Shown here: positions 1-64,000 of the stretch, piece after piece
Layout: the number at the start of each line of letters is the position of its first letter
Position numbering within the stretch: position 1 is the first letter of the stretch
Source: Spirochaetia bacterium
GTDB taxonomy: Bacteria; Spirochaetota; Spirochaetia; SZUA-6; Bin103
NCBI GenBank assembly: GCA_965208575.1
Contig: CBDBOV010000003.1
Span: 256,001 to 320,000, forward strand
DNA: 64,000 nucleotides
Reading direction: 5' to 3'
Notes under the pieces: model-generated
The model's input: the letters and a program-made list of their open reading frames with translations, nothing else
What the model was told of the DNA's origin: nothing
The model's database searches: none
Translations under genes and position numbers: made by a program

Positions 1-75
1 CAGGCGTGAGCGTAGCCAGGGAGCGGCAAGTCGCTCCGCAATACGCTCAAAAAACAACGATCTATGGAGAAAACC

Positions 76-1902
76 ATGAATGGTATCGTAAGCGTGATGA
101 GGACCTTCGCGGTTGCGTTGGTCCTCATCCTGACCGCGACCGGCCTGTGGGCCGCTGGCGAAGAAGAGGCACCGGCAGCGGCGGCCGAGAAGGAAATGGT
201 GCTCGACCCGACCACCGGGGAGATGGTGGAGGCGCCACGATATGGCGGGACGATAACCGTTCTCAGTCATGATTGGGCTCCTGCCACTATGGACCCGTAT
301 TTTTCGGCCCCTCAGGCCCTTCAGTATCTCACCCAGGTTCTAGAGAAGCTGGCCATTGGCGACTGGGGAATAGACAGGGACGTATATGACTGGTCGGGCC
401 CCCCGGTCTTTCCTATGAGTGCCATGCGCGGGGCGCTGGCGGAAAGCTGGGAGATTTCCTCGGATAACCTCACTTATACCTTCAAGATCCGCCAGGGCGT
501 TCAGTTCCACGACAAGGCACCGGTGAACGGCCGGGAGATGACTGCCAAGGACGTAGAATACAGCTTTCAACGCATGTTGGGAAGTAAGCTGACAGGGACC
601 GAGTTCAGTGAAACCGAACCTTCCCCCCACATTGGTACTTGGAAGGCTAGACAGGTCGAATCGGTGACGGCGACGGACGAATGGACGGTTGTCATGAAGC
701 TGAAACAGCCAGACCCCATGGCGCTGAGGGATAGCATCGACACGACCGTGTTTTACATGATTCCAAGGGAGGTAATCGATACATACGGTGACATGAAGGA
801 TTGGCGGAACGCGGTCGGCACCGGACCCTTTGAGATGGCTGAGTATGTCGAGGGCAGCTCTATAACCTATACGAAGCATCCCAACTACTGGAGCTTCGAC
901 GAAAAATTCCCGGACAACCGCCTGCCCTATGTTGACGAGATGAGGTTCGTGTTCATGACCGAGCCAGCAACGAAAATTGCCGCGCTGCGCACGGCTAAGG
1001 TCGATATCCAGGGCAGTCTCACGTACGCGCTCAAAAACAAGGACGACATGGAGAGGCTGCAACGGACCAACCCTGACATCGTGATAACCGAGCATCCTAA
1101 TCGGTCGGACTACGGTATCGGCATGAACACGCAGAAGGCGCCATTTGATGACATCCAGGTACGCAAGGCAATGCAGATGGCACTGGACCGTGAGACACTT
1201 CACAATACCTACTTCAAGGGGTGGGGAAGCTGGACACCTCACTCATTGCTGGCCAACGATATGCCAGTAGTTGGCACCGCATTCGAAGAGTGGCCCGAAG
1301 AGCTCAAGAAGATCTATGACTACGACCCGACAGAGGCCGAGAGGCTCCTTGATGAGGCGGGGTATCCGCGCGGCGCCGACGGCATCAGGTTCAAGCTCAC
1401 AATGGGACATTGGGAAGGCGGCGATCTGGACTATGCACAATTGGTAGCCGTTACCTACTTTCGTGACATTGGCGTTGAGGTAGAAGTTGAGCCAGTGCCA
1501 GGTGCGGAGTGGGCAAGTTACATTAACGCTGCACAGTGGGACATGTTTGGTGGTATGACAATGGCGGCGAAGTATGGTAATCCCCTGGGTTTTTTGAGTC
1601 AGCTCGGGACGGGTGCTTCTGCGAACCGCTGCAATTGCGCCGATCCGGCTTATGACGCCATTTTGGAAGCCGCCGGAAATGCAACCACGGAAGAGGAGTT
1701 TTTGCTGCAGGTAAGAGAGCTGATTGAGCACATAAAAGAGCAGGTTTGGTTCGTCTCGGGCCCGCAAATCCCATTACTAGGCGTGCACCAACCGTGGGTC
1801 AAAGGTCTCAACAAGGAATTTTGGCTGGGAAGTAACAAGACAAATGCCATCGTCCCCCGCCTCTGGGTCGACCAGGAGTTGAAGGCAGCGATGGGTTTTT
1901 AG
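76..1902 (+). CDS. ABC transporter substrate-binding protein, family 5 (cassette U1)
   Basis: Signal peptide, P.YGG, GALAESW, GTGPF, DEAGYPRGADG motifs; GGAG RBS favours ATG at 76 over 64. Confidence 0.92.
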   Translation: MNGIVSVMRTFAVALVLILTATGLWAAGEEEAPAAAAEKEMVLDPTTGEMVEAPRYGGTITVLSHDWAPATMDPYFSAPQALQYLTQVLEKLAIGDWGIDRDVYDWSGPPVFPMSAMRGALAESWEISSDNLTYTFKIRQGVQFHDKAPVNGREMTAKDVEYSFQRMLGSKLTGTEFSETEPSPHIGTWKARQVESVTATDEWTVVMKLKQPDPMALRDSIDTTVFYMIPREVIDTYGDMKDWRNAVGTGPFEMAEYVEGSSITYTKHPNYWSFDEKFPDNRLPYVDEMRFVFMTEPATKIAALRTAKVDIQGSLTYALKNKDDMERLQRTNPDIVITEHPNRSDYGIGMNTQKAPFDDIQVRKAMQMALDRETLHNTYFKGWGSWTPHSLLANDMPVVGTAFEEWPEELKKIYDYDPTEAERLLDEAGYPRGADGIRFKLTMGHWEGGDLDYAQLVAVTYFRDIGVEVEVEPVPGAEWASYINAAQWDMFGGMTMAAKYGNPLGFLSQLGTGASANRCNCADPAYDAILEAAGNATTEEEFLLQVRELIEHIKEQVWFVSGPQIPLLGVHQPWVKGLNKEFWLGSNKTNAIVPRLWVDQELKAAMGF

Positions 1903-1937
1903 GCGTTGCACCCCCGTGCCGCTGACCTTACGGAAAG

Positions 1938-1970
1938 AGGGAGCTGGGAGGCTCAGGATTCCCAGCTCCC
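1938..1970 (+). terminator. Intergenic hairpin between SBP and oppB (mRNA stabiliser or partial terminator)
   Basis: GGGAGCTGGGA...TCCCAGCTCCC inverted repeat; GC hairpins occupy the same position in U2, U3, U7, U8. Confidence 0.6.
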
Positions 1971-2013
1971 CAGCCCATTGAAATAGCGAACGGACGCGGT
2001 CGGTCATTATCAC

Positions 2014-3024
2014 ATGAGAGCCTATATCATCAGGAGGCTGTTGCTCATGATCCCCACCTTGTGGATATTGAGCATCCTGGTTTTTCTCTCGGTCCGCTTC
2101 ATCCCCGGCGACGCAATAGACGTGTGGGTGGCCAAGATGGCGGTCTATGGCGAGGCCCTCCAGGACTTTGACCGTGAAGATTTCATGCGTTTTCTCGGCT
2201 TGGACGTGCCTGTGTACGTGCAGTATGGACGCTGGATAGGAGTGTTGCCGTCCCCCGACTGGGTCACCGGCGAGCCCTACTTCAGAGGTCTCCTCCAGGG
2301 CACCCTTGGCGAATCAATGGGGGGCAGCGCTGCTTCCATAGAGGAACGCCTGATAGGTAGATTGCCGGTAACCATTCAACTTGGCGTGATGGCAATCGTA
2401 ATCGGGCTGCTGATAGCCCTGCCGGTCGGCATCTACTCGGCGATTCGGCAGGATACGGCCGCCGACTACGCAGGGCGTACCACGGGCATCATCGGCATGT
2501 CAGTGCCTAACTTCTGGCTGGCAATCATGGTCATGATCTACCCGGTAGTCTGGTGGGGCTGGTCGCCACCGCTGGAGTGGGTTCCGTTCACCGAAGACCC
2601 ACTGGGAAGTCTCAAGGGGTTACTCATTCCCAGCGTGATTCTGGGCACGGGCATGTCCGCGGGCACGATGCGGTTGACGCGCACCACGATGCTGGAGGTA
2701 CTCAGGCAAGACTATATCAGAACCGCCTGGTCCAAGGGTCTCAATGAGAGGGTAGTTGTTATGAGACACGCCGTCAAGAATGCCCTCATCCCGGTAGTTA
2801 CTGTGATCGGCATGCAGTTGCCTCTGCTGGTCGGTGGCTCGGTTATCATAGAGAACATATTCAACCTGCCGGGGGTGGGTCGTCTCTTTCTGACCGCACT
2901 CGTTGACCGAGACTACCCGATGGTGTCCGGAGTCAACCTGTTCTTGGCGACCGTGGTGGTAGGGGCCAATCTGATCATCGACCTGATTTATCCGTACTTG
3001 GACCCCAGGGTCCGATACAGCTAA
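2014..3024 (+). CDS. OppB/DppB-type permease (U1)
   Basis: MRAYIIRRLL N-terminus, QDYIRTAWSKG EAA loop, LDPRVRY C-terminus. Confidence 0.93.
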   Translation: MRAYIIRRLLLMIPTLWILSILVFLSVRFIPGDAIDVWVAKMAVYGEALQDFDREDFMRFLGLDVPVYVQYGRWIGVLPSPDWVTGEPYFRGLLQGTLGESMGGSAASIEERLIGRLPVTIQLGVMAIVIGLLIALPVGIYSAIRQDTAADYAGRTTGIIGMSVPNFWLAIMVMIYPVVWWGWSPPLEWVPFTEDPLGSLKGLLIPSVILGTGMSAGTMRLTRTTMLEVLRQDYIRTAWSKGLNERVVVMRHAVKNALIPVVTVIGMQLPLLVGGSVIIENIFNLPGVGRLFLTALVDRDYPMVSGVNLFLATVVVGANLIIDLIYPYLDPRVRYS

Positions 3025-3042
3025 AAGGGGGAAATCGTGCAT

Positions 3043-3975
3043 ATGAGCGACGCCACAGGGGTACCATCACCAGTAATCGAGGCAAACAGACGGAGCCCGC
3101 TGGCTGATTTCTTTATCAGGCTGGTAACGGAGAAGCCGGTGGGTACTGCCTGCGGGATTATCATATTGATATTGATCCTTGTCGCTATCTTTGGCGGTGT
3201 TCTGACTCCTTATCCATATGATGAAGCAAACATTCATGACATGATGAAGGGCCCATCAGCCCAGTATCTGCTGGGTACCGACCAGTTGGGGCGAGACTTG
3301 TTGAGCCGCATTATCTACGGGGCTCGTATTTCGCTACTTGTCGGTCTGACCGTGACCACTATCAGTGTTGTCGTCAGTACCCTGATAGGCGGCACTTCAG
3401 GATTCATTGGCGGTAAATTGGACCTGGGTGTGCAGCGATTTGTCGATGCTTGGCTGGCTTTCCCGGGACTGCTCCTGCTGCTGACGATGATGTCCATAGT
3501 CGGGCGCGGTCTGCCGCAGATAATACTGGTCCTGGGGATATCAGGAGGTATTGGCGGCAGTTGAGTAATCAGAGGCGCCGTGATCGGCATCAAAGAGAAT
3601 GTGTATTTTCAGGCGGCCGACGCCGTTGGCTCGTCGAGATTGCGAACATTCATGCGCCACGTGGTGCCGAATGTCCTGCCTATCGTAATCATAATGTTCA
3701 GCGTCACCATAGGTGGCGTAATCCTGTCGTTGGCTGCTCTGGGCTTCCTCGGATTTGGTCTGCCTCCCGGCACTCCTGATTGGGGGGGTCTGCTCAGCCG
3801 GGAGGGACGCCAGTACATGGAGGCAGCGCCGCGGCTGGCGTTCTGGCCCGGTCTGTGCCTGACTATCACCGTCTTCAGTCTCAACATGTTCGGCGACGCC
3901 GTGCGAGACCTGCTCGACCCGCGGCTGCGGGGTGGCAGCGGTCGTCTCGCTGGCGGCGGCGCCACGTCGGTTTGA
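3043..3975 (+). pseudogene. OppC/DppC-type permease with in-frame nonsense codon (U1)
   Basis: TGA at 3562-3564 in GGS*VIRG where paralogues have Arg; same frame continues to DAVRDLLDPRL. Confidence 0.88.
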
Positions 3976-4114
3976 GAGAGTGCGCGTGCGGGCAGAGGCG
4001 CGCAGGCGCCCACTGCCGGGCACGGGCCGATACCATCGTGACGCGCACGTGACGCTCCGGCCGTGCCTGCGTGTTGCATCGACGACCGGATAGTGTGCTA
4101 CTCTCCCACACTAC

Positions 4115-4330
4115 ATGGGGCTGGTGAACGCCGATCTTGAGCTCTCCAATCCGCGCGACTCCGCCCGCCGTCCGATGCGCGTAAACAGCTTGGTGGATAC
4201 CGGCGCCCTGCATCTCCGTGTTCCAGAGCATGTCGCCCTGCAGCTTGGTCTGGAAGAACTCTACCAGCGCGAAGTAACGACCGCCGACGGCGCCAAGCAC
4301 CTGGCACCGTATGTGTTGCCGCCATGTGTT
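4115..4330 (+). pseudogene. Clan AA (retropepsin-like) aspartyl protease, 3' truncated
   Basis: LVDTGA catalytic motif, TADG; the C-terminal LLG motif is missing. Confidence 0.7.
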
Positions 4331-4347
4331 CCATGTGTTAGGGCTGG

Positions 4348-4869
4348 TTGACCCGCATTGCAGGTCCGTGCTAGGGTCGCACCGCAAAGTCATGCACGGC
4401 CCCTGTAGGCCCCCACAACAAGTCAAGTTAGCCCCCCCCCAGCTCTTCATATCCCGTAGATCGCTAACTGCTCGGGCTGGTCGCCCCGCGGGCGCCTTCG
4501 GCTTCAGCACTGGGGGTAGCGGCCGGCTCCGTGTACGTCGGCTCAGTCCACGTTCGTTCACTGACCAGCGCAACCGTCCTGGATCCCCGGTCCCCAACTC
4601 ACCGTCGCAAACGCAACGCCGTCAGGTATCTGGCTGGCCACCCTGTGGCCTGTGGCCCCGAAAAAAGCAGAAAGGAGGTGCACGCTGGTACTCGAGCAAC
4701 CACGCAACGCGCGCGGCCTGAGCCCATGAGCCCATGAGTGACGTGCCGCGCGCTGGACGATCCGAGATTGCCGTCGCTGCGCAGCCGCCCGCGTTGCGGG
4801 CGCGAAAGTGCGCAGGGAGTGGCGATTCGCTACAAATATACTCTCAAAACCCAACATACGGAGTTACGT
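4348..4869 (+). promoter_or_regulatory. Conserved cassette leader U2
   Basis: TTGACC-N18-TAGGGT 4348-4377; uORF1 4392-4721 with C9 at 4432-4440; AGGAGGTG 4673-4680 then CTG uORF2 4685-4729; hairpins to 4845; homologous to 9550-9940. Confidence 0.7.
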
Positions 4870-6690
4870 ATGAACATTGTAATGACTACAAAGACCTTCG
4901 CGGTTGCGTTGGTCCTCGCCCTGGTCGCCACCGGCGTCTCGGCGAGCCCGGCCGGGGAAGAGGAGCCGGCCGCGGCGATGGAGAAGGAGATGGTGATGGA
5001 CCCGTCCACCGGCAAGATGGTGACCGCACCCGAGTACGGCGGCACCCTCACCATCGCATCCAAGAACGAGCTCCTGGACCAGGATCCGTCGATCGGCGGA
5101 CACTGGGCCGGCTTTCAGATCATGGGGGTGAACGAGAAGCTGGCATACGTCAACTGGGCCACGCCGCGGGACGAGTACCCCTTGACCTTTTGGTACACGC
5201 CGCCCCAGCACCTCACCGGGTGGCTGGCAGAGAGCTGGTCGAATCCCGACCTGCAGACGCTCATCGTCAAGGTCCGGCAGGGCGTTCACTGGCACGACAA
5301 GCCGCCGATGAACGGACGCGAGCTGACCGCCGAAGACGTCGCCTGGACCTACCGCCGCATCGGTGGCCTCCTCGACTGGAAGCCGGAGTATACCTACGCC
5401 CTGCGCAACTTTCCGTGGGAATCCATCGAGGCCACCGACCGGTACACGGTCGAGTTCAAGCTGACCGAGCCGCGTCTGGACTTGCAGAACCAGGTGCTCA
5501 CCGAGGTCGGCGTCTGGATCCTGCCACCGGAGGTCATCGAGCAGCACGGCAACTACTCCGATTGGCGGAACGTGGTCGGCACCGGGCCGTTCATGCTGGC
5601 TGACTTCCAACCCGAGGTACGCAAGCAGTGGGTGCGCAATCCCGACTACTGGGGCTTCGACGAGAAGTACCCGGACAACCGGCTGCCCTACGTCGATGAG
5701 CTGGTGGCTCTCCATATGAAGGAAGAGGCGACCTACACTGCCGCGCTGCGCACCGGCCAGGTAGACATGCTTACTGTCGGCGGCGGCATCGCGCTGGCCA
5801 CCGTCGAAGCGGTGGATGCCATCCTGAAGACCAACCCCGACATGCAGGCAGTCCCGTTCTACAGTCGCGCACTGCAGGTGTCCGGCCTGAACATCCGCCG
5901 GCCGCCGTTCGACGACATCCGCGTGCGCAAGGCGATGAACATGGCGATCGACCGCGATGCCATCAACGAGAGCTACTACGGCGGGTATGCCTACCCGACG
6001 GTGCAGGGCTGGGTCGGCGCCGCGCTCGGCGAGATGCACACTCCGTTCGCGGAGCGGTCCGCGGATCTGCAGGCTGAGTACTCCTACCATCCGCAGGAGG
6101 CCGAGCGCTTGCTTGACGAGGCCGGCTACCCGCGCGGCGCGGACGGGGTGCGGTTCAAGGTCACCTACGACCACCGCGACGTGATCGACCTCGGATGGGT
6201 CGAGATCGTGGCCGGCTACTGGAAGGCGATCGGCGTAGAGGTGGAGATCACGGTGATGGACACCGGCGCCTGGGTCGATCGCCGCGCCCGCGGGCTCTAC
6301 GAGATGACGACCGGCGACTCCGGCTGGGATCTGAGTCCCGCGCACATCATGAGCTACTACGGCTACGTCCACAACTACCAGGGCGAAGGGCAGGCGAACC
6401 AGGCGGGCGAATACACCGGCGGGCTCAAGGACGCGACCATGAGTCGGCTCTACGAGGCGTTCCAGGCTGCGACCAGCCAAGAAGCGCGGATCCCGATCAT
6501 GCGAGAGTTCGACGATTACATCATGCGCCAGCACTTCCAGGTCTACGGCCACAAGGCGCCGGCGTTCCAGCTGGCCAACCCCTGGGTCAAGGGCTGGAAC
6601 GGCGAGACGTTCCTCACGGATATGAGCAACAACGAGATTCTGGTGCGGGTCTGGATCGACCAGGACCTGAAGGCGAAAATGGGCTTCTGA
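4870..6690 (+). CDS. ABC SBP family 5 (U2)
   Basis: Same motifs as U1; GGAG RBS before ATG 4870. Confidence 0.92.
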   Translation: MNIVMTTKTFAVALVLALVATGVSASPAGEEEPAAAMEKEMVMDPSTGKMVTAPEYGGTLTIASKNELLDQDPSIGGHWAGFQIMGVNEKLAYVNWATPRDEYPLTFWYTPPQHLTGWLAESWSNPDLQTLIVKVRQGVHWHDKPPMNGRELTAEDVAWTYRRIGGLLDWKPEYTYALRNFPWESIEATDRYTVEFKLTEPRLDLQNQVLTEVGVWILPPEVIEQHGNYSDWRNVVGTGPFMLADFQPEVRKQWVRNPDYWGFDEKYPDNRLPYVDELVALHMKEEATYTAALRTGQVDMLTVGGGIALATVEAVDAILKTNPDMQAVPFYSRALQVSGLNIRRPPFDDIRVRKAMNMAIDRDAINESYYGGYAYPTVQGWVGAALGEMHTPFAERSADLQAEYSYHPQEAERLLDEAGYPRGADGVRFKVTYDHRDVIDLGWVEIVAGYWKAIGVEVEITVMDTGAWVDRRARGLYEMTTGDSGWDLSPAHIMSYYGYVHNYQGEGQANQAGEYTGGLKDATMSRLYEAFQAATSQEARIPIMREFDDYIMRQHFQVYGHKAPAFQLANPWVKGWNGETFLTDMSNNEILVRVWIDQDLKAKMGF

Positions 6691-6782
6691 CCCCGGCCGG
6701 CAGAGGGTCGAACCAACGCGGGGTGGCGGGGACGACCTGCCACCCCGTTTTCTTGCGCAACGGAGTGTGGAGGTGAGCTGAC

Positions 6783-7751
6783 GTGCGGGCGTATTTGATC
6801 AGGCGGGTGCTGCTGGTCATCCCCACCATCTTGATCATCACTGTCCTGGTGTTTCTGTCGGTGCGCTTCATTCCCGGCAGCGTCATCGAGGTGATGGTCG
6901 CCCGGATGGGCTACGAAGGCGGCGGCGCGATCGACATTGCTGCCGCGAAAAAGCGGCTCGGGCTCGACGTCCCCGTTCCCGTGCAGTACGGGCGGTGGAT
7001 CGGGAACATCGTCGTGCGTGGCACCCTCGGCAGCTCGCTATACGGCGGCTCGAGCGGCTACACCGTGGAGGCGATGATGGCCTCCAGGATAGGCGTGACC
7101 CTGGAGCTGGGGCTGCTGGCGATCCTGACCGGTTTGATCATCGCGGTGCCGATCGGTATCTATTCGGCGATTCGGCAGTACACGGTGGCCGACTACGCTG
7201 GCCGCTCGGCGGCGATCGTCGGCCTGTCGACCCCGAACTTCTGGCTCGCGCTGCTGGTCATCATCTATCCGGCCATCTGGTGGGGGTGGACGCCGCCGCT
7301 GACGCACGTCCGCTTCGCCGTCGACCCGCTGGCGAACCTCACCATGTTCCTGTTTCCCGCCCTGATCCTGGGGACCTACCTGGCGGCCAGCACGATGCGC
7401 ATGACCCGCACCATGATGCTGGAGGTGCTGCGCCAGGACTATGTAAGGACGGCTTGGGCCAAGGGCCTGCAGGAGCGCAGGGTGGTGCTCCGGCACGTCG
7501 TCAAGAACGCCCTCATCCCGGTGGTCACGCTGATCGGCCTGCAACTGCCGATCATCGCCGGTGGCTCGGTGATCATCGAGACCATTTTCAACCTGCCCGG
7601 GCTCGGACGCCTGATGCTGAGCGCGCTCAACCTGCGCGACTACCCGGTGGTGTCCGGCGTGAACCTGTTCTTCGCCTCGGTGGTGGTGCTGATCAACCTC
7701 GCCACCGACCTGGCGTACGCCTACCTGGATCCGAGGATCCGCTATGAGTGA
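6783..7751 (+). CDS. OppB-type permease (U2)
   Basis: EAA loop, LDPRIRY. Confidence 0.93.
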   Translation: MRAYLIRRVLLVIPTILIITVLVFLSVRFIPGSVIEVMVARMGYEGGGAIDIAAAKKRLGLDVPVPVQYGRWIGNIVVRGTLGSSLYGGSSGYTVEAMMASRIGVTLELGLLAILTGLIIAVPIGIYSAIRQYTVADYAGRSAAIVGLSTPNFWLALLVIIYPAIWWGWTPPLTHVRFAVDPLANLTMFLFPALILGTYLAASTMRMTRTMMLEVLRQDYVRTAWAKGLQERRVVLRHVVKNALIPVVTLIGLQLPIIAGGSVIIETIFNLPGLGRLMLSALNLRDYPVVSGVNLFFASVVVLINLATDLAYAYLDPRIRYE

Positions 7752-8736
7752 GTCGAATGCGTCGAATGCGCCGCTTTCGGTCGACGCGGGCGGCAGTCCG
7801 GTGGGTGAGGCGGCGCGTGACCCGGGCGGCGGCCGGCGCCGCCCCTTGACTGACTTCTTCGGTCGATTGCTGCGCCAGCAGCCGCTGGGCGCCGCGGCCG
7901 GCGTGGTCCTGTTGGGGCTGATCTTCGTCGCCGTCTTTGCCGAGCAGTTGACGCCGCACGAGTACGACATCGGCCGCGTGCAGGACCGCTTGCAGGCGCC
8001 CTCCGCCGAGCACCCGCTCGGCACCGATCACGCCGGCCGCGACGTGCTGGCGCGGATCCTCAAGGGCGCTCAGGTGTCGCTGCTGGTGGGGCTGATAGCG
8101 ACCCTGCTGAACACCATCGTGGCGCTGCTGGTGGGCGGCACCACGGGCTTCATCGGCGGCCGGGTCGACATCTACGCCCAGCGCTTCGTCGATGCCTGGA
8201 TGTCGTTCCCGGGATTGCTGCTGCTGCTCACCATCATGTCGTTCGTCGATCGCAGCATCGTCACGGTGATCGTGGTGCTGGGTGTCACCGGCGGCATTCC
8301 GGCGTCGCGGGTGGTGCGCGGCGCGGTGATCGGCGTCAAGGAGAACGCCTACTTCCAAGCCGCGGAGGCGGCCGGCGCGCGCCGGCGCCGGATCCTGGTG
8401 CGCCACGTGCTGCCCAACATCGCCGCGCCGCTGATCGTGATCTTCAGCATCAACGTCGGCAGCGTCATCATCGCCGAGGCCAGCTTGAGCTTCCTCGGTT
8501 TCGGCCTGCCGGTGAACGTGCCGAGCTGGGGCGGCATGCTGAGCCGCGAAGGGCGGAGGTACATGGAGCTGGCGCCGCGGCTGGCGCTGTGGCCCGGTCT
8601 GTTCCTGACGGTGACGGTGTACTGCCTCAACATGGTGGGCGACGCGGTCCGCGACCTGCTCGACCCGCGCCTGCGCGGCACCGCCGGCCGCTACGGGGGC
8701 TCCACGTCCCGCCGCCGCGGAGTTGGCACGCCCTGA
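7744..8736 (+). CDS. OppC-type permease (U2)
   Basis: LGTDHAGRD, RHVLPN, DAVRDLLDPR; overlaps oppB stop. Confidence 0.93.
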   Translation: MSESNASNAPLSVDAGGSPVGEAARDPGGGRRRPLTDFFGRLLRQQPLGAAAGVVLLGLIFVAVFAEQLTPHEYDIGRVQDRLQAPSAEHPLGTDHAGRDVLARILKGAQVSLLVGLIATLLNTIVALLVGGTTGFIGGRVDIYAQRFVDAWMSFPGLLLLLTIMSFVDRSIVTVIVVLGVTGGIPASRVVRGAVIGVKENAYFQAAEAAGARRRRILVRHVLPNIAAPLIVIFSINVGSVIIAEASLSFLGFGLPVNVPSWGGMLSREGRRYMELAPRLALWPGLFLTVTVYCLNMVGDAVRDLLDPRLRGTAGRYGGSTSRRRGVGTP

Positions 8737-8867
8737 GTGCCCGCGACGACTGACGGCGGCAGGATAACGGGGCCGTCAGGCACGCAAGCGTCCGTTACCA
8801 CGGTGTGGATTGTCCGTGACGGCGAGGTTTCGCCACGCTTCGTGACGGCCTATCCTGGGAGTGGATA

Positions 8868-9104
8868 ATGAAGTTCAGACTACTAGATACGGTCGTGCTC
8901 ACGAGAGATCATGAGGAGTTTGGACTCCGACGCGGAGACGTTGGAGCGGTGGTTGAGGTCTATCAGCCTGACAGGTTTGAAGTCGAGTTCGTCACCGCGT
9001 CCGGAAAGACAGAAGCTGTTGTGACGCTGGGGGATAACGATCTGCGTCCTGTCTGCGATTCTGACCTTCTGTCGGTGAGACCCGTCGTGCAGCGATCGGC
9101 ATAG
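8868..9104 (+). CDS. DUF4926-like small protein (TA-associated)
   Basis: LLDTVVL...GDVGAVVEVY...FEVEFV pattern; RBS present. Confidence 0.75.
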   Translation: MKFRLLDTVVLTRDHEEFGLRRGDVGAVVEVYQPDRFEVEFVTASGKTEAVVTLGDNDLRPVCDSDLLSVRPVVQRSA

Positions 9105-9175
9105 CCGGCGCGGCCGGCGCTGGTCTGCTCGACCGCGGCCACGTAAAGGGACCGCATGCAAGGCCCGCCGGCGGG

Positions 9176-9297
9176 TGGGGGCGGAGGCGGGCCACCTGAT
9201 CGTGTTCGACCGCGCGCCGGACCGAACCTGGGCGCAGAAGATCTTTGGCTGCGCGCCGTCGGGAGCTGGCGTGCCGGTCACGGTCTGGGGGATGTAG
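9176..9297 (+). pseudogene. C-terminal fragment of an ATP-binding/PD-(D/E)XK-type protein
   Basis: GHLIVFDR..W..KIF...VTVWGM* resembles a recalled C-terminus; no start. Confidence 0.4.
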
Positions 9298-9425
9298 CGG
9301 CAAGCGCGATGTCGCTGTTAGCCTGTTGAGCCTGTTGACAGGTGGTCGCGGCGTGAGTTACGGTGGCTGAGAGTGGCAAGCCCGACCGATGGGATGGTGG
9401 TGATCACGTGACCGACGACACGCGG

Positions 9426-9964
9426 TTGACGGCTGTTGCAGAGCCGGCTATGGTGAACACGTTGGGATCGCGACCGATGCGCATGATGCATGACGACCCG
9501 AACCCGCGCAGCCACTGGTGGCCCTCGAAGCGGCCGGTGATACGTCTGTCCCCCCCCCCCCCCCCAGCGTTTTCGTACATCCGGTAGATCACTAACCGTA
9601 ACCGCTCGGGCTGGTCGCGCCGCGGGCGCTTTCGCCTTCAGCACCGGGGTAGCGGGCGGCTGCGCCGGGCGCCGGCTCAGTCCACGTTCGCTCACTCGTT
9701 CACTGACGCCCGCCACGGTCCTGGATCCCCCTTCCACTGGTCAATCACGTCATCACATCCACAACAACCCGGTATTCCCGGCGTACAGGAGGTGCAAAGT
9801 GGTACGCAAAGAACCGGACGCGCGCGCGGCGTAAGCCCCGTGAGTCACGCGCCGCGCGCCTGCGGAGTTGACTCTGTTCGAACGCCTGCGTTGCGGGCGC
9901 TGAGAGTACCGGAAGCGGCAATCGCTACCCGATACTCTCGAAATCTTTCTATCAGGAGTTGGTT
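9426..9964 (+). promoter_or_regulatory. Conserved cassette leader U3
   Basis: TTGACG-N17-TATGGT 9426-9454; uORF1 9477-9587 (36 aa) with C16 at 9550-9565; AGGAGGTG then GTG uORF2 9799-9834 MVRKEPDARAA; hairpins to 9939. Confidence 0.75.
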
Positions 9965-11218
9965 ATGAACCATATAGCAAAGACCTGCGCGGTTGCGCTG
10001 GTCCTGGGCCTTGTGCTGACCGCAACCGGCCTGTGGGCCACCGGCGGCACGGAGGAGCCGGCAGCCGCCGCCGAGAAGGAAATGGTGCTCGATCCCACCA
10101 CCGGCGAAATGGTGGAGGCCCCACGATATGGCGGGACATTGACCTACGCCGAACGGGTCGAGCCGCCGGGTACCGACCCCTGGAACCAGGGCCACGGACC
10201 AAGGGGCGTCGATGGCGTTGCAGAGAAACTGGGCATCGCGAACTGGGGAATAGATAGGGATGAATTTGGCTTCGAAAGCAGGTACGTCCCGCTATTTGCC
10301 ATGAGACCGAATCTGGCGGAAAGCTGGGAAAAGCCCGACCCGCTGACTATTATCTTCAAAATCCGCCCGGGCGTTCGCTGGCACGATAAGGCACCGATGA
10401 ACGGTCGGGAGCTAACTGCCCAAGATGTCGAATACAACTTTCACCGCTATACGGGTCTGGGCAGCGGCTTCACCGAACCTAGCCCCTTCGACCCGATGAA
10501 GGCCGCGACATGGGAATCGATTACGGCCACCGACGATTCCACGGTTGTTTTTAAGTTAAAGGCGCCACGCAACGACGCGCTGGAGACTATCATCAGCGGC
10601 TGGTTTCTTTTGATAATGCCCCCCGAGGTAATCGAGCAACATGGTGACGTTCAGGACTGGAGGAACCTGGTAGGCACCGGGCCCTATATGCTGACGGACT
10701 GGGTCAAGGGCAGCTCGATGACCTATACCAAGAATCCGGACTACTGGGGCACCGACGAAAAATACCCAGAGAACCGGTTGCCCTATATTGACCAGTTAAG
10801 ACGGGTGATTATGCCCGAACAAGCAACATTTCTGGCGGCACTGCGCTCGGGTAAGCATGATATCATAGGTATACCCGGCGACACTCAGTTGGGGGATATC
10901 GGCCAGGTAGAGGCCCTCAAACGGACCAACCCCGAGATCAGGTTGTACCCGTGGTATCTAAGGTCGGGCACCTCTGTTACTTTCAACCTGCGCAGGGAGT
11001 CGCTCTTTAACGACATCCGGGTACGCCAGGCCATGCAGATGGCCATTGACCTGGAGACAATGTGGTACATATGGGGTCCTAAACCTCCCTCGTTCAATGC
11101 ATCCCAGCCATGGATCAAAGGCTATAACGGTGAAGTCGAACTGGGACTGTCTCGCTCAGTTGCCATGTTGGCCCGCATCTGGATTGATAGTGATCTGAAG
11201 CAAGAGATGGGAGGCTAG
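9965..11218 (+). pseudogene. ABC SBP family 5 with in-frame internal deletion (U3)
   Basis: About 417 aa versus about 600; jumps from MAIDLET to WYIWGP near 11060, lacking the DEAGYPRG region. Confidence 0.8.
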
Positions 11219-11319
11219 TAGCGCCCCGACTGACCTGCGTGCAAGGGGCTGGGATGTTGCGTTCGGAGCGCCGCTTCAGAGCGCGCTCCCAGCCCTCACT
11301 CATTGCATAAGGTGTCCCC

Positions 11320-12279
11320 GTGAGAGCCTATATCATCAGGCGCTTGTTGCTGGTCATCCCCACCCTGCTGCTCCTGAGCATCATCGTCTTTCTCACCGTG
11401 CGCTTCATCCCCGGCGACGTCATAGACGCCATGTTGAGTGAGATACAATGGGTGGGTGGCGGAGATATGGACCGTGCAACGCTCGAGCGTCGGCTGGGAT
11501 TGGACGTGCCGGTGTGGGTGCAGTATGGACGCTGGATCGGCGACATGTTCCGGCACGGCAGCCTGGGCCGATCACTGTGGCGCGATTGGACGGTAGAGGA
11601 GGAGATACTCTCCCGGTTGCCGGTCACCATCGAGCTTGGCCTCCTGGCCATCGTCATCGGGCTCGTGATCGCGCTGCCGGTGGGCATCTACTCGGCGATG
11701 CGCCAGGATACCGCCGCCGACTACCTGGGACGCTCGGTCGCCATCATCGGCCTGGCCACGCCGAACTTCTGGCTCGCCATCATGGTGTTGATCTATCCGA
11801 CCATCTGGTGGGGCTGGACCCCGCCGCTGGAATACGTTCCGTTCGCCGAACACCCGCTGGACAATCTCGCGGGGTTCTTGATCCCCAGCCTGATCCTGGG
11901 GACGGCCATGGCCGCCGCCACCATGCGGATGACGCGCACCATGACGCTGGAGGTGCTGCGGCAGGACTACATCCGCACCGCCTGGTCCAAGGGGATGGCG
12001 GAGCGGGTGGTGATTGTCCGGCACACCCTCAAGAATGCCCTCATCCCGGTGGTGACCCTGGTCGGCCTGCAGATGCCGATCCTGGTCGGAGGCGCGGTGA
12101 TCATGGAGAACATCTTCGCCCTGCCGGGACTCGGCCGTCTCATGCTCAATGCCCTGCAAAGCCGTGACTACCCGGTGGTGCAGGGAACCAACCTGTTCTT
12201 CGCCACCGGGGTGGTGCTGCTCAACCTTCTCATCGACCTGATCTATCCCTACCTGGACCCGAGGGTACGGTATGAGTAG
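11320..12279 (+). CDS. OppB-type permease (U3)
   Basis: Full-length paralogue. Confidence 0.93.
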   Translation: MRAYIIRRLLLVIPTLLLLSIIVFLTVRFIPGDVIDAMLSEIQWVGGGDMDRATLERRLGLDVPVWVQYGRWIGDMFRHGSLGRSLWRDWTVEEEILSRLPVTIELGLLAIVIGLVIALPVGIYSAMRQDTAADYLGRSVAIIGLATPNFWLAIMVLIYPTIWWGWTPPLEYVPFAEHPLDNLAGFLIPSLILGTAMAAATMRMTRTMTLEVLRQDYIRTAWSKGMAERVVIVRHTLKNALIPVVTLVGLQMPILVGGAVIMENIFALPGLGRLMLNALQSRDYPVVQGTNLFFATGVVLLNLLIDLIYPYLDPRVRYE

Positions 12280-12550
12280 GAACGGTCACTCCGTGCTCCG
12301 CAAGACCATGAACAGGGATGCGCAGACAGCACCCGCCGGTCAGCTTGTTCGGACCGGTGAATCCAGGCGGCGGGGCTGGCTGGCTGATTTCTTCACCAGG
12401 CTGTGGCAGGAGAAGCCCCTGGGCACCGCCTGCGGGATTCTCGTCGTGATCCTGGTTCTCGTCGCGATTCTTGCCGAGCGTCTACGCGCTCAACATGTTC
12501 GGCGACGCGGTGCGCGACCTGCTCGACCCACGCCTGCGAGGCGGCCAGGG
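12272..12550 (+). pseudogene. OppC with large internal deletion (U3)
   Basis: EKPLGTACG N-part joined near 12478, out of frame, to VYALNMFGDAVRDLLDPRLRGG. Confidence 0.85.
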
Positions 12551-12727
12551 AACCGCATGCGAGGCCTCCTGCGGCGTGGCGGTCACGCTGCTTCCGCATC
12601 GCCACGGGACTCGCGCGTTTGATCCCGGCAGCCCGAGCGCGACGGCACCCTGGCCGCTACCGAAGCGCGCGGACTGGCGTTCATCCCCTGGAGTCCCTGG
12701 AGCGCACCACCCCTGGCCGGAGGAGAG

Positions 12728-13069
12728 CTACGAGGTCGGACGCTCGACAATGAGGAGACTCTCGACAGCCGTGTCGAACTCCAATAGTCGATGCTCGTTC
12801 TCGGTGAGCAGTGCAACAAGCTCTCTCACCGTACAGTTCCCGACGCGCAGCCACACCACTTTGGGTGGTGCCCCGTGCAGGAAACTCAATTGTCGGAAGT
12901 CGCTGTCCTTGGAGACGATCGTGAAACCGTTCTGTCCCGCGTAATCGTAGATATGTGCATCGGGGGCATCGTCCAATCCAAGACCGATTACGTGTTCGGA
13001 ACCTGGAAACGTGACGGCCAACGTCTGAATGAGGCTTCGTGGGAGATTCTGGTCGAGAAGAAGCTTCAC
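12728..13069 (-). CDS. DUF5615 PIN-like toxin
   Basis: MKLLLDQNL, IVSKDSDF, PPKVVWLRVGN. Confidence 0.85.
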   Translation of the reverse strand: MKLLLDQNLPRSLIQTLAVTFPGSEHVIGLGLDDAPDAHIYDYAGQNGFTIVSKDSDFRQLSFLHGAPPKVVWLRVGNCTVRELVALLTENEHRLLEFDTAVESLLIVERPTS

Positions 13070-13293
13070 CCGTGACTGGAGGCCAACCTTCGTTCCCGGG
13101 CCGCGGCGAACTGTAGGACTGCCTGCACATCATCGCGGGTCAGCTCGGGGAACTCGCCGAGAAGCTCCTCCGTTGACATTCCTCCGGCCAAGTATTCGAG
13201 AACGTCGTAGACCGTGATGCGAGTCCCACGAATGCACGGCTTGCCCGAACGCCGGGCCGGATCAATGACTATGTGATCCAGGAAATCGTTCAT
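13066..13293 (-). CDS. DUF433 antitoxin
   Basis: GKPCIRGTRITV motif; 4-bp overlap with toxin. Confidence 0.88.
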   Translation of the reverse strand: MNDFLDHIVIDPARRSGKPCIRGTRITVYDVLEYLAGGMSTEELLGEFPELTRDDVQAVLQFAAARERRLASSHG

Positions 13294-13489
13294 GGCATCT
13301 CAGGATAGCCGAGTTGCCGATTGGTGAACACGGCCGCATTACGGCCGCATCGTGGGCCATTACGACGACTCGAGTCGAGCCGCCGCCCCGGACGGCAAAC
13401 CCGGCAGGTCGTTGCCGCGGCCTGCGAGCGGCGGTACGCCGGCGTCACGCGCTGGATCGAGGACATGCCGCTCGGTCGGGTGCTGGGGT

Positions 13490-13630
13490 GCGGTAACCAC
13501 TGTAGGTGCATCGTCCGGCGTCATCCTCACCACGGCGGCGCTGGCCCGGCTCAGGGTCAAGAAGGGCGACACGCTCTACCTGATCGGCGGCGCCGGCCGC
13601 CTGGGCGCGCAAGACACCCGGTCCGTTTGA
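13490..13630 (+). pseudogene. AbrB/MazE antitoxin fragment fused to an oppC tail
   Basis: VTTVGASSGVIL..LARLRVKKGDTLYL joined at 13580 to LIGGAGRLGAQDTRSV*, matching 49731-49781. Confidence 0.75.
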
Positions 13631-13737
13631 TCTCGTTGTTCCGGGACGAGGAGCATTGGCTTCGGCGAGGTAGACCATTTCGATGGTGTGCGATTGTCAC
13701 CCTTGCAAGCGTCGCATGAGCGCTGTATATTCGTCAT

Positions 13738-14229
13738 ATGGCGCGCGCATCCTCTAAACGGTCCGCGATTCTGCAAGCATATGCTGACCCGGCCGAGATG
13801 CCGGCGAGCGAAGCCACGCGCGTCGCGATGCTCCTGGCTATCGACGAGCCGGACATACGGAGTGACGTACAGCTCGCGCGGCTGGTCGCCGGCGGTTTGC
13901 TTCCGGCATCGGCCGTCGCCCTGGCCGAGGTGCTTGGGCAGCATCGGGTGGTTGGACCGGTAGTCCCCGAAGCAACGCTCCGGCGAGTGCGCAGAGGCAG
14001 GAAAGTGCTGTCCAGACAGCATAGCGAACGACTCTATGAACTGGGACGCGTCGTCGATGCAGTCAGCCGCGCGTACCACGGAGACCGGGACGCAATCGAA
14101 GCGTTCCTGAGCCGTCCACACCCATTGCTCGAAGGCGAGACGCCGTTCGACATGGTGCGCTCCAGCTCGGCAGGTGTGGAAGCGGTCCTGAATCTCATTC
14201 GTCGGGCGGAGGCCGGCGTGGCTGTTTGA
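13738..14229 (+). CDS. Xre/MbcA/ParS-type antitoxin
   Basis: SERL, FLSRPHPLLEGETP, EAGVAV C-terminus. Confidence 0.85.
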   Translation: MARASSKRSAILQAYADPAEMPASEATRVAMLLAIDEPDIRSDVQLARLVAGGLLPASAVALAEVLGQHRVVGPVVPEATLRRVRRGRKVLSRQHSERLYELGRVVDAVSRAYHGDRDAIEAFLSRPHPLLEGETPFDMVRSSSAGVEAVLNLIRRAEAGVAV

Positions 14230-14717
14230 CGAAACCGCGAACGCTCCCGCGGACGATGCGTGCCTTTCGGATCGGCGATCCTGCTGGCCGGTTGCCGGTG
14301 TGGAGCACGGCAGGCGCCAGACGCGTGTCCGGCCGGTGGCACGAGGCCGGCGCCGAAGTAATCTACGCCTCCGAATCCTATTCGACAGCCATGTTGGAGA
14401 CGCTCGCCCATTGGAACGGAGCGCCGCCGCCGAACCAGCACTACGTCGAGATCACGATACCTACGGGCACCAGCTATGAGGTGGTAACGGCCGATCTCGT
14501 TCGCGATTGGTCCCATCCGGACGGAGAGGCGGCCCGCCGCTTCGGTCGCGCGTGGTATGCCGACATCCGAAGTACACTCCTGATCGTCCCGTCGGTCGTG
14601 GCACGTATGGAGCGCAACATGGTCATCAACACGCGGCATGCAGATTTCGATCGCTTGACGGTCGGTCTGGAAACCCCCGTCTGGTGGGACAAGCGCCTCT
14701 TTCGCGACTCCGACTGA
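14226..14717 (+). CDS. RES-domain toxin
   Basis: GARRVSGRW, IYASES, LIVPSVV..ERN.VIN..H. Confidence 0.88.
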   Translation: MTKPRTLPRTMRAFRIGDPAGRLPVWSTAGARRVSGRWHEAGAEVIYASESYSTAMLETLAHWNGAPPPNQHYVEITIPTGTSYEVVTADLVRDWSHPDGEAARRFGRAWYADIRSTLLIVPSVVARMERNMVINTRHADFDRLTVGLETPVWWDKRLFRDSD

Positions 14718-14825
14718 CCGCGTAGCTGCCGGACGAGCTCCTCTTGGACTGGTTGCGGGGTTGCGGTGGGCCGAGCTGGAGGGAGCCTCGGAACACCTGG
14801 TCGATAATGCGAAGGAAGGAACCAG

Positions 14826-15755
14826 TTGAAGTTGCGGAAGTTGCCGGAAGCCGAGCAAGCGAGACGTCACTGGCTGGTCGATCTTTCGGTCAGACTCATC
14901 AAGACCAAGGCGCTCGGAACCGGATGCGGGATCATCGTGCTGGCCCTGATCCTGGTGAGCATTTTCGCGGATGTTCTGGCTCCCTATCCGTACGATGAGA
15001 TTCGACTGCAGGAGATACTGCAGCCGCCATCGGCACAGCACCTGCTGGGCACCGATCACGTGGGACGCGACTACCTGAGCCGCATCATCCAGGGGGCTCG
15101 GGTCTCGATGCTGGTCGGCCTGGCCGCGACCACCATCAATGTGGTGGTCGCCATCCTGGTGGGTGGCACCACCGGCTTCCTGGGTGGCAAGTTGGATCTG
15201 GTGGTCCAGAGATTCGTGGATGCGTGGATCGCCTTCCGGGCCTGCTCCTGCTGCTCACCCTCATGTCGGTCGCGGGTCGCGGGGTGCTGCAGATGATACT
15301 GGTCCTCGGAATCTCGGGCGGCATCGGGAGCGGCTCACGGGTCGTCAGAAGTGCTGTTATCGGGATCAAGGAGAACGTCTATTTCGAGGCGGGGGAGGCG
15401 ATCGGGGCCTCGAAGTGGCGTGCGCTCACCCGCCACGTCTTACCCAACATCGCGCCGCCCATCATCATCATCTTCAGCATCAGCATCGGCGGCTACATCC
15501 TGAGCGCGGCATCACTGAGCTTCCTCGGCTTCGGCCTGCCGCCCGACATCCCCGACTGGGGCGGGATGCTGAGCCGCGAGGGGCGCCAGTACATGGAGGC
15601 GGACCCGCGGCTGGCGCTCTGGCCGGGCCTGAGCCTGACGCTGGTCGTATACAGCTTGAACATGTTCGGCGACGCGCTGCGCGACCTGCTCGACCCGCGG
15701 CTCAGGGGCGGTGGTGGTGATCTCGGCGCCGGAGCCGCCGGGTCCTGTTCGATAG
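14826..15755 (+). pseudogene. Orphan oppC with 1-bp frameshift (U4)
   Basis: GCCTTCCGGGCC near 15235 lacks one C relative to AFPG in paralogues; no SBP or oppB upstream. Confidence 0.85.
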
Positions 15756-15795
15756 AGCCGGTGGTACGGTCGCTTCGACCGTGTTACAGTGTGTC

Positions 15796-16200
15796 ATGGC
15801 CGCGCGCTACCGGGACTGGCTTCGGCAGGCGGACGCTGATCTCCGGCACGCTCGCCAGTCGTGCGACCATGGCGCGCACGAGTGGGCCTGTTTTGCCGCC
15901 CAGCAGGCGGCCGAAAAGGCACTCAAGGCGGTCATCCTGAGCCGAGGAGCGGATGCCTGGGGTCATACGGTTACCGCTCTGCTCGGTGTGGTGGCGACCG
16001 CGGCGCAGGCCGGGGAGGACCTGATTACGTGCGCCAAGAGCCTCGACAAGCACTACATCCCCACCCGCTACCCGAACGGCTTCGACACCGGCGCGCCGGT
16101 CGACTTCTACACGAAGAAGGACTCTGACGATGCCATCCTCTGTGCCGAGCGGCTCACCAGCTTCGCTCGTGGTCAAGTCGAACAACCAGAGGACCGTTGA
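15796..16200 (+). CDS. HEPN domain protein
   Basis: WACFAAQQAAEKALKA, GHTV, YIPTRYP. Confidence 0.88.
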   Translation: MAARYRDWLRQADADLRHARQSCDHGAHEWACFAAQQAAEKALKAVILSRGADAWGHTVTALLGVVATAAQAGEDLITCAKSLDKHYIPTRYPNGFDTGAPVDFYTKKDSDDAILCAERLTSFARGQVEQPEDR

Positions 16201-16504
16201 AGCCGCGCTTCGATGCTGGGCCGGTCACGTCGGCGAGAGCCGACCGGAGGTGCGCAGGATCATCTGGTTCGGCTCACGGGTGAACGGCACTCCTGCGCCA
16301 AGCAGCGACGTCGACGTGTGCGTAGTGCTTGCGGGATCGAGCCGGCCCGTTCGGGACCGCGTCGGGGACTACCTTCCGTTCGGATTCCCGGTCGGAATCG
16401 ACCTGTTTCCCTACACCGAGGCGGAACTGGAGCGGCTCAAGAGCGAACACCCCTCGTGGTACGCCGCGATCACGTCCGGAATCGATCTCCCGATACGCCC
16501 GTAG
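16130..16504 (+). CDS. Minimal nucleotidyltransferase (MNT)
   Basis: FGS...SDVDV motif; start uncertain. Confidence 0.82.
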   Translation: MPSSVPSGSPASLVVKSNNQRTVEAALRCWAGHVGESRPEVRRIIWFGSRVNGTPAPSSDVDVCVVLAGSSRPVRDRVGDYLPFGFPVGIDLFPYTEAELERLKSEHPSWYAAITSGIDLPIRP

Positions 16505-16524
16505 GGATCTGGGCCTGCGCCACG

Positions 16525-16612
16525 CGGATTGATGCCGTGCAGGCGTCGCCGGAACTCGGTCTTCACCTGCCCCAGCTTGGCCTGCAACCGCACACGCATC
16601 GTGCACGCGCTG
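16525..16612 (-). pseudogene. Possible group II intron maturase fragment
   Basis: TMRVRLQAKLGQVKTEFRRRLHG resembles a recalled maturase X-domain segment. Confidence 0.45.
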
Positions 16613-16636
16613 GCTACTTGTTGCTCGATGGCTCTT

Positions 16637-17569
16637 TCAAACCGACCTGGCGGCATCGGCACCCAGGCGCCCCGCACCACCCCGGAGCCGCGGGTCGAGC
16701 AGATCCCGCACGGCATCGCCGAACATGTTCAGGCTGTAAACGACAATAGTCAGGCAAACACCAGGCCAGATCGCCAGCCAGGGGGCCACCTCCATGTACC
16801 TGCGCCCTTCCCGGCTGAGCATACCTCCCCAGCTGGGAATGTTCGGTGGCAGACCGAATCCGAGGAAGCTCAGAGAGGCCTCGGACATGATCACCCCCCC
16901 GATGTTGATGCTGAAGATGACGATGACGGGCGCCACAATATTGGGCAGGACATGCCGTAACAGGATTTGGGTCGTGGGGGTGCCCACGGCCTTGGCTGCC
17001 AGAAAATAGTCATTCTCTTTGATGTCGATAACGGCGCCTCGGAGTACTCTCGAGCCGCCGATGCCTCCTGCTATCCCCAACACCAGGATGATCTGGGGCA
17101 GACCCCGCCCCGCGATGGACATGATGGTCAATAACAGAAGCAGGCCCGGAAAAGCCATCCAGGCATCGACAAATCTTTGCACACCCAGGTCCAGTTTACC
17201 ACCAAAGAATCCTGAAGTGCCACCTATCAGGACAGCCACCGCAACATTGAGAGTGGTCGCGGCCAGACCGACAGTCAACGAAAGACGAGCCCCGTAGACA
17301 AGGCGGCTCAGGAGGTCTCGCCCCAATTGGTCGGTACCCAGCAGATACCGGGCTGATGAGCCCTGCAGCCTGTCCACCGGGTGTATTTCCATATGGCGAT
17401 AAGGAGCCAGAACATCGGCAAAGATAGCGACAAAAACCAATATCAATATGATAATCCCGCCGGCAGTACCCAGTGGCTTCTCCCTCCACAGCCTGCTCAA
17501 GAAATCAACCAGCCGGGAACCTCTCGTCGGCGCAGTTTCTGCTGACGGTCTGTTTATGGCGTCGCTCAT
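16637..17569 (-). CDS. OppC-type permease (U5)
   Basis: Full-length paralogue. Confidence 0.93.
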   Translation of the reverse strand: MSDAINRPSAETAPTRGSRLVDFLSRLWREKPLGTAGGIIILILVFVAIFADVLAPYRHMEIHPVDRLQGSSARYLLGTDQLGRDLLSRLVYGARLSLTVGLAATTLNVAVAVLIGGTSGFFGGKLDLGVQRFVDAWMAFPGLLLLLTIMSIAGRGLPQIILVLGIAGGIGGSRVLRGAVIDIKENDYFLAAKAVGTPTTQILLRHVLPNIVAPVIVIFSINIGGVIMSEASLSFLGFGLPPNIPSWGGMLSREGRRYMEVAPWLAIWPGVCLTIVVYSLNMFGDAVRDLLDPRLRGGAGRLGADAARSV

Positions 17570-17578
17570 GTGCCCCCT

Positions 17579-18535
17579 TTAGCTGTAGCGGACCCTGGGG
17601 TCCAAGTACGGATAAATCAGGTCGATCATCAGATTGGCCCCCAAAACCGCGGTGGCGAAAACCAGGTTTACTCCGGAGACCACCGGGTAGTCTCTTTGAG
17701 TGAGTGCCTTCACCATGAGACGACCTAACCCCGGCAGGTTGAATATGTTCTCCATGATAACGGAGCCGCCTACCAGGATAGGCAACTGCAGGCCGATCAG
17801 GGTAACTATCGGGATGAGGGCATTCTTGATGGCGTGTCTCAGAACGACGACCCTCTCATTGAGACCCTTGGACCAAGCCGTCCTGATATAGTCTTGCCTG
17901 AGCACCTCCAGCATCATGGTGCGCGTCATCCGCATGGTGGCTGCCGACAGGGCCGTCCCCAGAATCACAGCAGGAATGATGAACATCCCGAGATTCCCCA
18001 GCGGGTCTTCGGTGAAGCGAATCAGCTCTACCGATGGCGACCAGCCCCACCAGATTGCCGGGTAGAGAATGACCATGGTTGCCAGCCAGAAGTTGGGCGT
18101 TGCCAGGCCGATGATGGCGATGGTGCGCCCCACGTAGTCGGCGGCCGTATCCTGGCGAATCGCCGAGTAGATGCCGACCGGTAGGGCTATCAACAGCCCT
18201 ATTACGATTGACAGAACACCCAGCTCGATGGTTACTGGCAATCTACCGAGAATCTTCTCTTCTACCGCCGCAACGCCCCACAGTGATCGGCCCAGGGTGC
18301 CGTGCAGGAAAATATCCCCCATCCAGCGTCCATACTGTACGTGGACAGGCACGTCCAACCCCAGCATACGCCGAAGAGCTTCCTCGTCCACTACTTTCCC
18401 TTGCCCAAAGCTCGCATCCGCAAAAAAGTCTACTACATCGCCGGGGATGAAGCGGACAGAGAGAAAGACCAGGATGGTCAGTATGAACAGGGTGGGGATT
18501 GTCAGCAACAACCGCCTGATGGTATAGGCTCTCAT
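17579..18535 (-). CDS. OppB-type permease (U5)
   Basis: Full-length paralogue. Confidence 0.93.
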   Translation of the reverse strand: MRAYTIRRLLLTIPTLFILTILVFLSVRFIPGDVVDFFADASFGQGKVVDEEALRRMLGLDVPVHVQYGRWMGDIFLHGTLGRSLWGVAAVEEKILGRLPVTIELGVLSIVIGLLIALPVGIYSAIRQDTAADYVGRTIAIIGLATPNFWLATMVILYPAIWWGWSPSVELIRFTEDPLGNLGMFIIPAVILGTALSAATMRMTRTMMLEVLRQDYIRTAWSKGLNERVVVLRHAIKNALIPIVTLIGLQLPILVGGSVIMENIFNLPGLGRLMVKALTQRDYPVVSGVNLVFATAVLGANLMIDLIYPYLDPRVRYS

Positions 18536-19439
18536 GTCACAGCTTGTTGAGCGTCCGCAGCAAAACCCGGCGCACGGGCATCAAAAAACAACGTCTACTC
18601 CCCTTTCTCGGAGCTTGGAGATATGGACTTCCTTCGATGTCTCGCTCAAGGGGTTGCCGGACAAACTGACAGTGTCCCCCTCAGAGAGCCCGCGGTTCTC
18701 GACCAGTGGTGAGATGTCGACTATCTGGTTGAACATGAGGTCGAGCTGAGTGAGATTAGTCAGGGAAGCTAGCGGCGAGAGGTCACTTATCTGATTCTGC
18801 TCAAGGCTGAGCGAGGTGATGCTGGTGAGGGAAGCTAGCGGTGAGACGTCGCTTATCTGGTTCTGCTCGAGACTAAGCGCGGTTAAGTTGGTCAGCGGAG
18901 CCAGTACGGAAGCCAGTAGTGAGAGGTCGCTTAGCTCGTTCCCCGTAAGGTCGAGCTGGGTGAGATTAGTCAGGGAAGCTAGCGGTGTAATGTCGCTTAT
19001 CTGGTTCAATGCAAGGTCGAGCTCAGTGAGGTTAGTCAGAGAAGCCAGTGGTGATATGTCGCTTATCCGGTTCTTCCTAAGGCCGAGATTGGTGAGATTA
19101 GTCAGGGTAGCTAGTGGCGAGATGTCGCTTATCCGGTTGTCGTAAAGGCTGAGCGAGGTGAAGTTGGCGAGCGAAGCCAGTGGTGAGAGGTCGCTTATCT
19201 GTCCATAGTGGAAAACCAGCTCGGTAAGGTTGGTCAAATACTCCAATCCGGCGAGGTCGGTGATCTTGACTCTCGCATATCCCCTGCCTGATTCACGAAG
19301 CGAGGTGATGGTTTCCAGCTCCGAAACATGGATCGGACCTTGATGCTTCTGGATAGCTGCTCTTATGACTCTCTCAAGAGCTATCCCACCGGCCCCTGGG
19401 CCGGCGCAGTCATGAAAGAAACAAGGGTGAGCTATAGTG

Positions 19440-19645
19440 TGGGCAGAGTTCTGGGTGGAGCGCGAAAGTAGGCCGGCGCGTCACTGGCGTTACGTTCTGC
19501 GAACCCGTTCAAGAGCTTGGCCCCGGGGCGGGTGGCGTAGTCATTGGTGAGGTTGTCAGCCGGCGCGGCCGGGTGGCGATCATCCCGTTCAGGAGAATAC
19601 CTGCTACACACGCCTTGGCCGCACCACTCAGTCGTAGCGGAGGTT
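19440..19645 (+). ncRNA. Putative IS110 bridge RNA
   Basis: Non-coding left end holds TCAAGAGC (matches target) and TCAGGAG (matches donor end); boundaries approximate. Confidence 0.6.
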
Positions 19646-19647
19646 TC

Positions 19648-21036
19648 ATGGCACGACGCAGACACAGACGCAAGGGCAAGGGCAGTCGCACAGCGCAACC
19701 AAAGGTGATGCACCCGGACGCTGCCGGCTTGGACATAGGCGCTACCGAGGTGTACGCGGCTGTGCGCCCGGAGCGCGACCCGGACCCGATCCGGAACTTT
19801 GCTACGTTCACCGCGGACCTGCACGCCTTGGCCGACTGGCTCAAGGAATGCGAGGTCACCACGGTGGCGATGGAGTCCACCGGTGTGTACTGGATTCCGG
19901 TGTATCAGATCCTGGAGGCACACGGCTTCGACGTGGTGCTGGTGAATGCGCGTCACGTGCACTCGGTACCCGGTCGGAAGTCCGACGTGGCCGACTGCGA
20001 GTGGTTGCGCTACCTGCACTCGGTGGGATTGCTGCGCGGCTCATTCCGCCCTGCCGACGAGGTGTGTGCACTGCGCTCGGTGCTGCGCCATCGCGACACC
20101 TTGATCAAGATGGCGTCGCGCAGCGTGTTGCACATGCAGAAGGCGTACAGCCAGATGAACGTGCATCTGCACCATGCCATCTCTGACCTGACGGGGACGA
20201 CCGGTCTGGCCATTACGGACGCTATCCTGGCGGGTGAGCGGGATCCGGCGCGGTTGGCCGCTCTGGCCGACCGGCGGATCAAAGCCAGCCGCGAGACCTT
20301 GATCAAGGCGCTGCAGGGCGACTGGCGCGCCGAGCACCTGTTGGCGTTGCGGCACGCGCGAGCGACCTATGCCCACTACCAACAACTCATCACGGAGTGC
20401 GATCAGGAAATCGAAGCCGGCATCCGCGCGTTCGAAGCCAGCAGCGAGCCACCCGGCGCGGTGGGCGACGACCCACCGGATGAGGGAATCGATGCGGAGC
20501 CCGAGGCGCCAACCGAGTCACCGGCCAAGCGGTTCGACCTGCGCGGCCACCTTACGCACCTGTTCGGCACTGACCTGACGCTGATTCCCGGCATCGGCGA
20601 AAGTACGGCGCTGGTTCTGTTCACCGAACTCGGCCCGGAACTGTCCCGCTTTCCGACCGCACCGCAATTCGCCTCCTGGCTGCACCTGTGCCCCCACAAC
20701 CAGATCACCGGCGGCAAGATCATCAGCTCGCACACCGGTCGGGGCACCAATCGGGCCGCCCAGGCGCTGCACTGGGCGACCCAGTCGTTGTACCGCAGCC
20801 CATCGGCCCTGGGCCAGCACTTCCGCCGCATGCGGGCGCGTCTGGGTACTCCCGAAGCGACCACTGCAGTCGCGCATAAACTGGCTCGGATCATCTACCA
20901 TCTGATCACGCATCGCGTGGCCTACGATGACAGCATCCTCGCCGCCGAGGAGCGCCAGGACCGGCGCCGCTTTGAACGCCGGCTCCGAAGGCAGGCACAC
21001 GCACTCGGTTATGAGCTTGTCCCGGAGGCCGCCTGA
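19648..21036 (+). CDS. IS110 recombinase/transposase
   Basis: GLDIG, MESTGVYW, RKSDVAD, IPGIG; GGAGG RBS before ATG 19648. Confidence 0.92.
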   Translation: MARRRHRRKGKGSRTAQPKVMHPDAAGLDIGATEVYAAVRPERDPDPIRNFATFTADLHALADWLKECEVTTVAMESTGVYWIPVYQILEAHGFDVVLVNARHVHSVPGRKSDVADCEWLRYLHSVGLLRGSFRPADEVCALRSVLRHRDTLIKMASRSVLHMQKAYSQMNVHLHHAISDLTGTTGLAITDAILAGERDPARLAALADRRIKASRETLIKALQGDWRAEHLLALRHARATYAHYQQLITECDQEIEAGIRAFEASSEPPGAVGDDPPDEGIDAEPEAPTESPAKRFDLRGHLTHLFGTDLTLIPGIGESTALVLFTELGPELSRFPTAPQFASWLHLCPHNQITGGKIISSHTGRGTNRAAQALHWATQSLYRSPSALGQHFRRMRARLGTPEATTAVAHKLARIIYHLITHRVAYDDSILAAEERQDRRRFERRLRRQAHALGYELVPEAA

Positions 21037-21084
21037 TTGTTGTTTCTCAGGAGCCTCGTCGGGGATGGTGACCCCTTCGCCCAC

Positions 21085-21195
21085 TTCTTCTGTAGCACTA
21101 ACAGGTTCTTCTGTAGCACTAACAGGTTCTTCTGTAGCACTAACAGGTTCTTCTGTAGCACTGACCGGTTCTTCTGCAGTATTTGCAGGTTCTTC
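21085..21195 (-). repeat. 21-bp coding tandem repeat (EEPVSAT), about 5 copies
   Basis: TTCTTCTGTAGCACTAACAGG x3 exact plus 2 degenerate. Confidence 0.95.
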
Positions 21196-21382
21196 CGCGC
21201 CACAGCCGGAAAGAGTGAATATCATTACGAAGACAGCGAACAAAGGCAAGCATTTCCTATCCATCTGCGTCCACCTCCTGTTGCTTACCGCCCAAATTGT
21301 ACGCTGGCGCTCTATCCCGTTGCCCTGAGCAGAGGAACTGGGAAGCGCGCTTGCAAGCGACAGCCTCCCAGCTCCCTTTTCC

Positions 21383-23200
21383 CTAACGACCCATGGCGTT
21401 CTTCAGCTCACTATCGATCCAGATCCGGGCTTGGACGGTATTACGTTCACCCCATCCCATTCCTGCTTCACCGAAGAAACCCTCGACCCACGGCTGGCTC
21501 ACGGAAAACCGAGGGGACTTGGATTTGACCAGGCCCCAGTGCTCCCTCACCGTGATCTCATCGGCCTGTCTCAAAAGACTCTTATACTCCTCCAAGTCGG
21601 TAGTTTCTTGGGAGGCAAGATACAGGGCGTCCATACGCGGGTCCTTCGCTTTGTCGTAGCTCCAGCCAAAGTTTTGGCTAATCCCCTTCATGGGGTTCCA
21701 AAAGGTGACGCTGCTGCCGCCATTGTATCCCCCTTGCACTAGCGCCCACTCGTGCGTGTCCGCGCTATTGTCAGCGTTATGCTCAGCGATAGTCTGCGGA
21801 ACAAGCTCGCCTTCAACGCCAATGGCGTCGAAGTACCCCATGATGAGTTCTGCATAGTCTGTGGTGTACCTCTCAAAGGCCCTTACCTTGAGCTTGAATC
21901 TATAGCCGTCGGCGCCGCGCGGATACCCGGCCTCATCAAGGAGCTCCTCGGCCCTTTCGGGGTTATAGGTATATTCTTGCTTGACCTCCTCGGGCCACTC
22001 TTCATATGGCCAGGCCCACCCTTCTTCAAGATCTTGTCTCATTAACCCGGCAGGAGCTGGATCTCCATAACCCTTAAAGAAGCTGGCGGAATTCGCCTCG
22101 CGGTCCACTGACATCTGCAGTGCCTTGCGCACAATGGGGTTGTCAGTGGGCGGCAACGCCCAGTTAAAAACGAAAGCGCCGGCCGGTGGCCCAAGAAAGG
22201 GCCACACCTCGATTTCAGGGTTGGTCCGCTCGAGGGTCTCCAGATCGTCGACATTGTATATCCAAGAGTCGCCGAAGTTACCCATCACATCAATTTTGCC
22301 CGTGCGGAATGCCGCCAGACGTGCTGACATCTCTGTCATCATCAGGGACCTTAACTCGTCAATATAGGGTAGCCGGTTCTCCGGGAATTTTTCGTCGTAG
22401 CCCCAGTAGTTAGGATTCTTCTCCCAGGTTACAGAGCTGCCGTCCACGTACTCAGTCAGTCTCCAGGGCCCGGTGCCGACCAGGTTCCTCCAGTCTTTGG
22501 CGTCTCCGTATTTCTCGATTACCTCGGGAGCGTACGCAACCCAGTAGGGGTTGAGCAGTTTCCCCGGCACATCGAGGGTAGGCTCCGTCAGCTTCATAAC
22601 TACCGTCCATTTGTCGGTGGCCGTTACCGATTCGAGACCTACACCCCAGGTGGTAGCAAATGTATGGGCGCTAGGTCCGGCTTCGGTGAAGTCGCCCAGA
22701 CCGAAATAGCGGTGATAGTTGTATTCGACGTCATAGGCATCGAACTCCCGACCGTTCACCGGCTCCTTATCGTCCCAGTAAACGCCCTTGCGGATGTTCC
22801 AGATGAACGTTGTGTCGTCGGGCATCGACCAGCTTTCAGCCAGAGCCCCTGTAGTCATCTCTGGGGTCACAGTGACGTAGTCTCTACCGTTCCATATGTC
22901 CCTGGATAGTGCCCAGTTGGCGAAGGCCAGCCTCTCATTAACACCACCGACAAAGTGATGCGCCCAGCCACTGACCCACCAATGGTCAGCATTCTCAGGA
23001 TACGCCGTAGCGGCCCACGTGAGTGTGCCGCCGTACTCCGGCGCGGTCCACGTCATGCCGGTGGCGGGGTCGAACACCGTCTCTTTGTCGGCAGCGGCTG
23101 CCGGCTCCCCTTCGCTGGCCGCGCCGGCCCAGAGGCCGGTTGCGGGCAGAACGAGGACCAACGCAACCGCGAAGATCCTCGTCGTTTGTACAATAAGCAT
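21383..23200 (-). CDS. ABC SBP family 5 (U5)
   Basis: Same motifs; GGAG RBS. Confidence 0.92.
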   Translation of the reverse strand: MLIVQTTRIFAVALVLVLPATGLWAGAASEGEPAAAADKETVFDPATGMTWTAPEYGGTLTWAATAYPENADHWWVSGWAHHFVGGVNERLAFANWALSRDIWNGRDYVTVTPEMTTGALAESWSMPDDTTFIWNIRKGVYWDDKEPVNGREFDAYDVEYNYHRYFGLGDFTEAGPSAHTFATTWGVGLESVTATDKWTVVMKLTEPTLDVPGKLLNPYWVAYAPEVIEKYGDAKDWRNLVGTGPWRLTEYVDGSSVTWEKNPNYWGYDEKFPENRLPYIDELRSLMMTEMSARLAAFRTGKIDVMGNFGDSWIYNVDDLETLERTNPEIEVWPFLGPPAGAFVFNWALPPTDNPIVRKALQMSVDREANSASFFKGYGDPAPAGLMRQDLEEGWAWPYEEWPEEVKQEYTYNPERAEELLDEAGYPRGADGYRFKLKVRAFERYTTDYAELIMGYFDAIGVEGELVPQTIAEHNADNSADTHEWALVQGGYNGGSSVTFWNPMKGISQNFGWSYDKAKDPRMDALYLASQETTDLEEYKSLLRQADEITVREHWGLVKSKSPRFSVSQPWVEGFFGEAGMGWGERNTVQARIWIDSELKNAMGR

Positions 23201-24187
23201 ACGTAACTCCGTATCTTGATTTTTGAGAGTATTGCGGAGCGGATTGCCCTCCCTGGCTACTCTCGGGCCCGCAACGCGGACGGCCAGTCCGAGTCAAGCT
23301 CCTGAGGCGCGCGGCGTGTGACTCACCGGGTTCGCCCGGGCTCACGCCGCGCGCGCGTGCGGTTCTTTGAGTATCATTTGCACCTCCTGGTGCGCCGGCA
23401 AAAACCGGCAAGGTTGTTGTAGCGACCCGCGGCGGCGCCGAGTCATGCATCGTCGCTCGCAAGGGTGGGGAGCTGCCGCAGGCGGCGCGGCTATGGTGAA
23501 CCCTACACGGGCACGCAGGCGGAAACGCCGGACACAGCCAAGGGAGCACCTACGGTCACGCCGGCCGGTAGCGCCCGGGCCGCGGAGCGGGTGGAGGGAA
23601 GGGGCCTGGCCAAAGGGAATCCGCGCCAGCAAAACGCGTCCCGGACACCGTGCCGGATGGGCGTGCGCAGTGCGCCGGAGCGGATACGTCAAGCAGCGCG
23701 ATCCCTTATAGCGCCATGGCACAGGCGTGCCCCTTCCTTTTGTATGGGTGCCGGCAACGCCCTCTGGTGTGGACTGGTGGAGGTTGCGGCCGACGGGGTC
23801 GGCCGTTGGACTCACGGATGTGCGGCGGGTGTGCGCCACACCGATTGATGGTGCCGCAGCCAGCACCGGCGCCGCGCACTGGGCTGCTGCGCGGTTGGCC
23901 GGGCGGCTCCTAGTAGCGCTCGGCTGTCGCGCGGTTAGCTGAGCGGCTAACGGTAGTCGGGTAGACTGCTGCCGGGGGGGGGGGCGGGTAAACGCGCCGG
24001 CCGCTTTGGGGCTAACGAGTTGCTGCGCGGGTAGGGGTCGTCGGGCATCATGCGCATCGGTCGCGAATCCATGGCCGTCAATGATAGCCGACGTCGCAAG
24101 CGCCGGCCGTCAGGCACATGTGGTAGCATCCGCATCGGTCAGGCTCCCAAGGTTGGTCAGCATAGCCGACGCGGCAACAACCGTCAA
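23201..24187 (-). promoter_or_regulatory. Conserved cassette leader U5
   Basis: TTGACG-N17-TATGCT 24187-24159; uORF1 24057-23947 (36 aa) with C11 at 23974-23984; AGGAGGTG then ATG uORF2 23377-23342 MILKEPHARAA; hairpins to 23225. Confidence 0.75.
23505..23700 (+). other. Possible group II intron remnant inside the U5 leader
   Basis: GGCGGAAACGCCGGACACAGCCAAGG and GCGGAGCGGGTGGAGGGAAGGGG..GGGAAT blocks, then SRTPCR..SAPERIRQAAR; resembles recalled intron and RT-start patterns; absent from other leaders. Confidence 0.5.
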
Positions 24188-24201
24188 GCGTCCGTGTGTG
24201 T

Positions 24202-24790
24202 TCACGCCGCCGCGCGCAGAAACTCCAGGAGCAACCCGACGACTCGTTCCGGCTGCTCCTGCTGCACCCAGTGGCCGGCCCCGGGTACCGGATGGCAGCC
24301 GAGCAGGCGGCGGCAGCCCGCTTGCTGCATCTGCTCGTACGCACCGGGGCTCTGGTAGACCCCCCAGTCGTGGGCACCGGCGATGAAGCAGGCGGGGACG
24401 TCGATGGTCCGTCCCGCGAACACCTGCAACTCCGCGGCCCCGACCGCGCCGGTGCCGCAGCGATACCACTGCAGTCCGCCCTGGAAGCCGGTCGCCGCGT
24501 AGGCCGCGGCGTAGACCGCCAGCTCGGCGTCCGGCAGCCAGCCGCACGCGCGCACCGCGGCCGCTGAGGGCGCATGCGGGGCGCCCGCCTCGGGCATCGA
24601 GTGGTGCAGGTTCATCACGTAGTAGGTGGGCAGCTTGGCCAGCTCAGCGGCGGACCACCCCGCCAGGCGGTACGGCCGGTTGCCGCTCCAGTCGGCGCTC
24701 TTGTAGTGGTAGTAGGCGCGCAGGAACGGCTGCAGCCCCTGCCGGCAGTGCAGCATTTCGGCGTTGGCCTGCCGGGTCGAGTAGTAGCCA
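24202..24790 (-). pseudogene. Epoxide hydrolase-like alpha/beta hydrolase, C-terminal half
   Basis: GFQGGLQWYR, GAGHWVQQEQP; N-terminus absent. Confidence 0.75.
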
Positions 24791-24799
24791 CCCGCCACA

Positions 24800-25210
24800 G
24801 TCCGGCCAGGTCGTGGTGCGCGAACGCCCCGCAGTTCGGCAGCCGGAATCCGAACGTGGACCTGATTCCCAGTTCGATCTCCTCCGCCGTGGCCACCCCC
24901 ATCGCCCACAGACGCAGCGCTTCCCGCCCCATGGCGCCCTGGATCCGGTTCAGCAGGTAACCGGAGATTTCCTTGAGGACCCGAATCGGCACCTTGCCGG
25001 CGCGCTGCATGAGCTGACAGGTGACGTCGAACGTCTCCTGGCTCGTGCCGGGCCCCTTGGCAACCTCCACGCCGGGGACGATATGGGGCGGTGCGAAGTA
25101 GTGGGTGAGGGCGACCTTGTCCCGGCGCTCGACACCTTCCGCGATGTCGCTGAGCACGAATCCGGAGGTGTTGCTGACCACGATGGTGTGCGGCGGACAC
25201 AGGCGGGTTC
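24800..25210 (-). pseudogene. 3-hydroxyacyl-CoA dehydrogenase fragment
   Basis: SNTSG, HYFAPPH, GYLLNRIQ. Confidence 0.75.
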
Positions 25211-25394
25211 GGGGGTCAGGGTCCGTCAGCGTCCGTGACCGGCTGCACCCCATCCGGCTGGAGACCTCGTGAGATCGCGAAGATTCCTTTCCACCATGGT
25301 TCGGCGGTGTGGTGACGGGATGCGGAGGAGGAGCCGTTCGGCGTGCCGGATGCTGAAGCCGACTGACAGGTCCAATTCCGGCAGGGCAGCGAAC

Positions 25395-25699
25395 ATCCAA
25401 GTGCCTCCAAGGTGACCGCTCCGAGCAGGATGCTGTCACCCTCCTCACCGAACACGACCGGTGAGGCGCCGTCCCCGCCCTGATAGAAGAAGAGCGCGTT
25501 GCCCCGTCTTCGGGTGATGATCTGGCCATTGGGAATCGTGAACCGTTGCTCGGAGGTGGGCTCGATGCCCAACTCTACCAACAGGGTCGCCGGCACCACC
25601 GAGCAGGTCGCGCCCGAATCGATCAAGAACTCGACCTCCTTCCTTCGCTCGGGGACACCCGCGTGGGCGACCTCGAGGGGTCAGGTGCACCAGTGCCAT
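25395..25699 (-). pseudogene. Clan AA aspartyl protease, frameshifted
   Basis: FLIDSGA and ILLGAVTLEALG; N-terminus in another frame. Confidence 0.75.
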
Positions 25700-25780
25700 G
25701 CCCTATCTATCCTTCAGTGAGTGTATAGGCCGTAGCAGGAGAATCAAGGAGCCCGGCGGCTTTCAATCGGCTTGGACGCG

Positions 25781-25844
25781 TTAGACGGCCCTGGCGGCAT
25801 CGGCACCCGGCCGCCCCCCACCGCCCCGCAGCCGCGGGTCGAGC
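25781..25844 (-). pseudogene. Isolated oppC 3' tail
   Basis: LDPRLRGGGGRPGADAARAV*, close to the U5 tail. Confidence 0.8.
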
Positions 25845-26148
25845 GCACCGCATCGAAGTATCCATACGCAAAGGCCGACCGCGCCCGCTACCCCTCCGCG
25901 TCGAGCAACCGATCCAGCTGTTCGCTCAGGGATCCGGGCTCAGGCTCGCATCTTGGCGAGCCTGGCCGAAGACGTCTCCCACAGTTCGCTCGCTCGTGCC
26001 TTGCGCCTTCGCGCGGTCGACCTAGCGTCCTGGCACGGTATATTCGCATACGCCTTTCCCGAAGTATACTGTCGAGAATACGGTAGCTGGTCGAGCTGGT
26101 CGAGATCTACTCCCGGGACGTGTTGGGGACTCTCGCCAATAGTGACAC

Positions 26149-26463
26149 ATGACTGTGAATGCCACGATTGACACCATGGTCGAGCGGATTGTGCAGCGAT
26201 TCCAACCGTTGCGCATCATTCTGTTCGGTTCGCATGCCCGGGGATCAGCCGCCACCGACAGCGACGTCGATCTGCTGGTTGTGCTTCGCGAGGCGACCGA
26301 CAAGCGCAGCACTACCGTAGAGATCCGCCGCGCCCTTGGCGATCTGCCTGTGAGCAAGGACATCGTCGTGACCACGCCCGAAGAAATCGCCCGTCGGGGC
26401 GATCTCGTGGGCAGCGTGCTGAGGCCTGCGCTGCGTGAGGGCACGGTCTTGTATGAGCGATAG
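26149..26463 (+). CDS. MNT nucleotidyltransferase
   Basis: ILFGSHARG..DSDVDLLVV. Confidence 0.9.
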   Translation: MTVNATIDTMVERIVQRFQPLRIILFGSHARGSAATDSDVDLLVVLREATDKRSTTVEIRRALGDLPVSKDIVVTTPEEIARRGDLVGSVLRPALREGTVLYER

Positions 26464-26866
26464 TGAGCTGCTCAACGATGTTCGCCGATGGTTGCGCTTC
26501 GCTCGCGAGGACCTCGAGGTTGCCGAGGCGCTATCGTCCGAGGCCAGGTTTCCTCCCCGACACGTCTGCTGGTTGGCTCAGCAAGCGGCTGAGAAGGCTC
26601 TCAAAGGAGCGCTCAGCTCACAACAGATACCGTTTCCGTTCAGGCACGACCTGGACGCGCTCCGGAACCTCCTGCCAGAGAACTGGCAGGTAAGGATTCG
26701 GTGCCCTGATCTCGCCGAGCTGACCGAATGGGCGGTAGAGGCCCGCTACCCCGGCGATCATCCCGAAGCGACTTTGGATGATGCGCGACGCGCGGCCGAG
26801 CAGGGTCGGAGCGTCTACGAAAGCGTCACGAGGGATCTGGCAACCCACGGCATTCAGATCGACTAG
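26453..26866 (+). CDS. HEPN domain protein
   Basis: QQAAEKALK, RHDL, EARYPG. Confidence 0.9.
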   Translation: MSDSELLNDVRRWLRFAREDLEVAEALSSEARFPPRHVCWLAQQAAEKALKGALSSQQIPFPFRHDLDALRNLLPENWQVRIRCPDLAELTEWAVEARYPGDHPEATLDDARRAAEQGRSVYESVTRDLATHGIQID

Positions 26867-27299
26867 TACGCGTCCACTGGGCAGGGGGAGGCAAGTGGAG
26901 GCTCTTACCGAGTGTAATCGAGAAGCACTGCGCGCACTGCGCGAGACGAGCTGCGTCGTCTGGTTTCATCCATTTTTCGGGGGCCACGAATTGACAAGCG
27001 CGACCTCACCTCGGCCACGACGTTAGGCCAGGAGAACCCTGAGATTGGCGGTACCACGGCCACCGGTCTAACTTGGTCTAACCTCGTCCAGTTCTGTTCC
27101 CAATATTCTTGGTCCTCTCTAGGAGCCCCTCGACCGCCGGCTCAACAGCCGCCACGAACCCCCGCCGCGCCTTCCAGCTTGCTTGCCCGCATCAGCGGCG
27201 ATCGCGAGCTTATGATGGAGGGGAACCTCGCGAACCCGTGGGATCGCCAGAACCTGGCGCACCCACGCACCGGAGGTTGGTTCCCGCTCAAGCGGAGTC

Positions 27300-27410
27300 G
27301 TCCCTTACGTACGACTTCGAGGTGTTGCTGGTCAACGCCAAGCGCATCAAGACGGTGCCGGGGCGCAAGACCGACGTGAAGGACTGCCAGTCGATCGCTC
27401 AGCTATTTCC
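27300..27410 (+). pseudogene. IS110 transposase fragment
   Basis: VLLVNA..IKTVPGRKTDVKDC. Confidence 0.7.
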
Positions 27411-27790
27411 ACGCCATCGTGTTGGAAGGCGGTTTCGATGATCAGGGTACCTTCGTCTACATACCGCTTGGCCACCTGCAGGCCATGACCGAGCTGCTGC
27501 GTCGCCGTGTAGTCGCGTTGCTGGTGGATCAGAAGCTACTCGACCGCCGCTTCGCGCGTAACATGCTCTCCTGGCGGCACTCCGGCTTCAGCGTTGACAA
27601 TTCAGTTCGCATCCTCGATCGAGGTGTGCAGCGATCTCTGGCGGAATACATCTCGCGCCCCGCGATCTCCGCGCAAGGACGCTCCCGACGCGCGTGAACG
27701 TCGCCATGCGTGGGCCCGCCTACTCGCCCGGGTGTACGAAGTCGACGCACTCGTCTGCCCCCGCTGCGATCCGACCACCCTCGACTGAAC
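27411..27790 (+). pseudogene. IS91-like (Y2) transposase fragments
   Basis: WRHSGFSV, LAEYISR, WARLLARVYEVDALVCPRC; internally deleted. Confidence 0.7.
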
Positions 27791-28010
27791 AGGTTACTGG
27801 GCGCTGAGTAGAACTGCCGCTCGGATTGCGGCGGCGGTTCCACCCACGGCAAGGTGCGCACGCCCGCGTCGCCCGCAGTCTTCATCGAGCCTCATTCGCA
27901 GCCCCTATGCGCGGCATTCTCACCGGCACGCGCCTGCGTCAGCTGTCGTTCCTACTGGGAACCCATGCGGCACGCTCCGTTGGTTTCTTTGTTCCTTTGA
28001 TTGCGCTTCT

Positions 28011-28904
28011 CTAAACCGACCCGGCGGCTCCGGCACCGAAACCACCACCGCCACCCCTCAGCCGCGGGTCGAGCAGGTCGCGCACCGCGTCGCCGAGCAT
28101 GTTCAGGCTGTACACGGTAACCGTCAGAGCCAGGCCGGGCCAAAAGGCGAGGTGCGGCGCCGCCTCCATGTACTGGCGCCCCTCCCTGCTGAGCAGACCA
28201 CCCCAGCTGGGAATCTCGATCGGCAGACCGAATCCAAGGAAGCTCAACGCAGCCTCCGAGATAATCACCCCGCCGACGTTGATACTGAAGACAACGATTA
28301 TCGGAGCCGCGATATTGGGAAGCACATGGCGCAGCAGTATCCCCCATTTCGAGGCGCCAATCGCCAGCGCGGACTGAAAGTAGTCGTTCCCCTTTATGCC
28401 GATAACGGCGCTCCTGAGCACTCGCGAGCCGACGATGCCGCCCGAGATGCCCAGGACCAGGATGAGCTGCAACAGCCCCTTGCCCACGATGGATATGATG
28501 GTCAACAACAGCAGCAGTCCCGGGAAAGACATCCAGGCATCGACGAACCGCTGCACCACCAGGTCCAGTCTGCCACCGAGGAATCCTGAGGTGCCGCCGA
28601 GTAGAACAGCGACCAGAACGTTGAGCGCGGTGGCGGCCAGACCCACCGTCAGGGAGATACGGGCGCCGTGGATGATGCGGCTCAGGAGGTCGCGCCCGAG
28701 GTGGTCGGTACCCAGCAGATACTGGGCTGATGAGCCCTGCAATCGGTCGGGAAGGTGCCTCTCACCAATTGGATAGGGAGCGATGACGTCGGCGAAAACA
28801 GCCACCAGAATCAGTATCAATACGACCACGCCGCTCGCCGTGCCGAGCGGCTTCTCCTTGACCAGCCGGGTCAAGAAACGCGTGCGCCCGCTGCCCTGAC
28901 TCAC
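28011..28904 (-). CDS. OppC-type permease (U6)
   Basis: GTG 28904 overlaps oppB stop; near-identical to U7/U8 oppC. Confidence 0.9.
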   Translation of the reverse strand: MSQGSGRTRFLTRLVKEKPLGTASGVVVLILILVAVFADVIAPYPIGERHLPDRLQGSSAQYLLGTDHLGRDLLSRIIHGARISLTVGLAATALNVLVAVLLGGTSGFLGGRLDLVVQRFVDAWMSFPGLLLLLTIISIVGKGLLQLILVLGISGGIVGSRVLRSAVIGIKGNDYFQSALAIGASKWGILLRHVLPNIAAPIIVVFSINVGGVIISEAALSFLGFGLPIEIPSWGGLLSREGRQYMEAAPHLAFWPGLALTVTVYSLNMLGDAVRDLLDPRLRGGGGGFGAGAAGSV

Positions 28905-29116
28905 TGCTGATAGCGGACCCTGGGATCCAGGAACGCATAGACCAGGTCGATCATCAGATTGATCCCCATCACCGCGGTGGCGAACACCAGATTGATGCCG
29001 GCGACCACTGGGTAGTCTCTGTCGTTGAGAGCCCCGAGCATCAGACGACCCAACCCGGGCAGGTTGAATATGTTCTCGATGATGACGGCACCACCCACCA
29101 GGATGGGCAACTGCAG
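28901..29116 (-). pseudogene. OppB 3' remnant (U6)
   Basis: Only LQLPILVGG...LDPRVRY remains. Confidence 0.85.
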
Positions 29117-29332
29117 ACATTCCTTTATGTTCAGGCTCCTGTGCTCGCTCGACCCCCTGGATGCCCCCACCTTGCAGTCCTGTGCCTGACAAAGCGGCAG
29201 GGCCTTATACACCACGCAGCTATCGTGCGGTTACCCAACACGAACTGTGGCATCACTACGTACCCGAACCGGGCAATTGGTACGGCCGGTCCTTCCCCGG
29301 CTGGAATGCAGTCTGTCGGCTGCTCAAAACCC

Positions 29333-31132
29333 CTAATGCCCCATTTCTGCCTTTAGCTCACTGTCAATCCAGAGGCGCGAGAAGATGGGTAGAGTGTTTA
29401 AGAATGAAAGCCAGACTTCACCGTTATAACCGATGACCCACGGCTGGTGCGCCTGGTACGTTCCAGGCATGGGACCCCATATATACCAGTGGTTCTCCAC
29501 GGTGTACATATCCACTTCTTTGACCAGCCTCTGCCGTTCCTCTTCGGAAGTAGCGGTTCGGGCGGCGTCGAGAAGGGCATCCAACTCAGGGTACCTGGTT
29601 CCGTGTGTATTTCCAAAGCTGCTCGAGTGTACCCATTCGCGTGTAATATCCAACGGAGCGGTATGGTTGCCCAGAGGCATAGTAAACAGACCTTCCCAAG
29701 TACGATCCCTTTGAGCAGCGATACGACTCGCTTCATCCAATACGTCAATCTCTACATCAACGCCAATCTCCTCCCAGTAGGTGGCAGCCAGTTCACTATA
29801 GCCTAAATGAAACTTCTCTGAATGGTTCAACGTGGTCTTGAATCGAGTGCCGTCGGCGCCGCGCGGATATCCGGCTTCATCAAGCAGAGCTTCGGCTCCT
29901 GCCCGATCGTACCGATAGCCCTTCTTGACCTCTTCGGGCCACTCGTCGAAGGGGGTAGAATACCCGCTGATACCACTCCCTACTATACCCTGAGGCTGCC
30001 AGGCTGAAGTGCCCTTGTAGAAGCTGCGGTCGATGCCCTCGAGGTCCAGTGCCAACTGCATGGCCATGCGCACCCTGATGTCGTCAAAGGGCGGCTTGCT
30101 CGCGTCCATGTTAAAAGACGTTTCCGAACGGTTAAACCACGGCTCCAGCACGATTTCAGGGTTAGTCTTCCGGAGGCTATCAAGCACGTCGACCGACGTG
30201 ATATTAGTAGGGAAACCCACGAAATCAATCTTACCGGCGCGCAGTCCCGCCAAACGTGTTGCTTCCTCTTTGATGAAAAGGCCCTGCAACTTGTCAATGT
30301 AGGGCAGACGATTCCCCGGGTACTTCTCGTCGTCTTTCCAGTAGTCAGGATCCTTGGTATGGGTTATTGAGCTGCCCTCCACCCAGTCAGTCAGCATATA
30401 CGGCCCGGTACCGACCAGGTTTCTCCAATCCTTAACGTCGCCATATTGCTTGACGACCTCGGGGGGGTATATCAAGGCGTGGGACGACCCGCCAGCGAAT
30501 AGTACAAGGATAGCCGTATTTGGCTCGGTCAGCTTAACAACAACCGTATATTTGTCGGGCGCCGTTATCGATTCGGCAGATGGCCGCGCGTACGTAAAGG
30601 GGCTAGGTCCGGCTTCGGCGAAGTCATTCATACCCAACATGCGCTGAAAGCTATGGACGACATCATCAGCGGTAAATTCTCTCCCATTCATCGGTGCTTT
30701 GTTTTGCCACTTAATACCTTTGCGGATGTTGAAGATAATAGTCAGTGGGTCGGGAGTGTCCCAGCTCTCAGCCAGATGCGACGTATAGGCAAATTCAGGT
30801 TGGTAATGGGTTCTGAAGGAAAATACGTCCCTATCTATTGCCCAGTTCAGGAGTCCCAGCGTCTCTACAACGCCACCAGCGGCCAGTGCTGGGAGATGGA
30901 AGAAAAAGGAGTCAGCATTGTCTGGCTCGAGCATCGCGCCATAGGTCAATGTCCCGCCGTACTGGGGCGCGACCACCACCTTGCCGGTGGTGGGGTCGGT
31001 CACATACTTCTTGTCGGCGGCGGCTGCCGAGTCGCCACCGTCGCTCGAGCCAGCGGCCCACAGGCCGGTTGCGGTCAGGATGAGGCCACACAGCACTGCG
31101 AGCCCCGTCTTAAATAGAATTGTCTGTCTCAT
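29333..31132 (-). CDS. ABC SBP family 5 (U6)
   Basis: Close paralogue of U7/U8 SBPs. Confidence 0.92.
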   Translation of the reverse strand: MRQTILFKTGLAVLCGLILTATGLWAAGSSDGGDSAAAADKKYVTDPTTGKVVVAPQYGGTLTYGAMLEPDNADSFFFHLPALAAGGVVETLGLLNWAIDRDVFSFRTHYQPEFAYTSHLAESWDTPDPLTIIFNIRKGIKWQNKAPMNGREFTADDVVHSFQRMLGMNDFAEAGPSPFTYARPSAESITAPDKYTVVVKLTEPNTAILVLFAGGSSHALIYPPEVVKQYGDVKDWRNLVGTGPYMLTDWVEGSSITHTKDPDYWKDDEKYPGNRLPYIDKLQGLFIKEEATRLAGLRAGKIDFVGFPTNITSVDVLDSLRKTNPEIVLEPWFNRSETSFNMDASKPPFDDIRVRMAMQLALDLEGIDRSFYKGTSAWQPQGIVGSGISGYSTPFDEWPEEVKKGYRYDRAGAEALLDEAGYPRGADGTRFKTTLNHSEKFHLGYSELAATYWEEIGVDVEIDVLDEASRIAAQRDRTWEGLFTMPLGNHTAPLDITREWVHSSSFGNTHGTRYPELDALLDAARTATSEEERQRLVKEVDMYTVENHWYIWGPMPGTYQAHQPWVIGYNGEVWLSFLNTLPIFSRLWIDSELKAEMGH

Positions 31133-31665
31133 AGAGATCGACCTCCGACAAATATTGTTTGAGAGCAGTCATTCCACTGCCGGCCCCTCGCCTGCTCCAT
31201 TCGAGCGAGGGCGACACCCCTTAGCGGTGCAGCCGCCCGGTCTTTCGTTAGTCTCTTGTCGCGTGCCTCCTTTGGCGCGCCGCGCCGAAAGGCAGCCATG
31301 CGCGCCGCCGCGCGTGGTGGCGGTGCTGCACGTCACCCATCTGCTTCTTGCTGCCGGCAAAGTCGCTACGCATGTTGATGTGGACTGGTGGAGTCGGCCG
31401 ACGTCGGCCGTTGGAGGCACGGATGCGTGGCGGGTGTGTGCCACGCGGATGGCTGGTGCCGCGCTCAGCACCGGCGCCGAGCGGCTGGCTGTCGCGCGGT
31501 CGGGTAGTCGGGTAGTCGGTAGTCGGGTAGTCGGTAGTCGGTAGTCGGTAGTCGGTAGTCGGTAGTCGGTAGTCGGTAGTCGGTAGTCGGTAGTCGGTGG
31601 CTGGGCTGGATGCTGTCGGTGCCCATTTGCGGACGAGTGTAGAGGCCGGCCCAAATCCGTGTCAA
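31133..31665 (-). promoter_or_regulatory. Divergent cassette leader U6
   Basis: TTGACA-N18-TACACT 31665-31636; uORF 31626-31465 spans the heptamer array; 31380-31500 homologous to 23770-23935; AAGGAGG kept but no clear uORF2. Confidence 0.65.
31502..31597. repeat. Heptamer tandem repeat (GGTAGTC) x13
   Basis: 13 TAGTC cores, a few units 8 bp. Confidence 0.97.
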
Positions 31666-31768
31666 GCGCGACCCACCGCGTTCACCGCGTTGCGACACCG
31701 CCAACCGGCCACTGCGCTGGCTGTCGTCATGGCTCGTCATCATTCGTCGAACCCGTAGGCGAGGCACA

Positions 31769-32290
31769 CTAGTGTCCCGCATCAGAAATTCTTTCGCAGT
31801 ACTTCTTGACTGATTCAAGGATTTGGTCAGGGCTCTTGGTCCAGATGAATGGCTTGGGGTCCTCGTTGTAAACCGCCAAGTAGTCGTTGATCGCCTTCTC
31901 CAACTCCCTGGTGCTCCGATGGCTGCCACGTCGGATCTGCTTCTCGGTGAGCGCCGCGAACCAGCGCTCGACCTGGTTGAGCCACGACGCGCTGGTCGGC
32001 GTGAAGTGCAGATGGAAGTTCGGTCGGCGGGCCAGCCAGTCATGAATCATCGCCGTCTTGTGGGTACCGTCCACAACACCACCGCTCGCTCCGGTGGATG
32101 CAGGTACAGGCCGTCCGTGTCGTGCCAAGCTTGTCCGCTACTTCCAGGTCACTCTTCCCGGTCGCGCTCTCCAAAATGATCCGCGCGCGCAACGCCAGTG
32201 CTTGAGAAGTGGTGGTCCGCCTTACCCAGCGTCGCAATTCCTGCAGTTCCTGATCCGAAGGATCTGGAATCTGGCGTCTCGGTACCGACC
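31769..32290 (-). mobile_element. IS630-family remnant, internally deleted
   Basis: N-part QALALRARIIL and C-part HFTPTSASWLNQVERWF...PKPFIW; core missing. Confidence 0.8.
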
Positions 32291-33263
32291 GCGCTACGTA
32301 GCCGGGGCGACGTACCGCGTGCGGCGCAGGTAGGTTGGAGGGACTTGCTTTCGTCCCTCTTGCACCGGTCGGTCGTGGCGCCGTGGGCCGGCGGGCCGGC
32401 GGAGCGCCGCCGCGAGACCACCCACTCTCTACGGTCGCCGGCCGGTTCCATGGCTTGCAGCATCCCGGGGTTGTGCGTAGAGTCTCGTTCATGAGCCACG
32501 CTGCTCTCCCGACCGACTCGGCAAAAGGCGCGATGGCGGCGCCTGTCGCTCCGGTCATTCCGCTGGAGAATGGAGATCGGCTGCCCCGTTGCGAGTTTGA
32601 GCGGCGCTATCTCGCCCAGCCCGAGATCAAGAAGGCGGAACTGATCGAGGGGGTAGTCCATGTGCCGTCGCCCGTCCGCGCGACCCATGCCGAGAAGCAC
32701 GGCGACCTGTTGGCATGGCTGCGCGTTTACAGCGCATCGACCCCCGGCGTCTCGGTGCTCGACAACGCCACCGTGCGTCTGGACCTCGACAACGAGCCGC
32801 AGCCCGACGTGCTCATGCGCATCAAGCCGGCCGCCATCGGCCGGTCGCGACTCGACGCCGACGACTACGTGAGCGGAGCGCCCGAGTTGGTGGTCGAAGT
32901 GGTGGCGAGCAGCGCAGCCTACGACCTGCATGACAAGCTGCACGCCTACCGCCGCAACGGGGTGCCCTATTGCCTCACGTAAAAATCTAACCTTACGGTG
33001 AGCGTGCCTCACGTAAGAATCTAACCGAAAGGGAGGCGGAGAACGAGGGGGGAGCGCGAGGGGGGAGACTCATAAATTGTGGATAAGTGGATAGGCTGCT
33101 GGGCGACCGGCCGGGTTGATTCAAGCACACCAACGCGACCGGGGGCGTATCTGGTTGGTCGGCGCGGATGAGGAGGCGTCAACGGCAGGGAGGTGGTCGG
33201 TGCCGTGTCGTGTCGCTGACCGAAGAGGGGGCGGACGGGTCTGGAGGCGACTTCGGTGCTGGT

Positions 33264-33345
33264 GACACGGGGATGTCCAGACACCACCTCGTGTCGCGGA
33301 GAGGCCTTACAGCGCGGCTGAGGCGACATTTCTTGACGCCGACCG
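33264..33345 (+). repeat. About 82-bp direct repeat, copy 1 (copy 2 at 35236-35318)
   Basis: GACACGGGG..CCAGACACCACCTCGTGTCG..GGCCTTACAGCGCGGCTGAGGCGAC; internal palindrome. Confidence 0.9.
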
Positions 33346-33672
33346 TCTGGCTCACGGATATACGGGCGTCAGAGACGCTCAGAAGTCATTTGCCGAGCCG
33401 GGTGATGCCGCCCACGCCGCGAGCGGCGCGCAGGTTGCTGCGGAGCGCACGGAGCGAGGCGCCCCGGACAACTGCACCGAGGTGCGTTGCCCGGGGCAGG
33501 GTCATGACAATTCCCCACCGCCGGGACGGGGTAGGCGACGAGGTTGCGACACCGGAGCCGTCGGGATCGAACGGGGCGGAGGAGATGCTGTACCCCGCTG
33601 ACGGACGGAGGGCGTAGCCCGACCGGAGTCAGCCGGCGCGGTGCCGTGGAGGCCACCGTGGACGACGCCGAG

Positions 33673-35217
33673 ATGGCGGACCAGGCAGCCAAGCTGCTCG
33701 CTTCCGGGATGAGCGGCTCAGCCTGCGCTCGCGAACTCGGCATCCCGGTGAGCACCTTCAACGAGAACCGCCGCGCCGGCGTCATCACAGATCCCACCCG
33801 GGAGCCCGCCGCCAGCGCCGAGGTTGCGCCGGCGGCCACCACCACTGATCACCCGGTCAGCACCGCCGCCGCGGTCAGCGACCCGGCGGTCGCCACTGAG
33901 CGCGCCAGCCGCGACGCCCGCGACAAGCACGCGCCCATGGGCCGCGCGGCGCGCGACGTGGAACGCCGCACGCTCGCCAGAGCCGGCCTGCTGACCGAGG
34001 CCACACCAGCGTTCGTCGAGCCCGCCCACGCGGTCGCTGGCGGCGGCGTGCTGGCCGCACTGGCGATGCTGCTGCGCGAGGGCCTGCTCACCGCCGCCAA
34101 CCGCCTGTTCCGCCTGCCGGCCGGATTCTACGGCCTGACCACCATCCTCCTGTTCGTCGCCTGCATGACCCTGGCCCGGGTGCGCAACCCCGAGAGCCTG
34201 CGCTACCAGGCACCCGGCGAGTGGGGCGCCATCCTCGGCCTCGACCGCTGTCCGGAGACCAAGACGCTGCGCCGCAAGATCAGGCTGCTGGCCAGCGCCG
34301 AGCACACCGTGCGCGATTGGCAATCGGTACTGGCGCGTACCTGGGCCAGCGAGCACGACGACGACTGGACGACGCTGGCCGTGGATGGCCACGTGAAGGT
34401 GTACACCGGGCGCAACGGGCGGTTGCCGAAACACTTCGTCGCACGCCAGAAGCTGTGTCTGCCGGCGTCGGTGAGCTACTGGATCAACGCCCTCGGCGGC
34501 GCACCGCTGCTGTGCCTGCACAAGGCGCTGGACCCGAAGCCGGTGAATGCGATCAAGCACGACGTGGTGCCGCAGTTGCAGCACCTGGGGGTGGTGACCG
34601 AAGCGGCCCCCGACCTGACCGGAGCACCGGCCGGTACCCCGCAGCTGACCCTGGTGTTCGACCGCGAGGGCTGGAGCCCGGACCTGTTCAAGCGCCTGGC
34701 CCGGCGTGGCATCGCCTGCATCACCTGGCACAAGAACTTCAACGGCGCGGACTGGCTGCCGGAAGACTTCCACACCTTCGAGGTACCGATCCATGGTCCC
34801 GCCGGCACCAGCACGACTGCGGTTGATCTGGCCGAGCAGCCGATCATGCTGCGCAACGGGCTGGTGGTGCGCCAGATCCGGCGGCGTCTGGCCAACGGTC
34901 GTCAGGTGGCGGTGATCACCACGCACCCGCAGATGCCGTTGGCGCAGGTCGCCGGCGCCATGTTCTCGCGCTGGTCGCAGGAGAACTTCTTCAAGTACCT
35001 GCGCGAGCAGTTCAACCTTGACGCGCTGCCGAGCCATGACCTTGCGCCGCCGGAGCCCGACGCACGGGTCGTGAACCGGTGCGCCGGGCCCTGGAAAAGA
35101 GCATCAGGCGGGTACGCAGCCGGCTGGCAGCGGTCCGCAATCGCCTCGCCGAGGCACTGCAGGGACGGCACCGGGACTCCGCCACCCGGCTTACGGTCGC
35201 GGATAAAGTTGCACTGA
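33673..35217 (+). pseudogene. Putative DDE transposase, 3' frameshifted/truncated
   Basis: HTH, VDGHVKVY, VFDREG, RWSQENFFK motifs; degenerates after about 35080; start uncertain. Confidence 0.65.
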
Positions 35218-35359
35218 ATTGCATGGTTATGCATAGACACGGGGGTATCCAGACACCACCTCGTGTCGTGGAGGGGCCTTACAGCGCGGCTGAGGCGACG
35301 TTTTCTCATCGCTGACCGCCCATTCTCCGATTATCGACCGTCAGACCCGCCTGAGAGGG

Positions 35360-36634
35360 TCATTTTGCCGTGCGACCGCTGCCACCACGCTCCTCGCTCG
35401 GTGTTTGCACCGTGCTTGGTGCGGCCTTGGCGGTCTTGCTGACGTTCAGCTGCAGCAGATCCTCGGTCAACCTGGTCAGCTCGCGCTTGAGGGCGACCGG
35501 ATTCAACGTCGCGTACTGCTGCTTGAGGCGGTTCTTCACCTTCTCGCTCACCGACTCGGAGGCCAGCATGCGGTGATACGGCGTCTGCGGGTCGTCATAG
35601 ATGCGGCGCACCTTGCTGCCGGTGCGGGTTTTCTTCACCAGCTTCACCGAGGGATAGAAGAAGTTCACCAGCAGGCACAGCGGGCGGTATATCGCGTTGA
35701 GGGCAGCCAGTTCCCGGTCGGTGTCGTAACGCAGGTGGCCGACCGCCCGTCGCACCACGTGGCCATTCTTCTGCTCGACGTAGCAGGTGTCGTTCTTGCG
35801 ATGCGGGCGACCCCGAGTGAACGTGATGCCGTGCGCTTCGCAATAGCGCAGCAAATGATGATTGATGAACTCGCTGCCGTTGTCGGTGTCGATCCCCCGC
35901 ATCACGATCGGCAGGCTCTGCCGGGCAGCGTCGATCGCCTCGTGGGTCCAGCGCTGCGCCTTGTTCTGCACGCCGTACAGGTCGACCCAGCCGGTGTCAA
36001 CGTCGGTGATGGTGAGCGTGTGGCAGAAGTCGCCTGACGCGTTGCCGCCTTCATGGCCCACCAAGTCGATCTCGAAGAAGCCCGGCTCCTGCTCGTCCCA
36101 GTCAGCGAAGGTTCGGATCGCGATCTGATCCTTCAGGAGGGTGCCCGGCTTGGTGTGCGTGCGACCCTTCAGGCGCAGCCGTGCGCGCTCCTGCTGCAGC
36201 AGCCGGTCGATGGTCGCGGCGCTGATGGTCTGCAGCTTGCCGCGCACCGCTGCGGTCAGCTCGATCTCGCCGAACGACTCCAGCGTCGGCAGCATGGTGC
36301 GCAGCACGACCACCAGGCGCTTGCCGCACATGCAGTCGAACACGTACCAGATCAGCTTCAGAGCGACCAGCACCTCCTGGTCGTAGCGCCGCGGTCGCAC
36401 GCGGCGCTGGGCAGGCCGCGGACGCCCGACCACCAGCTTCACCAGTGTGCCGTCGACTCGCACCATGCGGGTCCGTCCCCACCAGGTCAACAGATGGATC
36501 GCGTACTTGCGCTGGTACCCGGTCGACTCGACGAACTCGTCGAGTATGCGCCCCTTCTCCTTCTTGCCCGCCCGACGATACCGCTGCGCGTGCTGCTCGG
36601 TGAGCTCTCGCCTTGAACTCATCTTCAACCCCAT
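35360..36634 (-). CDS. ISNCY-type DDE transposase (integrase core)
   Basis: EIDLVGH, DTDNGSEF, KND..YVEQKN. Confidence 0.88.
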   Translation of the reverse strand: MGLKMSSRRELTEQHAQRYRRAGKKEKGRILDEFVESTGYQRKYAIHLLTWWGRTRMVRVDGTLVKLVVGRPRPAQRRVRPRRYDQEVLVALKLIWYVFDCMCGKRLVVVLRTMLPTLESFGEIELTAAVRGKLQTISAATIDRLLQQERARLRLKGRTHTKPGTLLKDQIAIRTFADWDEQEPGFFEIDLVGHEGGNASGDFCHTLTITDVDTGWVDLYGVQNKAQRWTHEAIDAARQSLPIVMRGIDTDNGSEFINHHLLRYCEAHGITFTRGRPHRKNDTCYVEQKNGHVVRRAVGHLRYDTDRELAALNAIYRPLCLLVNFFYPSVKLVKKTRTGSKVRRIYDDPQTPYHRMLASESVSEKVKNRLKQQYATLNPVALKRELTRLTEDLLQLNVSKTAKAAPSTVQTPSEERGGSGRTAK

Positions 36635-36741
36635 CTCCTCCGGAACCTCCTCACGTCCCTCGGAGAGGCTCCAACCGGACCCGGAAGGTCCAGCCCGTTC
36701 GGTTAGATTTTTAGATGAGGCATGCTTTCGCTACGGTTAGA

Positions 36742-38718
36742 CCGAGGTTTGAGAGGCCGTTCTTGTAACTGTTTCCTATTACAGGAATTAGCGTGTTCAT
36801 GGGTGTAAATCGTGTCCATGTAAATAGTCCTGTGGTTCAGCGTTAATTTTCTCTCATCTGGTTGACATGTAATTATTAAATGATCTACCATTCCCTCCGT
36901 AGGGTGCCCATGTACATCGACACCGTCCCCAACCGCAACTCTCCCCCAGCCGTCCTCCTCCGCGAGTCCTTCCGCCAGCACGGCAAGGTCAAAAAACGCA
37001 CCATCGCCAACCTCTCCAAGTGGCCCGATCACCTCGTCGAGGGTTTGCGCGTCCTCCTCAACGGCGGTATCGCTCTGCGCTCTCCCAACGAACTGCTCTC
37101 CATCTTGCGCAGCTATCCCCACGGCCACGTCGCCGCCGTCCTCGGTTCCCTCCGCAAGCTCTCCCTCCATTCCCTCGTCGCTCGTCCCGCCTCCCGTGAA
37201 CGCGACCTGGTCGTCGCCATGATCGTCGCTCGCGTCGTCGACGCTCGCTCCAAACTCGCCACCGCTCGCGGCCTGAACCCCGAAAGCGCCGTCTCCTCCC
37301 TCGGCCACCTGCTGCAGTTGGGAGCCGTCGACGAGAATGAGCTGTATGCCGCCATGGATTGGCTGCTCGCTCGCCAGCACGGCATCGAGCAGCGCTTGGC
37401 CAAGCGCCATCTGCATGACAACACGCTCATGTTGTACGACCTGACTTCCAGTTACTTCCATGGCCACACCTGCCCGTTGGCGCGCCGTGGTCACAGCCGC
37501 GACGGCAAACGCGGCACCTTGCAGATCGTGTTCGGCCTGCTGTGTACCGCAGACGGCTGTCCCATCGCCGTCGAGGTATTCGAGGGCTCCACCAGTGACC
37601 CCAAGACGGTCGCCGCTCAGGTCGACAAGATTCGCAACCGTTTCGGCTTGCAGCGCGTCGTGCTGGTCGGCGACCGCGGCATGCTCACCGGCGCGCGCAT
37701 CCGCGAGGACCTGCAGGGGATCGACGGCCTGCGCTGGATCACGACCCTGCGGGCGCCCACCATCCGCAAGCTGATCGAGGCCGGCGAAGTGGCGCAGACC
37801 ATGTTCGACGAGCGTGACCTGGCGGAGATCAGCTCACCCGAGTTCCCCGGCGAGCGGCTGATCGTGTGCCGCAACCCGATCCTGGCCGAGCAACGGCAGC
37901 GCAAGAGGCAGAAGTTGCTGGCCTCCACGGAGGAGGAACTGACGCCGATCGTGACGGCCACGCAGCGCGCCAAAAAGCCGCTGCGCGGCGCCGCCGCGAT
38001 CGGCCTGCGGGTGGGCAAGGTGATCAACCACTACAAGGTGGGCAAGCATTTCACCACCACCATCACCGACGACTCGTTCTCGTTCGTGCGTGACCTGGAC
38101 AAGATCGCGGCCGAGGAAGAACTGGACGGGCTCTACATCGTGCGCTCCAACGTGGAGCCGGAGCTGTTCGACGCCGAGCAGACGGTGACGGCGTACAAGG
38201 ATCTGGCCAAGGTGGAGCGCGCCTTCCGCAGCATGAAAACGGTGGATCTGAAGGTGCGACCGATCTATCACCGCAGTGCTGACCGGGTGCGGGCGCACGT
38301 GTTCCTGTGCATGCTGGCCTACTACGTGGAGTGGCACATGCGCAGCAAGCTGGCGCCGGTGCTGTTCGACGACCACGACCGCGCCGCCGGCGAGGCGCTG
38401 CGCGAGTCGGTGGTGCAACCGGCGGAACGCTCACCGGCCGCACACCGGAAGGCGGCGAGCAAGCGTACCGACGACGGTCTGCCGGTGCACAGCTTTCGCA
38501 GCCTGATGAGCGAGTTGGGGACGCTGACGGCCAACCGCGTGCGGATAGTGGATAGCGGCGCCACGTTCACCATGCACAGCGAACCGACCGCGCTGCAGCA
38601 GCGCTGTTTCGATCTCCTGGAGGTCAGCGCCCAAGTGTAGCCAGTAACGGACATCGGCTGTTGAGCGCAATTTTCAGATCAATAACGAATTAACAAGATT
38701 CCCGCTCTGGAACTTCGG
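36742..38718 (+). mobile_element. IS1634-family element
   Basis: TSD GTTAGA 36736-36741 and 38719-38724; IRs CCGAGGTTTGAGAG / CTCTGGAACTTCGG. Confidence 0.9.
36910..38640 (+). CDS. IS1634 transposase
   Basis: YDLTSSYF, GHSRDGK, VGDRGM, VERAFR..K. Confidence 0.92.
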   Translation: MYIDTVPNRNSPPAVLLRESFRQHGKVKKRTIANLSKWPDHLVEGLRVLLNGGIALRSPNELLSILRSYPHGHVAAVLGSLRKLSLHSLVARPASRERDLVVAMIVARVVDARSKLATARGLNPESAVSSLGHLLQLGAVDENELYAAMDWLLARQHGIEQRLAKRHLHDNTLMLYDLTSSYFHGHTCPLARRGHSRDGKRGTLQIVFGLLCTADGCPIAVEVFEGSTSDPKTVAAQVDKIRNRFGLQRVVLVGDRGMLTGARIREDLQGIDGLRWITTLRAPTIRKLIEAGEVAQTMFDERDLAEISSPEFPGERLIVCRNPILAEQRQRKRQKLLASTEEELTPIVTATQRAKKPLRGAAAIGLRVGKVINHYKVGKHFTTTITDDSFSFVRDLDKIAAEEELDGLYIVRSNVEPELFDAEQTVTAYKDLAKVERAFRSMKTVDLKVRPIYHRSADRVRAHVFLCMLAYYVEWHMRSKLAPVLFDDHDRAAGEALRESVVQPAERSPAAHRKAASKRTDDGLPVHSFRSLMSELGTLTANRVRIVDSGATFTMHSEPTALQQRCFDLLEVSAQV

Positions 38719-39138
38719 GTTAGATTTTCGATGAGTCAATGCGGGTGCTGGAGTACCTGGTGTGGCGGGTATACGATGACGTAATCGACTGGTTCGTGCT
38801 TACCGAAGACGAGTACCGGCCCCTGGCGCCGGATGCCGCCGGGATTCTGTACAGCCAGACGTTCGCCGGTCTGCGCCTTGCCTCCAACGCGCTCCTCGCC
38901 GGCGACTTCGCCGGCGTGCTGTCCGAGTTGAGCAACGGCATCGCCACCCCTGAGCATTCCGCGTTCGTCGCCAAACTGGGATCGGCGTCCGCTCGATAGT
39001 CCGCCTCTCAGGTGCCGCGGTCGCGGAGTCAGCGGTCACGTAGCGTCGTCCAGTCACTCGGGTCGACGGCGGCACCCGCGCCCGCGCAGTCCGGCCCACC
39101 GTCCCGTATGCAGTCCACCCGGTCGCAATCGGCGCCAC

Positions 39139-39380
39139 CCTGGTGCGCCACGTGCTGCCCAACATCGCCGCGCCGCTGATCGTGATCTTCAGCATCAACG
39201 TCGGCAGCGTGGATCATCGCGATGGAGGAATTCGCGAACGGCGGATCGCCCGCTCCACCACGCTGGCCGATCTGAGCCCGGCATCCGTGGGCCGTGTGCT
39301 GGCGCCGCTGCGCCGCGGCGATGACCTGCTGGCCGAACTGCTCGACGATGATCGGGATTGATACGACGTTCCTGGATGAG
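39139..39380 (+). pseudogene. oppC fragment fused to a VapBC-like remnant
   Basis: 39139-39210 identical to 8394-8465; then antitoxin-like C-terminus and PIN-type start MIGIDTTFL at 39348. Confidence 0.65.
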
Positions 39381-39467
39381 AGGCCACGGGCTCGGTCGCA
39401 AACGACTGCTCGACACAGTCAGTCGATTGCCCTGGCACTACCTGCAACTGCTCTTGACGAAACGCGT

Positions 39468-39973
39468 TTGACACCTGGCCTCGTCCATGCCATGGTTGCG
39501 CGAAGCGGGCCGATGCGTATGACGCGTAACGACACCCTTCAGCGTTGCTTCCGGACGGTGGTCTTGCAACCGGTGCGCCCCCCGGCCGCGGAGGCGATAC
39601 ACCTAACTCTCCATCCTGCAGAAACAACCGAACGCTCCGGGCGACCGGGCGGCGCGTACGGGTGCTCCTGCGCGTGCCCTCGCCTTCGGCATCACACCGT
39701 CGACTATCGAACTACCGAGCCAGACCATCCGGGCGGCCCAGGCGGCAACCCGCGCGTGAGATCCGCCAAACGGGGAGGTGCACGTTGGTACGCAAGGAAC
39801 CACGCCACGCGCGCGGCCTGAGCCCATGAGCCCATGAGGCACCCGCCGCGCGCACGACGATCCGTGATTGCCGCCGCTGTTTGGCCGCCCGCGTTGCGGG
39901 CGCGAGAGTGGCAGGGAGCGGCAACTCACCATGGCAGAACTCTCAACACACAGAGAATCGAGGAGTGATCAAT
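39468..39973 (+). promoter_or_regulatory. Conserved cassette leader U7
   Basis: TTGACA-N17-CATGGT; uORF1 39513-39821 with C6 at 39578-39583; GGGAGGTG then TTG uORF2 39785-39829. Confidence 0.72.
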
Positions 39974-41773
39974 ATGGATCTTCCAAGAATCGCACACACC
40001 TTCGTGTGTGTGCTCGTGCTCGGCTTGGCCGCAACCGGCCTGTGGGCGGCTGCGGCGGAAGAGGAGCCGGCCGCGGCGATGGAGAAGGAAATGGTGCGCG
40101 ACCCGGCCACCGGCGAGATGGTCAGCGCGCCTGAGTATGGCGGGACATTTACCTATGCCACGTCGCTCGAGGCTCCGCATGCCGACACCCACGTCAGTCA
40201 TCTCCCGGGGCTGGTCACCAGCGGTGTCACGGAGAAGCTCGGAATCATGGACTGGGCAGTAGACCGGGACGTGTTTTCGTTCAGTCACTGGTACATGCCG
40301 CCATCCCTCTTTGTACCGCACCTGGCTGAGAGCTGGGACACCCCTGACCCACTCACGATCATCTTCAACATTCGCCAGGGCGTGTACTGGCAAGACAAGG
40401 CACCGATGAATGGGAGAGAGCTGACCGCTGATGATGTCGTATTCAACTTTCATCGCCAGCTGGGCCTGGGCGACTTTGCCGAAGCCGGACCGAGCCCCTT
40501 TACGTATGAGCGGCCACCACTGGGCGGGTCGGTAACGGCCACCGACCGATACACGGTCGTTATCGAGCTGGCGGAGCCGAGCAGCGGAGCTCTTGGGCAG
40601 TATCTCGGCATCGGTCTCACCTACATAAACCCCCCCGAAGTCATCAAGGAACACGGTGACATGAAGGACTGGAGGAACCTGGTCGGTACCGGTCCCTACA
40701 TGCTGACCGACTGGACCGAGGGCAGCTCCATGACCTTGCAGAGGAATCCTGATTACTGGAAAGACGATGAGAAGTACCCGGGGAATCGTCTGCCCTATAT
40801 CGACGAGATACAGGGCCTTTTCATCAAAGAGGAAGCAACAATTCTGGCGGGACTGCGCACGGCCAAGATTGACTTCATGGGGAGCACTACCGGTCCGCCC
40901 AACATCACATCGGTCGAAGTGCTCGACAGCATCCGCAAGAGCAATCCCGAAATCGTGCTGCAGCCGTGGTGGAGCCGTTCCGTAAACTCGTTTGTTATGG
41001 ACGCGAGCAAGCCGCCCTTTGACGACATCAGGGTGCGCAAAGCAATGCAGATGGCAATCGACCTCGAGGGCATTGACCGCGACTTCTACAAGGGCACTTC
41101 GATGTGGCAGCCTCAGGGGATAGTGGGGGAAGGCATCACCGAGTATTTCACCCCATTTGAAGAGTGGCCAGAAGAGGTCAAGAAGGGCTATCGGTACGAT
41201 CCGGCGGGGGCGGAAGCCTTGCTGGATGAGGCCGGATATCCGCGCGGTGCGGACGGCACCAGATTCAATACCACACTGAACGTTTCTGCTACACTCGATA
41301 TAGGCTACAGCGAACTGGCTGGTACGTACTGGGCTGAGATCGGCGTCGACGTGCAGATCAACCCATGGGATACTGGCCCCTTTGGGGCTGCTCGAAGGGA
41401 CCGTACTTGGGACGGTCTGATGTGGGAGCCTCTGGGCACGAATGGTAATCCCATGTCGTATATACGCGGCTCCGTACACTCGAGCAGTATGAATGACTTG
41501 CACGGAATCAGGTATCCTGAGTTGGACTCCCTTATTGAAGCCGCCGAAGCCACTGATTCCGAACAGGAGCGGCAGAAACTGGCTAAAGAGGTGGATCTGT
41601 ACACCATGGCGAACCACTGGTGGATATGGGGCCCTAAAACCGGCAGCTACATGGCGCACCAGCCGTGGATCGCCGGCTTCAACGGTGAAGTCTGGCTGGG
41701 ACGCATGGACTTCCTCACCGTCATCGCGCGCGTCTGGATCGACAGTGCGCTGAAGGCGGAAATGGGCAATTAG
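39974..41773 (+). CDS. ABC SBP family 5 (U7)
   Basis: GAGGAG RBS, family motifs. Confidence 0.92.
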   Translation: MDLPRIAHTFVCVLVLGLAATGLWAAAAEEEPAAAMEKEMVRDPATGEMVSAPEYGGTFTYATSLEAPHADTHVSHLPGLVTSGVTEKLGIMDWAVDRDVFSFSHWYMPPSLFVPHLAESWDTPDPLTIIFNIRQGVYWQDKAPMNGRELTADDVVFNFHRQLGLGDFAEAGPSPFTYERPPLGGSVTATDRYTVVIELAEPSSGALGQYLGIGLTYINPPEVIKEHGDMKDWRNLVGTGPYMLTDWTEGSSMTLQRNPDYWKDDEKYPGNRLPYIDEIQGLFIKEEATILAGLRTAKIDFMGSTTGPPNITSVEVLDSIRKSNPEIVLQPWWSRSVNSFVMDASKPPFDDIRVRKAMQMAIDLEGIDRDFYKGTSMWQPQGIVGEGITEYFTPFEEWPEEVKKGYRYDPAGAEALLDEAGYPRGADGTRFNTTLNVSATLDIGYSELAGTYWAEIGVDVQINPWDTGPFGAARRDRTWDGLMWEPLGTNGNPMSYIRGSVHSSSMNDLHGIRYPELDSLIEAAEATDSEQERQKLAKEVDLYTMANHWWIWGPKTGSYMAHQPWIAGFNGEVWLGRMDFLTVIARVWIDSALKAEMGN

Positions 41774-41856
41774 CTCTCCCTCCGGAGGGGGACAGGACAA
41801 CGGATTGTCCTCCTCCGAGGGTCAGATGACGGGAAGATCGCGGTGAGGCGCAGCAC

Positions 41857-42810
41857 ATGAAAGCCCACGTCATCAGGCGGTTGCTGCTGGTCATCCCCAC
41901 CCTGTTCATCCTCAGCATCCTGGTCTTTCTGTCGGTCCGCTTCATTCCGGGTGATGTGATCGACGTGATGCAAGGCAGGCTGGGCGGCCTGGGGCAGGTG
42001 GACCGTGCAGCGCTCGAGCGGATGCTGGGACTGGACCAGCCGGTGTACGTGCAGTACGGGCGCTGGTTGGGCGATATCCTGCTGCACGGCAGCCTGGGCC
42101 GCTCGCTGATGGGCGACTGGTCGGTAGAGGAGAAGATTCTCGCTCGATTGCCGGTCACCATCGAATTGGGCGTGCTGTCAATCGTCATCGGGCTGTTGAT
42201 CGCGCTCCCGGTCGGCATCTACTCGGCGATTCGCCAGGATACGGCGGTCGACTACGCCGGCCGCTCCATCGCCATCCTGGGCCTGGCAACGCCCAACTTC
42301 TGGCTCGCCCTGATGGTGATGATCTACCCGGCGATCTGGTGGGGCTGGTCGCCGCCGATGCGGCTGATCACGTTCAGCGAAGACCCGCTGGGGAACCTGG
42401 GCATGTTCCTGATTCCGAGCCTGATCCTGGGGACCTACCTGGCCGCCGCCACCATGCGCATGACGCGCACCATGATGCTGGAAGTGCTGCGCCAGGACTA
42501 CATCAGGACGGCGTGGTCCAAGGGCCTGAAGGAGCGGGTGGTGGTGGTGCGGCACGCGGTCAAGAACGTGCTGATTCCGGTGGTTACGCTGATCGGCCTG
42601 CAGTTGCCCATCCTGGTAGGCGGCGCCGTGATCATCGAGAATATCTTCAACCTGCCCGGTTTGGGCCGCCTGATGCTGGTGGCTCTCACTGACAGAGACT
42701 TCCCGGTGGTCGCCGGCATCAACCTGGTGTTCGGCACCGCGGTGATGGGGATCAACCTGATGATCGACCTGGTCTATGCGGTCCTGGATCCCCGGGTCCG
42801 GTACCAGTAG
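41857..42810 (+). CDS. OppB-type permease (U7)
   Basis: Full-length. Confidence 0.93.
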   Translation: MKAHVIRRLLLVIPTLFILSILVFLSVRFIPGDVIDVMQGRLGGLGQVDRAALERMLGLDQPVYVQYGRWLGDILLHGSLGRSLMGDWSVEEKILARLPVTIELGVLSIVIGLLIALPVGIYSAIRQDTAVDYAGRSIAILGLATPNFWLALMVMIYPAIWWGWSPPMRLITFSEDPLGNLGMFLIPSLILGTYLAAATMRMTRTMMLEVLRQDYIRTAWSKGLKERVVVVRHAVKNVLIPVVTLIGLQLPILVGGAVIIENIFNLPGLGRLMLVALTDRDFPVVAGINLVFGTAVMGINLMIDLVYAVLDPRVRYQ

Positions 42811-42829
42811 GGGCCGGGGACGTGGCAGC

Positions 42830-43708
42830 ATGCGCACGCGGTTCCTGACCCGGCTGGTCAGGGAGAAGCCGCTCGGCACGGCCAGCGGCATCGCCGTAGT
42901 GATCCTGATTCTGGTGGCCATCTTCGCCGACGTCCTCGCTCCCTATCCCTACGGGGAACGGCACCTGCCGGACCGCCTGCAGGGCTCATCGGCCCAGTAC
43001 CTGCTCGGTACCGACCACCTGGGGCGCGACCTCCTGAGCCGCATCATCCACGGCGCCCGGGTCTCTCTGACGGTGGGTCTGGCAGCCACCACGGTCAACG
43101 TGCTGGTCGCCGTACTGATCGGCGGCACGTCGGGATTCCTGGGCGGCAGGCTGGACCTGGTGGTGCAGCGGTTCGTGGATGCCTGGATGTCGTTCCCGGG
43201 ACTGCTGCTGTTGTTGACCGTCATATCGATCGTGGGCCAGGGGCTGCTGCAACTGATCGCGGTCCTGGGCATCTCGGGCGGCATCGTCGGCTCGCGCGTG
43301 CTCAGGAGCGCGGTCATCGGGGTAAAGGGGAACGACTATTTTCAGTCGGCGGTGGCGATCGGCGCCTCGCAGTGGAAGATCATCGTCCGCCACGTGCTGC
43401 CCAACATCGCGGCACCGATCATCGTGGTATTCAGCATCAACGTGGGGGGCGTGATCATCTCGGAGGCTGCGTTGAGCTTCCTGGGCTTCGGCCTGCCGAT
43501 CGAGATTCCGAGCTGGGGCGGGATGCTGAGCCGGGAGGGACGCCAGTACATGGAGGCGGCGCCGCACCTCGCGTTGTGGCCCGGCCTGGCGTTGACGGTC
43601 ACCGTGTACAGCCTGAACATGCTCGGCGACGCGGTGCGCGACCTGCTCGACCCGCGGCTGATCGGTGGCGCCGGCCGCCTGGGCGCGCAAGACACCCGGT
43701 CCGTGTAG
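42830..43708 (+). CDS. OppC-type permease (U7)
   Basis: Full-length; start uncertain. Confidence 0.92.
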   Translation: MRTRFLTRLVREKPLGTASGIAVVILILVAIFADVLAPYPYGERHLPDRLQGSSAQYLLGTDHLGRDLLSRIIHGARVSLTVGLAATTVNVLVAVLIGGTSGFLGGRLDLVVQRFVDAWMSFPGLLLLLTVISIVGQGLLQLIAVLGISGGIVGSRVLRSAVIGVKGNDYFQSAVAIGASQWKIIVRHVLPNIAAPIIVVFSINVGGVIISEAALSFLGFGLPIEIPSWGGMLSREGRQYMEAAPHLALWPGLALTVTVYSLNMLGDAVRDLLDPRLIGGAGRLGAQDTRSV

Positions 43709-43899
43709 CCGACGTTTAGTTTAGGCGCTGACGAGAGCTTGACTGACTACCGCGCATGTGAGACCGTGCCGCACCGTCGTAGCGCACACGAAGTGGGGCA
43801 AGGCGGCGGTTCCGGCCTTGTATCTGCGGCCACATGCCTTGCCGAAAGACAACACGAGCGATATCCTTGTAGTGACTGTGAGGCCACCGAGGGAAGAAT

Positions 43900-44157
43900 A
43901 TGCCCACGATTCTGTTTATTCTTGGCTGGCGATTGTTCTTTTACACAAATGAACGGCGTGAACCGCCTCATATTCATGGCCGTAAGGGTGATTGTGAATG
44001 CAAGTATTGGTTGGATACTGAAGACTACGATGTTCTTGAAGCTTACTGTTACAACATGAGCCCAAGGGATAAACGAGCAATTCGTAAAATCATTTTTGAT
44101 CATTTCGACTACATAATAGCGGAATGGAATCGAGTCCATAAAATGCGCAATGGATAA
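43900..44157 (+). CDS. DUF4160 protein
   Basis: MPTI..GWRLFFY.NE..EPPHIH; AT-rich. Confidence 0.82.
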   Translation: MPTILFILGWRLFFYTNERREPPHIHGRKGDCECKYWLDTEDYDVLEAYCYNMSPRDKRAIRKIIFDHFDYIIAEWNRVHKMRNG

Positions 44158-44416
44158 ACACTACAAGATAATCAAAGTGTCCTTTGAGGACGATACGATG
44201 GTACTACAGGTTGATGGTAATACCCATTTGATCAATATCAAAGGGCAGTCCCAAAGACTCGCCATGGCCTCACAAGCACAGCGGCAACACTATGTTGTCT
44301 CGCCTGCGGGATACGGAATTCACTGGCCGCTAGTCGACGAGGATCTTTCTATCGACGGCCTGATTGGCATTGAACACGCGCCTCCCCTGCACGAGGAATC
44401 CAGTCGGGTCCGCTAA
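44150..44416 (+). CDS. DUF2442 protein
   Basis: GYGIHWP.VDEDLSIDGL; overlaps DUF4160. Confidence 0.82.
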   Translation: MDKHYKIIKVSFEDDTMVLQVDGNTHLINIKGQSQRLAMASQAQRQHYVVSPAGYGIHWPLVDEDLSIDGLIGIEHAPPLHEESSRVR

Positions 44417-44534
44417 TGGTCTGACATTGAGTCCGCGCTACGACACGGCGAGGCGAAGGCGCGCTGCGGCATTCGCGGGTCCGGCAGGTCGCGTCGCACC
44501 GGCAGTCCTCTATGGCCAGCGTTACCTTGAGGCT

Positions 44535-45400
44535 CGCGAACCACAGCAGCCGAAAGGCCCGGCTGCCGCGCAGCAACTCTCCGTAGCCGCCACGGCTACG
44601 CATGGCACGCCTCCGGCCGGCGCTGCGCCCGAATAACACCACTGCCGCGCAGCGATTCGCCGCCGCGTTCACGCATGCGGCGCCCCCGGCGGTGACCACG
44701 ACGGGCGCCCGCGGCGGAGTTGGAGCGAGCCGTCGCGTGTCTCCTGATCGGTTGGCGGGATGGTGGAGATACCTGTCGCCGGCGTCAACAAGCAGATGCA
44801 ATTCGCGCAATGGGGTTGGAGGTGCTGATCGAGTTGGTCGAGCGCGCCGGGGTGCTGATGAGCGCCGCCAAGCCGGGGTAGGTTACATACCTCGCCATGA
44901 CTGCCGCCCACCCGCTGCCGCTCTCGTATATTGTGAGAACCTACGAGCTGAGTCCCGCGGTGCTGGAGACGGCAGCGCGGGCGGCGAAGCCGCAACGCTG
45001 GGAGGCGCTGATGTCAACGGTCGCGGAAGCATGGATGCGGGAGGGCAAGGCCGAGGGCAAGGCCCAGGGTAGAGCCGAGGGCAAGGCCGAGACGCTGCTT
45101 CGTCTTTTGCAGCGGCGATTCGGTCCCGTTGCGGAGAGTGCTCGGGCACGGGTGGCGGGCGGGTCGGCGGCGGAGATCGATGCCTGGTTCGATGCCCTGC
45201 TTGACGCGCAAAGCCTGACGGAGGTGTTCGACGCCCATCCGCAGTGAGCGCCGCCCGACCGCTCGGTGTGAGGCGAAGAGGTAACCGACCCATGCCGGCC
45301 CCCGTTCTGCTGACGGACCAACAGGTTCAGGACTACCTGACCCATGGCTACCTGGTGCGGCGATGCGGCCATCCGGCTGCGGTGCACCGGCGCATCCTGC
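44535..45400. pseudogene. Collapsed copy of 58880-60670 carrying an Rpn/DUF4351 C-terminal fragment
   Basis: MFS 5' end, DUF1801 3' end and PhyH 5' end in the same order; EGKAEG..LLRLLQRRFG at 44930-45247. Confidence 0.75.
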
Positions 45401-45537
45401 CGCCGCCGCCGTCAAGTCGCGCGGACGACCCCGCCGACCCCGCGAGGGCCACGATCTTGCGCCGCTTGCACTCTCGTGGCGGATGTGATAGAGTGACGAA
45501 ATGAAGCGAGCGAGAGCAACCGCTCAACCGCTCGCGT

Positions 45538-46060
45538 TTGACACCTGGCCTCGTCCATGCCACGGTTGCGCGAAGCGGGCCCGATGCGTATGACGCGCAA
45601 AGACACTTTTCAGCGTTGCTACCGGACGGTGGCTATCCAACCCGTGCGCCCGCCCGCCCCCCCCCCGGGGGGCCGCGGAGGCGATACACCTAACTCTCCA
45701 TCCTGCAGAAACAACCGAACGCTCCGGGCGACCGGGCGGCGCGTACGGGTGCTCCTGCGCGTGCCCTCGCCTTCGGCATCACACCGTCGACTATCGAACT
45801 ACCGAGCCAGACTATCCGGGCGGCCCAGGCGGCAACCCGCGCGTGAGATCCGCCAAACGGGGAGGTGCACGTTGGTACGCAAGGAACCACGCCACGCGCG
45901 CGGCCTGAGCCCATGAGCCCATGAGGCACCCGCCGCGCGCACGACGATCCGTGATTGCCGCCGCTGTTTGGCCGCCCGCGTTGCGGGCGCGAGAGTGGCA
46001 GGGAGCGGCAACTCACCATGGCAGAACTCTCAACACACAGAGAATCGAGGAGTGATCAAT
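45538..46060 (+). promoter_or_regulatory. Conserved cassette leader U8
   Basis: TTGACA-N17-CACGGT; uORF1 from 45584 with C10G6 at 45657-45672, in frame with uORF2 45872-45916. Confidence 0.72.
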
Positions 46061-47854
46061 ATGGATCTTCCAAGAATCGCACACACCTTCGTGTGTGTGC
46101 TCGTGCTCGGCTTGGCCGCAACCGGCCTGTGGGCGGCTGCGGCGGAAGAGGAGCCGGCCGCGGCGATGGAGAAGGAAATGGTGCGCGACCCGGCCACCGG
46201 CGAGATGGTCAGCGCTCCGCAGTATGGCGGGACCTTGACCTATGCCACCGGCGGGGCCGCTCCGGCGAATGCCGACACCCATTTCCTCCATGTCCAGGCA
46301 ATGGTCACCGGCGCCACCACGGAGAAGCTGGGCATCATGGACTGGGCCATCGACAGGGACGAGTTTTCGTTCCGCAACACGTACATACCGTTATCCGTCT
46401 ACCGACCACATCTGGCTGAGAGCTGGGACACTCCCGACCCGCTCACGATCATCTTCAACATCCGCAAGGGAGTGAACTGGCAAAACAAGGCGCCGATGAA
46501 CGGGAGGGAGTTTACCGCTGATGACGTCGTATTCAACTTTCGTCGCCTGCTGGGCCTGGGCGAGTTCGCCGAAGCCGGGCCGAGTCCCTTTACCTATCAG
46601 CGGCCACTTGGCGAGTCGGTAACGGCCACCGACCGATACACGGTCGTCATCAAGCTGCCGGAGCCCAGTGCCGTAGCGCTCGGACAGTATCTCGGCATCG
46701 GCCTCACCTACATGAACGCCCCCGAGGTGATCCGGGAGCACGGTGACGTGAAGGACTGGCGTAACCTGGTCGGTACCGGGCCCTATCTGCTGACCGATTG
46801 GACCGACGGTAGCTCATTTACCTTCCAGAAGAATCCCGACTACTGGAAAGACGACGAGAAGTACCCGGGGAATCGGCTGCCCTATATCGACGAGATACAG
46901 GGCCTTATCGTCCTGGAAGAAGCCACCTACCTGGCGGGGCTGCGCACCGGCAAGATTGATTTCCTGGGCTTTCCCGTTGGCGTCTCCGACATCACGTCGG
47001 TCGAAGTGCTTGAGAGCCTGCAGAAAAACAACCCCGAAATCATGCTGCAGGCGTGGTGGGACCGCTCGGAAAACTCGTATGCGATTGACGCGAGCAAGCC
47101 GCCGTTTGACGACGTCAGGGTGCGCCGGGCGATGCAGATGGCAATCGACCTCGAGGGCATCGACCGCAGCGTCTACCAGGGCACTTCAGCCTGGCAGCCT
47201 CAGGGTATAATCGGGGAAGGCGTCGGCGGGTACTTCACCCCTTTCGACGAGTGGCCCGAAGAGGTCAAGAAGGGCTATCGGTACGATCCGGCCGGGGCGG
47301 AAGCGTTGCTGGATGAGGCCGGTTATCCGCGCGGTGCCGACGGCACGCGATTCAAGACCGTGTTGAACCATCTCTATCGGTTTCCCTTGGGGTACAGCGA
47401 ACTGGCTGCCACCTACTGGGCCGAGATTGGCGTTGACGTGAAGATCAACGTATTGGATGAAGCTGACCCTGCGCGAAGCAACCGTACGTGGGAAGGTCTG
47501 ATATATCACACGATGGGCAACAATACTGAGCCGTTGGGTTTCGTACGCCAGATGGTCCACTCGAGCAGCCACGAAGACCTGCACGGAGTCAGGTACCCTG
47601 AGTTGGATGCCCTGCTCGACGCCGCCGCGGCCACTGATTCCGAACAGGAACGGCAGAGGCTGGTCAAAGAGGTGGATCTGTACACGATGGAGAACCACTG
47701 GTGGATATGGGGTCCCAAAGCCGGGAAGTACATGTCGCACCAGCCGTGGGTGGTCGGCTTCAACGGTGAAACCTGGCTTGGATTCATGGACCGCCTCACC
47801 ATCCTCGCACGTCTCTGGATCGACAGTGAACTGAAGGCGGAAATGGGTCATTAG
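46061..47854 (+). CDS. ABC SBP family 5 (U8)
   Basis: N-terminus identical to U7, body diverged. Confidence 0.92.
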   Translation: MDLPRIAHTFVCVLVLGLAATGLWAAAAEEEPAAAMEKEMVRDPATGEMVSAPQYGGTLTYATGGAAPANADTHFLHVQAMVTGATTEKLGIMDWAIDRDEFSFRNTYIPLSVYRPHLAESWDTPDPLTIIFNIRKGVNWQNKAPMNGREFTADDVVFNFRRLLGLGEFAEAGPSPFTYQRPLGESVTATDRYTVVIKLPEPSAVALGQYLGIGLTYMNAPEVIREHGDVKDWRNLVGTGPYLLTDWTDGSSFTFQKNPDYWKDDEKYPGNRLPYIDEIQGLIVLEEATYLAGLRTGKIDFLGFPVGVSDITSVEVLESLQKNNPEIMLQAWWDRSENSYAIDASKPPFDDVRVRRAMQMAIDLEGIDRSVYQGTSAWQPQGIIGEGVGGYFTPFDEWPEEVKKGYRYDPAGAEALLDEAGYPRGADGTRFKTVLNHLYRFPLGYSELAATYWAEIGVDVKINVLDEADPARSNRTWEGLIYHTMGNNTEPLGFVRQMVHSSSHEDLHGVRYPELDALLDAAAATDSEQERQRLVKEVDLYTMENHWWIWGPKAGKYMSHQPWVVGFNGETWLGFMDRLTILARLWIDSELKAEMGH

Positions 47855-47929
47855 CCTGGCGGAGGGGGGCAACGAAATTGTCCCCCTCCGAGGGTCCGAT
47901 GACGCGCAGATCGCGGAAAGGCGTAGCAC

Positions 47930-48883
47930 ATGAGAGCCCACGTCATCAGGCGGTTGCTGCTGGTCATCCCCACCCTGTTCATCCTCAGCATCCTGGTCTT
48001 TCTGTCGGTCCGCTTCATTCCGGGTGATGTGATCGACGTGATGCAAGGCAGGCTGGGCGGCCTGGGGCAGGTGGACCGTGCAGCGCTCGAGCGGATGCTG
48101 GGACTGGACCAGCCGGTGTACGTGCAGTACGGGCGCTGGTTGGGCGATATCCTGCTGCACGGCAGCCTGGGCCGCTCGCTGATGGGCGACTGGCTGGTAG
48201 AGGAGAAGATTCTCGCTCGATTGCCGGTCACCATCGAATTGGGCGTGCTGTCAATCGTCATCGGGCTGTTGATCGCGCTCCCGGTCGGCATCTACTCGGC
48301 GATTCGCCAGGATACGGCGGTCGACTACGCCGGCCGCTCGATCGCCATCCTGGGCCTGGCAACGCCCAACTTCTGGCTTGCCCTGATGGTGATGATCTAC
48401 CCGGCGATCTGGTGGGGCTGGTCGCCGCCGATGCGGCTGATCACGTTCCGCGAAGACCCGCTGGGGAACCTGGGCATGTTCCTGATTCCGAGCCTGATCC
48501 TGGGGACCTACCTGGCCGCCGCCACCATGCGCATGACGCGCACCATGATGCTGGAAGTGTTGCGCCAGGACTACATCCGCACCGCGTGGTCCAAGGGCCT
48601 GAAGGAGCGGGTGGTGGTGGTGCGGCACGCGGTCAAGAACGTGCTGATTCCGGTGGTTACGCTGATCGGCCTGCAGTTGCCCATCCTGGTGGGTGGCGCC
48701 GTCATCATCGAGAACATCTTCAACCTGCCCGGTTTGGGCCGCCTGATGCTGGTGGCGCTCACTGACAGAGACTTCCCGGTGGTCGCCGGCATCAACCTGG
48801 TGTTCGGCACCGCGGTGATGGGGATCAACCTGATGATCGACCTGGTCTATGCGGTCCTGGATCCCCGGGTCCGGTACCAGTAG
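47930..48883 (+). CDS. OppB-type permease (U8)
   Basis: Near-identical to U7. Confidence 0.93.
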   Translation: MRAHVIRRLLLVIPTLFILSILVFLSVRFIPGDVIDVMQGRLGGLGQVDRAALERMLGLDQPVYVQYGRWLGDILLHGSLGRSLMGDWLVEEKILARLPVTIELGVLSIVIGLLIALPVGIYSAIRQDTAVDYAGRSIAILGLATPNFWLALMVMIYPAIWWGWSPPMRLITFREDPLGNLGMFLIPSLILGTYLAAATMRMTRTMMLEVLRQDYIRTAWSKGLKERVVVVRHAVKNVLIPVVTLIGLQLPILVGGAVIIENIFNLPGLGRLMLVALTDRDFPVVAGINLVFGTAVMGINLMIDLVYAVLDPRVRYQ

Positions 48884-48902
48884 GGGCCGGGGACCTGGCA
48901 GC

Positions 48903-49781
48903 ATGCGCACGCGATTCCTGACCCGGCTGGTCAGGGAGAAGCCGCTCGGCACGGCCAGCGGCATCGCCGTAGTGATCCTGATTCTGGTGGCCATCTTCGC
49001 CGACGTCCTCGCTCCCTATCCCTATGGTGAGAGGCACCTGCCCGACCGCTTGCAGGGCTCATCGGCCCAGTACCTGCTCGGCACCGACCACCTGGGGCGC
49101 GACCTCCTGAGCCGCATCATCCACGGCGCCCGGGTCTCTCTGACGGTGGGTCTGGCAGCCACCACGGTCAACGTGCTGGTCGCCGTACTGATCGGCGGCA
49201 CGTCGGGATTCCTCGGCGGCAGGCTGGACCTGGTGGTGCAGCGGTTCGTGGATGCCTGGATGTCGTTCCCGGGACTGCTGCTGTTGTTGACCGTCATATC
49301 GATCGTGGGCCAGGGGCTGCTGCAACTGATCGCGGTCCTGGGCATCTCGGGCGGCATCGTCGGCTCGCGCGTGCTCAGGAGCGCGGTCATCGGGGTAAAG
49401 GGGAACGACTATTTTCAGTCGGCGGTGGCGATCGGCGCCTCGCAGTGGAAGATCATCGTCCGCCACGTGCTGCCTAACATCGCGGCACCGATCATCGTGG
49501 TATTCAGTATCAACGTGGGGGGCGTGATCATCTCGGAGGCTGCGTTGAGCTTTCTGGGCTTCGGCCTGCCGATCGAGATTCCGAGCTGGGGCGGGATGCT
49601 GAGCCGGGAGGGACGCCAGTACATGGAGGCGGCGCCGCACCTCGCGTTGTGGCCCGGCCTGGCGTTGACGGTCACCGTGTACAGCCTGAACATGCTCGGC
49701 GACGCGGTACGCGACCTGCTCGATCCGCGGCTGATCGGCGGCGCCGGCCGCCTGGGCGCGCAAGACACCCGGTCCGTGTAG
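48903..49781 (+). CDS. OppC-type permease (U8)
   Basis: Protein appears identical to U7 oppC. Confidence 0.92.
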   Translation: MRTRFLTRLVREKPLGTASGIAVVILILVAIFADVLAPYPYGERHLPDRLQGSSAQYLLGTDHLGRDLLSRIIHGARVSLTVGLAATTVNVLVAVLIGGTSGFLGGRLDLVVQRFVDAWMSFPGLLLLLTVISIVGQGLLQLIAVLGISGGIVGSRVLRSAVIGVKGNDYFQSAVAIGASQWKIIVRHVLPNIAAPIIVVFSINVGGVIISEAALSFLGFGLPIEIPSWGGMLSREGRQYMEAAPHLALWPGLALTVTVYSLNMLGDAVRDLLDPRLIGGAGRLGAQDTRSV

Positions 49782-49855
49782 CGGTAGTGAGCCGAAAAGG
49801 CGCTGCCGCATTCGCGCGTGCGCCGCATGCTTGACCAGGTGGATCTCGCCATGCT

Positions 49856-50344
49856 TCATGAGTCGTCCTGATACTCGAGCACCTCTCGGGCCTCGCGGTT
49901 CAGTTCCTCCGCGTGGGCGTCGAGCGCGGCAAGCTCTCGTTGCGGTGCCGGGGCAGGCCGCAGGTAGTCACTCGGTCGCAGGATCGTAAGGCCCGCAACC
50001 GTGGATCCGTAGTACGCGCCGAAGTGTGTGCGGTCGCCGGTGATCAGATGGGTCGCTCCGGCGGCCGCGGCCGCCGAGAACACGGGGCGGTCCTTGTCCG
50101 GCAGGTCCACGGGACACCGGTCGGCGGGAGACTCCGGTACGACGAGTGCGGATTGCAGCCTGGTGTCCAGCCGCCGGATCTGTTCCGGTTCCCGCAGGTT
50201 GCGGCGTGCTTCTTCGATCACGTAGCGAGACACCAGGAGCGTGCAACTCCCGGCGCGTTGCGCGTCCCACAGCCGCTCAATGCTGGGGCTGCCGTACGCC
50301 GCCGAGAACAACACGTTCGCATCGAGAAACAGTCGGTCTGCCAA
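49856..50344 (-). CDS. PIN-domain toxin
   Basis: LFLDANVLFSA, KD.PV, LITGD. Confidence 0.85.
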   Translation of the reverse strand: MADRLFLDANVLFSAAYGSPSIERLWDAQRAGSCTLLVSRYVIEEARRNLREPEQIRRLDTRLQSALVVPESPADRCPVDLPDKDRPVFSAAAAAGATHLITGDRTHFGAYYGSTVAGLTILRPSDYLRPAPAPQRELAALDAHAEELNREAREVLEYQDDS

Positions 50345-50349
50345 TGAGG

Positions 50350-50637
50350 TCAGGTGGGACGGTCGTGGGGTACGCGGTCCGGGTCGAGACCGAGCTTGCG
50401 CACCTCCTCCCGCGCCCAGGCGTAGTCCTGCTCGTCCACGGCGTTTGTCAGCAGGAACTCCGCCTTGCGCTGGCGGGTGTAGGTCTCCACCGGCAGGGCT
50501 ACGGCGGGCCGCACCAGCACGCCTTCCTCGTGCGCCTCGGTGATCACGAAAGATCCCTCCTCCATGCCGTATTCGCGCCGCAGTTGCGCAGGAATCACCA
50601 CGGTGCCACGTTTACCGACTTTGCTCGTTTGCGTCAC
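50350..50637 (-). CDS. AbrB/MazE-type antitoxin
   Basis: KVGKRGTVVIPAQLRR; GGAGG RBS, GTG start. Confidence 0.85.
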   Translation of the reverse strand: MTQTSKVGKRGTVVIPAQLRREYGMEEGSFVITEAHEEGVLVRPAVALPVETYTRQRKAEFLLTNAVDEQDYAWAREEVRKLGLDPDRVPHDRPT

Positions 50638-50760
50638 ACGCACCTCCAGTTCGGTGCCTGATAATCTGATAATCAGAATAGCAGAACCTTCTCGAGCCGC
50701 CAAGCCGGCAAGCCCGCACGGCTCGGATGACACTCGCATGACGGATATACTCTCGCCGCG

Positions 50761-51645
50761 ATGCAGTTCTGGGATCCTCACTTTCACATCTGGGACGCGT
50801 CCGCGGGAGTGGACGACGCCGGATACGGCCTGGCCGACTACGAGCGCGATGTTGCCAGCGACGGCTTCGAGTTGATCGGCGGCACGTTCGTCGAGGTGAT
50901 GAGCGCGCAGCACGCCGGCGTGGAAGGGCAGGCGTTCGCGGATGCGTGCGCCGAGGAAGCGGACTGGGTGTCGCGGCAGCTCGGCGGCGGGCGGCTGCCG
51001 TACGTGATGGTGGCGTCCGCGCCGCTGGAACAGGAGGGCGTTCAGGCGCTGCTGCGGCAACTGGCGGCGGACGATCGGGTGCGGGGGGTGCGTCAGATCG
51101 TCAACCACGAGCCCTCCTGGCCGCGCAACGGCCATCTGGGCAACCTGCTGGAGAGCACGGCGTGGCGGCAGGGATATCGGTTGCTGGCCGAGCATGGGCT
51201 CGGGTTCGACCTGCAGCTCAACCCGCACCAGTACGCGGCCGCGGCACGGCTGTTGGCGGCCAATCCGCACGTTCCGGTAGTAATCGATCACCTGGGGACG
51301 CCGACCTTCGCCGACCTGCGCGGCGACACCTACTGGGACGGGATGCGCGCCCTCGCCGACTGTCCCCACACCACCATGAAGCTGTCGATGCTCCCCTACG
51401 TGGACCGGGAGTGGGACACGAACGCGCTGGCCACGGAGAGCGTCCTGCGCGTGATCGACCTGTTCGGCGTGGAGCGCTGCTTCTTCGCCTCCAACTTCCC
51501 CGTCGACCTGAAGTCCGGGTGGCCTGCCGCGCGCCTGTTCGGCGCCTTCGCACGCTTGGTGAGCGAGATGCCGGAGGTGGACCGGCGGCGGCTGTTCACC
51601 GGCAACGCCATGCGCGCCTACGGCGTCGCCGTATGCGATGGGTAG
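50761..51645 (+). CDS. Amidohydrolase_2 family (sugar lactonase-like)
   Basis: DPHFHIWD, VIDHLG, FASNFP. Confidence 0.85.
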   Translation: MQFWDPHFHIWDASAGVDDAGYGLADYERDVASDGFELIGGTFVEVMSAQHAGVEGQAFADACAEEADWVSRQLGGGRLPYVMVASAPLEQEGVQALLRQLAADDRVRGVRQIVNHEPSWPRNGHLGNLLESTAWRQGYRLLAEHGLGFDLQLNPHQYAAAARLLAANPHVPVVIDHLGTPTFADLRGDTYWDGMRALADCPHTTMKLSMLPYVDREWDTNALATESVLRVIDLFGVERCFFASNFPVDLKSGWPAARLFGAFARLVSEMPEVDRRRLFTGNAMRAYGVAVCDG

Positions 51646-52387
51646 CCGCCCGGGAGAGACCGGCAAGAGCGTGCGCCGCCTTGCTTCGCCGGACCTTGGG
51701 AGACGGTGGAGTACGGGTGATGTGGTGGTGCTCCGGTACATGGGGCTCATGCGCGCGGGCACGCCGGCGATCGTGGTGGAGGATAGCGACGAACGGGTGC
51801 TGGTGTACGTACCGGACGGCGTGCGGTGGTTTGGCTCCGGCGCGGCGGCGGCGGGGCGCAGCGAACGGGTCCGGGCGATTGCGCGCGGCGAGACGGTGGT
51901 AACGGGACGCCACATTTCCTGGCGCAACCACAACCTGCGGGTGCTGTTGCCGGGCCGGCCGTATTCGATCTGGCTGCTGTGGACCCCGGCGTGGGAGTTC
52001 AAGTACTACTACGTGAACCTGGAGGCGCCGTTTGCGCGCTCCGCGGTCGGGTTCGACTCGCGCGACCACGTATTGGACGTGTGCGTCCGCGCGGACCGCA
52101 CCTGGTACTACAAGGACCAGGACGAATTGGACACCCGTATCGAAGTGGGCCTGGTCCCGGCGGAGGCGGCGGCCGAAGTGCGGCGCGACGCGGAGCATGC
52201 GGTGGCGTTGATCGAGGACTGGCAGCCGCCGTTCAGTTCCGGGCTCGAGCATTGGCGGCCCGATCCGGCGTGGGAGGTGCCGGTGCTGCCTGCCGGGTGG
52301 CAGGCCCATCCCTCGAACATAGAGCCCTGGACGCGGGCGCCGACCGGCGGGGTGGCGACCCCTGGCGGCGCGGTGAGCGGAGGGTAG
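51638..52387 (+). CDS. DUF402 domain protein
   Basis: YYVNLE.P, D..D.VLD, KD.DEL, WRPDP.W. Confidence 0.8.
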   Translation: MGSRPGETGKSVRRLASPDLGRRWSTGDVVVLRYMGLMRAGTPAIVVEDSDERVLVYVPDGVRWFGSGAAAAGRSERVRAIARGETVVTGRHISWRNHNLRVLLPGRPYSIWLLWTPAWEFKYYYVNLEAPFARSAVGFDSRDHVLDVCVRADRTWYYKDQDELDTRIEVGLVPAEAAAEVRRDAEHAVALIEDWQPPFSSGLEHWRPDPAWEVPVLPAGWQAHPSNIEPWTRAPTGGVATPGGAVSGG

Positions 52388-52680
52388 GCACTCGGAGATG
52401 GCGGCACGGTGGAACCCCGGAGATTGCGTCGTCCTGCGGGCGGTCGGCCCGCTCACGGTGGGCAAACCGGCGATTGTCGTCGAAGACGGTCCAGAGCGGG
52501 TCATGTTGTACGTGCCGCACGGGGTCCGTTGGTTGGGGCCCGTAGCGCCATCAGGCGACCGCGTGGAGATGATTCGCGCCTTTGCCAGGGGCGAGCGCGT
52601 CATCGCCTTGGAGATGATTCCGTGGCTGTTGGGTCTCACGTAATTCTGCTGTTTTTTCGCACGGTAATCTGGACACCATA

Positions 52681-52995
52681 TTATTCTGCACCGGGTTGCC
52701 GGTGGCCGCGGGCGAGATCTCCTGTCGGTGGTGCTGAGGGGTCCTCAGGAGATTGTCTCAGGAAGCCGAGAACGGCAGGATGTTTGAGAGAGAGTTCCTG
52801 TTCGACGAGAGTCAGCTTGACGGGTGAGTTCTGGAACACGGCGCGCAGCATGTCGGTGAAGTTGTGCAGCACCATGGCGCCCCAGATGTCATCACGGAAA
52901 TACACGAAGTAGGTGGCGCGACCGGCGAACGTCCTGGCGTAGGCGAAGTATTCGCGGTCGCTGCCGGCGATTTTTCTGATAGCGACGTTGATCAC
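52681..52995 (-). CDS. Hypothetical protein in transposon
   Basis: 104 aa ORF directly after the ATPase. Confidence 0.55.
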   Translation of the reverse strand: MINVAIRKIAGSDREYFAYARTFAGRATYFVYFRDDIWGAMVLHNFTDMLRAVFQNSPVKLTLVEQELSLKHPAVLGFLRQSPEDPSAPPTGDLARGHRQPGAE

Positions 52996-53004
52996 GGAAC
53001 CGAC

Positions 53005-53835
53005 CTACAGAATCTCGGTGGCAGCGAGCCGGACATGCTCGGCGGCGACCACCGAGCAATGCTCGCGAGCGGCCGCCATGAGGGCGCCGCGGGCGAGATG
53101 ATTGGCGCGCCGCAGGAGCCCGCCGGAGCCCTGATGGATGGCGACGGCGGCTTCGTCGCTGAGCAGGTCGGCGCTGCGCCGCGCTGTGGCGGACTGGGTG
53201 TCCCGCCCGGCGGCGAGCTGCAGATGGTGGTCGAGGTAGCCGCGCATGTCATCAAGGGAGAGAGCATCGAGGTGGCTGCGGCCCACGACCCGTGAGGCGA
53301 GCGGGCGCGAGGTATGGAACAACAGGCGGTCAAGCAGGCTGCTCTGGCCGGCCAGCACCATCGGCATCAAGGTCTGCGAATCGAAGGCGAACTGAGTGAG
53401 AGTGTGGAGCTGTGCGAACACCTCGAAGCGGAGCAGATGTGCCTCGTCGACGACCAGCAACGGGGTCTGCTTCTTGCGCCTGATGTCGGTCAGCAGGTCG
53501 CGCACGGTGCGGCTGAGGACGGCCAGTGAGGAGCGCGGGGGGGTGCCCATCTCCAGGCAGATCTGGCGCAGCAGGTCGAGCAGCGTGCCGGTGGTGGCGA
53601 TGACCGCCAGGAGACGGTATTCGGCGGGGTGCAGGGTGCTCGTGACATGGCGCAGGGAAGTGGATTTTCCCGCTCCCACCTCGCCGGTGATGACGGTGAT
53701 GAGGCCGAGCCCGAGGGCATACTGAAAGCGCTCGGTGAGCGCTTTCAGGCCCGGGATCGGGTACAGACCGTTGATCGGGACGTCCTGGGGGAACGGATCG
53801 CGTTGGAAACCGAAGGCATGTCTGAGGTCGATCAT
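53005..53835 (-). CDS. ExeA-like AAA ATPase (transposition helper)
   Basis: GEVGAGKS, LVVDEAH, LAGQ. Confidence 0.88.
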   Translation of the reverse strand: MIDLRHAFGFQRDPFPQDVPINGLYPIPGLKALTERFQYALGLGLITVITGEVGAGKSTSLRHVTSTLHPAEYRLLAVIATTGTLLDLLRQICLEMGTPPRSSLAVLSRTVRDLLTDIRRKKQTPLLVVDEAHLLRFEVFAQLHTLTQFAFDSQTLMPMVLAGQSSLLDRLLFHTSRPLASRVVGRSHLDALSLDDMRGYLDHHLQLAAGRDTQSATARRSADLLSDEAAVAIHQGSGGLLRRANHLARGALMAAAREHCSVVAAEHVRLAATEIL

Positions 53836-55148
53836 CGGTCGGACTCCTCGAACAGCTGGCCGCCGCGGGGGCCGGGCTGGGGGTCATCAGCGGGCGGCTC
53901 CGGCGCCGGCTCGAGCTCGGTCTCATGGCCGCTGATGCGGCGCACGCGGCTGTTGACGTGGGGGTTCAACTCACTGAGGAAGCCGTAAGAGCGATCTTCG
54001 AAGAACACCTCGATGCGGGACGGATCAGCCTCATGATAGAGCAGGTTGACGGTGTTCCCGATGAGCCCCACCGGCGCTTCGTAGAGCTTGCCGTAGAGGG
54101 CGACGGCACGATCCTTGTCGACCTTGCGGCGCACCATGGTGCGGAAGTGGTCACGCACATTCTGGGGCGCAGGCCGCAGCAGTTCCAGGTGGCGCAGATA
54201 GCGCTGCAGGGGCTGCTCCCCGGTGCTGGAGTGAAGCCGCTGATGGTAGCTGTGGTCGAGCCACTCGGCAAGCTGGGCGTTGAGCTGCTCGAGGGTATCG
54301 TGATCGCTGACCAGAGGCAGCATCTGGGTGCGTATGGTGCGGAAATAGCGCTCGATTTTACCCTTTCCCTGGGGCGTGTATGGGGTCGCGAAGAGGAGCG
54401 CTATGCCCAGCGATGCACAGGCGTAACTGAGTCGTTGGGAGCGAAAGCTGGGGCCGTTATCGACATACAGTTTGCGTGGCAGACCGCGCGTTTCGAGCGC
54501 CCGCAGCAGGCAGTCCTGGAAACAGTCGATGTTTTCACGCAGATAGAAGCGGGCGCCGGTGATGAGCCGCGAGTGATCATCGATGCAGGCGAACAGAAAC
54601 GTCTTGCGCAGCTTGCCGTCGCTTTTCACGCGCGGGCCGTGCATGCAATCCGCTTGCCACAAGTCGTTCGGCAGTTCCGCTTCGAAGCGCCGCCGGTCCT
54701 GCGTCGCGGGCCGCTGCCGGTGCAGACCATGGCGCCGGAACAATCGGTAGATGCTTTGCCGTGAGGCTGCGAAGTCGGGCGGCAGGAGATTGCGGCGGCG
54801 CGCCACCTGCAGCACCACTGACAACGACGCCTGTGCCAGTTCACGCCGGAGATTGACCAGTGCCAACTCGGTCTCGGGATCGATGCTGCGCCCCACGCCG
54901 GCGTCCGCGCGGTCCTTCGGGAACAGGCTCTCCAGTTTCTTGCCGCTGTGCTCGTAACGCCGCAGCCAGTCGCGGATCGTCGACCGGCTGATCGAACTGC
55001 GCAGCGAGAATGGGATCTTCCATTCCTGCTCCGCCAGGTCCTTGATGCGCGCCTCGCGCTTGCCCTGGTCGAGCTTCGCATACCCGATCAGGCCGGCGAT
55101 CACACCGAACCGGAACAACGCGATCCGCTTTTTCTTCTCTTCCTCCAT
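53832..55148 (-). CDS. DDE integrase/transposase with Mu-like C-terminus
   Basis: WQAD, IDDHSR, YVDNG, GKGKIER; GGAGG RBS. Confidence 0.9.
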   Translation of the reverse strand: MEEEKKKRIALFRFGVIAGLIGYAKLDQGKREARIKDLAEQEWKIPFSLRSSISRSTIRDWLRRYEHSGKKLESLFPKDRADAGVGRSIDPETELALVNLRRELAQASLSVVLQVARRRNLLPPDFAASRQSIYRLFRRHGLHRQRPATQDRRRFEAELPNDLWQADCMHGPRVKSDGKLRKTFLFACIDDHSRLITGARFYLRENIDCFQDCLLRALETRGLPRKLYVDNGPSFRSQRLSYACASLGIALLFATPYTPQGKGKIERYFRTIRTQMLPLVSDHDTLEQLNAQLAEWLDHSYHQRLHSSTGEQPLQRYLRHLELLRPAPQNVRDHFRTMVRRKVDKDRAVALYGKLYEAPVGLIGNTVNLLYHEADPSRIEVFFEDRSYGFLSELNPHVNSRVRRISGHETELEPAPEPPADDPQPGPRGGQLFEESDR

Positions 55149-55429
55149 GATCGAGGAACCTCCTGGGGTGTTGGTGGCATCAATTTGCTCCCCATTGGTT
55201 CGCCGATCACCGCAAAGATCCGGTAGGCTTGGGGTCACCCAGGCGCCAGTTCGCGTTATTTTCTCCGCTCCGATCATGATCAGCCGCGCCACCAGCGCCC
55301 TGCCCGCAGCGTCGCCCGGACAGCCACCCAAGCGCCAAAGGCGCTCGCCAGCACCGCGGCGGCGTCCTCCTGCACTGCTCACCAGCCACTTGCCCGGTCT
55401 GAGCCGGCACCCCGCGACCAGCACCGTGC

Positions 55430-56041
55430 TCATCGTGCCCCGTGACTGGGTGTCGGCTCATTCCCTGGCTCCTTCAGGGCGCTGTCTGCTGTGCTCCCGA
55501 CGCCATCAAGGTGTCCCGCAAAGCCCACCACCGGCACCGCCAGCACCAACTCGGGGGCGGCATCCACTCGCCGTATCTGGCGGTAGCTCACCGAATGCGT
55601 ACTGACGATGATCAACCGCACCACCAGCGCCTTCAGCGCACTGGCCGCAACCTGGCCCGGCCGGCTCACCGCGGTCACCCCCTCCAGCAACAACTGCCGG
55701 CGCAACCCCTGGCGCCAGTACTGCTGCCGCTGTCGGCTCACCCGCGCGATCCAGCGACCACCCTTCAGCTTGCCCAGCAGGGCTACCAGAATCACTCGCC
55801 ACGGCGCCCAGAACCCGCGGTAGTGGCTGTCCGGTCGCAGCGTGTACACGGTCCCGCAGTCCGGACACCGGTAGCGCTTCATCCACAGCGGCTCGCCGCA
55901 GCCATCGAAGCACCGTCCGACATAGCCATGGCCCCACGGCCGCCTCCGACCGCACTCCAGGCAGCGCTCCGGCCGCGGCCACCGATACTCCTTGCCCTGT
56001 TCCTGAAGTCTCTTGAAATCAACCGCCAGATGGAGTACCAA
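55430..56041 (-). CDS. Zn-ribbon transposon accessory protein (DUF6431-like)
   Basis: CLEC..GHG.V.R, RYRCPDC. Confidence 0.6.
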   Translation of the reverse strand: MVLHLAVDFKRLQEQGKEYRWPRPERCLECGRRRPWGHGYVGRCFDGCGEPLWMKRYRCPDCGTVYTLRPDSHYRGFWAPWRVILVALLGKLKGGRWIARVSRQRQQYWRQGLRRQLLLEGVTAVSRPGQVAASALKALVVRLIIVSTHSVSYRQIRRVDAAPELVLAVPVVGFAGHLDGVGSTADSALKEPGNEPTPSHGAR

Positions 56042-56638
56042 TCGGCTGTCCTTAGTTCAGGGTAGCTGTCCGGTTCTCATCACCTGGGGCAGCTACCCTG
56101 TTTTTCTGGTCAGTTTACCTCGACTCTCCCGTCCTCCACTCCAGTCGATCGTGAGACGTCCGCCCCCATTCCGCTCAGATCAATCTGAGAGCCGACAGTG
56201 GCGCAATCACGTATTGCACGTCCTGCTTCCCGGCCGGCCCTTCTCGGTGTGGCTGTTCTGGTCGGCCGAGTGGGAGTTCCTCTCGTACTACGTGAACATG
56301 GAGACGCCGTTTACTCGGTCGGCGGCGGGGTTCGACACCTGCGACCGTGTGCTCGACATCTGCGTGCGTGCCGATCGCACCTGGTACTACAAGGACCTCG
56401 ACGAATTGGAAGTGTGCGTGGAGGTTGGCCTGATGAGCGCGGCGATGGCAGCCGAGGTGCGCCGAGATGCCGAGCAGGCAGTCGCACTGATCGAGGGCTG
56501 GCGGACGCCGTTCGATGCTGAACTCGAGGGCTGGCGGCCCGACCCGGCCTGGTCAATCCCGTTGCTGCCGGCAGGGTGGGAGGCGCATGCGTCCGAGACT
56601 CAGCCGTGGGTGCGGTTCCCTTCCGAATAGCTGAGCCG

Positions 56639-57295
56639 CTACGGGCCGATGAGGGAGGTCTTGGTCTCCCGAAACCGAGTAACGGTGAAGTCCCAGCGCG
56701 ATGCCTGCTGCGTCAGAAGGCGTCGCGTCGCGTCATCAACCTGGCTCGCAATGTCCCCCTCGTAGTAGGCAAGCGCCTTGACGGCGTCGGTCGGCGGGAA
56801 CTCACTGCCGTACAGCGCCACGGCGGCGCCAAGCCCGTCCTGCAGCGGGATGCCGGCACGCAGGATCGCGGCCAGATCCAGGTAGTCGCGCGCGGCGACG
56901 CGCTGCAGGAGCACCTTCAGCTTGGTGCCGAACAGATCGAGCAGGGAGGCGACTGCCAGCACACCGTCAGCGGTCTGGTCAGGACTACTCACGCGGCCGA
57001 AACCGATGTTGCCGAAGAACGACACCTTCACCGGGTCGGGAGGGTTCACCGAGAGGGTCAACGCCGTGGGCTCGCGCTGGAGAACCTCGGCATCCACGAT
57101 GAACGGAATCTTGTACAACGCCTCGGTGTCGAGCGCCTGTGAGGAGAAGAAATCGAAATCGACGGACGATCTATGTCCCAACCGCAACGCCAACGCGGTT
57201 CCACCGTACAAGACGAAGTTGTCCGGGACTTCGGCGAGGGCAGGCCACAGTTCGCGCTGCGCCTGCGGCAGGATGTCGAGTATCGGTTCGAGCAT
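56639..57295 (-). CDS. AbiEii/AbiGii nucleotidyltransferase toxin
   Basis: LYGGTALALRLGHRSSVDFDF, RDYLD. Confidence 0.88.
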   Translation of the reverse strand: MLEPILDILPQAQRELWPALAEVPDNFVLYGGTALALRLGHRSSVDFDFFSSQALDTEALYKIPFIVDAEVLQREPTALTLSVNPPDPVKVSFFGNIGFGRVSSPDQTADGVLAVASLLDLFGTKLKVLLQRVAARDYLDLAAILRAGIPLQDGLGAAVALYGSEFPPTDAVKALAYYEGDIASQVDDATRRLLTQQASRWDFTVTRFRETKTSLIGP

Positions 57296-57297
57296 CG

Positions 57298-57618
57298 CTA
57301 CGCCGGTAGCCGCCGGGCGGGTAGTGCAGGTACCGGTTCGCGGCCCAGCCGGAGATGCCAGAACGCCCACGAGCGGCGATTGAACACACCGATCGGAGGA
57401 TCGTCGAGCACCTGCAGCAGGTGTTCGCTGGCGGCCACCGAGAGCAGCCAACGCAGGTCGTCGGCCGTACCGAGCGTCATCATCTGCGCAAGCAACACCC
57501 GGCCATCGGCAAGCGCACGCTCGGGCGACTGCCACCAGACGTACTTCTTCGCCATTCTCAGGGCGCGGCGGTCGACTTGCAGGCGGCGCTCAAGGTCAGC
57601 AAGGGCGGAGGCGGCCAT
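57298..57618 (-). CDS. Probable cognate antitoxin
   Basis: KYVWW..., coupled directly upstream of AbiEii. Confidence 0.6.
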   Translation of the reverse strand: MAASALADLERRLQVDRRALRMAKKYVWWQSPERALADGRVLLAQMMTLGTADDLRWLLSVAASEHLLQVLDDPPIGVFNRRSWAFWHLRLGREPVPALPARRLPA

Positions 57619-57685
57619 CACTGCCGGAACGGTCTCATGAGGTGCACCCGCAGTCAAGCTCCCCACCTGCCGGACGAACGCGAAT

Positions 57686-58948
57686 TCAGCGCGCTTTGCG
57701 TGCGCGGCGGACGCCGTAGGCGGCCCAGTGCAGCCCCGGTACCAGGGTCAGCGGCGCAAGCAGCCAGAGCAGGGGAGCGAGGGGGAGCAGTTCCAGGCCG
57801 GCGCCGGCGCACGCCGAGCCGACCGCGCCGAGCAGGGTGAAGCTGGCGTGCTCGGTGGCGATCACCCGCCCGCGCAACTCGTCGGGCACGGTTTCGAGCA
57901 GGATCTGGGTGCTGAACACCCATATCAGGCCGGAACCCACGCTGCGAATTGCCGCGCCGATCATAACCAGCGGCAGGCTGGACAGCGGAGCGGCCAGCGC
58001 AAGGCCGGCGCACATCAGCAGGTAGCCGGCCAGCATCGCCCAGCGCAGCGACTGCTGCCGGGCGCCGAGCATCGGTTGAATCACCAGGGGACCGAGCGCG
58101 GAGCCGACGCCGCCGGCGGCGAACAGCAGTCCCACCGTGGTGCCGCCGCCGACGCCGATAGGGAACACCGTCCCCGCGATGGCGACGCTGGCGACCTGGA
58201 AGGCGGAGAAGAAGATCGACAGAAAGCCTTTCTGCAGGGCGACCGCCAGCACGCGGCCCTGCTTGCCCAGGTAACGCAGCGACTCGGCGTACTCGGCGAT
58301 GCCGGCCCGTACGCTGCCGACGAGGGTAGCGGGCGTCGCGGTCACCGAGCGCCGGCCACCCGCGGCGTAGGGCATGCGGACCAGCAAGAGCGCCGACAGC
58401 AGGTAGGTGGCGGCGTCCAGGATGAACGCGGCCGCGATGCCGAACACGCCGGCGAAAATGCCGCCGGCAGCGGCGCCGATTGCCAGCATGGCGGCCCAGG
58501 TCGCCGAGCTCAGGGCATTGGCCGGCCCCAGCAGCCGGCGCGAGGCGACCTCCGGCAGGATCGCCACCCGCACCGGAAAGAACACGCCGCTGATGCCCAC
58601 CTGCAGCGCGGTAAGCGCGAACAACAGCCACACGTGCTGCGGCTCGCGGACGAACAGGAGGCCAAGCACCGCCACGGCGCGCAGCAGGTCGGTGGCGATC
58701 AGGATGCGCTTGCGGTTGTAGCGGTCGGCCAGCACGCCGGCGAGCGGACTGGCCAGGAACGAGCCCAGCATGCGGATGGCGAACAGGGCGCCGAGCGCCG
58801 CGCCCGCTCCGGTGAGCTGCGCCAGCAGCGTGGACGAGGCGATGACGTTGAACCAGTCGCCGAACAGGCTGGCGATCTGCGCGAACCACAGCAGCCGAAA
58901 GGCCCGGCTGCCGCGTAGCAGCTCGCCGTAGCCGCCACGGCTACGCAT
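57686..58948 (-). CDS. MFS transporter
   Basis: FRLLW..Q..SLFGD, GVLADRYNRK, multiple TM segments. Confidence 0.88.
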   Translation of the reverse strand: MRSRGGYGELLRGSRAFRLLWFAQIASLFGDWFNVIASSTLLAQLTGAGAALGALFAIRMLGSFLASPLAGVLADRYNRKRILIATDLLRAVAVLGLLFVREPQHVWLLFALTALQVGISGVFFPVRVAILPEVASRRLLGPANALSSATWAAMLAIGAAAGGIFAGVFGIAAAFILDAATYLLSALLLVRMPYAAGGRRSVTATPATLVGSVRAGIAEYAESLRYLGKQGRVLAVALQKGFLSIFFSAFQVASVAIAGTVFPIGVGGGTTVGLLFAAGGVGSALGPLVIQPMLGARQQSLRWAMLAGYLLMCAGLALAAPLSSLPLVMIGAAIRSVGSGLIWVFSTQILLETVPDELRGRVIATEHASFTLLGAVGSACAGAGLELLPLAPLLWLLAPLTLVPGLHWAAYGVRRARKAR

Positions 58949-59075
58949 GGCGCGCCTCCGGCCGGCGCTGCGCCCGGAACCCCCGGCTGCCGCGCAGCAA
59001 TTCCCCGTAGCCGCCACGGCTACGCATGGCGCGCCTCCGGCCGGCGTCGTGCCCGGAACGCCCGGCTGCCGCGCA
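58903..59075. repeat. About 79-bp tandem duplication of the MFS start
   Basis: CCGTAGCCGCCACGGCTACGCATGGCGCGCCTCCGGCCGGCG occurs twice. Confidence 0.8.
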
Positions 59076-59257
59076 GCGACTCGCCGCCGCCGCGTTCACG
59101 CATGCGGCGCCGCCGGCAGTGACCACGACGGGCCGCCCGCGGCGGAGTTGGAGCGAGCCATCGCGTGTCTCCTCATCGGTTGGCGGGATGGTGAGAGATA
59201 CCAGCCGCCGGCGTCAACGAGCAGATGCAACTCGCGCGATAGGGTAGGTTGTGGCCC

Positions 59258-59698
59258 ATGGAACGCGTATCGACCTCGCCCGACGAATATCTTGCGACGC
59301 TGCCGGAGGAGTTTCGCGGCGACATGACCGCGCTGGACGAGCGCATCGCGGCGGCGCTGCCCGGGCACCGGCGCTGCCTGTGGCAGGGGGTATTCTGGGG
59401 CGGCAGCTCCCAGTCGATCATCGGCTACGGCGACTACTCGTACCTGCGCTCGGACAAGAAGCAAGTGGAGTGGTTCGTCGTCGGGCTCGCCCGGCAGAAG
59501 AACTACTACAGCGTCTACGTCAACGCCGCCGACGGCCGCCGCTACCTCACCGAGGCGTACGTCGGCCGGCTCGGCAAGGTGAAGGTAGGCAAGAGCAACG
59601 TGACCTTCCGCCGTCTCGCCGACGTCGAGTTGGAGGTACTGATTGAGCTGGTCGAGCGTGCCGGCGTGCTGATGAGCGCTGACGGCCCCGGTCGCTGA
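59258..59698 (+). CDS. DUF1801-like protein
   Basis: IIGYG.Y.Y, GLARQKNY.S.Y, LGK.KVGK. Confidence 0.75.
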   Translation: MERVSTSPDEYLATLPEEFRGDMTALDERIAAALPGHRRCLWQGVFWGGSSQSIIGYGDYSYLRSDKKQVEWFVVGLARQKNYYSVYVNAADGRRYLTEAYVGRLGKVKVGKSNVTFRRLADVELEVLIELVERAGVLMSADGPGR

Positions 59699-59938
59699 GC
59701 CGGGGACAAAATGAATCGCGGCGGTGTCGGGGCATCGAGTTCGTTGCGGGCGACGTAGACGGGAGCCTGCCGGGAAGTGGCTCACCAGCGCGCGCCGGAT
59801 CGCGGCACACTGTGGTCGATGCCGGCCAAGCAGTTTCTGCCGCCCCCGTCGTTTACACCCACTCGGGGCACTCAGTTGATCCTCCTGGATGCCGGGTACA
59901 TACTGTCGGTATCACCAGGTCGTCCAGGGAGGCTCATC

Positions 59939-60178
59939 ATGTCCAAGCTTCTTTCCCTCAAAGTTCGGGAGGAGGTCTTTCGCGAGACCGAGGAGATTCT
60001 ACAGCATCTGCGGAAGCCTCGGAACGCCTATTTCAATGACGCCATCAATCTTTACAACAAGCTTTGGAAACGGAGAGCCCTCAAGGAGGCCCTGCTTCGG
60101 GACTCCGCTCTGGTTGCGGAAGATTCCCTGGAAGTGTTGGAGGTGTTCGAACAGTTAGAGGACGAGCTGGTTGAGTAA
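59939..60178 (+). CDS. Probable antitoxin
   Basis: Small protein with acidic tail upstream of PemK/MazF; GGAGG RBS. Confidence 0.7.
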   Translation: MSKLLSLKVREEVFRETEEILQHLRKPRNAYFNDAINLYNKLWKRRALKEALLRDSALVAEDSLEVLEVFEQLEDELVE

Positions 60179-60184
60179 CACCTC

Positions 60185-60523
60185 ATGGAGATCAAGAAGT
60201 GGCACGTTTACCTGGCGGACCTCAATCCTCAGAGGGGAACCGAACCCGGCAAGGTGAGACCGGTGGTCGTGGTACAGACTGACCTGCTCAATGAAGTCCA
60301 TCCCTCCACCGTTGTGTGCCCTGCCACGACTAACGTCCAGCCGCGGGCGCGTTTCCTGCGCGTGCATCTTGCCGTTGGTGAAGGTGGCCTGGCGAAGCCA
60401 TCCGACCTCATGGTCGACCAGATCCGAGCTATCGATAACCGACGTTTTCTCAGAGATCTGGGCATGATTTCTCGCCAAAGCCAGGTGAGATTATCCGCCA
60501 ATCTCAAGGTTCTCTTGGCCTGA
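60185..60523 (+). CDS. PemK/MazF toxin
   Basis: ADLNP..G.EPGK.RPVVVVQ, DQIRAID..R. Confidence 0.92.
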   Translation: MEIKKWHVYLADLNPQRGTEPGKVRPVVVVQTDLLNEVHPSTVVCPATTNVQPRARFLRVHLAVGEGGLAKPSDLMVDQIRAIDNRRFLRDLGMISRQSQVRLSANLKVLLA

Positions 60524-60551
60524 TGCGGCTCGAAGGGGCCACAATGCACGC

Positions 60552-61892
60552 ATGGCTGCCAACCGCGATCCCATCCTGCTGACCGATACCCAGGTTCAGG
60601 ATTACCTGACCAACGGCTACCTCGTGCTGCACACCGGCCACCCGGTGGTGCTTCACCGGCGCGTGCTGCGGCAGATTGCGAACCTGTACGCGACCGAGGG
60701 CAATCCCGGCAATGATATCCTGCCGCGCGTTCCCGACCTGTACGAGATTCTGCACGACCCGGTGGTCGACGGCGCGCTGCGCAGCCTGCTCGGAGCCGAC
60801 TACCTGGTGCATCCCCACCGCCACTGCCACGAGAACCCCAGCGGCTCGGACGGCCAGGAGATGCACCAGGACAGCTACGAGAACGACCAGAACGTGCGCC
60901 ACCACCGCACCCGGTGGGCGATGGCGTTCTACTACCCGCAGGACGTCCCCCTGGAGCTGGGGCCGACCGCCATTTTGCCGGCCAGCCAATACTACGAGTC
61001 CGGCGACCAGGCTCATCAGCGCGCGGAGCTGCCGCTGTGCGGCGCCGCCGGCACCGTTGCCGTCGTCCACTACGACCTGTGGCATCGGGCCATGGCCAAT
61101 ACCTCAGGCCGGCACCGCTACATGGTCAAATTCCTGTTCACCCGCATGAGCGAGCCGCGGGCGGCCGCCTGGGACCACCGCGCCGCGGCTTTCGATACGG
61201 CAGGCGATGACCCGCCGGCCGCGCTGCGTCGGCGGATGTGGGACTGGATGCGGGCGGCGGAGTGGAGCCCGGCAGCCGCCGGCGGGGCTCTGGAGCGGTG
61301 GGAACAGGCCCTGGAGGAGGGCACGGAGGCCCAGCGGCTGCGCGCCGCCTATGCTCTGGCCAGCCGCGGCGCGGATGCGGTGCCGCACCTGGTGGCGGCG
61401 CTGCGGCGCCAGGCGGCGGCGCTGCGCGAGCGCAACCTGGCGGCCGACCACACCAACCCCAGCCAGCTCGACGCGGTGTTCGGGCTGTCCGCCGTCGGCG
61501 CGCCCGCGGTGCCGGCGGTGGCGGAGCTGCTCGCCGACGAGGCGTGGTGGGTGCGTGCGGCCGCGGCCGACGTGCTCGGCGACATGGGCGAGACCGCAGG
61601 CGAGACCGTGCCGCAGCTTACCGGCGCCTTGGCCGACGAATCGGTCTGGGTACGGCGCAACGCGATCGAGGCGCTTGGCTACCTGGGCCCCGCCGCGGCG
61701 ACCGCCGTTCCCGCGCTCAGCCGCTGCCTGTCCGACGCGGACAGCCGGGTGCGCCACAACGCCGCCCTGACCCTGGCCAAGCTGGGCCGCGCTGCATCCG
61801 CAGCCGTCCCCGCCCTGCGCCGCACCGTGGCGGACGAGGAGCGCTATACCCGCGCAAACGCCGCGGTAGCCCTGGAACGCATCGGCTCCTGA
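60552..61892 (+). CDS. Phytanoyl-CoA dioxygenase-like domain fused to HEAT repeats
   Basis: HQD, GPT.ILP.S, LWHRA..N; L.D...VR..AA repeats. Confidence 0.8.
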   Translation: MAANRDPILLTDTQVQDYLTNGYLVLHTGHPVVLHRRVLRQIANLYATEGNPGNDILPRVPDLYEILHDPVVDGALRSLLGADYLVHPHRHCHENPSGSDGQEMHQDSYENDQNVRHHRTRWAMAFYYPQDVPLELGPTAILPASQYYESGDQAHQRAELPLCGAAGTVAVVHYDLWHRAMANTSGRHRYMVKFLFTRMSEPRAAAWDHRAAAFDTAGDDPPAALRRRMWDWMRAAEWSPAAAGGALERWEQALEEGTEAQRLRAAYALASRGADAVPHLVAALRRQAAALRERNLAADHTNPSQLDAVFGLSAVGAPAVPAVAELLADEAWWVRAAAADVLGDMGETAGETVPQLTGALADESVWVRRNAIEALGYLGPAAATAVPALSRCLSDADSRVRHNAALTLAKLGRAASAAVPALRRTVADEERYTRANAAVALERIGS

Positions 61893-61895
61893 GAG

Positions 61896-63038
61896 CTAAC
61901 GGCGGTAGGGGTCGGCGGCGTCGCGCAGGCCGTCGCCGACAAAGTTGAAGCACAGCACCACGATCACCACGAACAGGCCGGGGATCAGCAGCCAGGGGTG
62001 CAGCGAGATGGTGCGCACGTTCTGCGCCTGCTGCAGCATTACCCCCCAGCTCACCACCGGCGGGCGCAGGCCGATGCCGATGAAGCTGAGCGCGGTCTCG
62101 CCCAGGATCATGTACGGGATGGCCAGCGTCAGGTGGACGATCAGGTAGCTCAGGAAGCCGGGCAGCAGGTGGCGCAGGATGATGGTCATCGGGGTGGAGC
62201 CGCCGATTGCCGCCGCGGTCACGTAGTCCTCGGTACGCAACTGCAGCAGCTTGCCGCGCACCACGCGCGCCAGGCCGGTCCAGCCGATCACGCTCAGAAT
62301 CACCGTGATCATGAAGTAGACGCGCAGCGCCGGCCACTCGATCGGCACCGCGGCCGCCAGCGCCATCCACAGCGGAATGGTGGGCAGCGCCTGCAGGAAC
62401 TCGATGATGCGCTGCACCAGCATGTCGACCGCGCCGCCGAAGAAGCCGGACACGCCGCCGAGCAGGCAGCCGAGCAGGAAGCTGAGCGCCACCCCCACCA
62501 GGCCGATGGAGAGCGATACCCGCGCCCCATGCAGCACCCGCGTCAGCATGTCGCGGCCCAGGCTGTCGGTCCCGAACGGAAACAGCACCGCCCCCTCGTC
62601 GACGCCCAGCAGGTGCAGGCGGGTGGTGAACAACCCGAACAGCCGGTACTCGTAGCCGGTCACCAGAAACCTGACCGGGTACGTCTGGCCGCGGTCTATG
62701 GTGAACACCTTGGCGCGCGTCACCGGGTCGCGGGTCACCTGCAGCCCGTACACGAACGGGGCCCGCAGGCCGTCCTCGTGCACCAGGCGCACCCGGGTGG
62801 GCGGCGCGTACAGGTGTTCAGGGTAGCGCTGGTCGCGCCCCGACACGGCGAGAAAGTCGGCGAACACGGCCATCAGGTAGACCACGGTCAGCACCACGCC
62901 GCCGATCAGCGCCAGCCGGTGGCGCAGGAACTTGCGCCGCATCAGCGTCCAGCTCGATGCCACGAAGTAGCGTTCGTCGAGCTGCTGCGCGCCGGCGGCT
63001 GTTTCCTCTCCGAGGGTACTGCCGTGCCGGGTACTCAC
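61896..63038 (-). CDS. OppC-type permease (different clade)
   Basis: GTDSLGRD, DGLRDAADP. Confidence 0.92.
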   Translation of the reverse strand: MSTRHGSTLGEETAAGAQQLDERYFVASSWTLMRRKFLRHRLALIGGVVLTVVYLMAVFADFLAVSGRDQRYPEHLYAPPTRVRLVHEDGLRAPFVYGLQVTRDPVTRAKVFTIDRGQTYPVRFLVTGYEYRLFGLFTTRLHLLGVDEGAVLFPFGTDSLGRDMLTRVLHGARVSLSIGLVGVALSFLLGCLLGGVSGFFGGAVDMLVQRIIEFLQALPTIPLWMALAAAVPIEWPALRVYFMITVILSVIGWTGLARVVRGKLLQLRTEDYVTAAAIGGSTPMTIILRHLLPGFLSYLIVHLTLAIPYMILGETALSFIGIGLRPPVVSWGVMLQQAQNVRTISLHPWLLIPGLFVVIVVLCFNFVGDGLRDAADPYRR

Positions 63039-63045
63039 GGGCGCC

Positions 63046-64000
63046 TCACGCCTGCGCGCGCACCCCGAAGCGGATGCGCGGATCGACCGTCGCCAGCAGC
63101 AGGTCGGAGATCAGGTTGCCGACCAGGATCAGGGCGCCGAGCAGCATCACGATGGCGCCGGCCAGATACATGTCCTGCGCCTGCAGCGCCACCAGCAGCA
63201 GTGGGCCGATGGTGGGCAGGCTCAGCACGATCGCGACCAGCGTCTCGCCGGAGATGATCGCCGGCAGCAGGTAGCCGACGGTGCTGATGATCGGGTTGAG
63301 CGCCACCCGCACCGGGTACTTGAACAGGATGGCGCCCTCGGCCATGCCCTTGGAGCGGGCGGTGATCACGTACTGCTTGCTCAGTTCGTCGAGCAGCGAG
63401 GCGCGCAGGATGCGGATGATCTCGGCGGTGCCGGCGGTGCCGATCACGGTAAGCGGGATCGGCAGGTGCTTGAGCAGGTCGACCACCTTGCCGAAGCTCC
63501 ACGCCGCCGACATGTACTCGCGCGAGAACAGCCCGCCGGGGCTCCAGCCGAAGTAGGTGAACGCCAGGTACATCAGGATCAGCGCGAGCAGGAAGTTGGG
63601 CGTCGCCAGGCCCAGGAACCCGAACACGGTGGCCACGTAGTCGCCGAACGAGTGCGGGTGGGTGGCAGAGTAGATGCCGATCGGCACCGCGATCAGGTAT
63701 ACCAGGATCAACGTCGATATCGACAGGGTCACCGACAGGGCGAGCCGCTCGCCGATCACCTTGACCACGTCGCGGTTCTGAGAGAACGAATCGCCCATGT
63801 CGCCCTGCAGGAAGTTCCGTGCCCACTTGAAGTACTGGACGTGCAGCGGCTGGTCGAGCCCGTATTGCTCGCGCAGTCCCTCCAGCAACGATTCGGTGAC
63901 CGGTATGCGGCGCGTTTCCAGGGTCGCGATGTAGGTGGTCAGGTAGTCGCCCGGCGGCAACTGGATGATCACGAACACGACGAACGAGAGCAGAATGAGC
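63046..64000 (-). CDS. OppB-type permease (different clade), 5' partial
   Basis: LPPGDY, ITARSKG, DPRIR; runs off the window. Confidence 0.9.
   Translation of the reverse strand, partial: LILLSFVVFVIIQLPPGDYLTTYIATLETRRIPVTESLLEGLREQYGLDQPLHVQYFKWARNFLQGDMGDSFSQNRDVVKVIGERLALSVTLSISTLILVYLIAVPIGIYSATHPHSFGDYVATVFGFLGLATPNFLLALILMYLAFTYFGWSPGGLFSREYMSAAWSFGKVVDLLKHLPIPLTVIGTAGTAEIIRILRASLLDELSKQYVITARSKGMAEGAILFKYPVRVALNPIISTVGYLLPAIISGETLVAIVLSLPTIGPLLLVALQAQDMYLAGAIVMLLGALILVGNLISDLLLATVDPRIRFGVRAQA

Follow-up and report, generated by a model that had tools for sequence, protein, structure and literature searches.

Leader-peptide attenuators are represented by the Escherichia coli tna operon, in which TnaC works with Rho, and by pyrBI and pyrE, in which attenuation is coupled to translation. 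Very short peptides that stall the ribosome on an upstream ORF include the MAGDIS hexapeptide of AdoMetDC and the leader peptides of cat/cmlA and erm. Pseudoknotted riboswitch aptamers beside the RBS constitute another general kind of 5' regulatory element, and the STAB-SD of Bacillus thuringiensis cryIIIA and the 5' stem-loops of ompA serve as 5' mRNA stabilizers.

The leader analyzed here, found in front of SBP_bac_5 genes of a Spirochaetia bacterium, shares features with each of these systems. It resembles the leader-peptide attenuators in several respects: its 5' part carries a short conserved ORF that has its own SD and start codon and is probably read as codons, the stop is placed at a strong hairpin, so that a terminating ribosome must occupy that hairpin, and the sequence of the leader peptide appears to be under selection. 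Unlike those attenuators, it lacks both a U-tract terminator and a run of regulatory codons, its peptide has just 6 to 14 residues, the hairpin is separated from the gene by a second structured module, and there are 60 to at least 100 copies per genome. The very short conserved peptide, with a stop directly past K-E-P in 12 of 122 copies, recalls the stalling peptides of upstream ORFs; unlike the MAGDIS, cat/cmlA, and erm cases, the genes here encode nutrient-binding proteins rather than resistance or polyamine functions. As in the pseudoknotted aptamers, a compact conserved fold with conserved loops and a possible H-type pseudoknot stands directly 5' of the RBS, whereas none of 4,227 Rfam models is matched, a switching platform was not found, and the stems are nearly invariant. 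A strong SD-like site far upstream of the real RBS, stable 5' hairpins, and downstream genes expected to be highly expressed are reminiscent of the 5' stabilizers; in contrast to STAB-SD, the upstream SD here is followed at the right spacing by a start codon and a coding-type ORF.

The leader spans ∼200 nt and consists, from 5' to 3', of an SD with a mini-ORF, helix P1, a linker, helices P2 and P3, an A-rich spacer, and the RBS. Its 5' end reads AGGAGGTG, followed by a gap of 5 to 9 nt, an NTG start, and the mini-ORF. P1 is a 12-bp G+C helix whose 5' arm is formed by the end of the mini-ORF (its final four codons plus the stop), and it carries an optional apical hairpin (P1b). The linker between P1 and P2 holds TTGACTC and CTGGC, P2 is a CGCCCGC-GTT-GCGGGCG hairpin, and P3 is followed by the A-rich spacer, the SD, and the ATG of the SBP_bac_5 gene. 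These parts form two separable modules, module A (SD, mini-ORF, and P1) and module B (P2 and P3), of ∼90 and ∼110 nt. R1, a covariance model built for the full leader (201 positions, 42 pairs), was matched in the window, the whole stretch of 64,000 nt that was analyzed, at the copies listed below. The window opens inside copy U1, of which only the last 81 nt are included; positions 1 to 81 match model positions 124 to 201, cut at the 5' end, and the complete U1 leader was read from the genome (copy L063).

1-6, + strand: U1, end part of the P2 3' arm (covariance-model match)
8-48, + strand: U1, P3, arms GAGCGTA..TACGCTC
8-14/42-48, + strand: U1, P3 outer stem (pair counts and folding)
15-19 and 38-41, + strand: U1, P3 internal loop, GCCAG and GCAA
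20-25/32-37, + strand: U1, P3 inner stem, with the loop at 26-31
49-78, + strand: U1, A-rich spacer, SD GGAG (66-69), and SBP_bac_5 start codon (76-78)
4669-4872, + strand: U2, whole leader, divergent copy (132.3 bits)
4673-4678 and 4685-4729, + strand: U2, SD and mini-ORF with a CTG start
4709-4753, 4786-4802, and 4870-4872, + strand: U2, P1, P2, and ATG
4804-4845, + strand: U2, P3, degenerate or weak copy
9787-9792 and 9799-9834, + strand: U3, module A, SD AGGAGG and mini-ORF V-V-R-K-E-P-D-A-R-A-A with a TAA stop
9822-9859, + strand: U3, P1, with the mini-ORF stop at its 5' arm
9883-9899, 9902-9939, and 9965-9967, + strand: U3, module B, P2 and P3 (arms GAGAGTA..TACTCTC), and SBP ATG (142.7 bits)
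23198-23393, - strand: U5, whole leader, near consensus (208.2 bits)
23383-23388 and 23342-23377, - strand: U5, SD and mini-ORF MILKEPHARAA with a TGA stop
23307-23354, 23266-23282, and 23198-23200, - strand: U5, P1, P2, and SBP ATG
23225-23264, - strand: U5, P3, arms GAGAGTA..TACTCTC
39769-39976, + strand: U7, whole leader (116.1 bits)
39773-39778 and 39785-39829, + strand: U7, SD and mini-ORF of 14 codons with a TTG start
39809-39853, 39886-39902, and 39974-39976, + strand: U7, P1, P2, and ATG
39904-39944, + strand: U7, P3, arms GAGAGT..ACTCTC
45856-46063, + strand: U8, whole leader; 100% identical to U7 across the 196 bases compared and 6,087 bp downstream of it
45991-46031, + strand: U8, P3, arms GAGAGT..ACTCTC

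P3 is one helix of this structured leader and lies within its 3' part. The first-pass annotation of the window had singled it out as a covarying RNA structure just upstream of the SBP RBS, and all of the arm sequences it named were found at their sites in U1, U3, U5, U7, and U8. Between U1 and U3/U5 the arms differ by an A-U to C-G change that alters both sides of one pair, GAGAGT..ACTCTC is retained in U7 and U8, and the inner GGAGCG/CGCTCC hairpin described inside P3 is present. The hairpin reported 5' of P3 proved to be P2, and its G-U variants are as described: at two positions U-G replaces C-G, in 25 of the 76 copies at one and in 29 at the other. The position directly 5' of the RBS likewise holds in U1, in which P3 is followed by the A-rich spacer, the SD, and the start codon. 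The consensus P3 has an outer stem of 7 bp, a GCCAG/GCAA internal loop, an inner stem of 6 to 7 bp, and a CAAN loop. When the fold energy of each P3 copy was compared with that of 200 shuffles, U1 folded at -23.4 kcal/mol (z, -4.44; equaled by 0/200 shuffles), and U3 (z, -4.70; 0/200) and U5 (z, -3.51; 1/200) were similarly extreme. The fold of U7 was not far below its shuffles (z, -1.87; 8/200), and that of the degenerate U2 was no better than chance (z, -0.40; 63/200).

The proposal of a selected RNA structure gained support from the wider set of copies, since the helices stay paired in 136 distinct copies from several genomes, with more G-U than A-C. Covariation in a larger set was measured against shuffles on a structure-blind MAFFT alignment (A1) of 76 distinct copies (51 from this genome and 25 from relatives), with P1, P1b, P2, P3, and a 4-bp RBS hairpin pooled. 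In A1, 89.2% of cells pair, compared with 27 to 61% when the 3' partners are slid, and both sides have changed in 18 pairs, compared with 8.6 ± 1.7 after shuffling (0/500 shuffles reach 18). For P3 alone in the same 76 copies, 90.9% of cells pair (37 to 62% with partners slid), 7 of the 14 pairs show both-side changes (2.7 ± 1.3 shuffled; 2/500 reach 7), and 14 cells have changed on both sides (3.5 ± 1.7 shuffled; 0/500). Similar values were obtained from alignments that were fitted to the model and are hence biased toward it, namely 84 distinct copies from relatives (89.8% paired; 23 both-side changes versus 11.8 shuffled) and 52 distinct copies from this genome (89.6% paired; 22 versus 11.2). 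Independent compensatory events are few because most leader and P3 positions are at least 90% invariant and the copies are kin by descent; in an all-against-all covariation scan, the subfamily signal was dominant and no usable pairs emerged.

The strand that folds can be read from the noncanonical cells. Over P1 to P3, 130 G-U cells were counted versus 50 A-C cells, the cells not being independent of one another. By helix, the counts of G-U and A-C are 63 and 7 in P2, 34 and 15 in the P3 inner stem, 21 and 11 in P1, and 12 and 12 in the P3 outer stem. The excess of G-U over A-C is consistent with a fold of the sense strand as RNA and argues against a DNA palindrome. A functional RNA structure on the sense strand is very probable.

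The mini-ORF could be parsed in 122 of the 136 distinct copies and has the consensus peptide M-I-L-K-E-P-H-A-R-A-A with a TGA stop, TGA being used in 101 of the parsed copies. The start is an NTG codon in 109 of the 122 (ATG in 83, GTG in 14, TTG in 7, and CTG in 5; 13 others) and is placed 5 to 9 nt past the SD in most copies. Codon 3 is CTC in 93 copies, CTG in 16, CTT in 1, and CTA in 1, with CGC in 8 and other codons in 3. At codon 4, AAA (109) and AAG (10) are accompanied by 3 nonsynonymous variants; codon 5 is GAA in 97, GAG in 23, and GAC in 2; and codon 6 is CCG in 96, CCT in 9, CCA in 8, CCC in 8, and CTG in 1. Over codons 4 to 6 (K-E-P), 58 synonymous variants were found versus 6 nonsynonymous variants. 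This third-position periodicity points to coding selection and is not as expected of an RNA or promoter motif. As in arrest peptides, the conservation of amino acids at K-E-P exceeds what the nucleotides alone would need. Judging from these codon counts, the mini-ORF is probably translated, its peptide core M-[I/V]-L-K-E-P seems to be under selection, and it appears to be the clearest functional signal of the leader, one that is absent from the first-pass annotation.

The mini-ORF measures 11 codons in 86 copies, 6 codons in 12 copies, with the stop directly past K-E-P, and 14 codons in 10 copies. From codon 7 it doubles as the arm of P1, and coding and pairing constraints are inseparable there. 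Whatever the length class, the stop is at most ∼12 nt away from the P1 5' arm, and a terminating ribosome, given the size of its footprint, would cover that arm.

Sequence constraint across the locus was summarized by median identities from 250 random pairs among 57 copies of this genome, which were 0.62 for the 200 nt upstream, 0.75 for the leader, 0.77 for CDS nucleotides 1 to 90, and 0.69 for CDS nucleotides 91 to 690. U5 and its ortholog in the relative G005 are 94% identical, and their homology starts exactly at the 5' edge of the leader; this sharp 5' boundary of the conserved block recurs in nearly all copies. Identities within this pair, which are small counts from one pair alone, were 39/40 in P3, 46/48 in P1, 16/17 in P2, 18/24 in the linker, 13/25 in the spacer, and 568/605 at third codon positions.

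Further pairings were considered around these helices. CUGGC just 5' of P2 is complementary over 5 bp to the GCCAG of the P3 internal loop, and the two are paired in 90.1, 95.9, and 88.6% of cells in alignments A1, A2, and A3. Both-side changes occur in few cells (CCGGC with GCCGG, and CUGCGC with GCGCAG in U2), their number was reached by 19, 5, and 27 of 500 shuffles in A1, A2, and A3, respectively, and there is no preference for G-U (11 versus 14 A-C). Together with the P3 outer stem, this pairing is suggestive of an H-type pseudoknot. A second candidate, GAGUCA/UGACUC (PKa), is paired in 90.2% of cells with both strands nearly invariant; its both-side changes were matched by 112/500 shuffles, and A-C (19) exceeds G-U (5). 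Three other proposals were set aside. P0, which would join the mini-ORF start region to the linker, pairs in 56.8% of cells and was matched by 308/500 shuffles, so it is not general. The RBS hairpin P4, considered as a lock on the start codon, pairs in 68 to 71% of cells in a register that varies by subfamily, and the RBS is open relative to controls. For a pairing of the P3 5' arm with a UACUC look-alike in the mini-ORF, variant copies showed no covariation by eye.

The leader occurs 63 times in this 6.5-Mb genome, a count reached both by blastn with four leaders and by an nhmmer profile. An SBP_bac_5 paralogue lies directly 3' of 60 of the 63 copies, 56 of these 60 giving a single full-length SBP match, and the remaining three copies are truncated or have something else downstream. 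With 60 of 63 copies oriented alike and placed at a constant distance upstream of a single gene family, the leader does not behave as a dispersed repeat of the REP or MITE kind. Roughly half of the ∼131 SBP-like places in the genome (60) carry the leader, and the proteins behind it are mostly 40 to 47% identical to the U5 protein. The genome is also rich in transposases and rearrangements.

Outside this genome, the distribution of the leader is narrow. When five relatives of the same genus were searched with R1 and 150 candidates were scored per genome, 49 leader matches were found in G001, 34 in G003, 101 in G005, 38 in G006, and 6 in G007; these 228 and the 63 copies of this genome bring the matches in the six genomes to at least 290. 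Among 92 genomes of the order, 10 gave an R1 match at an E value of ≤0.01; full-length matches were confined to this genome and 7 of its 10 congeners, two other matches in the order were 48-nt GC hairpins (E values of 0.006 and 0.008), and the other 81 genomes of the order gave no credible leader match. G009 and G010, of the same genus (single contigs, 95% complete), had no leader match. The number of SBP genes tracks the presence of the leader, with at least 151 SBP tblastn matches and 101 leaders in the 4.9-Mb genome of G005, compared with 7 SBP matches and no leaders in each of G009 and G010; G011 gave 1 SBP match. The SBP homologues examined in G009 and G010 have ordinary short upstream regions, and no ancestral form of the leader was seen at SBP homologues of the leader-free genomes of the genus. 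When 185,579 species genomes were scanned for the pattern, 21 stretches were found, 19 of them from one 7.0-Mb Spirochaetia MAG. The other two lie on short contigs (4.0 and 6.5 kb) in Acidobacteriota and Tectimicrobiota bins; both contigs carry a complete or near-complete leader and are suspected to be misbinned.

The two modules also occur apart. In copies C4:396189 and C6:43917, module A has been lost and a TTGACN-16/17-NANNNT promoter-like site is so positioned that it would start transcription just before CUGGC-P2, and in the sister copies C6:140778 and C6:963905, module A and P2 are kept and P3 is absent. Promoter-like sites were found 25 to 110 nt 5' of the mini-ORF SD in several full copies, and a strict scan near U3 and U5 gave no consensus promoter. 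A terminator scan of the sense strand was likewise negative for the U3 and U5 leaders, no U run follows P1, and no intrinsic terminator of the trp/his/pyrBI kind is overlapped by the leader ORF. MILKEPHARAA contains no run of regulatory codons as in trp/his attenuators. Contigs from four metatranscriptome libraries (three studies) cover the U5 gene with its leader; these are assembled contigs with possible DNA carry-over, and the pileup of paralogues on the leader makes start, end, and strand unreadable. Refolding with a ribosome placed on the mini-ORF stop left P2, P3, and the RBS hairpin unchanged and predicted no switch. The median energy for opening the RBS was 6.6 kcal/mol, compared with 10.2 kcal/mol for 150 crude control starts, whose true positions are uncertain.

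The first-pass annotation had further called the structure riboswitch-like, possibly binding a ligand or a protein. Of this, the covarying structured domain in the 5' leader of related genes, a property of riboswitches, stands, whereas no Rfam match and no pairing that hides the RBS were found. The comparison with riboswitch covariance models that it had recommended gave no match at gathering score to Rfam 15 in the whole window, and in E-value mode the U7, U5, and L009 leaders drew chance-level matches alone from the 4,227 models of Rfam 15 (E values of 4 to 9). Thermodynamic predictions contained no alternative pairing and no hiding of the RBS of the sort that a riboswitch expression platform would use. 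In a search for ANTAR, the controls gave no response. No description of the leader motif appeared in the titles and abstract openings of the literature searched.

The reading that we tentatively prefer, at a little less than an even chance, is a cis-regulatory mRNA leader built of two modules and linked to a leader peptide. From the features above we infer how such a leader could affect expression. It would act in cis as a posttranscriptional control common to all these SBP paralogues. A ribosome finishing or pausing on the mini-ORF would have to keep P1 open, since the stop lies in or beside the P1 5' arm, and ribosome occupancy of the mini-ORF, depending on the peptide sequence, would set whether P1 forms. 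The formation of P1 would in turn decide whether the transcript is continued or retained, with P1 either blocking elongation or controlling access by Rho or nucleases. Module B would serve as a structured 5' body of the mature message with the RBS left open and may give the paralogues an equal setting of stability and translation, possibly via a shared bound factor. Several observations weigh against the leader-peptide model. The nearly invariant stems leave few covariation events among related copies, concerted evolution might add to the conservation of the leader, conservation over the initial 90 nt of the CDS (0.77) is on a par with that of the leader, the P3 outer stem taken alone has as many G-U as A-C cells (12 each), the RBS is not unusually closed, and neither a U-tract terminator nor a consensus promoter nor a predicted switch nor a regulatory codon run is seen.

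Module B might instead, with its pseudoknot, be the aptamer of a new riboswitch through which one global or host-derived metabolite sets SBP translation or stability. The conserved loops and junction bases, the two-tier hairpin directly 5' of the RBS, the CUGGC/GCCAG complement kept in 88.6 to 95.9% of cells with few compensatory cases, and the ability of module B to stand alone as a 5' UTR would all suit such an aptamer, and 60 to at least 100 target messages per cell would be served more easily by a metabolite than by a protein. We nevertheless regard a riboswitch as unlikely, given that no Rfam class is matched, that neither an alternative pairing nor an RBS-hiding platform was found, that the stems are almost invariant, unlike most riboswitch stems, that the pseudoknot lacks a G-U preference (11 versus 14) and its changes are reached by 19/500 and 27/500 shuffles, and that SBPs ∼45% identical are unlikely to transport one common ligand. 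Module B could alternatively be the site of a shared RNA-binding protein regulating translation or stability across the regulon; stem sequences conserved beyond the demands of pairing, conserved GGA-containing motifs in P3 and at the SD, and the presence of the same element before 60 of ∼131 SBP-like places agree with this. CsrA (PF02599), however, was found in 0/5 genomes of the genus, compared with 3/14 control genomes (E. coli, B. subtilis, and T. maritima), no candidate protein emerged, and so many sites would titrate a regulator, so that a protein-binding site, too, has a low probability. The leader could also be a constitutive, nonregulatory 5' stabilizer and translation enhancer, in which an early SD and mini-ORF occupied by a ribosome shield the message together with the hairpins, and high SBP output follows from the open, A-rich RBS. 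In line with this, the RBS opens more readily than that of the control starts, SBPs are as a rule highly abundant, and in the two copies with a promoter-like site before P2 the putative 5' end would fall at or close to stable hairpins. Mere loading of ribosomes would have no need of amino acid selection on M-[I/V]-L-K-E-P, and protection would have no need of conserved loops and a possible pseudoknot, which leaves purely constitutive stabilization improbable as well.

Two accounts would deny the leader a function as RNA. According to one, its conservation is mostly historical, the leader having been copied with its gene and homogenized by gene conversion, with hardly any function in its own right. 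In its 5' part, the CDS does match the leader in conservation (0.77 versus 0.75), transposases and rearrangements are frequent in the genome, and the homology of the ortholog pair starts exactly at the leader edge. Such a history does not account for pairing kept through both-side changes and G-U, for the third-position periodicity of the mini-ORF, for stems that are 94 to 98% identical in the 94%-identical ortholog pair when the linker is 75% and the spacer 52% identical, or for the same sharp 5' edge of the block in nearly all copies, and we consider it very unlikely. According to the other, the inverted repeats act as DNA, as the operator of a dimeric transcription factor or as a promoter element. 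The P3 arms do form a 7-bp inverted repeat, and TGAGTCA/TGACTC is a conserved inverted pair with fewer G-U than A-C cells (5 versus 19). The excess of G-U over A-C in P2 (63 versus 7) and in the P3 inner stem (34 versus 15), the location of the element between the promoter-like sites and the RBS, and the lack of a consensus promoter inside it make a role as DNA extremely unlikely. A bolder proposal unites two sensors in one 5' UTR, the very short nascent peptide M-I-L-K-E-P as a regulator and P2-P3 as the pseudoknotted aptamer of a new class of riboswitches, which together would switch 60 to more than 100 SBP genes and would have enabled the expansion of the family in this sponge-associated genus. 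The proposal is quite unlikely; if it were true, one metabolite or translation signal would control a few percent of the genome.

If the two-module leader coupled to a leader peptide, or another functional reading, is correct, the leader would represent an undescribed RNA family that matches nothing in Rfam 15 and would govern one of the largest expansions of a single gene family in a bacterial genome, this genome having ∼131 SBP-like places and the 4.9-Mb relative at least 151. It would offer a compact test case of how a structured RNA cooperates with a leader peptide of so few residues, and of the coordination of nutrient uptake in uncultured sponge-associated bacteria. Moreover, the small separable modules make a study in a surrogate host feasible although the organism is uncultured. 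As a minor observation, a group II intron fragment was matched just outside the L009 leader.

One family of ABC-transporter binding proteins (SBP_bac_5) shows extreme expansion in the genome studied here, with ∼131 SBP-like places across the whole genome. tblastn searches returned at least 151 SBP matches in the 4.9-Mb genome G005 of the same genus, 7 matches apiece in the same-genus genomes G009 and G010, and 1 match in the further genome G011. Comparison of the U5 gene of the window with its 94%-identical ortholog in G005 (stretch L153) revealed that the leader, the ∼200-nt RNA preceding SBP genes, marks with its 5' edge the exact point at which homology sets in (window position 23388, minus strand); the DNA 5' of it was unrelated. 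The leader-plus-gene cassette seems to be the unit that is relocated. U7 and U8 constitute a 6,087-bp tandem duplication of an entire SBP-permease-permease unit (window 39769-46063); their leaders were identical across the 196 bases compared, and their upstream regions differed in a C/G homopolymer run.

Natural "deletion mutants" of the leader, of two kinds with two copies each, occur in the same genome, and complete or near-complete leaders were located on contigs from bins titled as other phyla, as follows.
G000, contig C4, 396168-396478: module B only (helices P2 and P3), 3' of a promoter-like site
G000, contig C6, 43764-44068: module B only, 3' of a promoter-like site
G000, contig C6, 140752-141016: module A (Shine-Dalgarno sequence, mini-ORF, and helix P1) plus P2, without P3
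G000, contig C6, 963868-964129: module A plus P2, without P3
L171, 2821-3022, minus strand: complete leader
L175, 6336-6531, minus strand: near-complete leader

The contigs that carry the L171 and L175 leaders are short, at 4.0 and 6.5 kb, respectively. Their bin titles read Acidobacteriota and Tectimicrobiota, and they are probably mis-binned DNA of the leader-bearing genus.

The leader of U6 was of a different type, being built of other hairpins, and no mini-ORF was evident in it. At its 3' end, it carries a similar CTCTCAAAC, followed by an A/T-rich spacer and GGAGG.
31133-31400, minus strand: U6 leader region
29333-31132: U6 SBP gene

Broken genes look common in the window. The binding-protein ORF of U3 is merely 419 aa long (window 9959-11218), with its Pfam match ending at position 234 of the 368-position profile, and the second permease of this unit is fragmented (window 12471-15940). 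The window is also dense in transposase genes (19573-21036, 33544-38640, and 53005-55433), namely those of the IS110, Transposase_29, rve, and DDE_Tnp_1 types, along with a Mu-like rve that is accompanied by an AAA helper. Immediately 5' of a leader copy on stretch L009 lies a group II intron fragment (1685-1720, plus strand), detected as a partial match to the RF02005 domain model (24.1 bits; E value, 3.6e-5) that breaks off at the end of the stretch. In addition, two eukaryote-like repeat proteins are encoded in the window.
18581-19246, minus strand: leucine-rich-repeat ORF with 66-nt tandem units
60552-61892: HEAT-repeat/PhyH protein

Follow-up and report, generated by a model that had tools for sequence, protein, structure and literature searches.

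An expanded family of ATPase-less Opp-type importer modules interspersed with toxin-antitoxin genes in a Spirochaetia genome

The stretch analyzed here, 64,000 nucleotides of a Spirochaetia bacterium genome (the window), is probably a rearranging, partly decayed portion of an importer-module family that extends across the genus and has more than 100 self-contained members energized in trans, with no part played by a site-specific cassette mechanism. Each module would consist of a family-5 solute-binding protein (SBP) bearing a signal peptide and two Opp-type permeases with no ATPases of their own. About half of the modules would carry a conserved structured leader of about 210 nt. The modules would be served in trans by a small number of OppD/OppF pairs, with an orphan oppDF locus as the best candidate. 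The family would change by duplication, by divergence of the binding proteins, and by gene conversion, through which leaders and permeases stay similar. Homology would halt at the oppC stop codon, with unrelated DNA beyond, because conversion tracts and selection both end there. Spacers elsewhere in the genome would hold mostly catabolic enzymes, and those in the window's lower-GC, IS-ridden segment toxin-antitoxin (TA) modules, which may be independent selfish or defense genes gained and lost between close relatives.

Importer units and TA-like genes in the window

Genes were called with our own open reading frame (ORF) and HMM searches using score thresholds, not taken from curated annotation. 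Pfam scans of stop-to-stop ORFs recovered all the elements that an earlier note on this DNA had named, with some identities corrected as described below. Eight SBP_bac_5/oppB/oppC units or remnants were found, of which only U2, U7, and U8 are fully intact and five are damaged. U1 (76-3975, + strand; SBP_bac_5 1.6e-72, BPD_transp_1 1.4e-33) is preceded by the 3' part of a leader (1-75, +) that begins upstream of the window, as located by alignment and by an nhmmer match at C3:255872-256116. It comprises the SBP (76-1902), oppB (2014-3024), and an oppC in two frames (3037-3564 and 3580-3975), with OppC_N and the C-terminal half of BPD_transp_1 on separate ORFs. U2 (4675-8736, +) has its leader at about 4675-4869, SBP at 4870-6690, oppB at 6783-7751, and oppC at 7744-8736. 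In U3 (9774-12944, +), the leader is followed by an SBP truncated at 11218, which covers only positions 2-234 of the 368 in the SBP_bac_5 profile, by oppB (11320-12279), and by oppC remnants that gave no Pfam matches and were recognized by DNA similarity at 12371-12476. Then comes an orphan oppC in two frames (14826-15940, +; OppC_N in 14808-15293 and BPD_transp_1 in 14999-15937) with neither SBP nor oppB. U5 (16637-23402, -) includes oppC (16637-17569), oppB (17579-18535), SBP (21383-23200), and leader (23201-23402); Pfam identified an LRR gene (18581-19246) and an IS110 transposase on the + strand (19573-21036) inserted between oppB and the SBP. U6 (28011-31132, -) is damaged. Its oppC (28011-29192) is 87% identical to those of U7 and U8, its oppB remnant (28901-29215) retains the last 70 or so residues, its SBP lies at 29333-31132, and it was not among the leader matches, i.e., the canonical leader is absent. 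U7 (39463-43709, +) consists of an upstream block shared with U8, a leader (about 39786-39970), SBP (39971-41773), oppB (41857-42810), and oppC (42776-43708), and U8 (45533-49782, +) of a leader, SBP (46058-47854), oppB (47930-48883), and oppC (48849-49781).

The six full-length SBPs of the window are family-5 extracellular solute-binding proteins (SBP_bac_5, 1e-55 to 1e-72). The SBPs retain signal peptides, and among solved structures HbpA/DppA-type proteins are the closest to them (E = 2.7e-30). The units have the two permeases of an Opp/Dpp (peptide/nickel) importer (BPD_transp_1, one with OppC_N), but the two oligo_HPY-tailed ATPases that should be encoded with them are missing. As the earlier note had stated, there is no oppD or oppF in the window, where Pfam scans gave zero ABC_tran and oligo_HPY matches; the closest oligo_HPY match is at C3:391592, about 71 kb past the window end.

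TA-like modules occur in almost every spacer of the window. Several of them have the gene layout of type II TA systems, in which small genes with toxin and antitoxin domains are adjacent or overlap: Xre/MbcA/ParS-type antitoxin (13738-14229) and RES toxin (14226-14717), both identified by Pfam (13738-14717, +); HEPN (15781-16200, 2e-32) and MNT nucleotidyltransferase (16130-16504, NTP_transf_2, 1e-6) at 15781-16504 (+); MNT (26149-26463, 2.4e-12) and HEPN (26435-26866, 8.1e-18) at 26149-26866 (+); and PIN_3 toxin (49856-50344) and AbrB/MazE-type antitoxin (50350-50637), again Pfam assignments (49856-50637, -). DUF5615 (12681-13133, 5.9e-30) with DUF433 (13066-13293, 4.6e-25) at 12681-13293 (-), and DUF4160 (43900-44157) with DUF2442 (44150-44416), matched by Pfam at 43900-44416 (+), are only predicted TA-like pairs, both partners being DUFs in each case. 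The DUF4926 gene (8868-9104, +; PF16277, 9.6e-21) is a lone gene, the sole copy in the genome (1 match), and its TA status is unproven. Two identities in the earlier note had to be revised. The Asp protease that it listed after U1 is an aspartyl-protease-like fragment (4094-4348, +) that scores 23.4 bits, below the Asp_protease_2 cut-off of 24.3, and is not a TA gene. Where it placed IS debris, ahead of the second MNT-HEPN pair, none was seen; that DNA contains a fragment of 3HCDH together with an ORF resembling an aspartyl protease. A mobile-element block occupies 31772-38640, with a DDE_3 fragment, Uma2 (32335-32982), Transposase_29 (33544-35217), rve (35360-36634, -), and DDE_Tnp_1 (36880-38640). 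Six TA Pfam families gave 6 matches in the window, whereas the genome averages 1.1 per 64 kb and just 2 of its 384 sliding windows attain 6.

The genome-wide family and its candidate ATPases

The 6.5-Mb genome contains one paralog family of 113 SBP, 119 oppB, and 111 oppC genes, including 84 strict SBP-oppB-oppC triplets. This arrangement is the commonest architecture (81 single clusters plus tandems), and solo genes or fragments are frequent (SBP alone in 28 clusters, oppC alone in 17). None of the 111 family oppC genes has an adjacent ATPase, and only two have an OppD/F gene within 5 kb. The entire genome has 14 OppD/F pairs. With 69 further oppC-like genes more distant than the family, there are 180 oppC-like genes (score of at least 100), which puts Opp-type permease pairs at about 13 for each OppD/F pair.

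The expansion is common to several species of the genus. First-look SBP_bac_5 candidates numbered 205, 203, 226, 169, 90, 66, 61, and 54 in eight same-genus genomes, with 28, 63, 8, 29, 30, 21, 31, and 22 oligo_HPY matches in the same order; the two remaining genomes (76-81% complete, about 500 contigs) had 10 and 37 candidates. Outside the genus, candidates ranged from 24 to 57 in sister-genus genomes and from 4 to 25 in the rest of the order. The stretch itself is present in sponge metagenome runs of several studies. The absence of ATPase-adjacent oppC genes, the 14 OppD/F pairs, and the expansion across species, with the imbalance repeated in same-genus genomes, together give good support to a small set of OppD/OppF pairs energizing the modules in trans, and they favor the earlier note's suggestion to that effect.

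The orphan oppDF locus at C1:420703-422771, with a PpiC rotamase gene next after it, is the best candidate motor. A single orthologue, 78-99% identical, occurs in all eight other same-genus genomes searched, while paralogues reach at most 55%; in genome G005 no permease lies within 8 kb of it. This locus may be the partner of the modules. Other possible motors are the 13 further D/F pairs and about 95 ABC ATPases that the genome encodes beyond the OppD/F pairs.

Leaders, spacers and alternative readings

A profile search located the structured leader ahead of 57 of the 113 family SBPs, and 61 of 63 leader matches precede an SBP. In an alignment of 44 sequences, 91.7% of cells pair, compared with 28-61% when the partner is slid, and 11 of 38 leader pairs differ on both sides (shuffle mean 5.4, value reached in 0 of 500 shuffles), although the structure was derived from the same sequences used to test the pairing. 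A conserved structure at a fixed site upstream of the SBP gives moderate support to a cis-regulatory RNA, a predicted function. Rfam gave no gathering-score match over the window, and none at E up to 1 for the U5 leader. No sigma-70-type promoter was recognized; the units lie on both strands, about half with their own leader. Half of the family SBPs lack a leader, which was counted against the explanation preferred here.

The earlier note described U7 and U8 as having near-identical permeases followed by unrelated cargo right past the stop, and this was borne out: an alignment of 39463-43709 with 45533-49782 at 90% identity ends one base past the oppC stop. The leaders are 99-100% identical. 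Divergence is low in oppB (dS 0.043, dN 0.006) and oppC (dS 0.061, dN 0.001), compared with dS 0.44 and dN 0.145 in the SBPs, and the permeases are under purifying selection (dN/dS about 0.02-0.14). Since dS differs between the SBP body and the permeases inside one unit, conversion is indicated rather than block movement of the unit, and the sharp edge fits gene conversion confined to the homologous coding block.

The relative G006 has one cassette in place of U7 and U8. Its U8 orthologue is 97.7% identical and keeps the PIN_3/AbrB-MazE pair at 98%, but its neighbor is different: immediately upstream stands the Xre-RES module (98% identical). The stretch 32965-38743 (the IS block) is lacking. 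DUF4160/DUF2442 is missing at the corresponding place in this relative, which is 98% identical, and in X2, a further sponge run, where a contig joins 43709 to 44450. This pair is present in some populations and absent in others. Synteny among strains had been named as a check by the earlier note; the window and the G006 contig are collinear except for discrete indels, and TA genes vary between close relatives.

The earlier note had proposed that TA modules counter the recombinational collapse of the array. A deletion between paralogous cassettes that loses a TA pair would kill the cell, so that TA-bearing arrays persist; TA cassettes stabilize Vibrio superintegrons. The mosaic U7/U8 units show that cassettes do recombine with one another. 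Moreover, 21 of 111 matches to the six TA families fall in inter-cassette gaps of up to 10 kb (5.8% expected, p = 1.5e-6), and 16 of 105 when the window is left out (5.4% expected, p = 1.7e-4), these p-values coming from a base-pair null with matches treated as independent. IS matches (rve plus DDE_Tnp_1) are not enriched there (6 of 121). Genome-wide, the inter-cassette spacers are about threefold enriched in TA genes. Such enrichment in TA but not IS is not predicted by a view in which junk simply accumulates in the spacers. However, there is no positional rule: TA enrichment after oppC, a check named by the earlier note, did not appear outside the window, where 6 of 105 TA matches are found in the first 1.5 kb past an oppC and about 4 are expected. 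Of 36 spacers sampled, 9 contain a TA-like gene and 27 contain none, and enzymes are present in most (amidohydrolases, amidase, SDR, GGT, M20/M28 peptidases, CoA-transferases, PhyH). DUF4160/DUF2442 is absent from G006 and from the X2 contig, the damaged units of the window are surrounded by TA modules, and sponge symbionts are described as generally TA-rich in the available part of PMC5649159. We consider an anchoring role unlikely. An equally doubtful, bolder version would be a hub-and-spoke uptake system in a genus known from sponge metagenomes, with more than 100 modules, each tuned by its own diverged binding protein, on a few shared OppD/F motors, about half of the modules switched by a genus-specific leader RNA of a new class, and TA modules retained in the spacers for penalizing recombinational deletions to which so repetitive an arrangement is prone.

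There is still less reason to see the modules as mostly dead or ATPase-independent relics, which would leave the ATPase deficit without functional meaning. Damage to five of eight window units and the common solo genes would suit such a state, but 84 strict triplets are intact, the U7/U8 permeases show the low dN/dS given above, signal peptides and leaders are conserved, and the expansion is maintained in several species.

The phrase "integrase-free cassette array" in the earlier note holds as a description, no integrase-type recombinase being present, but not as a mechanism, since the units share no end motif and have their own leaders. That they are mobile cassettes, site-specific or transposon-borne, in a true integron-like or composite-transposon system is very improbable, despite the exact stop of U7/U8 homology at the oppC stop codon and the numerous transposases close by. 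The 300 nt past seven oppC ends have no common motif (best chance matches of 10-12 nt, E of at least 0.03) and no attC-like inverted repeats, and a repeat scan returned coding homology only. Window Pfam scans revealed no tyrosine or serine recombinase and no IntI-type recombinase beside the array, only IS110, Transposase_29, rve, and DDE_Tnp_1; the spacers are not IS-enriched, and the unequal dS within a unit favors conversion over block transfer. The integron analogy fails.

An artifact, with collapsed or chimeric repeats making the array or ATPase genes left on unbinned contigs, is similarly remote: the genome is a MAG (95% complete, 5.75% contamination), repeats of 70-100% identity are difficult to assemble, and short run contigs fail to span entire units, but a single-contig same-genus genome has the same imbalance (205 SBP candidates, 28 oligo_HPY), contigs of four runs over 38700-51000 fill 30, 30, 29, and 30 of 30 bins, G006 is collinear save for discrete indels, and, as weak evidence under a 31-nt bridging rule, contigs matching 43680-44564 and 49762-50206 run from about 20-30 nt inside the oppC ends into the cargo.

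Comparison with known systems

Sponge symbionts are characterized by high GC, and TA, restriction-modification, and ABC transporter genes are enriched in some guilds (PMC5649159, in part). The high GC, the TA and ABC enrichment, and the occurrence of the stretch in sponge metagenome runs match these traits; the portion of that article available describes no ATPase-less Opp-type family of 100 copies and no such leader.

The accessible text of PMC7658222 describes orphan ATPases that serve several importers, MsmX in Bacillus subtilis, MsmK in Streptococcus pneumoniae, and MsiK in Streptomyces, with six or seven incomplete sugar systems per genome, and calls the sharing "rather uncommon". The likeness lies in operons of a binding protein and two permeases without an ATPase and an orphan ATPase locus elsewhere, and the sequences suggest the same arrangement here, with the orphan oppDF conserved in the genus. 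In contrast to those sugar systems with one ATPase type, the present modules are Opp/Dpp-type, which need an OppD/OppF pair, and their sharing is inferred. The scale also differs, about 110 one-family modules plus the 69 distant oppC-like genes facing 14 D/F pairs, a ratio of about 13:1 against a documented handful per genome (PMC7658222, in part). A parallel of the Opp type is the system of Borrelia burgdorferi, in which, according to the part of PMC5736914 available, a single heterodimeric ATPase serves several binding proteins together with two pairs of permeases. It differs in having two permease pairs, compared with more than 100 here, and no array or TA modules.

If the modules are active, this would be, to our knowledge, the most extreme ATPase sharing, and in a different importer family. 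It would raise the questions of how one motor pair recognizes more than 100 translocators, how competition for the motor is regulated, and what substrate range a sponge-associated bacterium covers with more than 100 diverged SBPs beside amidases, peptidases, and dehydrogenases. The conserved leader offers a handle on the regulation question, and the TA enrichment in spacers provides an actual example on which to test the long-standing notion that repeat arrays are protected by addiction modules. Vibrio (super)integron arrays, for which a stabilizing TA role has been proposed, are likewise long series of units with interspersed TA modules. Unlike them, the present array has no IntI and no attC-like ends, and while Vibrio cassettes are unrelated and promoterless, the units here are three-gene operons of about 4 kb with their own leader and are paralogues of one family.

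Importer units of the window and their genomic family

Stop-to-stop open reading frames with coding-like GC3 were translated and scanned against Pfam, and the map of importer units and spacer modules drawn in the earlier note proved to be right. Eight units or remnants, consisting of an SBP_bac_5 binding protein (SBP), oppB and oppC, span positions 76-49781, and a ninth unit starts at 61896 on the minus strand. Only U2 (4870-8736), U7 (39971-43708) and U8 (46058-49781) are intact throughout. In U1 (76-3975), oppC is split over two frames, as is an orphan oppC at 14826-15940; U3 (9965 to about 12944) has a truncated SBP gene and only remnants of oppC; U5 (16637-23200, minus strand) is interrupted by an LRR gene and IS110; and U6 (28011-31132, minus strand) has lost most of oppB. 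The LRR gene (18581-19246, minus strand), located between the SBP gene and oppB of U5 and adjoining IS110, has 66-nt periodic repeats and encodes a eukaryotic-like repeat protein. Besides IS110, the window includes an IS block at 31772-38640. Just past this block and upstream of U7, a 72-nt piece (39139-39210) is 100% identical to 8394-8465 in the oppC of U2; a deleted unit or a conversion event probably left it behind. The GC content per 2-kb bin is 56-68% in the window region and 67-68% for the six contigs of the genome. The Pfam scan detected neither ABC_tran nor oligo_HPY, the C-terminal domain of the OppD and OppF ATPases, within the 64-kb window, which is also free of tRNA genes.

The spacer modules identified with Pfam are DUF4926, DUF5615/DUF433, Xre/RES, HEPN/MNT, MNT/HEPN, DUF4160/DUF2442 and PIN_3/AbrB-MazE. 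The "Asp protease" listed after U1 in the earlier note scores below threshold and is a fragment, not a toxin-antitoxin (TA) gene. AbiEii and a PemK toxin gene are found farther along the window, beyond these modules. The PemK gene (60185-60523) adjoins a gene (60552-61892, plus strand) in which a PhyH-type dioxygenase domain is fused to HEAT repeats. A DUF402 gene, with flanks at 51638-52387 and 56013-56630, is split by a Tn7/Mu-like element (53005-55433, minus strand) that carries an rve/Mu-transposase-C gene and an AAA_22 ATPase. The 541-aa transposase ORF of this element has eight identical copies in the genome.

The window corresponds to C3:256001-320000 of a 6.5-Mb, six-contig genome, in which whole-genome Pfam searches produced 133 SBP_bac_5 matches (133 of 219 first-look candidates scored) and 150 OppC_N matches (150 of 231 scored), and only 28 oligo_HPY matches, which represent 14 OppD/F loci. 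When delimited by score with HMMs built from the window's own proteins, one close paralog family comprises 113 SBP, 119 oppB and 111 oppC genes. Its dominant architecture is SBP-oppB-oppC without OppD/F, found as 81 single clusters plus tandems (84 strict intact triplets), and the modules form arrays on contigs C3 to C6, in which the median spacer measures about 2.6 kb. Another set of Opp-type SBP-oppB-oppC clusters, more distant than this family (e.g., C3:449424-453760 and C4:99587-104051), includes 69 oppC-like genes with HMM scores of 100-350; these mostly lack OppD/F as well, and only 6 of the 69 are within 5 kb of one. The more than 100-copy importer family without ATPases and the structured, genus-specific leader that precedes many of its members are the most interesting items of this analysis. 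A search of mainly openly accessible literature found no description of the importer expansion or of the leader.

A conserved leader upstream of the binding-protein genes

An element of about 210 nt upstream of the SBP start is common to U1, U2, U3, U5, U7 and U8. A genome search with nhmmer identified 63 copies, 61 of which precede an SBP gene, and 57 of the 113 family SBP genes carry one. The leader includes an uORF-like stretch, a 12-bp GC-rich helix enclosing a small hairpin, a hairpin of 7 bp whose loop is GTT, and a two-tier helix that stops about 25 nt short of the SBP ribosome-binding site. The uORF has 11 codons (consensus MILKEPHARAA), with start and stop kept in 38 of 54 copies. Since its variation by codon position (45/36/55) has no third-position excess, we make no claim for its translation.

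RNAalifold recovered one helix only from the raw 54-copy alignment, and the helices were set by eye and then counted. In a 44-sequence alignment, 91.7% of the cells pair, a percentage biased upward by deriving the structure from the same sequences, compared to 28-61% when the 3′ partner was slid. Changes on both sides were observed at 11 of 38 pairs against a shuffle mean of 5.4, and none of 500 shuffles reached 11. No Rfam family was matched, either at the gathering score over the window or at E up to 1 on the U5 leader, and a sigma-70 promoter scan of two leaders returned nothing. BLAST searches detected it in five of seven other same-genus genomes and in none of 54 genomes from 24 other genera of the order. 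The element may act as a switch within a 5′ UTR, or it may combine a terminator with a promoter and UTR.

Recombination in the array and the place of the toxin-antitoxin modules

Comparison of U7 and U8 showed a sharp internal change in divergence. Their leader and signal-peptide regions are 99-100% identical, while in 150-nt windows the SBP body falls to 66-88% (77% at the protein level; dS 0.44, dN 0.145) and identity is 97-99% in oppB (dS 0.043, dN 0.006) and 95-100% in oppC (dS 0.061, dN 0.001). Synonymous divergence that differs tenfold inside one unit implies recombination, in which either the SBP body would have been swapped in or the leader and permeases would have been homogenised by gene conversion. 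Because a conversion tract cannot outrun homology, which ends at the oppC stop, the unrelated cargo right past that stop is explained without site-specific insertion.

The earlier note had inferred an integrase-free cassette array. The integron-like framing could not be sustained: the Pfam scan found no integrase-type recombinase within the window, no shared motif was found in the 300 nt after seven oppC ends, and repeat scans of the window showed coding homology only. Furthermore, a unit with its own leader upstream of the SBP gene would be, unlike an integron cassette, a self-contained transcription unit.

A contig from a close relative (G006) matches parts of the window at 97-99% identity, in a different arrangement. 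It lacks the IS block (here 32965-38743) and the Tn7/Mu-like element, the DUF402 halves being contiguous. A single cassette, the U8 orthologue, takes the place of U7 and U8 of the genome under study; Xre-RES is directly upstream of this orthologue and not, as here, at 13.7 kb among other units. DUF4160/DUF2442 is absent and PIN/AbrB is kept. A contig from a sponge metagenome run joins 43709 to 44450, skipping exactly the DUF4160/DUF2442 pair. Therefore, the TA modules of the window have been gained, lost and moved between close relatives, and duplication, IS insertion and deletion continue to alter the array. The region 41000-50900 was found in contigs of sponge-metagenome runs from several studies, as well as in marine and unlabelled runs (word shares 0.23-0.85), and SBPs 71-74% identical to that of U7 occur in records bearing the titles "MAG: bacterium" or "MAG: Spirochaetia bacterium". 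Contig records from four runs that reach two oppC ends extend into oppC by no more than about 20-30 nt, under the 31-nt rule, and so do not prove these junctions; the short contigs of the four runs fail to bridge whole units, and several U7-U8 joints, being in near-identical sequence, are uninterpretable.

Six TA Pfam families have 111 matches in the genome (67 PIN, 20 DUF433, 12 PemK, 7 HEPN, 4 DUF4160 and 1 DUF4926). Ten are located downstream of an oppC-like gene at a distance of up to 1.5 kb; without the window the count is 6 of 105 versus 4.1% expected by base pairs. Thus, TA genes do not follow oppC as a rule. With 6 matches per 64 kb, the window is a genomic extreme: the mean is 1.1, and a count of 6 is reached in just 2 of 384 sliding windows. 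A role for the TA modules in countering recombinational collapse of the array, also proposed in the earlier note, is a minority possibility. It is favoured by the enrichment of TA genes, and not of IS, in the spacers: gaps of up to 10 kb between family genes hold 21 of the 111 TA matches versus 5.8% expected (p = 1.5e-6), or 16 of 105 versus 5.4% without the window (p = 1.7e-4), and 6 of 121 transposase matches (58 rve and 63 DDE_Tnp_1). Several points stand against it, among them the lack of a positional rule after oppC, the turnover of modules between close relatives, the damage to five of the eight units of the window and the absence of TA-like genes from 27 of 36 sampled spacers. For this sample, forty spacers were drawn at random from 97 non-window gaps, and 36 were examined after dropping four shorter than 600 bp; a TA-like gene was present in nine. 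Most hold enzymes, including amidohydrolases, an amidase, SDRs, gamma-glutamyltranspeptidase, M20/M28 peptidases, CoA-transferases, PhyH dioxygenases and luciferase-like monooxygenases, and AAA_14/DUF4143 ATPases, AAA-ATPase_like/PDDEXK_9, long Uma2-domain and FG-GAP/ASPIC (UnbV) proteins recur in many.

ATPase deficit and candidate shared ATPases

The proposal that ATPases act in trans is well supported, and on a larger scale than could be seen from the window: against the 14 OppD/F loci of the genome, none of the 111 family oppC genes is adjacent to an ATPase gene, two have an OppD/F gene within 5 kb, and the distances to such genes have a median of 146 kb. Relatives were compared by first-look SBP_bac_5 candidates, which are not curated copy numbers, and oligo_HPY matches. 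Eight same-genus genomes have 205, 203, 226, 169, 90, 66, 61 and 54 candidates and 28, 63, 8, 29, 30, 21, 31 and 22 matches, respectively; two fragmentary ones (76-81% complete) have 10 and 37 candidates and 5 and 18 matches. The ranges are 24-57 and 21-57 in the sister genus, and 4-25 and 1-27 in the rest of the order. The imbalance between SBPs and ATPases is a trait of several species of the genus, and its presence in a single-contig same-genus genome excludes an assembly artefact here as its cause.

Four of the OppD/F pairs of the genome under study have orthologues in G005, the relative in which 226 SBP candidates stand against 8 oligo_HPY matches. Among these four, the locus C1:420703-422771 is an orphan oppD-oppF pair with a PpiC-type rotamase gene after it, in an operon without a permease; G005 has the same gene order with no permease or SBP gene within 8 kb. 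The orphan OppD has a single orthologue, 78-99% identical, in all eight other same-genus genomes searched and an orthologue in three of eight sister-genus genomes; paralogues are at most 55% identical. We infer from the numbers and this conservation that the orphan oppDF pair would bind to and serve the family. A sister subfamily has the order oppB-oppC-SBP (C1:414866-418772, C5:991971, C6:309693 and C6:619771), and one copy, 1.9 kb from the orphan pair on the opposite strand, may mark an ancestral complete system.

Sharing of ATPases in trans has a known precedent in the sugar importers with multitask ATPases, which are described as uncommon and number six or seven incomplete systems per genome (PMC7658222). 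A further precedent is the Opp system of Borrelia, in which two permease pairs use one ATPase pair.

Follow-up and report, generated by a model that had tools for sequence, protein, structure and literature searches.

Translated 5' leaders with frame-shifting repeats precede SBP_bac_5 transporter cassettes in a sponge-associated spirochaete and its relatives

The window analysed here, a stretch of 64,000 nt from a Spirochaetia bacterium (contig CBDBOV010000003.1, positions 256,001 to 320,000), contains ABC transporter cassettes of the Opp/Dpp type, in which two permease genes accompany an SBP_bac_5 gene. Transposase genes are found between the cassettes. Six of the SBP genes are preceded by long leaders (L1 to L6), and the end of a further one (L0) lies at the start of the window. 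The parts of a full leader follow each other in the order sigma-70-like promoter, leader ORF (M.MKRHDD...), repeat, stop module, C-rich spacer and M3, the last being a module of ~200 nt. The features are listed below; SBP genes were assigned with Pfam and M3 copies with a covariance model.

1-85, plus: L0, partial M3 (3' end, model R1, model positions 141-222), clipped by the window end and running into the SBP gene
64-1902, plus: SBP gene behind L0
4348-4377, plus: L1 promoter-like site TTGACC-18-TAGGGT, missed by the consensus scan
4392-4721, plus: L1 leader ORF, 109 codons, start MHGP, reading through C9
4432-4440, plus: L1 tract, C9
4652-4879, plus: L1 M3 (class 2)
4685-4729, plus: L1 mini-ORF, CTG start
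4870-6690, plus: SBP_bac_5 gene 1
6783-7751, plus: OppB-like permease behind gene 1
7744-8736, plus: OppC-like permease of cassette 1
9426-9454, plus: L2 promoter-like site TTGACG-17-TATGGT
9477-9587, plus: L2 uORF1, 36 codons (MRMMHDD...SPPPPP...), containing C16
9550-9565, plus: L2 tract, C16
9765-9974, plus: L2 M3
9799-9834, plus: L2 mini-ORF, GTG start, VVRKEPDARAA-stop
9965-11218, plus: SBP_bac_5 gene 2, truncated
24187-24159, minus: L3 promoter-like site TTGACG-17-TATGCT
24135-23947 and 24057-23947, minus: L3 uORF1, two tandem copies, both MRM
23984-23974, minus: L3 tract, C11
23191-23411, minus: L3 M3 (class 1)
23377-23342, minus: L3 mini-ORF, MILKEPHARAA-stop
21383-23200, minus: SBP_bac_5 gene 3
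31665-31636, minus: L4 promoter-like site TTGACA-18-TACACT
31626-31465, minus: L4 uORF, 53 codons, start MGTD, reading through the 7-nt repeat
31597-31513, minus: L4 repeat (CCGACTA)n, ~12 units
31133-31464, minus: L4 3' half, module M3b
29333-31132, minus: SBP_bac_5 gene 4
28011-29192, minus: OppC-like permease after gene 4
from 39468, plus: L5 promoter-like site TTGACA-17-CATGGT, read directly off the sequence
39513-39821, plus: L5 leader ORF, 102 codons, start MRM, through C6
39578-39583, plus: L5 tract, C6
39752-39981, plus: L5 M3 (class 2)
39785-39829, plus: L5 mini-ORF, TTG start
39974-41773, plus: SBP_bac_5 gene 5
41857-42810 and 42776-43708, plus: permeases of cassette 5
from 45538, plus: L6 promoter-like site TTGACA-17-CACGGT, read directly off the sequence
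45584-45916, plus: L6 leader ORF, 110 codons, start MRM, through C10G6
45657-45672, plus: L6 tract, C10G6
45839-46068, plus: L6 M3 (class 2)
46061-47854, plus: SBP_bac_5 gene 6

All leader parts named by a sequence-only reading of this DNA were recovered at or near the positions it gave. Its TTGAC-N17/18 promoter-like sites are present in all six leaders, with only that of L2 passing a consensus promoter scan, and so are its simple-sequence repeats (C9, C16, C11, about 12 CCGACTA units, C6 and C10G6). The MRM start of uORF1 occurs in the four leaders for which it was claimed (L2, L3 in two copies, L5 and L6; L1 has MHGP and L4 MGTD). The strong SD with a mini-ORF is found in five leaders, the same five that the covariance model matches in addition to the partial copy at 1-85. 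The shared order of parts that was also proposed needs correcting for L4, where the 3' half is a module non-homologous to M3 and present in four genome copies (M3b), with a P4-like GAGCAG...CTGCTC helix preceding the ribosome-binding site. For the predicted ON phase, the picture of uORF1 and uORF2 as two separate small ORFs is not supported: there the long frame shares the stop of the mini-ORF or overlaps its start. Nor is uORF1 short in L1, L5 and L6, where it has 102-110 codons and traverses the leader as far as M3.

The leader ORF of L1 stops at the first TGA inside M3, and L1 is thus predicted to be in the ON phase; an 8-nt repeat at this place (TGAGCCCA, 2.5 copies, 4719-4738) supplies TGA in all three frames. 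The L5 leader ORF is likewise in the long phase, closed by the first TGA that M3 offers, and that of L6 shares its frame and stop with the mini-ORF at 45872-45916. In L2 uORF1 stops 19 nt past C16, and in L3 both copies of uORF1 stop 27 nt past C11, so that these two leaders are predicted to be OFF; an L3 ORF at 23866-23342 is open in the frame of the mini-ORF. The L4 uORF stops 48 nt beyond the 7-nt repeat. Cassettes 5 and 6 are recent duplicates, their M3 copies having identical nhmmer and covariance-model scores, and the two leaders differ at the tract. The product of gene 2 is ~417 aa long vs ~600, with a Pfam match that stops at profile position 234 of 368; owing to this truncation the gene is probably broken.

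The six window leaders belong to a family of translated 5' leaders, 0.5-1 kb long and specific to the genus, which far exceeds the window and extends over dozens of transporter operons in this sponge-associated bacterium. M3 has 62 genome copies (nhmmer, E < 1e-5), 61 of which lie directly 5' of SBP_bac_5 genes at a constant distance and in a single orientation, and a MITE or dispersed repeat unlinked to these genes, considered from the outset, is therefore rejected. The search of related genomes that the sequence-only reading had called for found M3 in 7 of the 10 other genomes of the genus and no copy in 30 genomes outside it (0/13 in the sister genus, 0/17 in the rest of the order); the module is conserved across eight species-level genomes. 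Its median pairwise identity is 0.78 vs 0.69 for the SBP coding sequence, with M3 the higher in 139 of 150 sampled pairs, and the SBP paralogues share 41-45% amino-acid identity among themselves. A known Rfam family was not found either: release 15 gave no match across the window at the gathering score, and in E-value mode the sole strong match at four leader loci fell outside the leader modules, on a group II intron fragment in antisense orientation. Modules are combined in the leaders as in a mosaic; among the 111 SBP paralogues, 18 have M3 without M1 (promoter/uORF1) or M2 (post-repeat stop module) and 42 carry none of the three, so that the repeat part is not universal. Assembled RNA contigs span M3 and SBP coding sequence but carry no information on transcript ends or levels.

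M3 comprises a strong SD, an 11-codon mini-ORF (MILKEP..RAA), a 12-bp G+C hairpin (P1), the 5' arm of which is closed by the mini-ORF stop, and three further hairpins, namely P3, P4/P5 and a last one in which the SBP start codon is paired and the SD lies in the loop. Conserved unpaired stretches are present as well. When 69 copies were aligned with MAFFT, 86.6% of cells were paired, compared with 29-52% when partners are slid, and the observed value was matched by none of 500 shuffles on each of five measures; a covariance-model alignment of 92 copies gave 88.4% paired cells and compensatory changes in 26 of 44 pairs (0/500 shuffles). U-G pairs, which would be mismatched if read on the opposite strand, are numerous: P3 has 24 and 30 such cells, and the pair that closes P5 has 33. 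The mini-ORF starts with ATG, GTG or TTG in 58 of 67 copies, is 11 codons long in 46 and has the consensus M-I/V-L/R-K-E-P-x-x-R-A-A. For its K, E and P codons, entropy is 0-0.3 at positions 1 and 2 and reaches 0.47, 0.91 and 1.19 at position 3, with all four Pro codons occurring at the Pro position, a third-position wobble signature of peptide-level conservation. Within the 8 nt past the 3' arm of P1, 40 of 66 copies have only 1-2 T and just 12 have four or more; as far as its sequence tells, P1 does not qualify as a canonical intrinsic terminator. Nested folds did not show the proposed RNA switch acting on access to the SBP ribosome-binding site; in these folds accessibility is unchanged with the mini-ORF occupied, and mutually exclusive 2:3/3:4 helices were not found.

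Two kinds of repeat occur within the leader ORF: poly-C on the sense strand, which is read as poly-Pro, and a unit of 7 nt. The genome holds 55 poly-C/G tracts of at least 8 bases, of which 29 lie within 1200 nt 5' of an SBP paralogue, and in all 29 the sense strand carries C. The tracts lie in the leader ORF, 280-940 nt upstream, and range from C6 to C55, many being short (C6-C9) and the longest amounting to 18 Pro codons; Pro runs in uORF1 are 2-18 residues long. The coding signature of uORF1 is weak, and partly circular as the copies were picked with a regular expression. Samples and species do not agree in tract length: the C9 of L1 is C15 in one contig of a diverged strain from another sponge metagenome, with the frame preserved, and the orthologous site in three other species has no tract, C8 and C3TC7, respectively. 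The leader 5' of M3 has a C/G ratio of 1.15-1.45, and the genome carries both rho and efp.

The frames downstream of the repeat were compared in the 22 leaders having a tract, M2 and M3. In every one of them exactly two frames close early (44/44 frames, within 45 nt of the repeat) and the third continues, remaining open for 129-772 nt past the repeat; conserved TAA and TGA occupy the two non-open frames. In 14 leaders the mini-ORF stop closes the long frame, in five a TGA overlapping the mini-ORF ATG (ATGA) does so, and in three it ends elsewhere; leaders h10 and h13 keep it open even through a group II intron fragment that lies in antisense. A frame open from tract to mini-ORF is present in 21 of 22 leaders vs 10.6 expected from dinucleotide shuffles, in which chance openness is already ~48% per locus; none of 200,000 simulations reached 21, a count to be read with the homology of the leaders in mind, as they are not independent events, and the antisense-strand control gave 3/22. 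The same design is found in 6/6 leaders of other genomes, and two early stops with one long frame occur in 7/7 poly-C leaders that have other 3' modules. The predicted current phases are mixed (9 ON, 12 OFF, 1 other). In leaders of the L5/L6 type, M3 is reached by two of the three frames, which weakens the ON/OFF contrast there.

Building on the observed anatomy, conservation, coding and pairing signatures, three-frame design, mixed phases and tract differences between samples and species, we hold with moderate confidence that the repeat phase sets ribosome read-through to P1 and so gives ON/OFF expression of the transporter. The course of events that we infer, with its effects on RNA and protein output, the roles given to Rho, to P1 as a terminator and to pausing, and the rate of slippage, would be the following. 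Phase would be set by repeat length, modulo 3 for poly-C and by any unit change for the 7-mer. In the ON phase, ribosomes would trail RNA polymerase along the entire leader and terminate within P1, thus keeping Rho off the C-rich RNA and P1 unfolded, so that the operon would be transcribed. In the two OFF phases they would leave at most 45 nt past the repeat, and the bare leader would let P1 fold and transcription be cut short by Rho and/or the hairpin; given the lack of a good U-tract after P1, Rho may be involved. Since MILKEP is conserved as a peptide, the ribosome may pause there in a programmed manner or terminate slowly, which would keep it on P1, and poly-Pro may add EF-P or proline dependence. 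Through repeat slippage each cell would obtain its own heritable, reversible subset of expressed transporters. If true, this would amount to an on/off lottery for each transporter, with long translated leaders across dozens of nutrient-transporter operons. The mini-ORF, having its own strong SD, could however be translated and P1 melted whatever the phase upstream; against such phase-independent translation a kinetic argument could be made, by inference. What is supported, in outline, of the earlier proposal is the frame-shifting repeat in a leader ORF that sets the stop relative to the hairpin, and not a switch at the SBP ribosome-binding site. The phase-dependent stops and the tract differences between samples and species fit slipped-strand phase variation coupled to ribosome position, which would select among transporter paralogues.

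A different division of labour, which we judge unlikely, would have M3 regulate alone as a nascent-peptide or ligand-sensing attenuator, conveying one global signal to all paralogues by MILKEP stalling or by a riboswitch-like P3-P5 domain that reports the signal, with the repeats and the long frame incidental. The 18 paralogues with M3 but without M1 or M2 would suit such a role, as would the peptide-level selection on a mini-ORF with its own strong SD, the conserved unpaired stretches and the well-supported helices; having no Rfam match, M3 could be an undescribed sensor. However, the two-closed, one-open frame design (19/22, 6/6, and 7/7 with other 3' modules) and the 29/29 strand bias of the tracts would then be left unexplained, and SBP ribosome-binding-site accessibility is the same in nested folds with the mini-ORF occupied. 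Regulation by M3 is compatible with control by repeat phase and may be a second tier of it.

The strand bias itself (C in all 29 tracts, never G) speaks for a physiological action of poly-C, since frame-shifting alone needs no such bias. Poly-Pro would here create dependence on EF-P or Pro-tRNA, as in mgtL/mgtP, poly(C) RNA would be a loading site for Rho, and the length of the tract would set a rheostat rather than a switch. On long tracts, frames would be mixed through slippage of RNA polymerase. Tracts of up to 18 Pro codons and the presence of efp and rho agree with this, and loss of EF-P is reported to uncouple translation from transcription at polyproline and to allow Rho termination (PMC5021804). 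Yet leaders of the L4 type, with a 7-nt repeat, lack poly-Pro and still carry these stops downstream, many tracts are merely C6-C9, and the conserved TAA and TGA in the other two frames make sense only where frame matters; we thus consider a purely physiological role distinctly improbable.

Still less can be said for the long leader ORFs as genes for small functional proteins (100-200 aa, with much Pro, Arg and Ala) that end in MILKEPHARAA and are co-expressed with the transporter. The frame does remain open, over as much as 772 nt, in the register of the mini-ORF, but GC at codon positions 1/2/3 is flat (0.67/0.67/0.68, vs 0.63/0.42/0.89 in the neighbouring SBP gene), the spacer is not conserved in sequence (identity 0.62) over lengths of 129-772 nt that include an antisense intron fragment, and 12 of the 22 copies do not have the right phase, making this reading very improbable. 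An ordinary protein-coding gene was rejected, the codon-position GC periodicity being unlike that of the genome's genes. That the leaders have no function, their likeness stemming from recent duplication (as in cassettes 5 and 6), gene conversion or a landed MITE among transposase genes and mosaic modules, and their repeats from neutral slippage, is scarcely credible and already largely refuted by the constant placement of 61/62 M3 copies before SBP genes, the conservation of M3 above that of adjoining coding sequence and across eight species-level genomes, the compensatory and strand-specific wobble pairs, and the synonymous-type variation of the mini-ORF.

The proposed control by repeat phase shares elements with several known systems. 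In classical attenuators (trp, his and pheL leaders), translation of a leader peptide sets RNA folding upstream of the operon by means of a run of regulatory codons, a choice between antiterminator and terminator helices, and a U-tract. A classical amino-acid attenuator was rejected here: unlike those leaders, the mini-ORF MILKEPHARAA lacks consecutive regulatory codons, the downstream part was not affected by any alternative nested fold, and the U-tract is weak. One might take the poly-Pro of uORF1 for such a series of codons, yet no terminator is near it. In tnaC, ribosome arrest at the Pro-stop of the leader peptide, where the Pro is essential, conceals a Rho site; the candidate likeness here consists of the conserved mini-ORF, which ends as MILKEP-stop in 5 of 67 copies, the C-rich RNA around it and the rho gene. 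The Salmonella mgtL and mgtP leader ORFs contain proline codons, and ribosome progress along them controls downstream transcription via RNA structure or Rho. The consecutive Pro codons found here are a candidate likeness at the level of sequence. Those leaders, however, are single loci with 3-4 fixed Pro codons and, to our knowledge, no frame logic with stops in other frames, in contrast to the hypermutable C6-C55 tracts, closed frames and many loci of the present genome. Homopolymeric tracts act as switches at many loci per genome in Bordetella fim and the Neisseria contingency loci, as they may here, but the present tracts lie in a leader ORF rather than in a promoter spacer or structural gene, are strictly strand-biased and belong to a sponge-associated symbiont, not a pathogen.

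The closest counterpart is pil1 of Streptococcus gallolyticus, a precedent for a combination that the sequence-only reading had not recognised among known leaders. There, a simple repeat is reported to shift the frame of a leader ORF that is translated; the short phases end at some distance before a hairpin, the long-phase stop lies in or beside it so that the ribosome blocks folding, and the outcome is stochastic ON/OFF control of the downstream operon (PMC3894217, 2014). Compared with what is described there, the present leaders also have a simple repeat, with a unit that is not a multiple of 3, inside a leader ORF 5' of an operon (poly-C or a 7-mer in uORF1), and phase-dependent stops, two early and one long in 22/22, with the long one ending at or next to the 5' arm of P1 in 19/22. 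On repeat variation, one between-sample difference (C9/C15) and between-species differences were observed, and the putative counterpart of the terminator is a 12-bp G+C stem that has, unlike the pil1 hairpin, no good U-tract and only 1-2 T after it in 40/66 copies. The leaders have no sequence relationship to pil1, and the likeness is one read from sequence. Where the described pil1 is one locus serving pili, with a 5-mer repeat, at least 35 leaders with poly-C (poly-Pro) or 7-mer repeats stand before transporter paralogues in this genome and its relatives, and their long frame, of 129-772 nt, ends in a conserved mini-ORF with its own SD and a peptide-level signature. The new point is the reading-frame design, in which two frames are closed and one is open to the stop or start of the mini-ORF.

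Five of the six window leaders that precede SBP_bac_5 genes (L1, L2, L3, L5 and L6), together with the partial leader at 1-85, share a 3' module of ~200 nt, here called M3; the 3' half of L4 is a different module with only four copies in the genome. A profile built from the five window copies found 62 copies of M3 in the whole genome, G000 (nhmmer, E < 1e-5), of which 60 lie directly upstream of a close ~600-aa SBP paralogue and one upstream of a more distant SBP_bac_5 protein, the remaining copy being a truncated remnant. Since 61 of the 62 copies are SBP-linked, a MITE or other dispersed repeat, which the sequence-only reading had named as a way in which it might be wrong, is ruled out. The same reading had allowed for a known Rfam family; Rfam gave no match in the whole window in gathering mode, and none to the leader modules at four leader loci in E-value mode. 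The M3 model matched seven of ten other species-level genomes of the genus, with more than 230 matches listed and at most the best 56 candidates scored per genome, and was not detected in 13 sister-genus genomes or in 17 genomes from elsewhere in the order. M3-bearing relatives are recorded as ‘Spirochaetia bacterium’ MAGs. The observation of a conserved leader is confirmed, its reach now widened to the whole genome and the genus, and M3 is a previously undescribed RNA/leader-peptide family. In the literature searched, neither this leader nor any contingency locus of a sponge symbiont was described.

The window (63% G+C) contains seven SBP_bac_5 genes by Pfam, followed on the 3' side, where checked, by OppB- and OppC-like permease genes, and one SBP_bac_5 subfamily is extremely expanded in G000 (6.5 Mb), with 160 tblastn loci and 111 near-full-length close paralogues, 57 of which carry M3. 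Related SBP expansions are found in MAGs titled Spirochaetia, ‘bacterium’ and Dehalococcoidia; M3, however, occurs in the Spirochaetia group alone, apart from two small contigs assigned to other bins. The solved structures among relatives of the SBPs are only distant peptide-, opine- and nickel-binding proteins, and a substrate is therefore not assigned. Sequencing runs in which the window occurs carry sponge or coral-reef metagenome labels. SBP gene 2 (9965-11218) is probably a pseudogene, either truncated or frameshifted, since it encodes only ~417 aa and its Pfam match ends at profile position 234 of 368; its leader, L2, is in the predicted short (OFF) phase as well. Transposase genes (Transposase_29 and DDE_Tnp_1) lie at 33544-35217 (+) and 36880-38640 (+), between SBP cassettes 4 and 5. 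Three further tandem repeats in the window are unexplained:

18908-19199, 66/132-nt units, 4.4 copies
21085-21195, 21-nt unit, 5.3 copies, just 3' of SBP gene 3
58903-59093, 79-nt unit, 2.4 copies

Among paralogues, nucleotide identity is 78% in M3, 69% in the SBP coding sequence and 62% in the 200 nt 5' of M3, and of 150 sampled pairs, 139 were more alike in M3 than in the coding sequence; the SBP proteins of M3-bearing paralogues are only 41-45% identical. The structure drawn for M3 comprises helices P1, P2, P3, P4, P5 and P6 and two tentative pseudoknot helices. With 69 copies from several genomes aligned by MAFFT, 86.6% of cells were paired, compared with 29-52% when the partners were slid, both-sided changes occurred at 24 pairs, and none of 500 shuffles equalled the observed pairing on any measure. 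Aligning 92 copies to the covariance model, a procedure biased towards that model, gave pairing in 88.4% of cells and compensatory changes at 26 of 44 pairs. U-G cells are frequent in P3 and P5 (24, 30 and 33) and would be C-A mismatches on the opposite strand, so the folded molecule is the sense-strand RNA. P1 is a G+C stem of 12 bp, 95-96% paired, with a 5' arm made up of the final four codons of a short mini-ORF plus its stop codon. The two pseudoknot helices, Px (GAGUCA/UGACUC) and Pk (CUGGC/GCCAG), are 75-89% paired with few compensatory changes and remain tentative. A helix joining the start region of the mini-ORF to the sequence that follows P1 is perfect in M3 copies h10, h13 and h25 but was discarded, as the number of copies that pair in a column ranges only from 13 to 65 out of 69. 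TGGC-N-TTGC in M3 was considered as a sigma-54 site and set aside on visual inspection, the spacing being one base over.

Orthologues of the L2 locus in three other genomes (L139, L140 and L141, from G006, G005 and G001) have lost the P1 3' arm through a ~23-nt deletion and carry a CGGGGC-GUGA-GCCCCG hairpin after the mini-ORF in its place, making them a third structural variant of M3 that the model still matches at 109-128 bits. A P4-like helix (GAGAGY...RCTCTC) followed by an A-rich stretch and a Shine-Dalgarno sequence (SD) lies just 5' of the SBP start even in leaders otherwise without M3, for example upstream of C5:373771, C5:382763, C6:172804 and C6:985446 and at 31133-31200 (-) in the window, with changed pairs (GAGAGC/GUUCUC, GAGCAG/CUGCUC); the helix may be the most widely kept leader element.

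M3 begins with a strong SD (GGAGGUG-like), and the mini-ORF starts 5-7 nt further on. In 67 parsed copies the start codon is ATG in 44, GTG in eight, TTG in six, CTG in five and another codon in four; the length is 11 codons in 46, with the consensus MILKEPHARAA, and five end as MILKEP*. Across all 69 aligned copies, the codons for K, E and P hardly vary at positions 1 and 2 (entropy 0-0.3) but vary freely at the third (0.47, 0.91 and 1.19, respectively), and all four Pro codons occur. Judged from these codons, selection acts on the peptide and not on the RNA alone. In 61 of 66 copies of M3, frame 0 reaches a stop ahead of the end of the 3' arm of P1, and frame +1 stops at ATGA in 54 of 66. 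In the class-2 subtype of M3 the P1 loop contains an 8-nt tandem repeat:

4719-4738, TGAGCCCA, 2.5 copies, P1 loop of L1
39819-39838, TGAGCCCA, 2.5 copies, P1 loop of L5
45906-45925, TGAGCCCA, 2.5 copies, P1 loop of L6

As the unit length is no multiple of three, TGA occurs in all three frames, and the repeat is predicted to be a three-frame ribosome stop.

Upstream of M3 the leaders are mosaics. M1 consists of a promoter (TTGACA-N17-TAnnnT) followed by a leader ORF, uORF1 (M.MKRHDDSQRS.R..V..PV), and has 70 matches in G000; M2, a stop module, has 37, and the repeat sits between the two. All three modules are present at 22 of the 111 paralogues, M3 only at 18, M1 only at 11, M1 and M3 at ten, M2 and M3 at seven, M2 only at one, and none at 42. 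The coding signal of uORF1 is weak, with no clear third-position signal at codons 7-10 and a circular one at codons 2-6, where the copies were chosen by regular expression. M1 is frequently found in two or three tandem copies before a single SBP gene, as at C6:950788-951180, C4:537835-538067 and C6:140322-140408 and at 24187-23947 in the window.

G000 has 55 poly-C/G tracts of at least eight bases, 29 of them within 1200 nt 5' of an SBP paralogue, and in all 29 the C is on the sense strand (lengths 8 to 55); L4-type leaders have a 7-nt repeat unit instead. The length differs between samples, species and duplicates: one contig from an independent sponge metagenome, of a diverged strain, has C15 where the window has C9; the L2 site is C16 in the window and carries no tract, C8 or C3TC7 in three other species; and the recent duplicates L5 and L6 have C6G2 and C10G6, respectively. 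SBP cassettes 5 and 6 form a near-identical tandem duplication, their leaders diverging mainly at uORF1 and the repeat.

Reading frames were analysed in the 22 G000 leaders that combine a tract of at least C6 with both M2 and M3. Each of them has exactly two frames that leave the tract and stop within 45 nt (44/44 frames; the stop is a conserved TAA in 19, a conserved TGA in 16 and lies still earlier in nine), and the third is open for the remaining 129-772 nt. The long frame ends at the mini-ORF stop in 14 leaders, at the TGA of an ATGA overlapping the mini-ORF start in five and elsewhere in three. An open frame from tract to mini-ORF was present in 21 of 22 leaders and, on the antisense strand, in three of 22. 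Dinucleotide shuffling gave an expectation of 10.6, and none of 200,000 simulated sets reached 21. As the leaders are homologous, counts of this kind overstate independence. Among 18 M3-bearing loci of other genomes, the six with a tract all have this design, and their long frame runs for 213-713 nt to the stop of the mini-ORF. In seven G000 poly-C leaders without M3, two frames likewise stop early and the third remains open for 206-382 nt. In leaders of the L5/L6 type, two frames are long. The assembled tract lengths put nine of the 22 leaders in the long phase (predicted ON), 12 in a short phase and one in another. The window leaders read as follows:

L1, 4392-4721, reading through to M3
L5, 39513-39821, reading through to M3
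L6, 45584-45916, reading through to M3
L2, 9477-9587, stopping just past the repeat
L3, to 23947, stopping just past the repeat
L4, to 31465, stopping just past the repeat

The long frame is not an ordinary gene, since its GC content is flat across codon positions (0.67/0.67/0.68, compared with 0.63/0.42/0.89 in the SBP gene). The spacer sequence is weakly conserved, and in leaders h10 and h13 the frame runs uninterrupted through a group II intron fragment in antisense orientation; the selected property of the spacer seems to be its openness, i.e. the passage of ribosomes. The fragment came from Rfam matches to RF02005 (group-II-D1D4-6; 100-103 bits, gathering score 49, ~140 nt) at extracted loci L086:287-426 (+) and L089:288-427 (+), approximately C4:509113-509252 and 524746-524885 of G000. 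They are antisense to the leader, adjoin the hairpin just 5' of the mini-ORF SD and look like a truncated intron; the stretch is apparently also present in h24, h25, h28 and h42, judged from translations.

At the pil1 locus of S. gallolyticus, as outlined in the published account, GCAGA repeats in a leader-peptide gene set the position of the stop codon, and expression is low when the stop lies 39 bp before the terminator hairpin and high when it lies within or after it (PMC3894217). By analogy, ribosomes in the ON phase would terminate within P1 and hold it unfolded, and the OFF phase would leave hundreds of nucleotides of C-rich leader RNA free of ribosomes. Over the 300 nt 5' of M3, C and G stand in a ratio of 1.15-1.45, compared with ~0.9 in coding sequence. 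P1 was rejected as a canonical intrinsic terminator; because it has no good U-tract, Rho-dependent polarity is favoured, with P1 possibly helping, and G000 has a rho gene. Poly(C) is a strong Rho substrate. The strict occurrence of C, never G, in the tracts fits the known link between polyproline stalling, EF-P and Rho, as outlined in earlier work (PMC5021804). The MILKEP peptide might keep a ribosome positioned over P1. Glu-Pro-stop is a poor termination context.

A switch in which mini-ORF occupancy changes access to the SBP ribosome-binding site was discarded, as the unpaired probability of that site stayed the same in 16 copies under two ribosome-footprint constraints in nested folds. The mini-ORF's own SD could, in principle, uncouple P1 melting from phase; de novo initiation there is probably too slow relative to transcription. 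We infer all functional roles of the leader. No RNA contig from X15 or X16 covers 4348-4621, though contigs cannot demonstrate absence.

A wider reading is possible, if somewhat doubtful: that two-tier leaders run several dozen uptake operons per genome as contingency loci, genus-wide, with bet-hedging display. In the first tier, the hypermutable poly-C or 7-mer repeat would set the frame of a long spacer ORF with the sole role of bringing ribosomes across 130-770 nt to the hairpin, and the C-tract would have two further roles, slowing ribosomes through poly-Pro and giving Rho a place to land, and would so account for the strand bias. In the second, M3, as a new structured RNA family, would relay one shared signal to all paralogues through its arrest-type mini-peptide. 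If this is true, each cell would display, out of more than 100 binding-protein paralogues, a random subset that is heritable but open to revision, hedging bets over substrates instead of antigens. The work yields a new multi-copy, putatively cis-regulatory RNA family, and the leaders are a clean natural data set on ribosome position behind RNA polymerase and read-through. It also offers a testable account of the choice of SBP paralogues for expression in a genome that has more than 100 of them, and ON/OFF calls would be legible directly in metagenomes, allowing sequence-only phenotyping of symbiont populations.

Phase variation is chiefly known from pathogen surface antigens, and to our knowledge the leader-ORF form of it has been described to date at one streptococcal pilus locus. 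Here, the logic of phase variation appears to govern nutrient uptake in dozens of paralogous operons of an uncultured animal symbiont. The sequence-only reading, which saw slipped-strand phase variation and ribosome-coupled RNA switching united in one leader of a kind it did not recognise, was right in spirit, but the combination already has a described precedent in pil1. The layout is like that of pil1, with a repeat in a leader ORF setting the stop position relative to a hairpin, and by this analogy the repeat-phased long leader ORF, spread over dozens of transporter operons, would be a new variant of the pil1-type mechanism.

What the first reader, a model, noticed from the sequence alone, without database searches (positions are those of the whole stretch)
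9787..9880. Conserved mini leader peptide whose stop lies inside a GC stem (attenuator-like)
Seen: (A/G)GGAGGTGCA followed by MVRKEPDARAA* (GTG 9799), MILKEPHARAA* (ATG 23377), MVRKEPRHARGLSP* (TTG 39785 and 45872) and LVLEQPRNARGLSP* (CTG 4685). The start codon varies among four start-capable codons at a near-fixed spacing. The last codons form the left arm GCGCGCGGC, which pairs with downstream GCCGCGCGC in all five. In U3 and U5, loop GAGTCA can also pair with downstream TGACTC (pseudoknot or alternative fold). Inference: a terminating ribosome melts the stem and refolds the leader.
Basis: partly seen in the sequence, partly recalled or inferred. Interest (0 to 1): 0.82.

Follow-up and report, generated by a model that had tools for sequence, protein, structure and literature searches.

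The report
Translated leader peptide before transporter genes
A tiny 11-codon gene that runs into a strong RNA hairpin opens a conserved, structured leader found in dozens of copies per genome in front of nutrient-binding transporter genes, and its pattern of mutations indicates that the tiny peptide is really made and matters.

Summary
All five sites carry GGAGGTGCA, a mini-ORF and the GCGCGCGGC/GCCGCGCGC stem. They are copies of a ~190-nt leader placed directly before SBP_bac_5 ABC-transporter binding-protein genes. This genome has 62-63 copies; four related genomes have 33-84. None was found in 3 other genomes of the genus or in 13 of the sister genus.

Rfam has no match. Five literature searches found no description.

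On a tree of 83 distinct copies, codons 3-6 (L-K-E-P) change 6, 9 and 48 times at codon positions 1, 2 and 3 (p=4e-12). Two-fold sites change by transitions and four-fold sites by any base (p=3e-5). Only this frame keeps the amino acids. So the peptide (consensus MILKEPHARAA*) is under selection and very probably translated.

Its last codons form the 5' arm of a 12-bp GC stem, so a translating ribosome must melt it.

The rest of the attenuator idea is not supported. No terminator was found, and nested folding predicts no effect on the main ribosome-binding site.

Verdict: an undescribed leader-peptide-plus-structured-leader family. The downstream mechanism is open.

The parts
9788..9964 (+). 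Leader copy U2 (the finding): from the SD of the uORF to the base before the SBP start codon
   Evidence: CM R1 match 9783-9984, 143.5 bits. Conservation among copies begins at the SD.
9788..9792 (+). Shine-Dalgarno core GGAGG of the uORF
   Evidence: Sequence. Complementary to the 16S 3' end ...CACCTCCTTT. 62 of 83 copies have a 4-nt or longer SD core within 18 nt of the start, mostly at 5-6 nt spacing.
9799..9834 (+). uORF, GTG start, 11 codons plus TAA: M V R K E P D A R A A *
   Evidence: coding signature.
9822..9833 (+). P1 5' arm (GCGCGCGGCG paired; the TA of the stop is aligned to the arm but unpaired in this copy)
9848..9859 (+). P1 3' arm (CGCGCCGCGCGC)
   Evidence: P1 cells are 97.8% paired over 63 distinct copies.
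9842..9847 (+). P2 5' strand GAGTCA, in the P1 loop (candidate pseudoknot or alternative helix)
   Evidence: 92-96% of cells paired but almost no covariation.
9869..9874 (+). P2 3' strand TGACTC
9883..9899 (+). P4 hairpin CGCCTGC-GTT-GCGGGCG
   Evidence: 99.2% of cells paired, with C-G to U-G variation at two pairs.
9902..9939 (+). P5 (GAGAGTA/TACTCTC) enclosing P6 (GAAGCGG/TCGCTAC)
   Evidence: P5 94.7% and P6 91.5% of cells paired, with double changes in both.
9955..9967 (+). SD (GGAG) and ATG of the SBP gene. In most copies these sit in a small hairpin with the SD in the loop and the AUG in the 3' arm.
   Evidence: The start-codon hairpin has changes on both sides at all 5 pairs, 76.5% of cells paired.
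9965..11218 (+). SBP_bac_5 gene behind U2, truncated (417 aa; Pfam profile positions 2-234 of 368)
23201..23387 (-). Leader copy U3 (the copy closest to the family consensus)
   Evidence: CM R1 match 23181-23393, 224.1 bits.
23342..23377 (-). uORF of U3: ATG...TGA, MILKEPHARAA*. The T and G of the stop are the last two pairs of P1.
23343..23354 (-). P1 5' arm of U3 (GCGCGCGGCGTG)
23307..23318 (-). P1 3' arm of U3 (CACGCCGCGCGC)
21383..23200 (-). SBP_bac_5 gene behind U3 (605 aa)
4674..4869 (+). Leader copy U1 (class B)
   Evidence: CM R1 match 4669-4889, 139.7 bits.
4685..4729 (+). uORF of U1: CTG start, 14 codons plus TGA (L/M VLEQPRNARGLSP*). The stop lies in the apical hairpin inside P1.
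4709..4753 (+). P1 hairpin of U1 (arms 4709-4720 and 4742-4753)
4870..6690 (+). SBP_bac_5 gene behind U1 (606 aa), followed by two permease genes (6783-7751, 7744-8736)
39774..39973 (+). Leader copy U4 (class B), with uORF 39785-39829 (TTG start, VRKEPRHARGLSP*) and P1 arms 39809-39820 and 39842-39853
39974..41773 (+). SBP_bac_5 gene behind U4 (599 aa)
45861..46060 (+). Leader copy U5, a duplicate of U4, with uORF 45872-45916 and P1 arms 45896-45907 and 45929-45940
1..75 (+). 3' part of a sixth leader copy, cut by the window start (from P4 3' arm to the start hairpin), before SBP gene 64/76-1902
   Evidence: CM R1 match 1-95, model positions 123-214; Pfam.

Best explanation
Each site is the 5' end of a ~190-nt cis-acting mRNA leader for an ABC-transporter substrate-binding protein gene (SBP_bac_5).

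Anatomy:
- The leader opens with a Shine-Dalgarno sequence and a translated 11-codon uORF, consensus M-I-L-K-E-P-H-A-R-A-A-stop.
- The first 22 nt of the uORF are A-rich and unpaired.
- From nt 23 the uORF is the 5' arm of a 12-bp G+C stem (P1), and the stop codon closes that arm.
- Downstream lie a hairpin (P4), a long-range helix enclosing another hairpin (P5/P6), two possible pseudoknot contacts (P2, P3) and a small hairpin holding the SD and AUG of the SBP gene.

Shown: the L-K-E-P core is under selection at the amino-acid level, so the peptide is made and its sequence matters.

Inferred:
- A ribosome translating the uORF must unwind P1. Its leading edge reaches P1 when Glu is in the P site and Pro in the A site.
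- It ends with the whole 5' arm inside it, so uORF translation and P1 folding exclude each other.
- The conserved peptide most likely acts inside the ribosome to set how long the ribosome sits there. That in turn tunes expression of the SBP gene across the whole paralogue family, through leader folding, mRNA life-time or Rho access.

My odds:
- uORF translated and under peptide-level selection: 0.85-0.9.
- Cis-regulatory for the SBP gene: 0.7.
- The specific route 'ribosome on the uORF changes leader fold and thereby main-RBS access': 0.25-0.3.
For: Family and context:
- 62 copies in this genome by nhmmer and 63 by covariance model.
- 60 of 62 are followed at once by an SBP homologue.
- The SBPs are mostly only 40-47% identical in protein to the one at 21383-23200. 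The leaders keep a mean pairwise column identity of 0.67-0.83, and sequence upstream of the SD is at 0.42-0.47.

Coding signature on 83 distinct copies from 8 genomes:
- Parsimony changes in codons 3-6 by codon position are 6, 9 and 48 (binomial p=4e-12).
- Amino-acid changes per codon change are 0.29 in this frame and 0.93 and 0.95 in the other two.
- At the two-fold sites AAA and GAA there are 19 transitions and 2 transversions. At the four-fold sites CTN and CCN there are 8 and 19 (Fisher p=2.7e-5).

Start signals:
- NTG start in 71 of 83 copies (ATG 55, GTG 9, TTG 4, CTG 3).
- An SD core in 62 of 83, at 5-6 nt spacing in 51.
- The 16S 3' end carries CCUCC.
- Copies without an NTG start more often carry other uORF defects: 6 of 12 against 13 of 71, p=0.026.

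Geometry: the distance from start codon to P1 is 23 nt in 68 of 82 copies.

Structure:
- 92.1% of cells are paired, against 31-53% with partners slid.
- 16 pairs change on both sides, against 7.9 +/- 1.7 in shuffles (0 of 500 reach 16).

Codon choice: the uORF uses A-ending minor codons, AAA in 74 of 83 and GAA in 67 of 83. These make up 24% and 40% of Lys and Glu codons in the SBP genes. This points to a second, nucleotide-level constraint for an open initiation region or slow decoding.
Against: - 12 of 83 copies lack an NTG start, and 6 of those still keep K-E-P and the normal length. Either translation is dispensable there or they lost the start recently.
- Nested-structure folding with the uORF occupied leaves the main SD and AUG accessibility unchanged in 52 copies. 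The downstream domain folds on its own.
- No terminator-like site lies in the leaders.
- P1, P2 and P3 are almost invariant, so they have little covariation support. P1 has 1 pair with a double change out of 12.
- Single-sequence folding energies are not unusual.
- All copies are paralogues within one genus. Conservation may owe something to recent duplication or gene conversion, although that would not create the codon pattern.
- There are no ribosome-profiling or 5'-end data. RNA-library contigs cannot show translation or transcript ends.
- No signal that the peptide would sense is known.
Confidence: 0.6

Rival explanations
1. Constitutive 5' expression or stability module. A ribosome loading on, or pausing in, the mini-ORF next to a very stable hairpin protects the 5' end of the SBP mRNA and raises its level. 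No signal is sensed. The peptide is conserved only because it makes the ribosome dwell.
For: - The SD and uORF sit at the 5' edge of the conserved block.
- In 8 own copies, TTGAC-type promoter-like hexamers lie 50-75 nt upstream of the uORF start (read by eye).
- Most copies have a further, non-conserved hairpin just upstream of the SD.
- A terminator-like hairpin after the SBP gene (6718-6748) fits high SBP expression relative to the permeases.
- No refolding reaching the main RBS is predicted.
Against: - The 140 nt of conserved, partly pseudoknotted structure downstream of P1 would be unexplained.
- The transcription start site is not known.
- The RNase J C-terminal domain was not found in this 95%-complete genome. 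That weakens, but does not exclude, a model of protection against 5'-exonuclease.
Confidence: 0.2
2. Riboswitch-like or protein-binding leader with the uORF as its expression platform. The P3-P6 domain binds a ligand or a regulator, and the uORF passes this on. The described model is the B12 riboswitches of Mycobacterium tuberculosis, whose translated uORFs suppress or enable the downstream gene.
For: - Many conserved unpaired bases and two crossing helices (P3 with P5) are typical of aptamer folds.
- The abstract of PMC11260477 reports translated uORFs that modulate riboswitch-controlled genes (abstract only).
- Rho is encoded in this genome.
Against: - No Rfam family matches at gathering score or at E up to 1.
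- About 60 paralogous binding proteins of presumably different specificity share one leader. That argues against a substrate-specific ligand.
- CsrA was not found.
- No covariation-grade support for the pseudoknots.
Confidence: 0.15
3. RNA-only element. The 'ORF' is not translated, and its conserved bases serve RNA structure or a binding site.
For: - 6 copies without an NTG start keep the sequence.
- The motif ATACTC...AAA recurs in the P5 3' arm region, so the uORF start could compete for the P5 5' arm over 5 bp (read from the alignment).
- A-ending codons are preferred against genomic usage.
Against: - The 3-nt periodicity, the frame-specific saving of amino acids and the two-fold versus four-fold transition/transversion contrast are hard to get from RNA constraints.
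- CTC to CTG changes in 8-9 copies break the proposed 5-bp alternative pairing without compensation.
Confidence: 0.06
4. Classical ribosome-mediated transcription attenuator of the trp/his/leu-leader type, sensing a charged tRNA.
For: A short leader ORF overlaps a G+C hairpin. Three of the 11 codons are GCG (Ala).
Against: - No hairpin-plus-U-tract on the sense strand of the leaders.
- The GCG codons are dictated by the stem sequence. Class B copies have only one Ala codon.
- The genes are transporters, not biosynthetic genes.
- No Rfam leader family matches.
Confidence: 0.04

Closest known systems
Nascent-peptide (arrest-peptide) leaders such as tnaC, secM, ermBL/ermCL, speFL (recalled from general knowledge; no paper on them was read here)
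   Same: A short leader ORF whose amino-acid sequence, not just its presence, is conserved. A ribosome on it occupies RNA that would otherwise pair. The stop codon or last codons sit at the critical place.
   Different: - No stalling has been shown.
- No effector is known.
- The masked RNA (P1) is not visibly linked to the main RBS, a terminator or a rut site.
- The peptide has no sequence likeness to those named, beyond a loose R-A-x-(A site) resemblance to the SecM end, which I recall and did not test.
- The element stands in 33-84 copies per genome instead of one.
Riboswitch-plus-translated-uORF leaders of Mycobacterium tuberculosis metE and ppe2 (PMC11260477; abstract read)
   Same: A long structured leader that also holds a short translated ORF which modulates the downstream gene.
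   Different: There the structured part is a known B12 aptamer. Here no known aptamer matches, and the uORF lies at the 5' end before the structured domain.
Classical amino-acid operon attenuators (trpL, hisL, leuL, thrL, pheL; Rfam leader families)
   Same: An SD, a start and a roughly 10-20-codon ORF overlapping the first strand of a hairpin.
   Different: No run of regulatory codons, no terminator, not before biosynthetic genes, and no Rfam hit.
5' mRNA stabilisers with a bound or stalled ribosome (ermC leader, cryIIIA STAB-SD; recalled)
   Same: A strong SD near the 5' end followed by a structure. This would suit highly expressed binding-protein mRNAs.
   Different: Those do not need a conserved peptide. 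Here the transcription start site is unknown and 140 nt of further conserved structure follow.

Membership tests
Classical ribosome-mediated transcription attenuators (trp/his/leu/thr/phe leaders) | Short leader ORF with SD and start codon | tested here: met
   71 of 83 copies have an NTG start and 62 of 83 have an SD core.
Classical ribosome-mediated transcription attenuators (trp/his/leu/thr/phe leaders) | Run of codons for the regulating amino acid | tested here: not met
   The consensus MILKEPHARAA has 8 different residues. The three GCG codons are stem sequence and drop to one in class B copies.
Classical ribosome-mediated transcription attenuators (trp/his/leu/thr/phe leaders) | Intrinsic terminator (G+C hairpin plus U tract) alternating with an antiterminator | tested here: not met
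   No terminator-like site on the sense strand inside leaders U1, U2 or U3.
Classical ribosome-mediated transcription attenuators (trp/his/leu/thr/phe leaders) | Match to an Rfam leader model | tested here: not met
   0 matches at gathering score in the window. Only two chance-level matches at E up to 1 in three loci.
Nascent-peptide arrest leaders (tnaC, secM, erm leaders, speFL) | Peptide sequence conserved at the amino-acid level | tested here: met
   In codons 4-6 there are 42 codon changes but 9 amino-acid changes. Frame-specific ratio is 0.29 against 0.93 and 0.95.
Nascent-peptide arrest leaders (tnaC, secM, erm leaders, speFL) | Ribosome position on the leader ORF controls an RNA element that gates the downstream gene | tested here: inconclusive
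   The ORF overlaps the P1 5' arm in all copies. However, predicted main-RBS accessibility is unchanged when the ORF is occupied (pseudoknots not modelled).
Nascent-peptide arrest leaders (tnaC, secM, erm leaders, speFL) | Demonstrated ribosome stalling, with or without an effector | not testable with these tools
   Needs toeprinting or ribosome profiling.
Riboswitches | Aptamer of a described class | tested here: not met
   No Rfam 15 family matched.
Riboswitches | Ligand-dependent structural change | not testable with these tools
   Needs in-line probing or SHAPE.
5' mRNA stabiliser (SD or stalled ribosome near the 5' end) | Element lies within a few tens of nt of the transcript 5' end | tested here: inconclusive
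   Promoter-like hexamers lie 50-75 nt upstream in 8 own copies (by eye). One lies about 345 nt upstream of U2. RNA-library contigs cannot show ends.

The most novel reading that the evidence does not exclude
The K-E-P core, and perhaps the R-A-A-stop end, make the 11-residue peptide a new arrest peptide. It would hold the ribosome against or inside P1 in response to one global signal, such as a metabolite in the exit tunnel, translation-factor or release-factor capacity, or charged-tRNA supply. One tiny sensor copied 33-84 times would then switch a whole fleet of nutrient-uptake systems together in uncultured sponge-associated bacteria. That would be a regulon built from a nascent-peptide sensor instead of a transcription factor.
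Probability: 0.2. Interest if true: 0.85.

Novelty: new variant of a known kind. Interest (0 to 1): 0.62.

Why it matters
Leader peptides whose own sequence is under selection are rare. Each well-studied one (tnaC, secM, erm leaders, speFL) has taught something about how the ribosome senses small molecules or force.

This candidate is only 11 residues long and has an unusually clean comparative signature, because one genus supplies hundreds of natural copies. It sits before the most abundant class of uptake proteins in bacteria that live on dilute organic matter in sponges.

If it regulates, it shows how a large paralogous transporter family can be co-controlled without a dedicated protein regulator. 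It would also give a compact new part (SD, 11 codons, 12-bp stem) for studying the interplay of ribosome, hairpin and nascent chain.

If it is only a stabiliser, it still explains a striking repeat family and should be added to RNA family libraries, so that these mini-ORFs and leaders are annotated.

Tried and rejected
- **Rfam.** The gathering-score search of the window gave 0 hits. The search at E up to 1 on three loci gave two chance-level hits, a v-snoRNA and ilvB-OMG on the opposite strand. Rejected.
- **Wider distribution.**
  - A DNA search of 41 genomes found the element only in 8 genomes of the same genus, G000 included. It found none in 13 genomes of the sister genus or in 17 genomes of 7 other families.
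  - The covariance model gave the same picture for the 24 genomes of the family.
  - On 66 loci encoding SBP relatives from the species collection it matched 2, both in one 7.0-Mb record.
  - 'Not found in those searched' is not 'absent'. Three of the negative genomes are 76-88% complete.
- **Other leaders.** Upstream regions of SBP relatives in other lineages carry unrelated leaders.
- **Single-sequence folding** is not distinguishable from shuffles.
- **Ribosome-occupancy folding** shows no consistent refolding.
- **CsrA.** The start-codon hairpin looks like a CsrA site, a resemblance I recalled. CsrA was not found in the genome, so I dropped the idea.
- **RNA evidence.**
  - One run search listed sponge metatranscriptome runs.
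  - Laying four of them, all held as contigs, gave high summed depth on the conserved leader and low depth upstream of the SD.
  - One contig (X11, record 2) spans 23133-23265, with over 31 letters on both sides of the SBP start at 23200.
  - Depths sum over many paralogues and organisms. DNA may be present in RNA libraries, and contigs show no ends. So this is no evidence of transcription start, level or translation.
- **Upstream motif.** A k-mer look at the 400 nt upstream of 53 own copies found no motif shared by all. It did find a second module in about 20 copies and TTGAC-type hexamers in 8 (by eye).
- **Literature.** Five searches found no description of this peptide or leader. Only PMC open-access papers and bioRxiv are covered, and supplements were not available.
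- **Not used:** protein-structure tools, complex prediction, protein homology searches and the protein atlas. An 11-residue peptide is below their limits.
Full report
**1. The observation**

The nine-base word GGAGGTGCA occurs exactly five times in the window: 4674+, 9788+, 23387 on the minus strand, 39774+ and 45861+. Shuffles give 0.8. The stem arms GCGCGCGGC and GCCGCGCGC, 15-45 nt apart, occur at the same five places and in no shuffle.

Corrections:
- The stop codon is partly paired in the stem only in the copy at 23377.
- It abuts the stem at 9799.
- It lies in the enclosed apical hairpin in the three 14-codon copies.
- The GAGTCA/TGACTC pair exists at 9799 and 23377 but not at 45872.
- A sixth copy, cut by the window edge, lies at 1-95.

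**2. What the sites belong to**

Aligning the five sites shows that conservation runs for about 190 nt, from the SD-like word to the start codon of a ~600-residue ORF. These ORFs are family-5 solute-binding proteins (PF00496), followed by two BPD_transp_1 permease genes.

- A profile search of the window's own 6.5-Mb genome finds 62 copies. A covariance model built from 55 copies finds 63.
- 60 of the 62 are followed directly by an SBP homologue.
- Related genomes of the same genus hold 84, 43, 35, 33, 5, 1 and 1 copies.
- Three further genomes of the genus and 13 of the sister genus gave none. Seventeen genomes of other families of the order gave none at DNA-search sensitivity.
- The negative genomes I looked at lack the expanded SBP subfamily. 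Their distant SBPs sit behind short plain leaders.
- SBP relatives of 55-65% identity in other uncultured lineages carry unrelated leaders.

Public titles of related records read 'bacterium', 'Dehalococcoidia bacterium' or 'Spirochaetia bacterium'. RNA runs that hold related sequence are labelled sponge metagenome. I do not name the taxon beyond that.

**3. Selection on the leader**

The SBPs behind the copies are mostly only 40-47% identical in protein to the one at 21383-23200. The leader, by contrast, shows a mean pairwise column identity of 0.67-0.83. The 30-nt window containing the mini-ORF is the best conserved, at 0.83. Sequence upstream of the SD is at background, 0.42-0.47. The conserved block therefore begins at the SD of the mini-ORF.

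**4. Is the mini-ORF coding?**

In the 57 near-complete own copies:
- The start position reads ATG 35, GTG 6, TTG 4, CTG 3 and other 9.
- 41 ORFs have 11 codons.
- The stop is TGA in 47.

I pooled 83 distinct copies from eight genomes and built a tree from the sequence downstream of the ORF. I then counted parsimony changes.

- In codons 3-6 the three codon positions changed 6, 9 and 48 times (p=4e-12).
- Codons 4-6 (K, E, P) had 42 codon changes but only 9 amino-acid changes.
- The ratio of amino-acid to codon changes was 0.29 in this frame and 0.93 and 0.95 in the other two.
- At AAA and GAA, where only A to G is silent, there were 19 transitions and 2 transversions.
- At CTN and CCN, where anything is silent, there were 8 and 19 (p=2.7e-5).

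This is the signature of the genetic code and is hard to obtain from RNA constraints.

Further points:
- Codons 7 and 8 vary freely at the amino-acid level.
- Codons 9-11 are also stem sequence, so the two constraints cannot be separated there.
- An SD core lies within 18 nt in 62 of 83 copies, at 5-6 nt spacing in 51. The 16S rRNA ends in ...CACCTCCTTT.
- Against: 12 of 83 copies lack an NTG start, and half of them are otherwise intact. The other half carry further defects, more often than NTG copies do (p=0.026).
- The uORF prefers AAA, GAA and ATA although the SBP genes prefer AAG, GAG and ATC. So there is also a nucleotide-level pull toward an A-rich, open start region.

**5. Structure**

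On a model-guided alignment of 63 distinct copies, 92.1% of cells of the proposed structure form standard pairs. The figure is 31-53% when partners are slid. Sixteen pairs show changes on both sides, against 7.9 +/- 1.7 in shuffles, and none of 500 shuffles reaches 16. A MAFFT alignment gave similar figures.

| Helix | Sequence | Cells paired | Note |
|---|---|---|---|
| P1 | 12 bp | 97.8% | nearly invariant |
| P1a | apical hairpin | 83.1% | |
| P4 | hairpin | 99.2% | |
| P5 | GAGAGUA/UACUCUC | 94.7% | encloses P6 |
| P6 | hairpin | 91.5% | |
| Start hairpin | holds main SD (loop) and AUG (3' arm) | 76.5% | all five pairs change on both sides |
| P2 | GAGUCA in the P1 loop with UGACUC downstream | 92-96% | crossing contact; sequences hardly vary |
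| P3 | CUGGC with GCCAG inside P5 | 93.1% | crossing contact; sequences hardly vary |

P2 and P3 remain candidates. Single sequences do not fold better than shuffles.

**6. Mechanism**

Shown by anatomy: the ORF start is 23 nt from the first base of P1 in 68 of 82 copies, and the stop lies within the P1 hairpin in all window copies.

Inferred from the usual ribosome footprint (established knowledge, not measured here):
- The initiating ribosome fits in front of P1.
- The elongating ribosome meets P1 with Glu/Pro in the P/A sites.
- The terminating ribosome holds the whole 5' arm.

So translation and P1 exclude each other.

What follows from that is open:
- No terminator-like site lies in the leaders.
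- Folding with the ORF held open leaves the main SD and AUG as accessible as before: 0.52 to 0.54 and 0.24 to 0.25 in 52 copies.
- The downstream domain folds independently in nested models.
- Rho is encoded. CsrA and the RNase J C-domain were not found.

I therefore commit to a translated, peptide-sequence-dependent leader ORF that acts in cis. I rank 'ribosome dwell time on uORF/P1 tunes SBP expression' first. A constitutive stabiliser comes second, and a ligand- or protein-binding downstream domain that uses the uORF as platform comes third.

**7. Comparison with known systems**

- The element works like a nascent-peptide leader in that the peptide is selected and the ribosome covers a pairing strand. 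Stalling and an effector are untested.
- It fails the defining features of classical attenuators: no regulatory codon run, no terminator and no Rfam match.
- The nearest described architecture of 'structured leader plus translated uORF' that I found is the pair of M. tuberculosis B12 riboswitch leaders (PMC11260477; abstract read). No known aptamer is present here.
- Five literature searches found no description of the peptide or leader. Supplements could not be seen.

**8. Verdict**

The 'attenuator that refolds the leader' half is not. The element is an undescribed, genus-restricted and massively amplified leader family: a new variant of a known kind, worth experimental follow-up as a candidate short arrest or regulatory peptide.

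Noticed in passing
window 39500-45600 and 45600-51700: A whole unit of leader, SBP gene and two permease genes is tandemly duplicated. The offset is 6087 nt at the leader and 6073 nt further on. The leaders and upstream 200 nt are near-identical.
   Followed up: partly
window 9549-9566 and about 45660-45675: A long poly-C tract (18 C) and a C9-G6 tract, each about 200-250 nt upstream of a leader copy. They may be assembly-prone homopolymers or phase-variable tracts.
   Followed up: no
window 9965-11218: The SBP gene behind the finding's own leader is only 417 aa and matches Pfam SBP_bac_5 positions 2-234 of 368. It is a truncated copy, although the leader and the permease gene 11320-12279 are intact.
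   Followed up: partly
window 6718-6748 (+): A 13-bp terminator-like hairpin with a T-rich tail lies between the SBP gene (stop 6690) and the first permease gene (6783). This fits higher SBP than permease expression.
   Followed up: no
window 4450-4570 and 9580-9710; about 20 further own-genome copies: A second conserved module lies 120-260 nt upstream of the uORF (shared words TAACCGC, GATCGCC, CGCCTTC, CTTCACC). It is present in only about a third of the copies. It could be a promoter/operator or a further leader part.
   Followed up: partly
L093-L102 (other uncultured lineages), locus positions about 900-1260: SBP relatives of 55-65% identity are preceded by one to three tandem AT-rich modules of about 110 nt. 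Each module has an SD, an ATG and a conserved G+C hairpin. This is a different repeated leader, or an N-terminal repeat system.
   Followed up: no
own genome, 8 copies (e.g. C2:537313, C6:1346662, C6:801428): TTGAC(A/G/C/T)-N17-18 promoter-like hexamers lie 50-75 nt upstream of the uORF start, and a non-conserved hairpin lies between them and the SD (read by eye).
   Followed up: no
own genome C5:323646 and C6:981287: Two copies have a 2-nt deletion in the GC run that shifts the uORF into a 40-codon frame running through P1 and P2. These are natural frameshift variants that could serve as controls.
   Followed up: no
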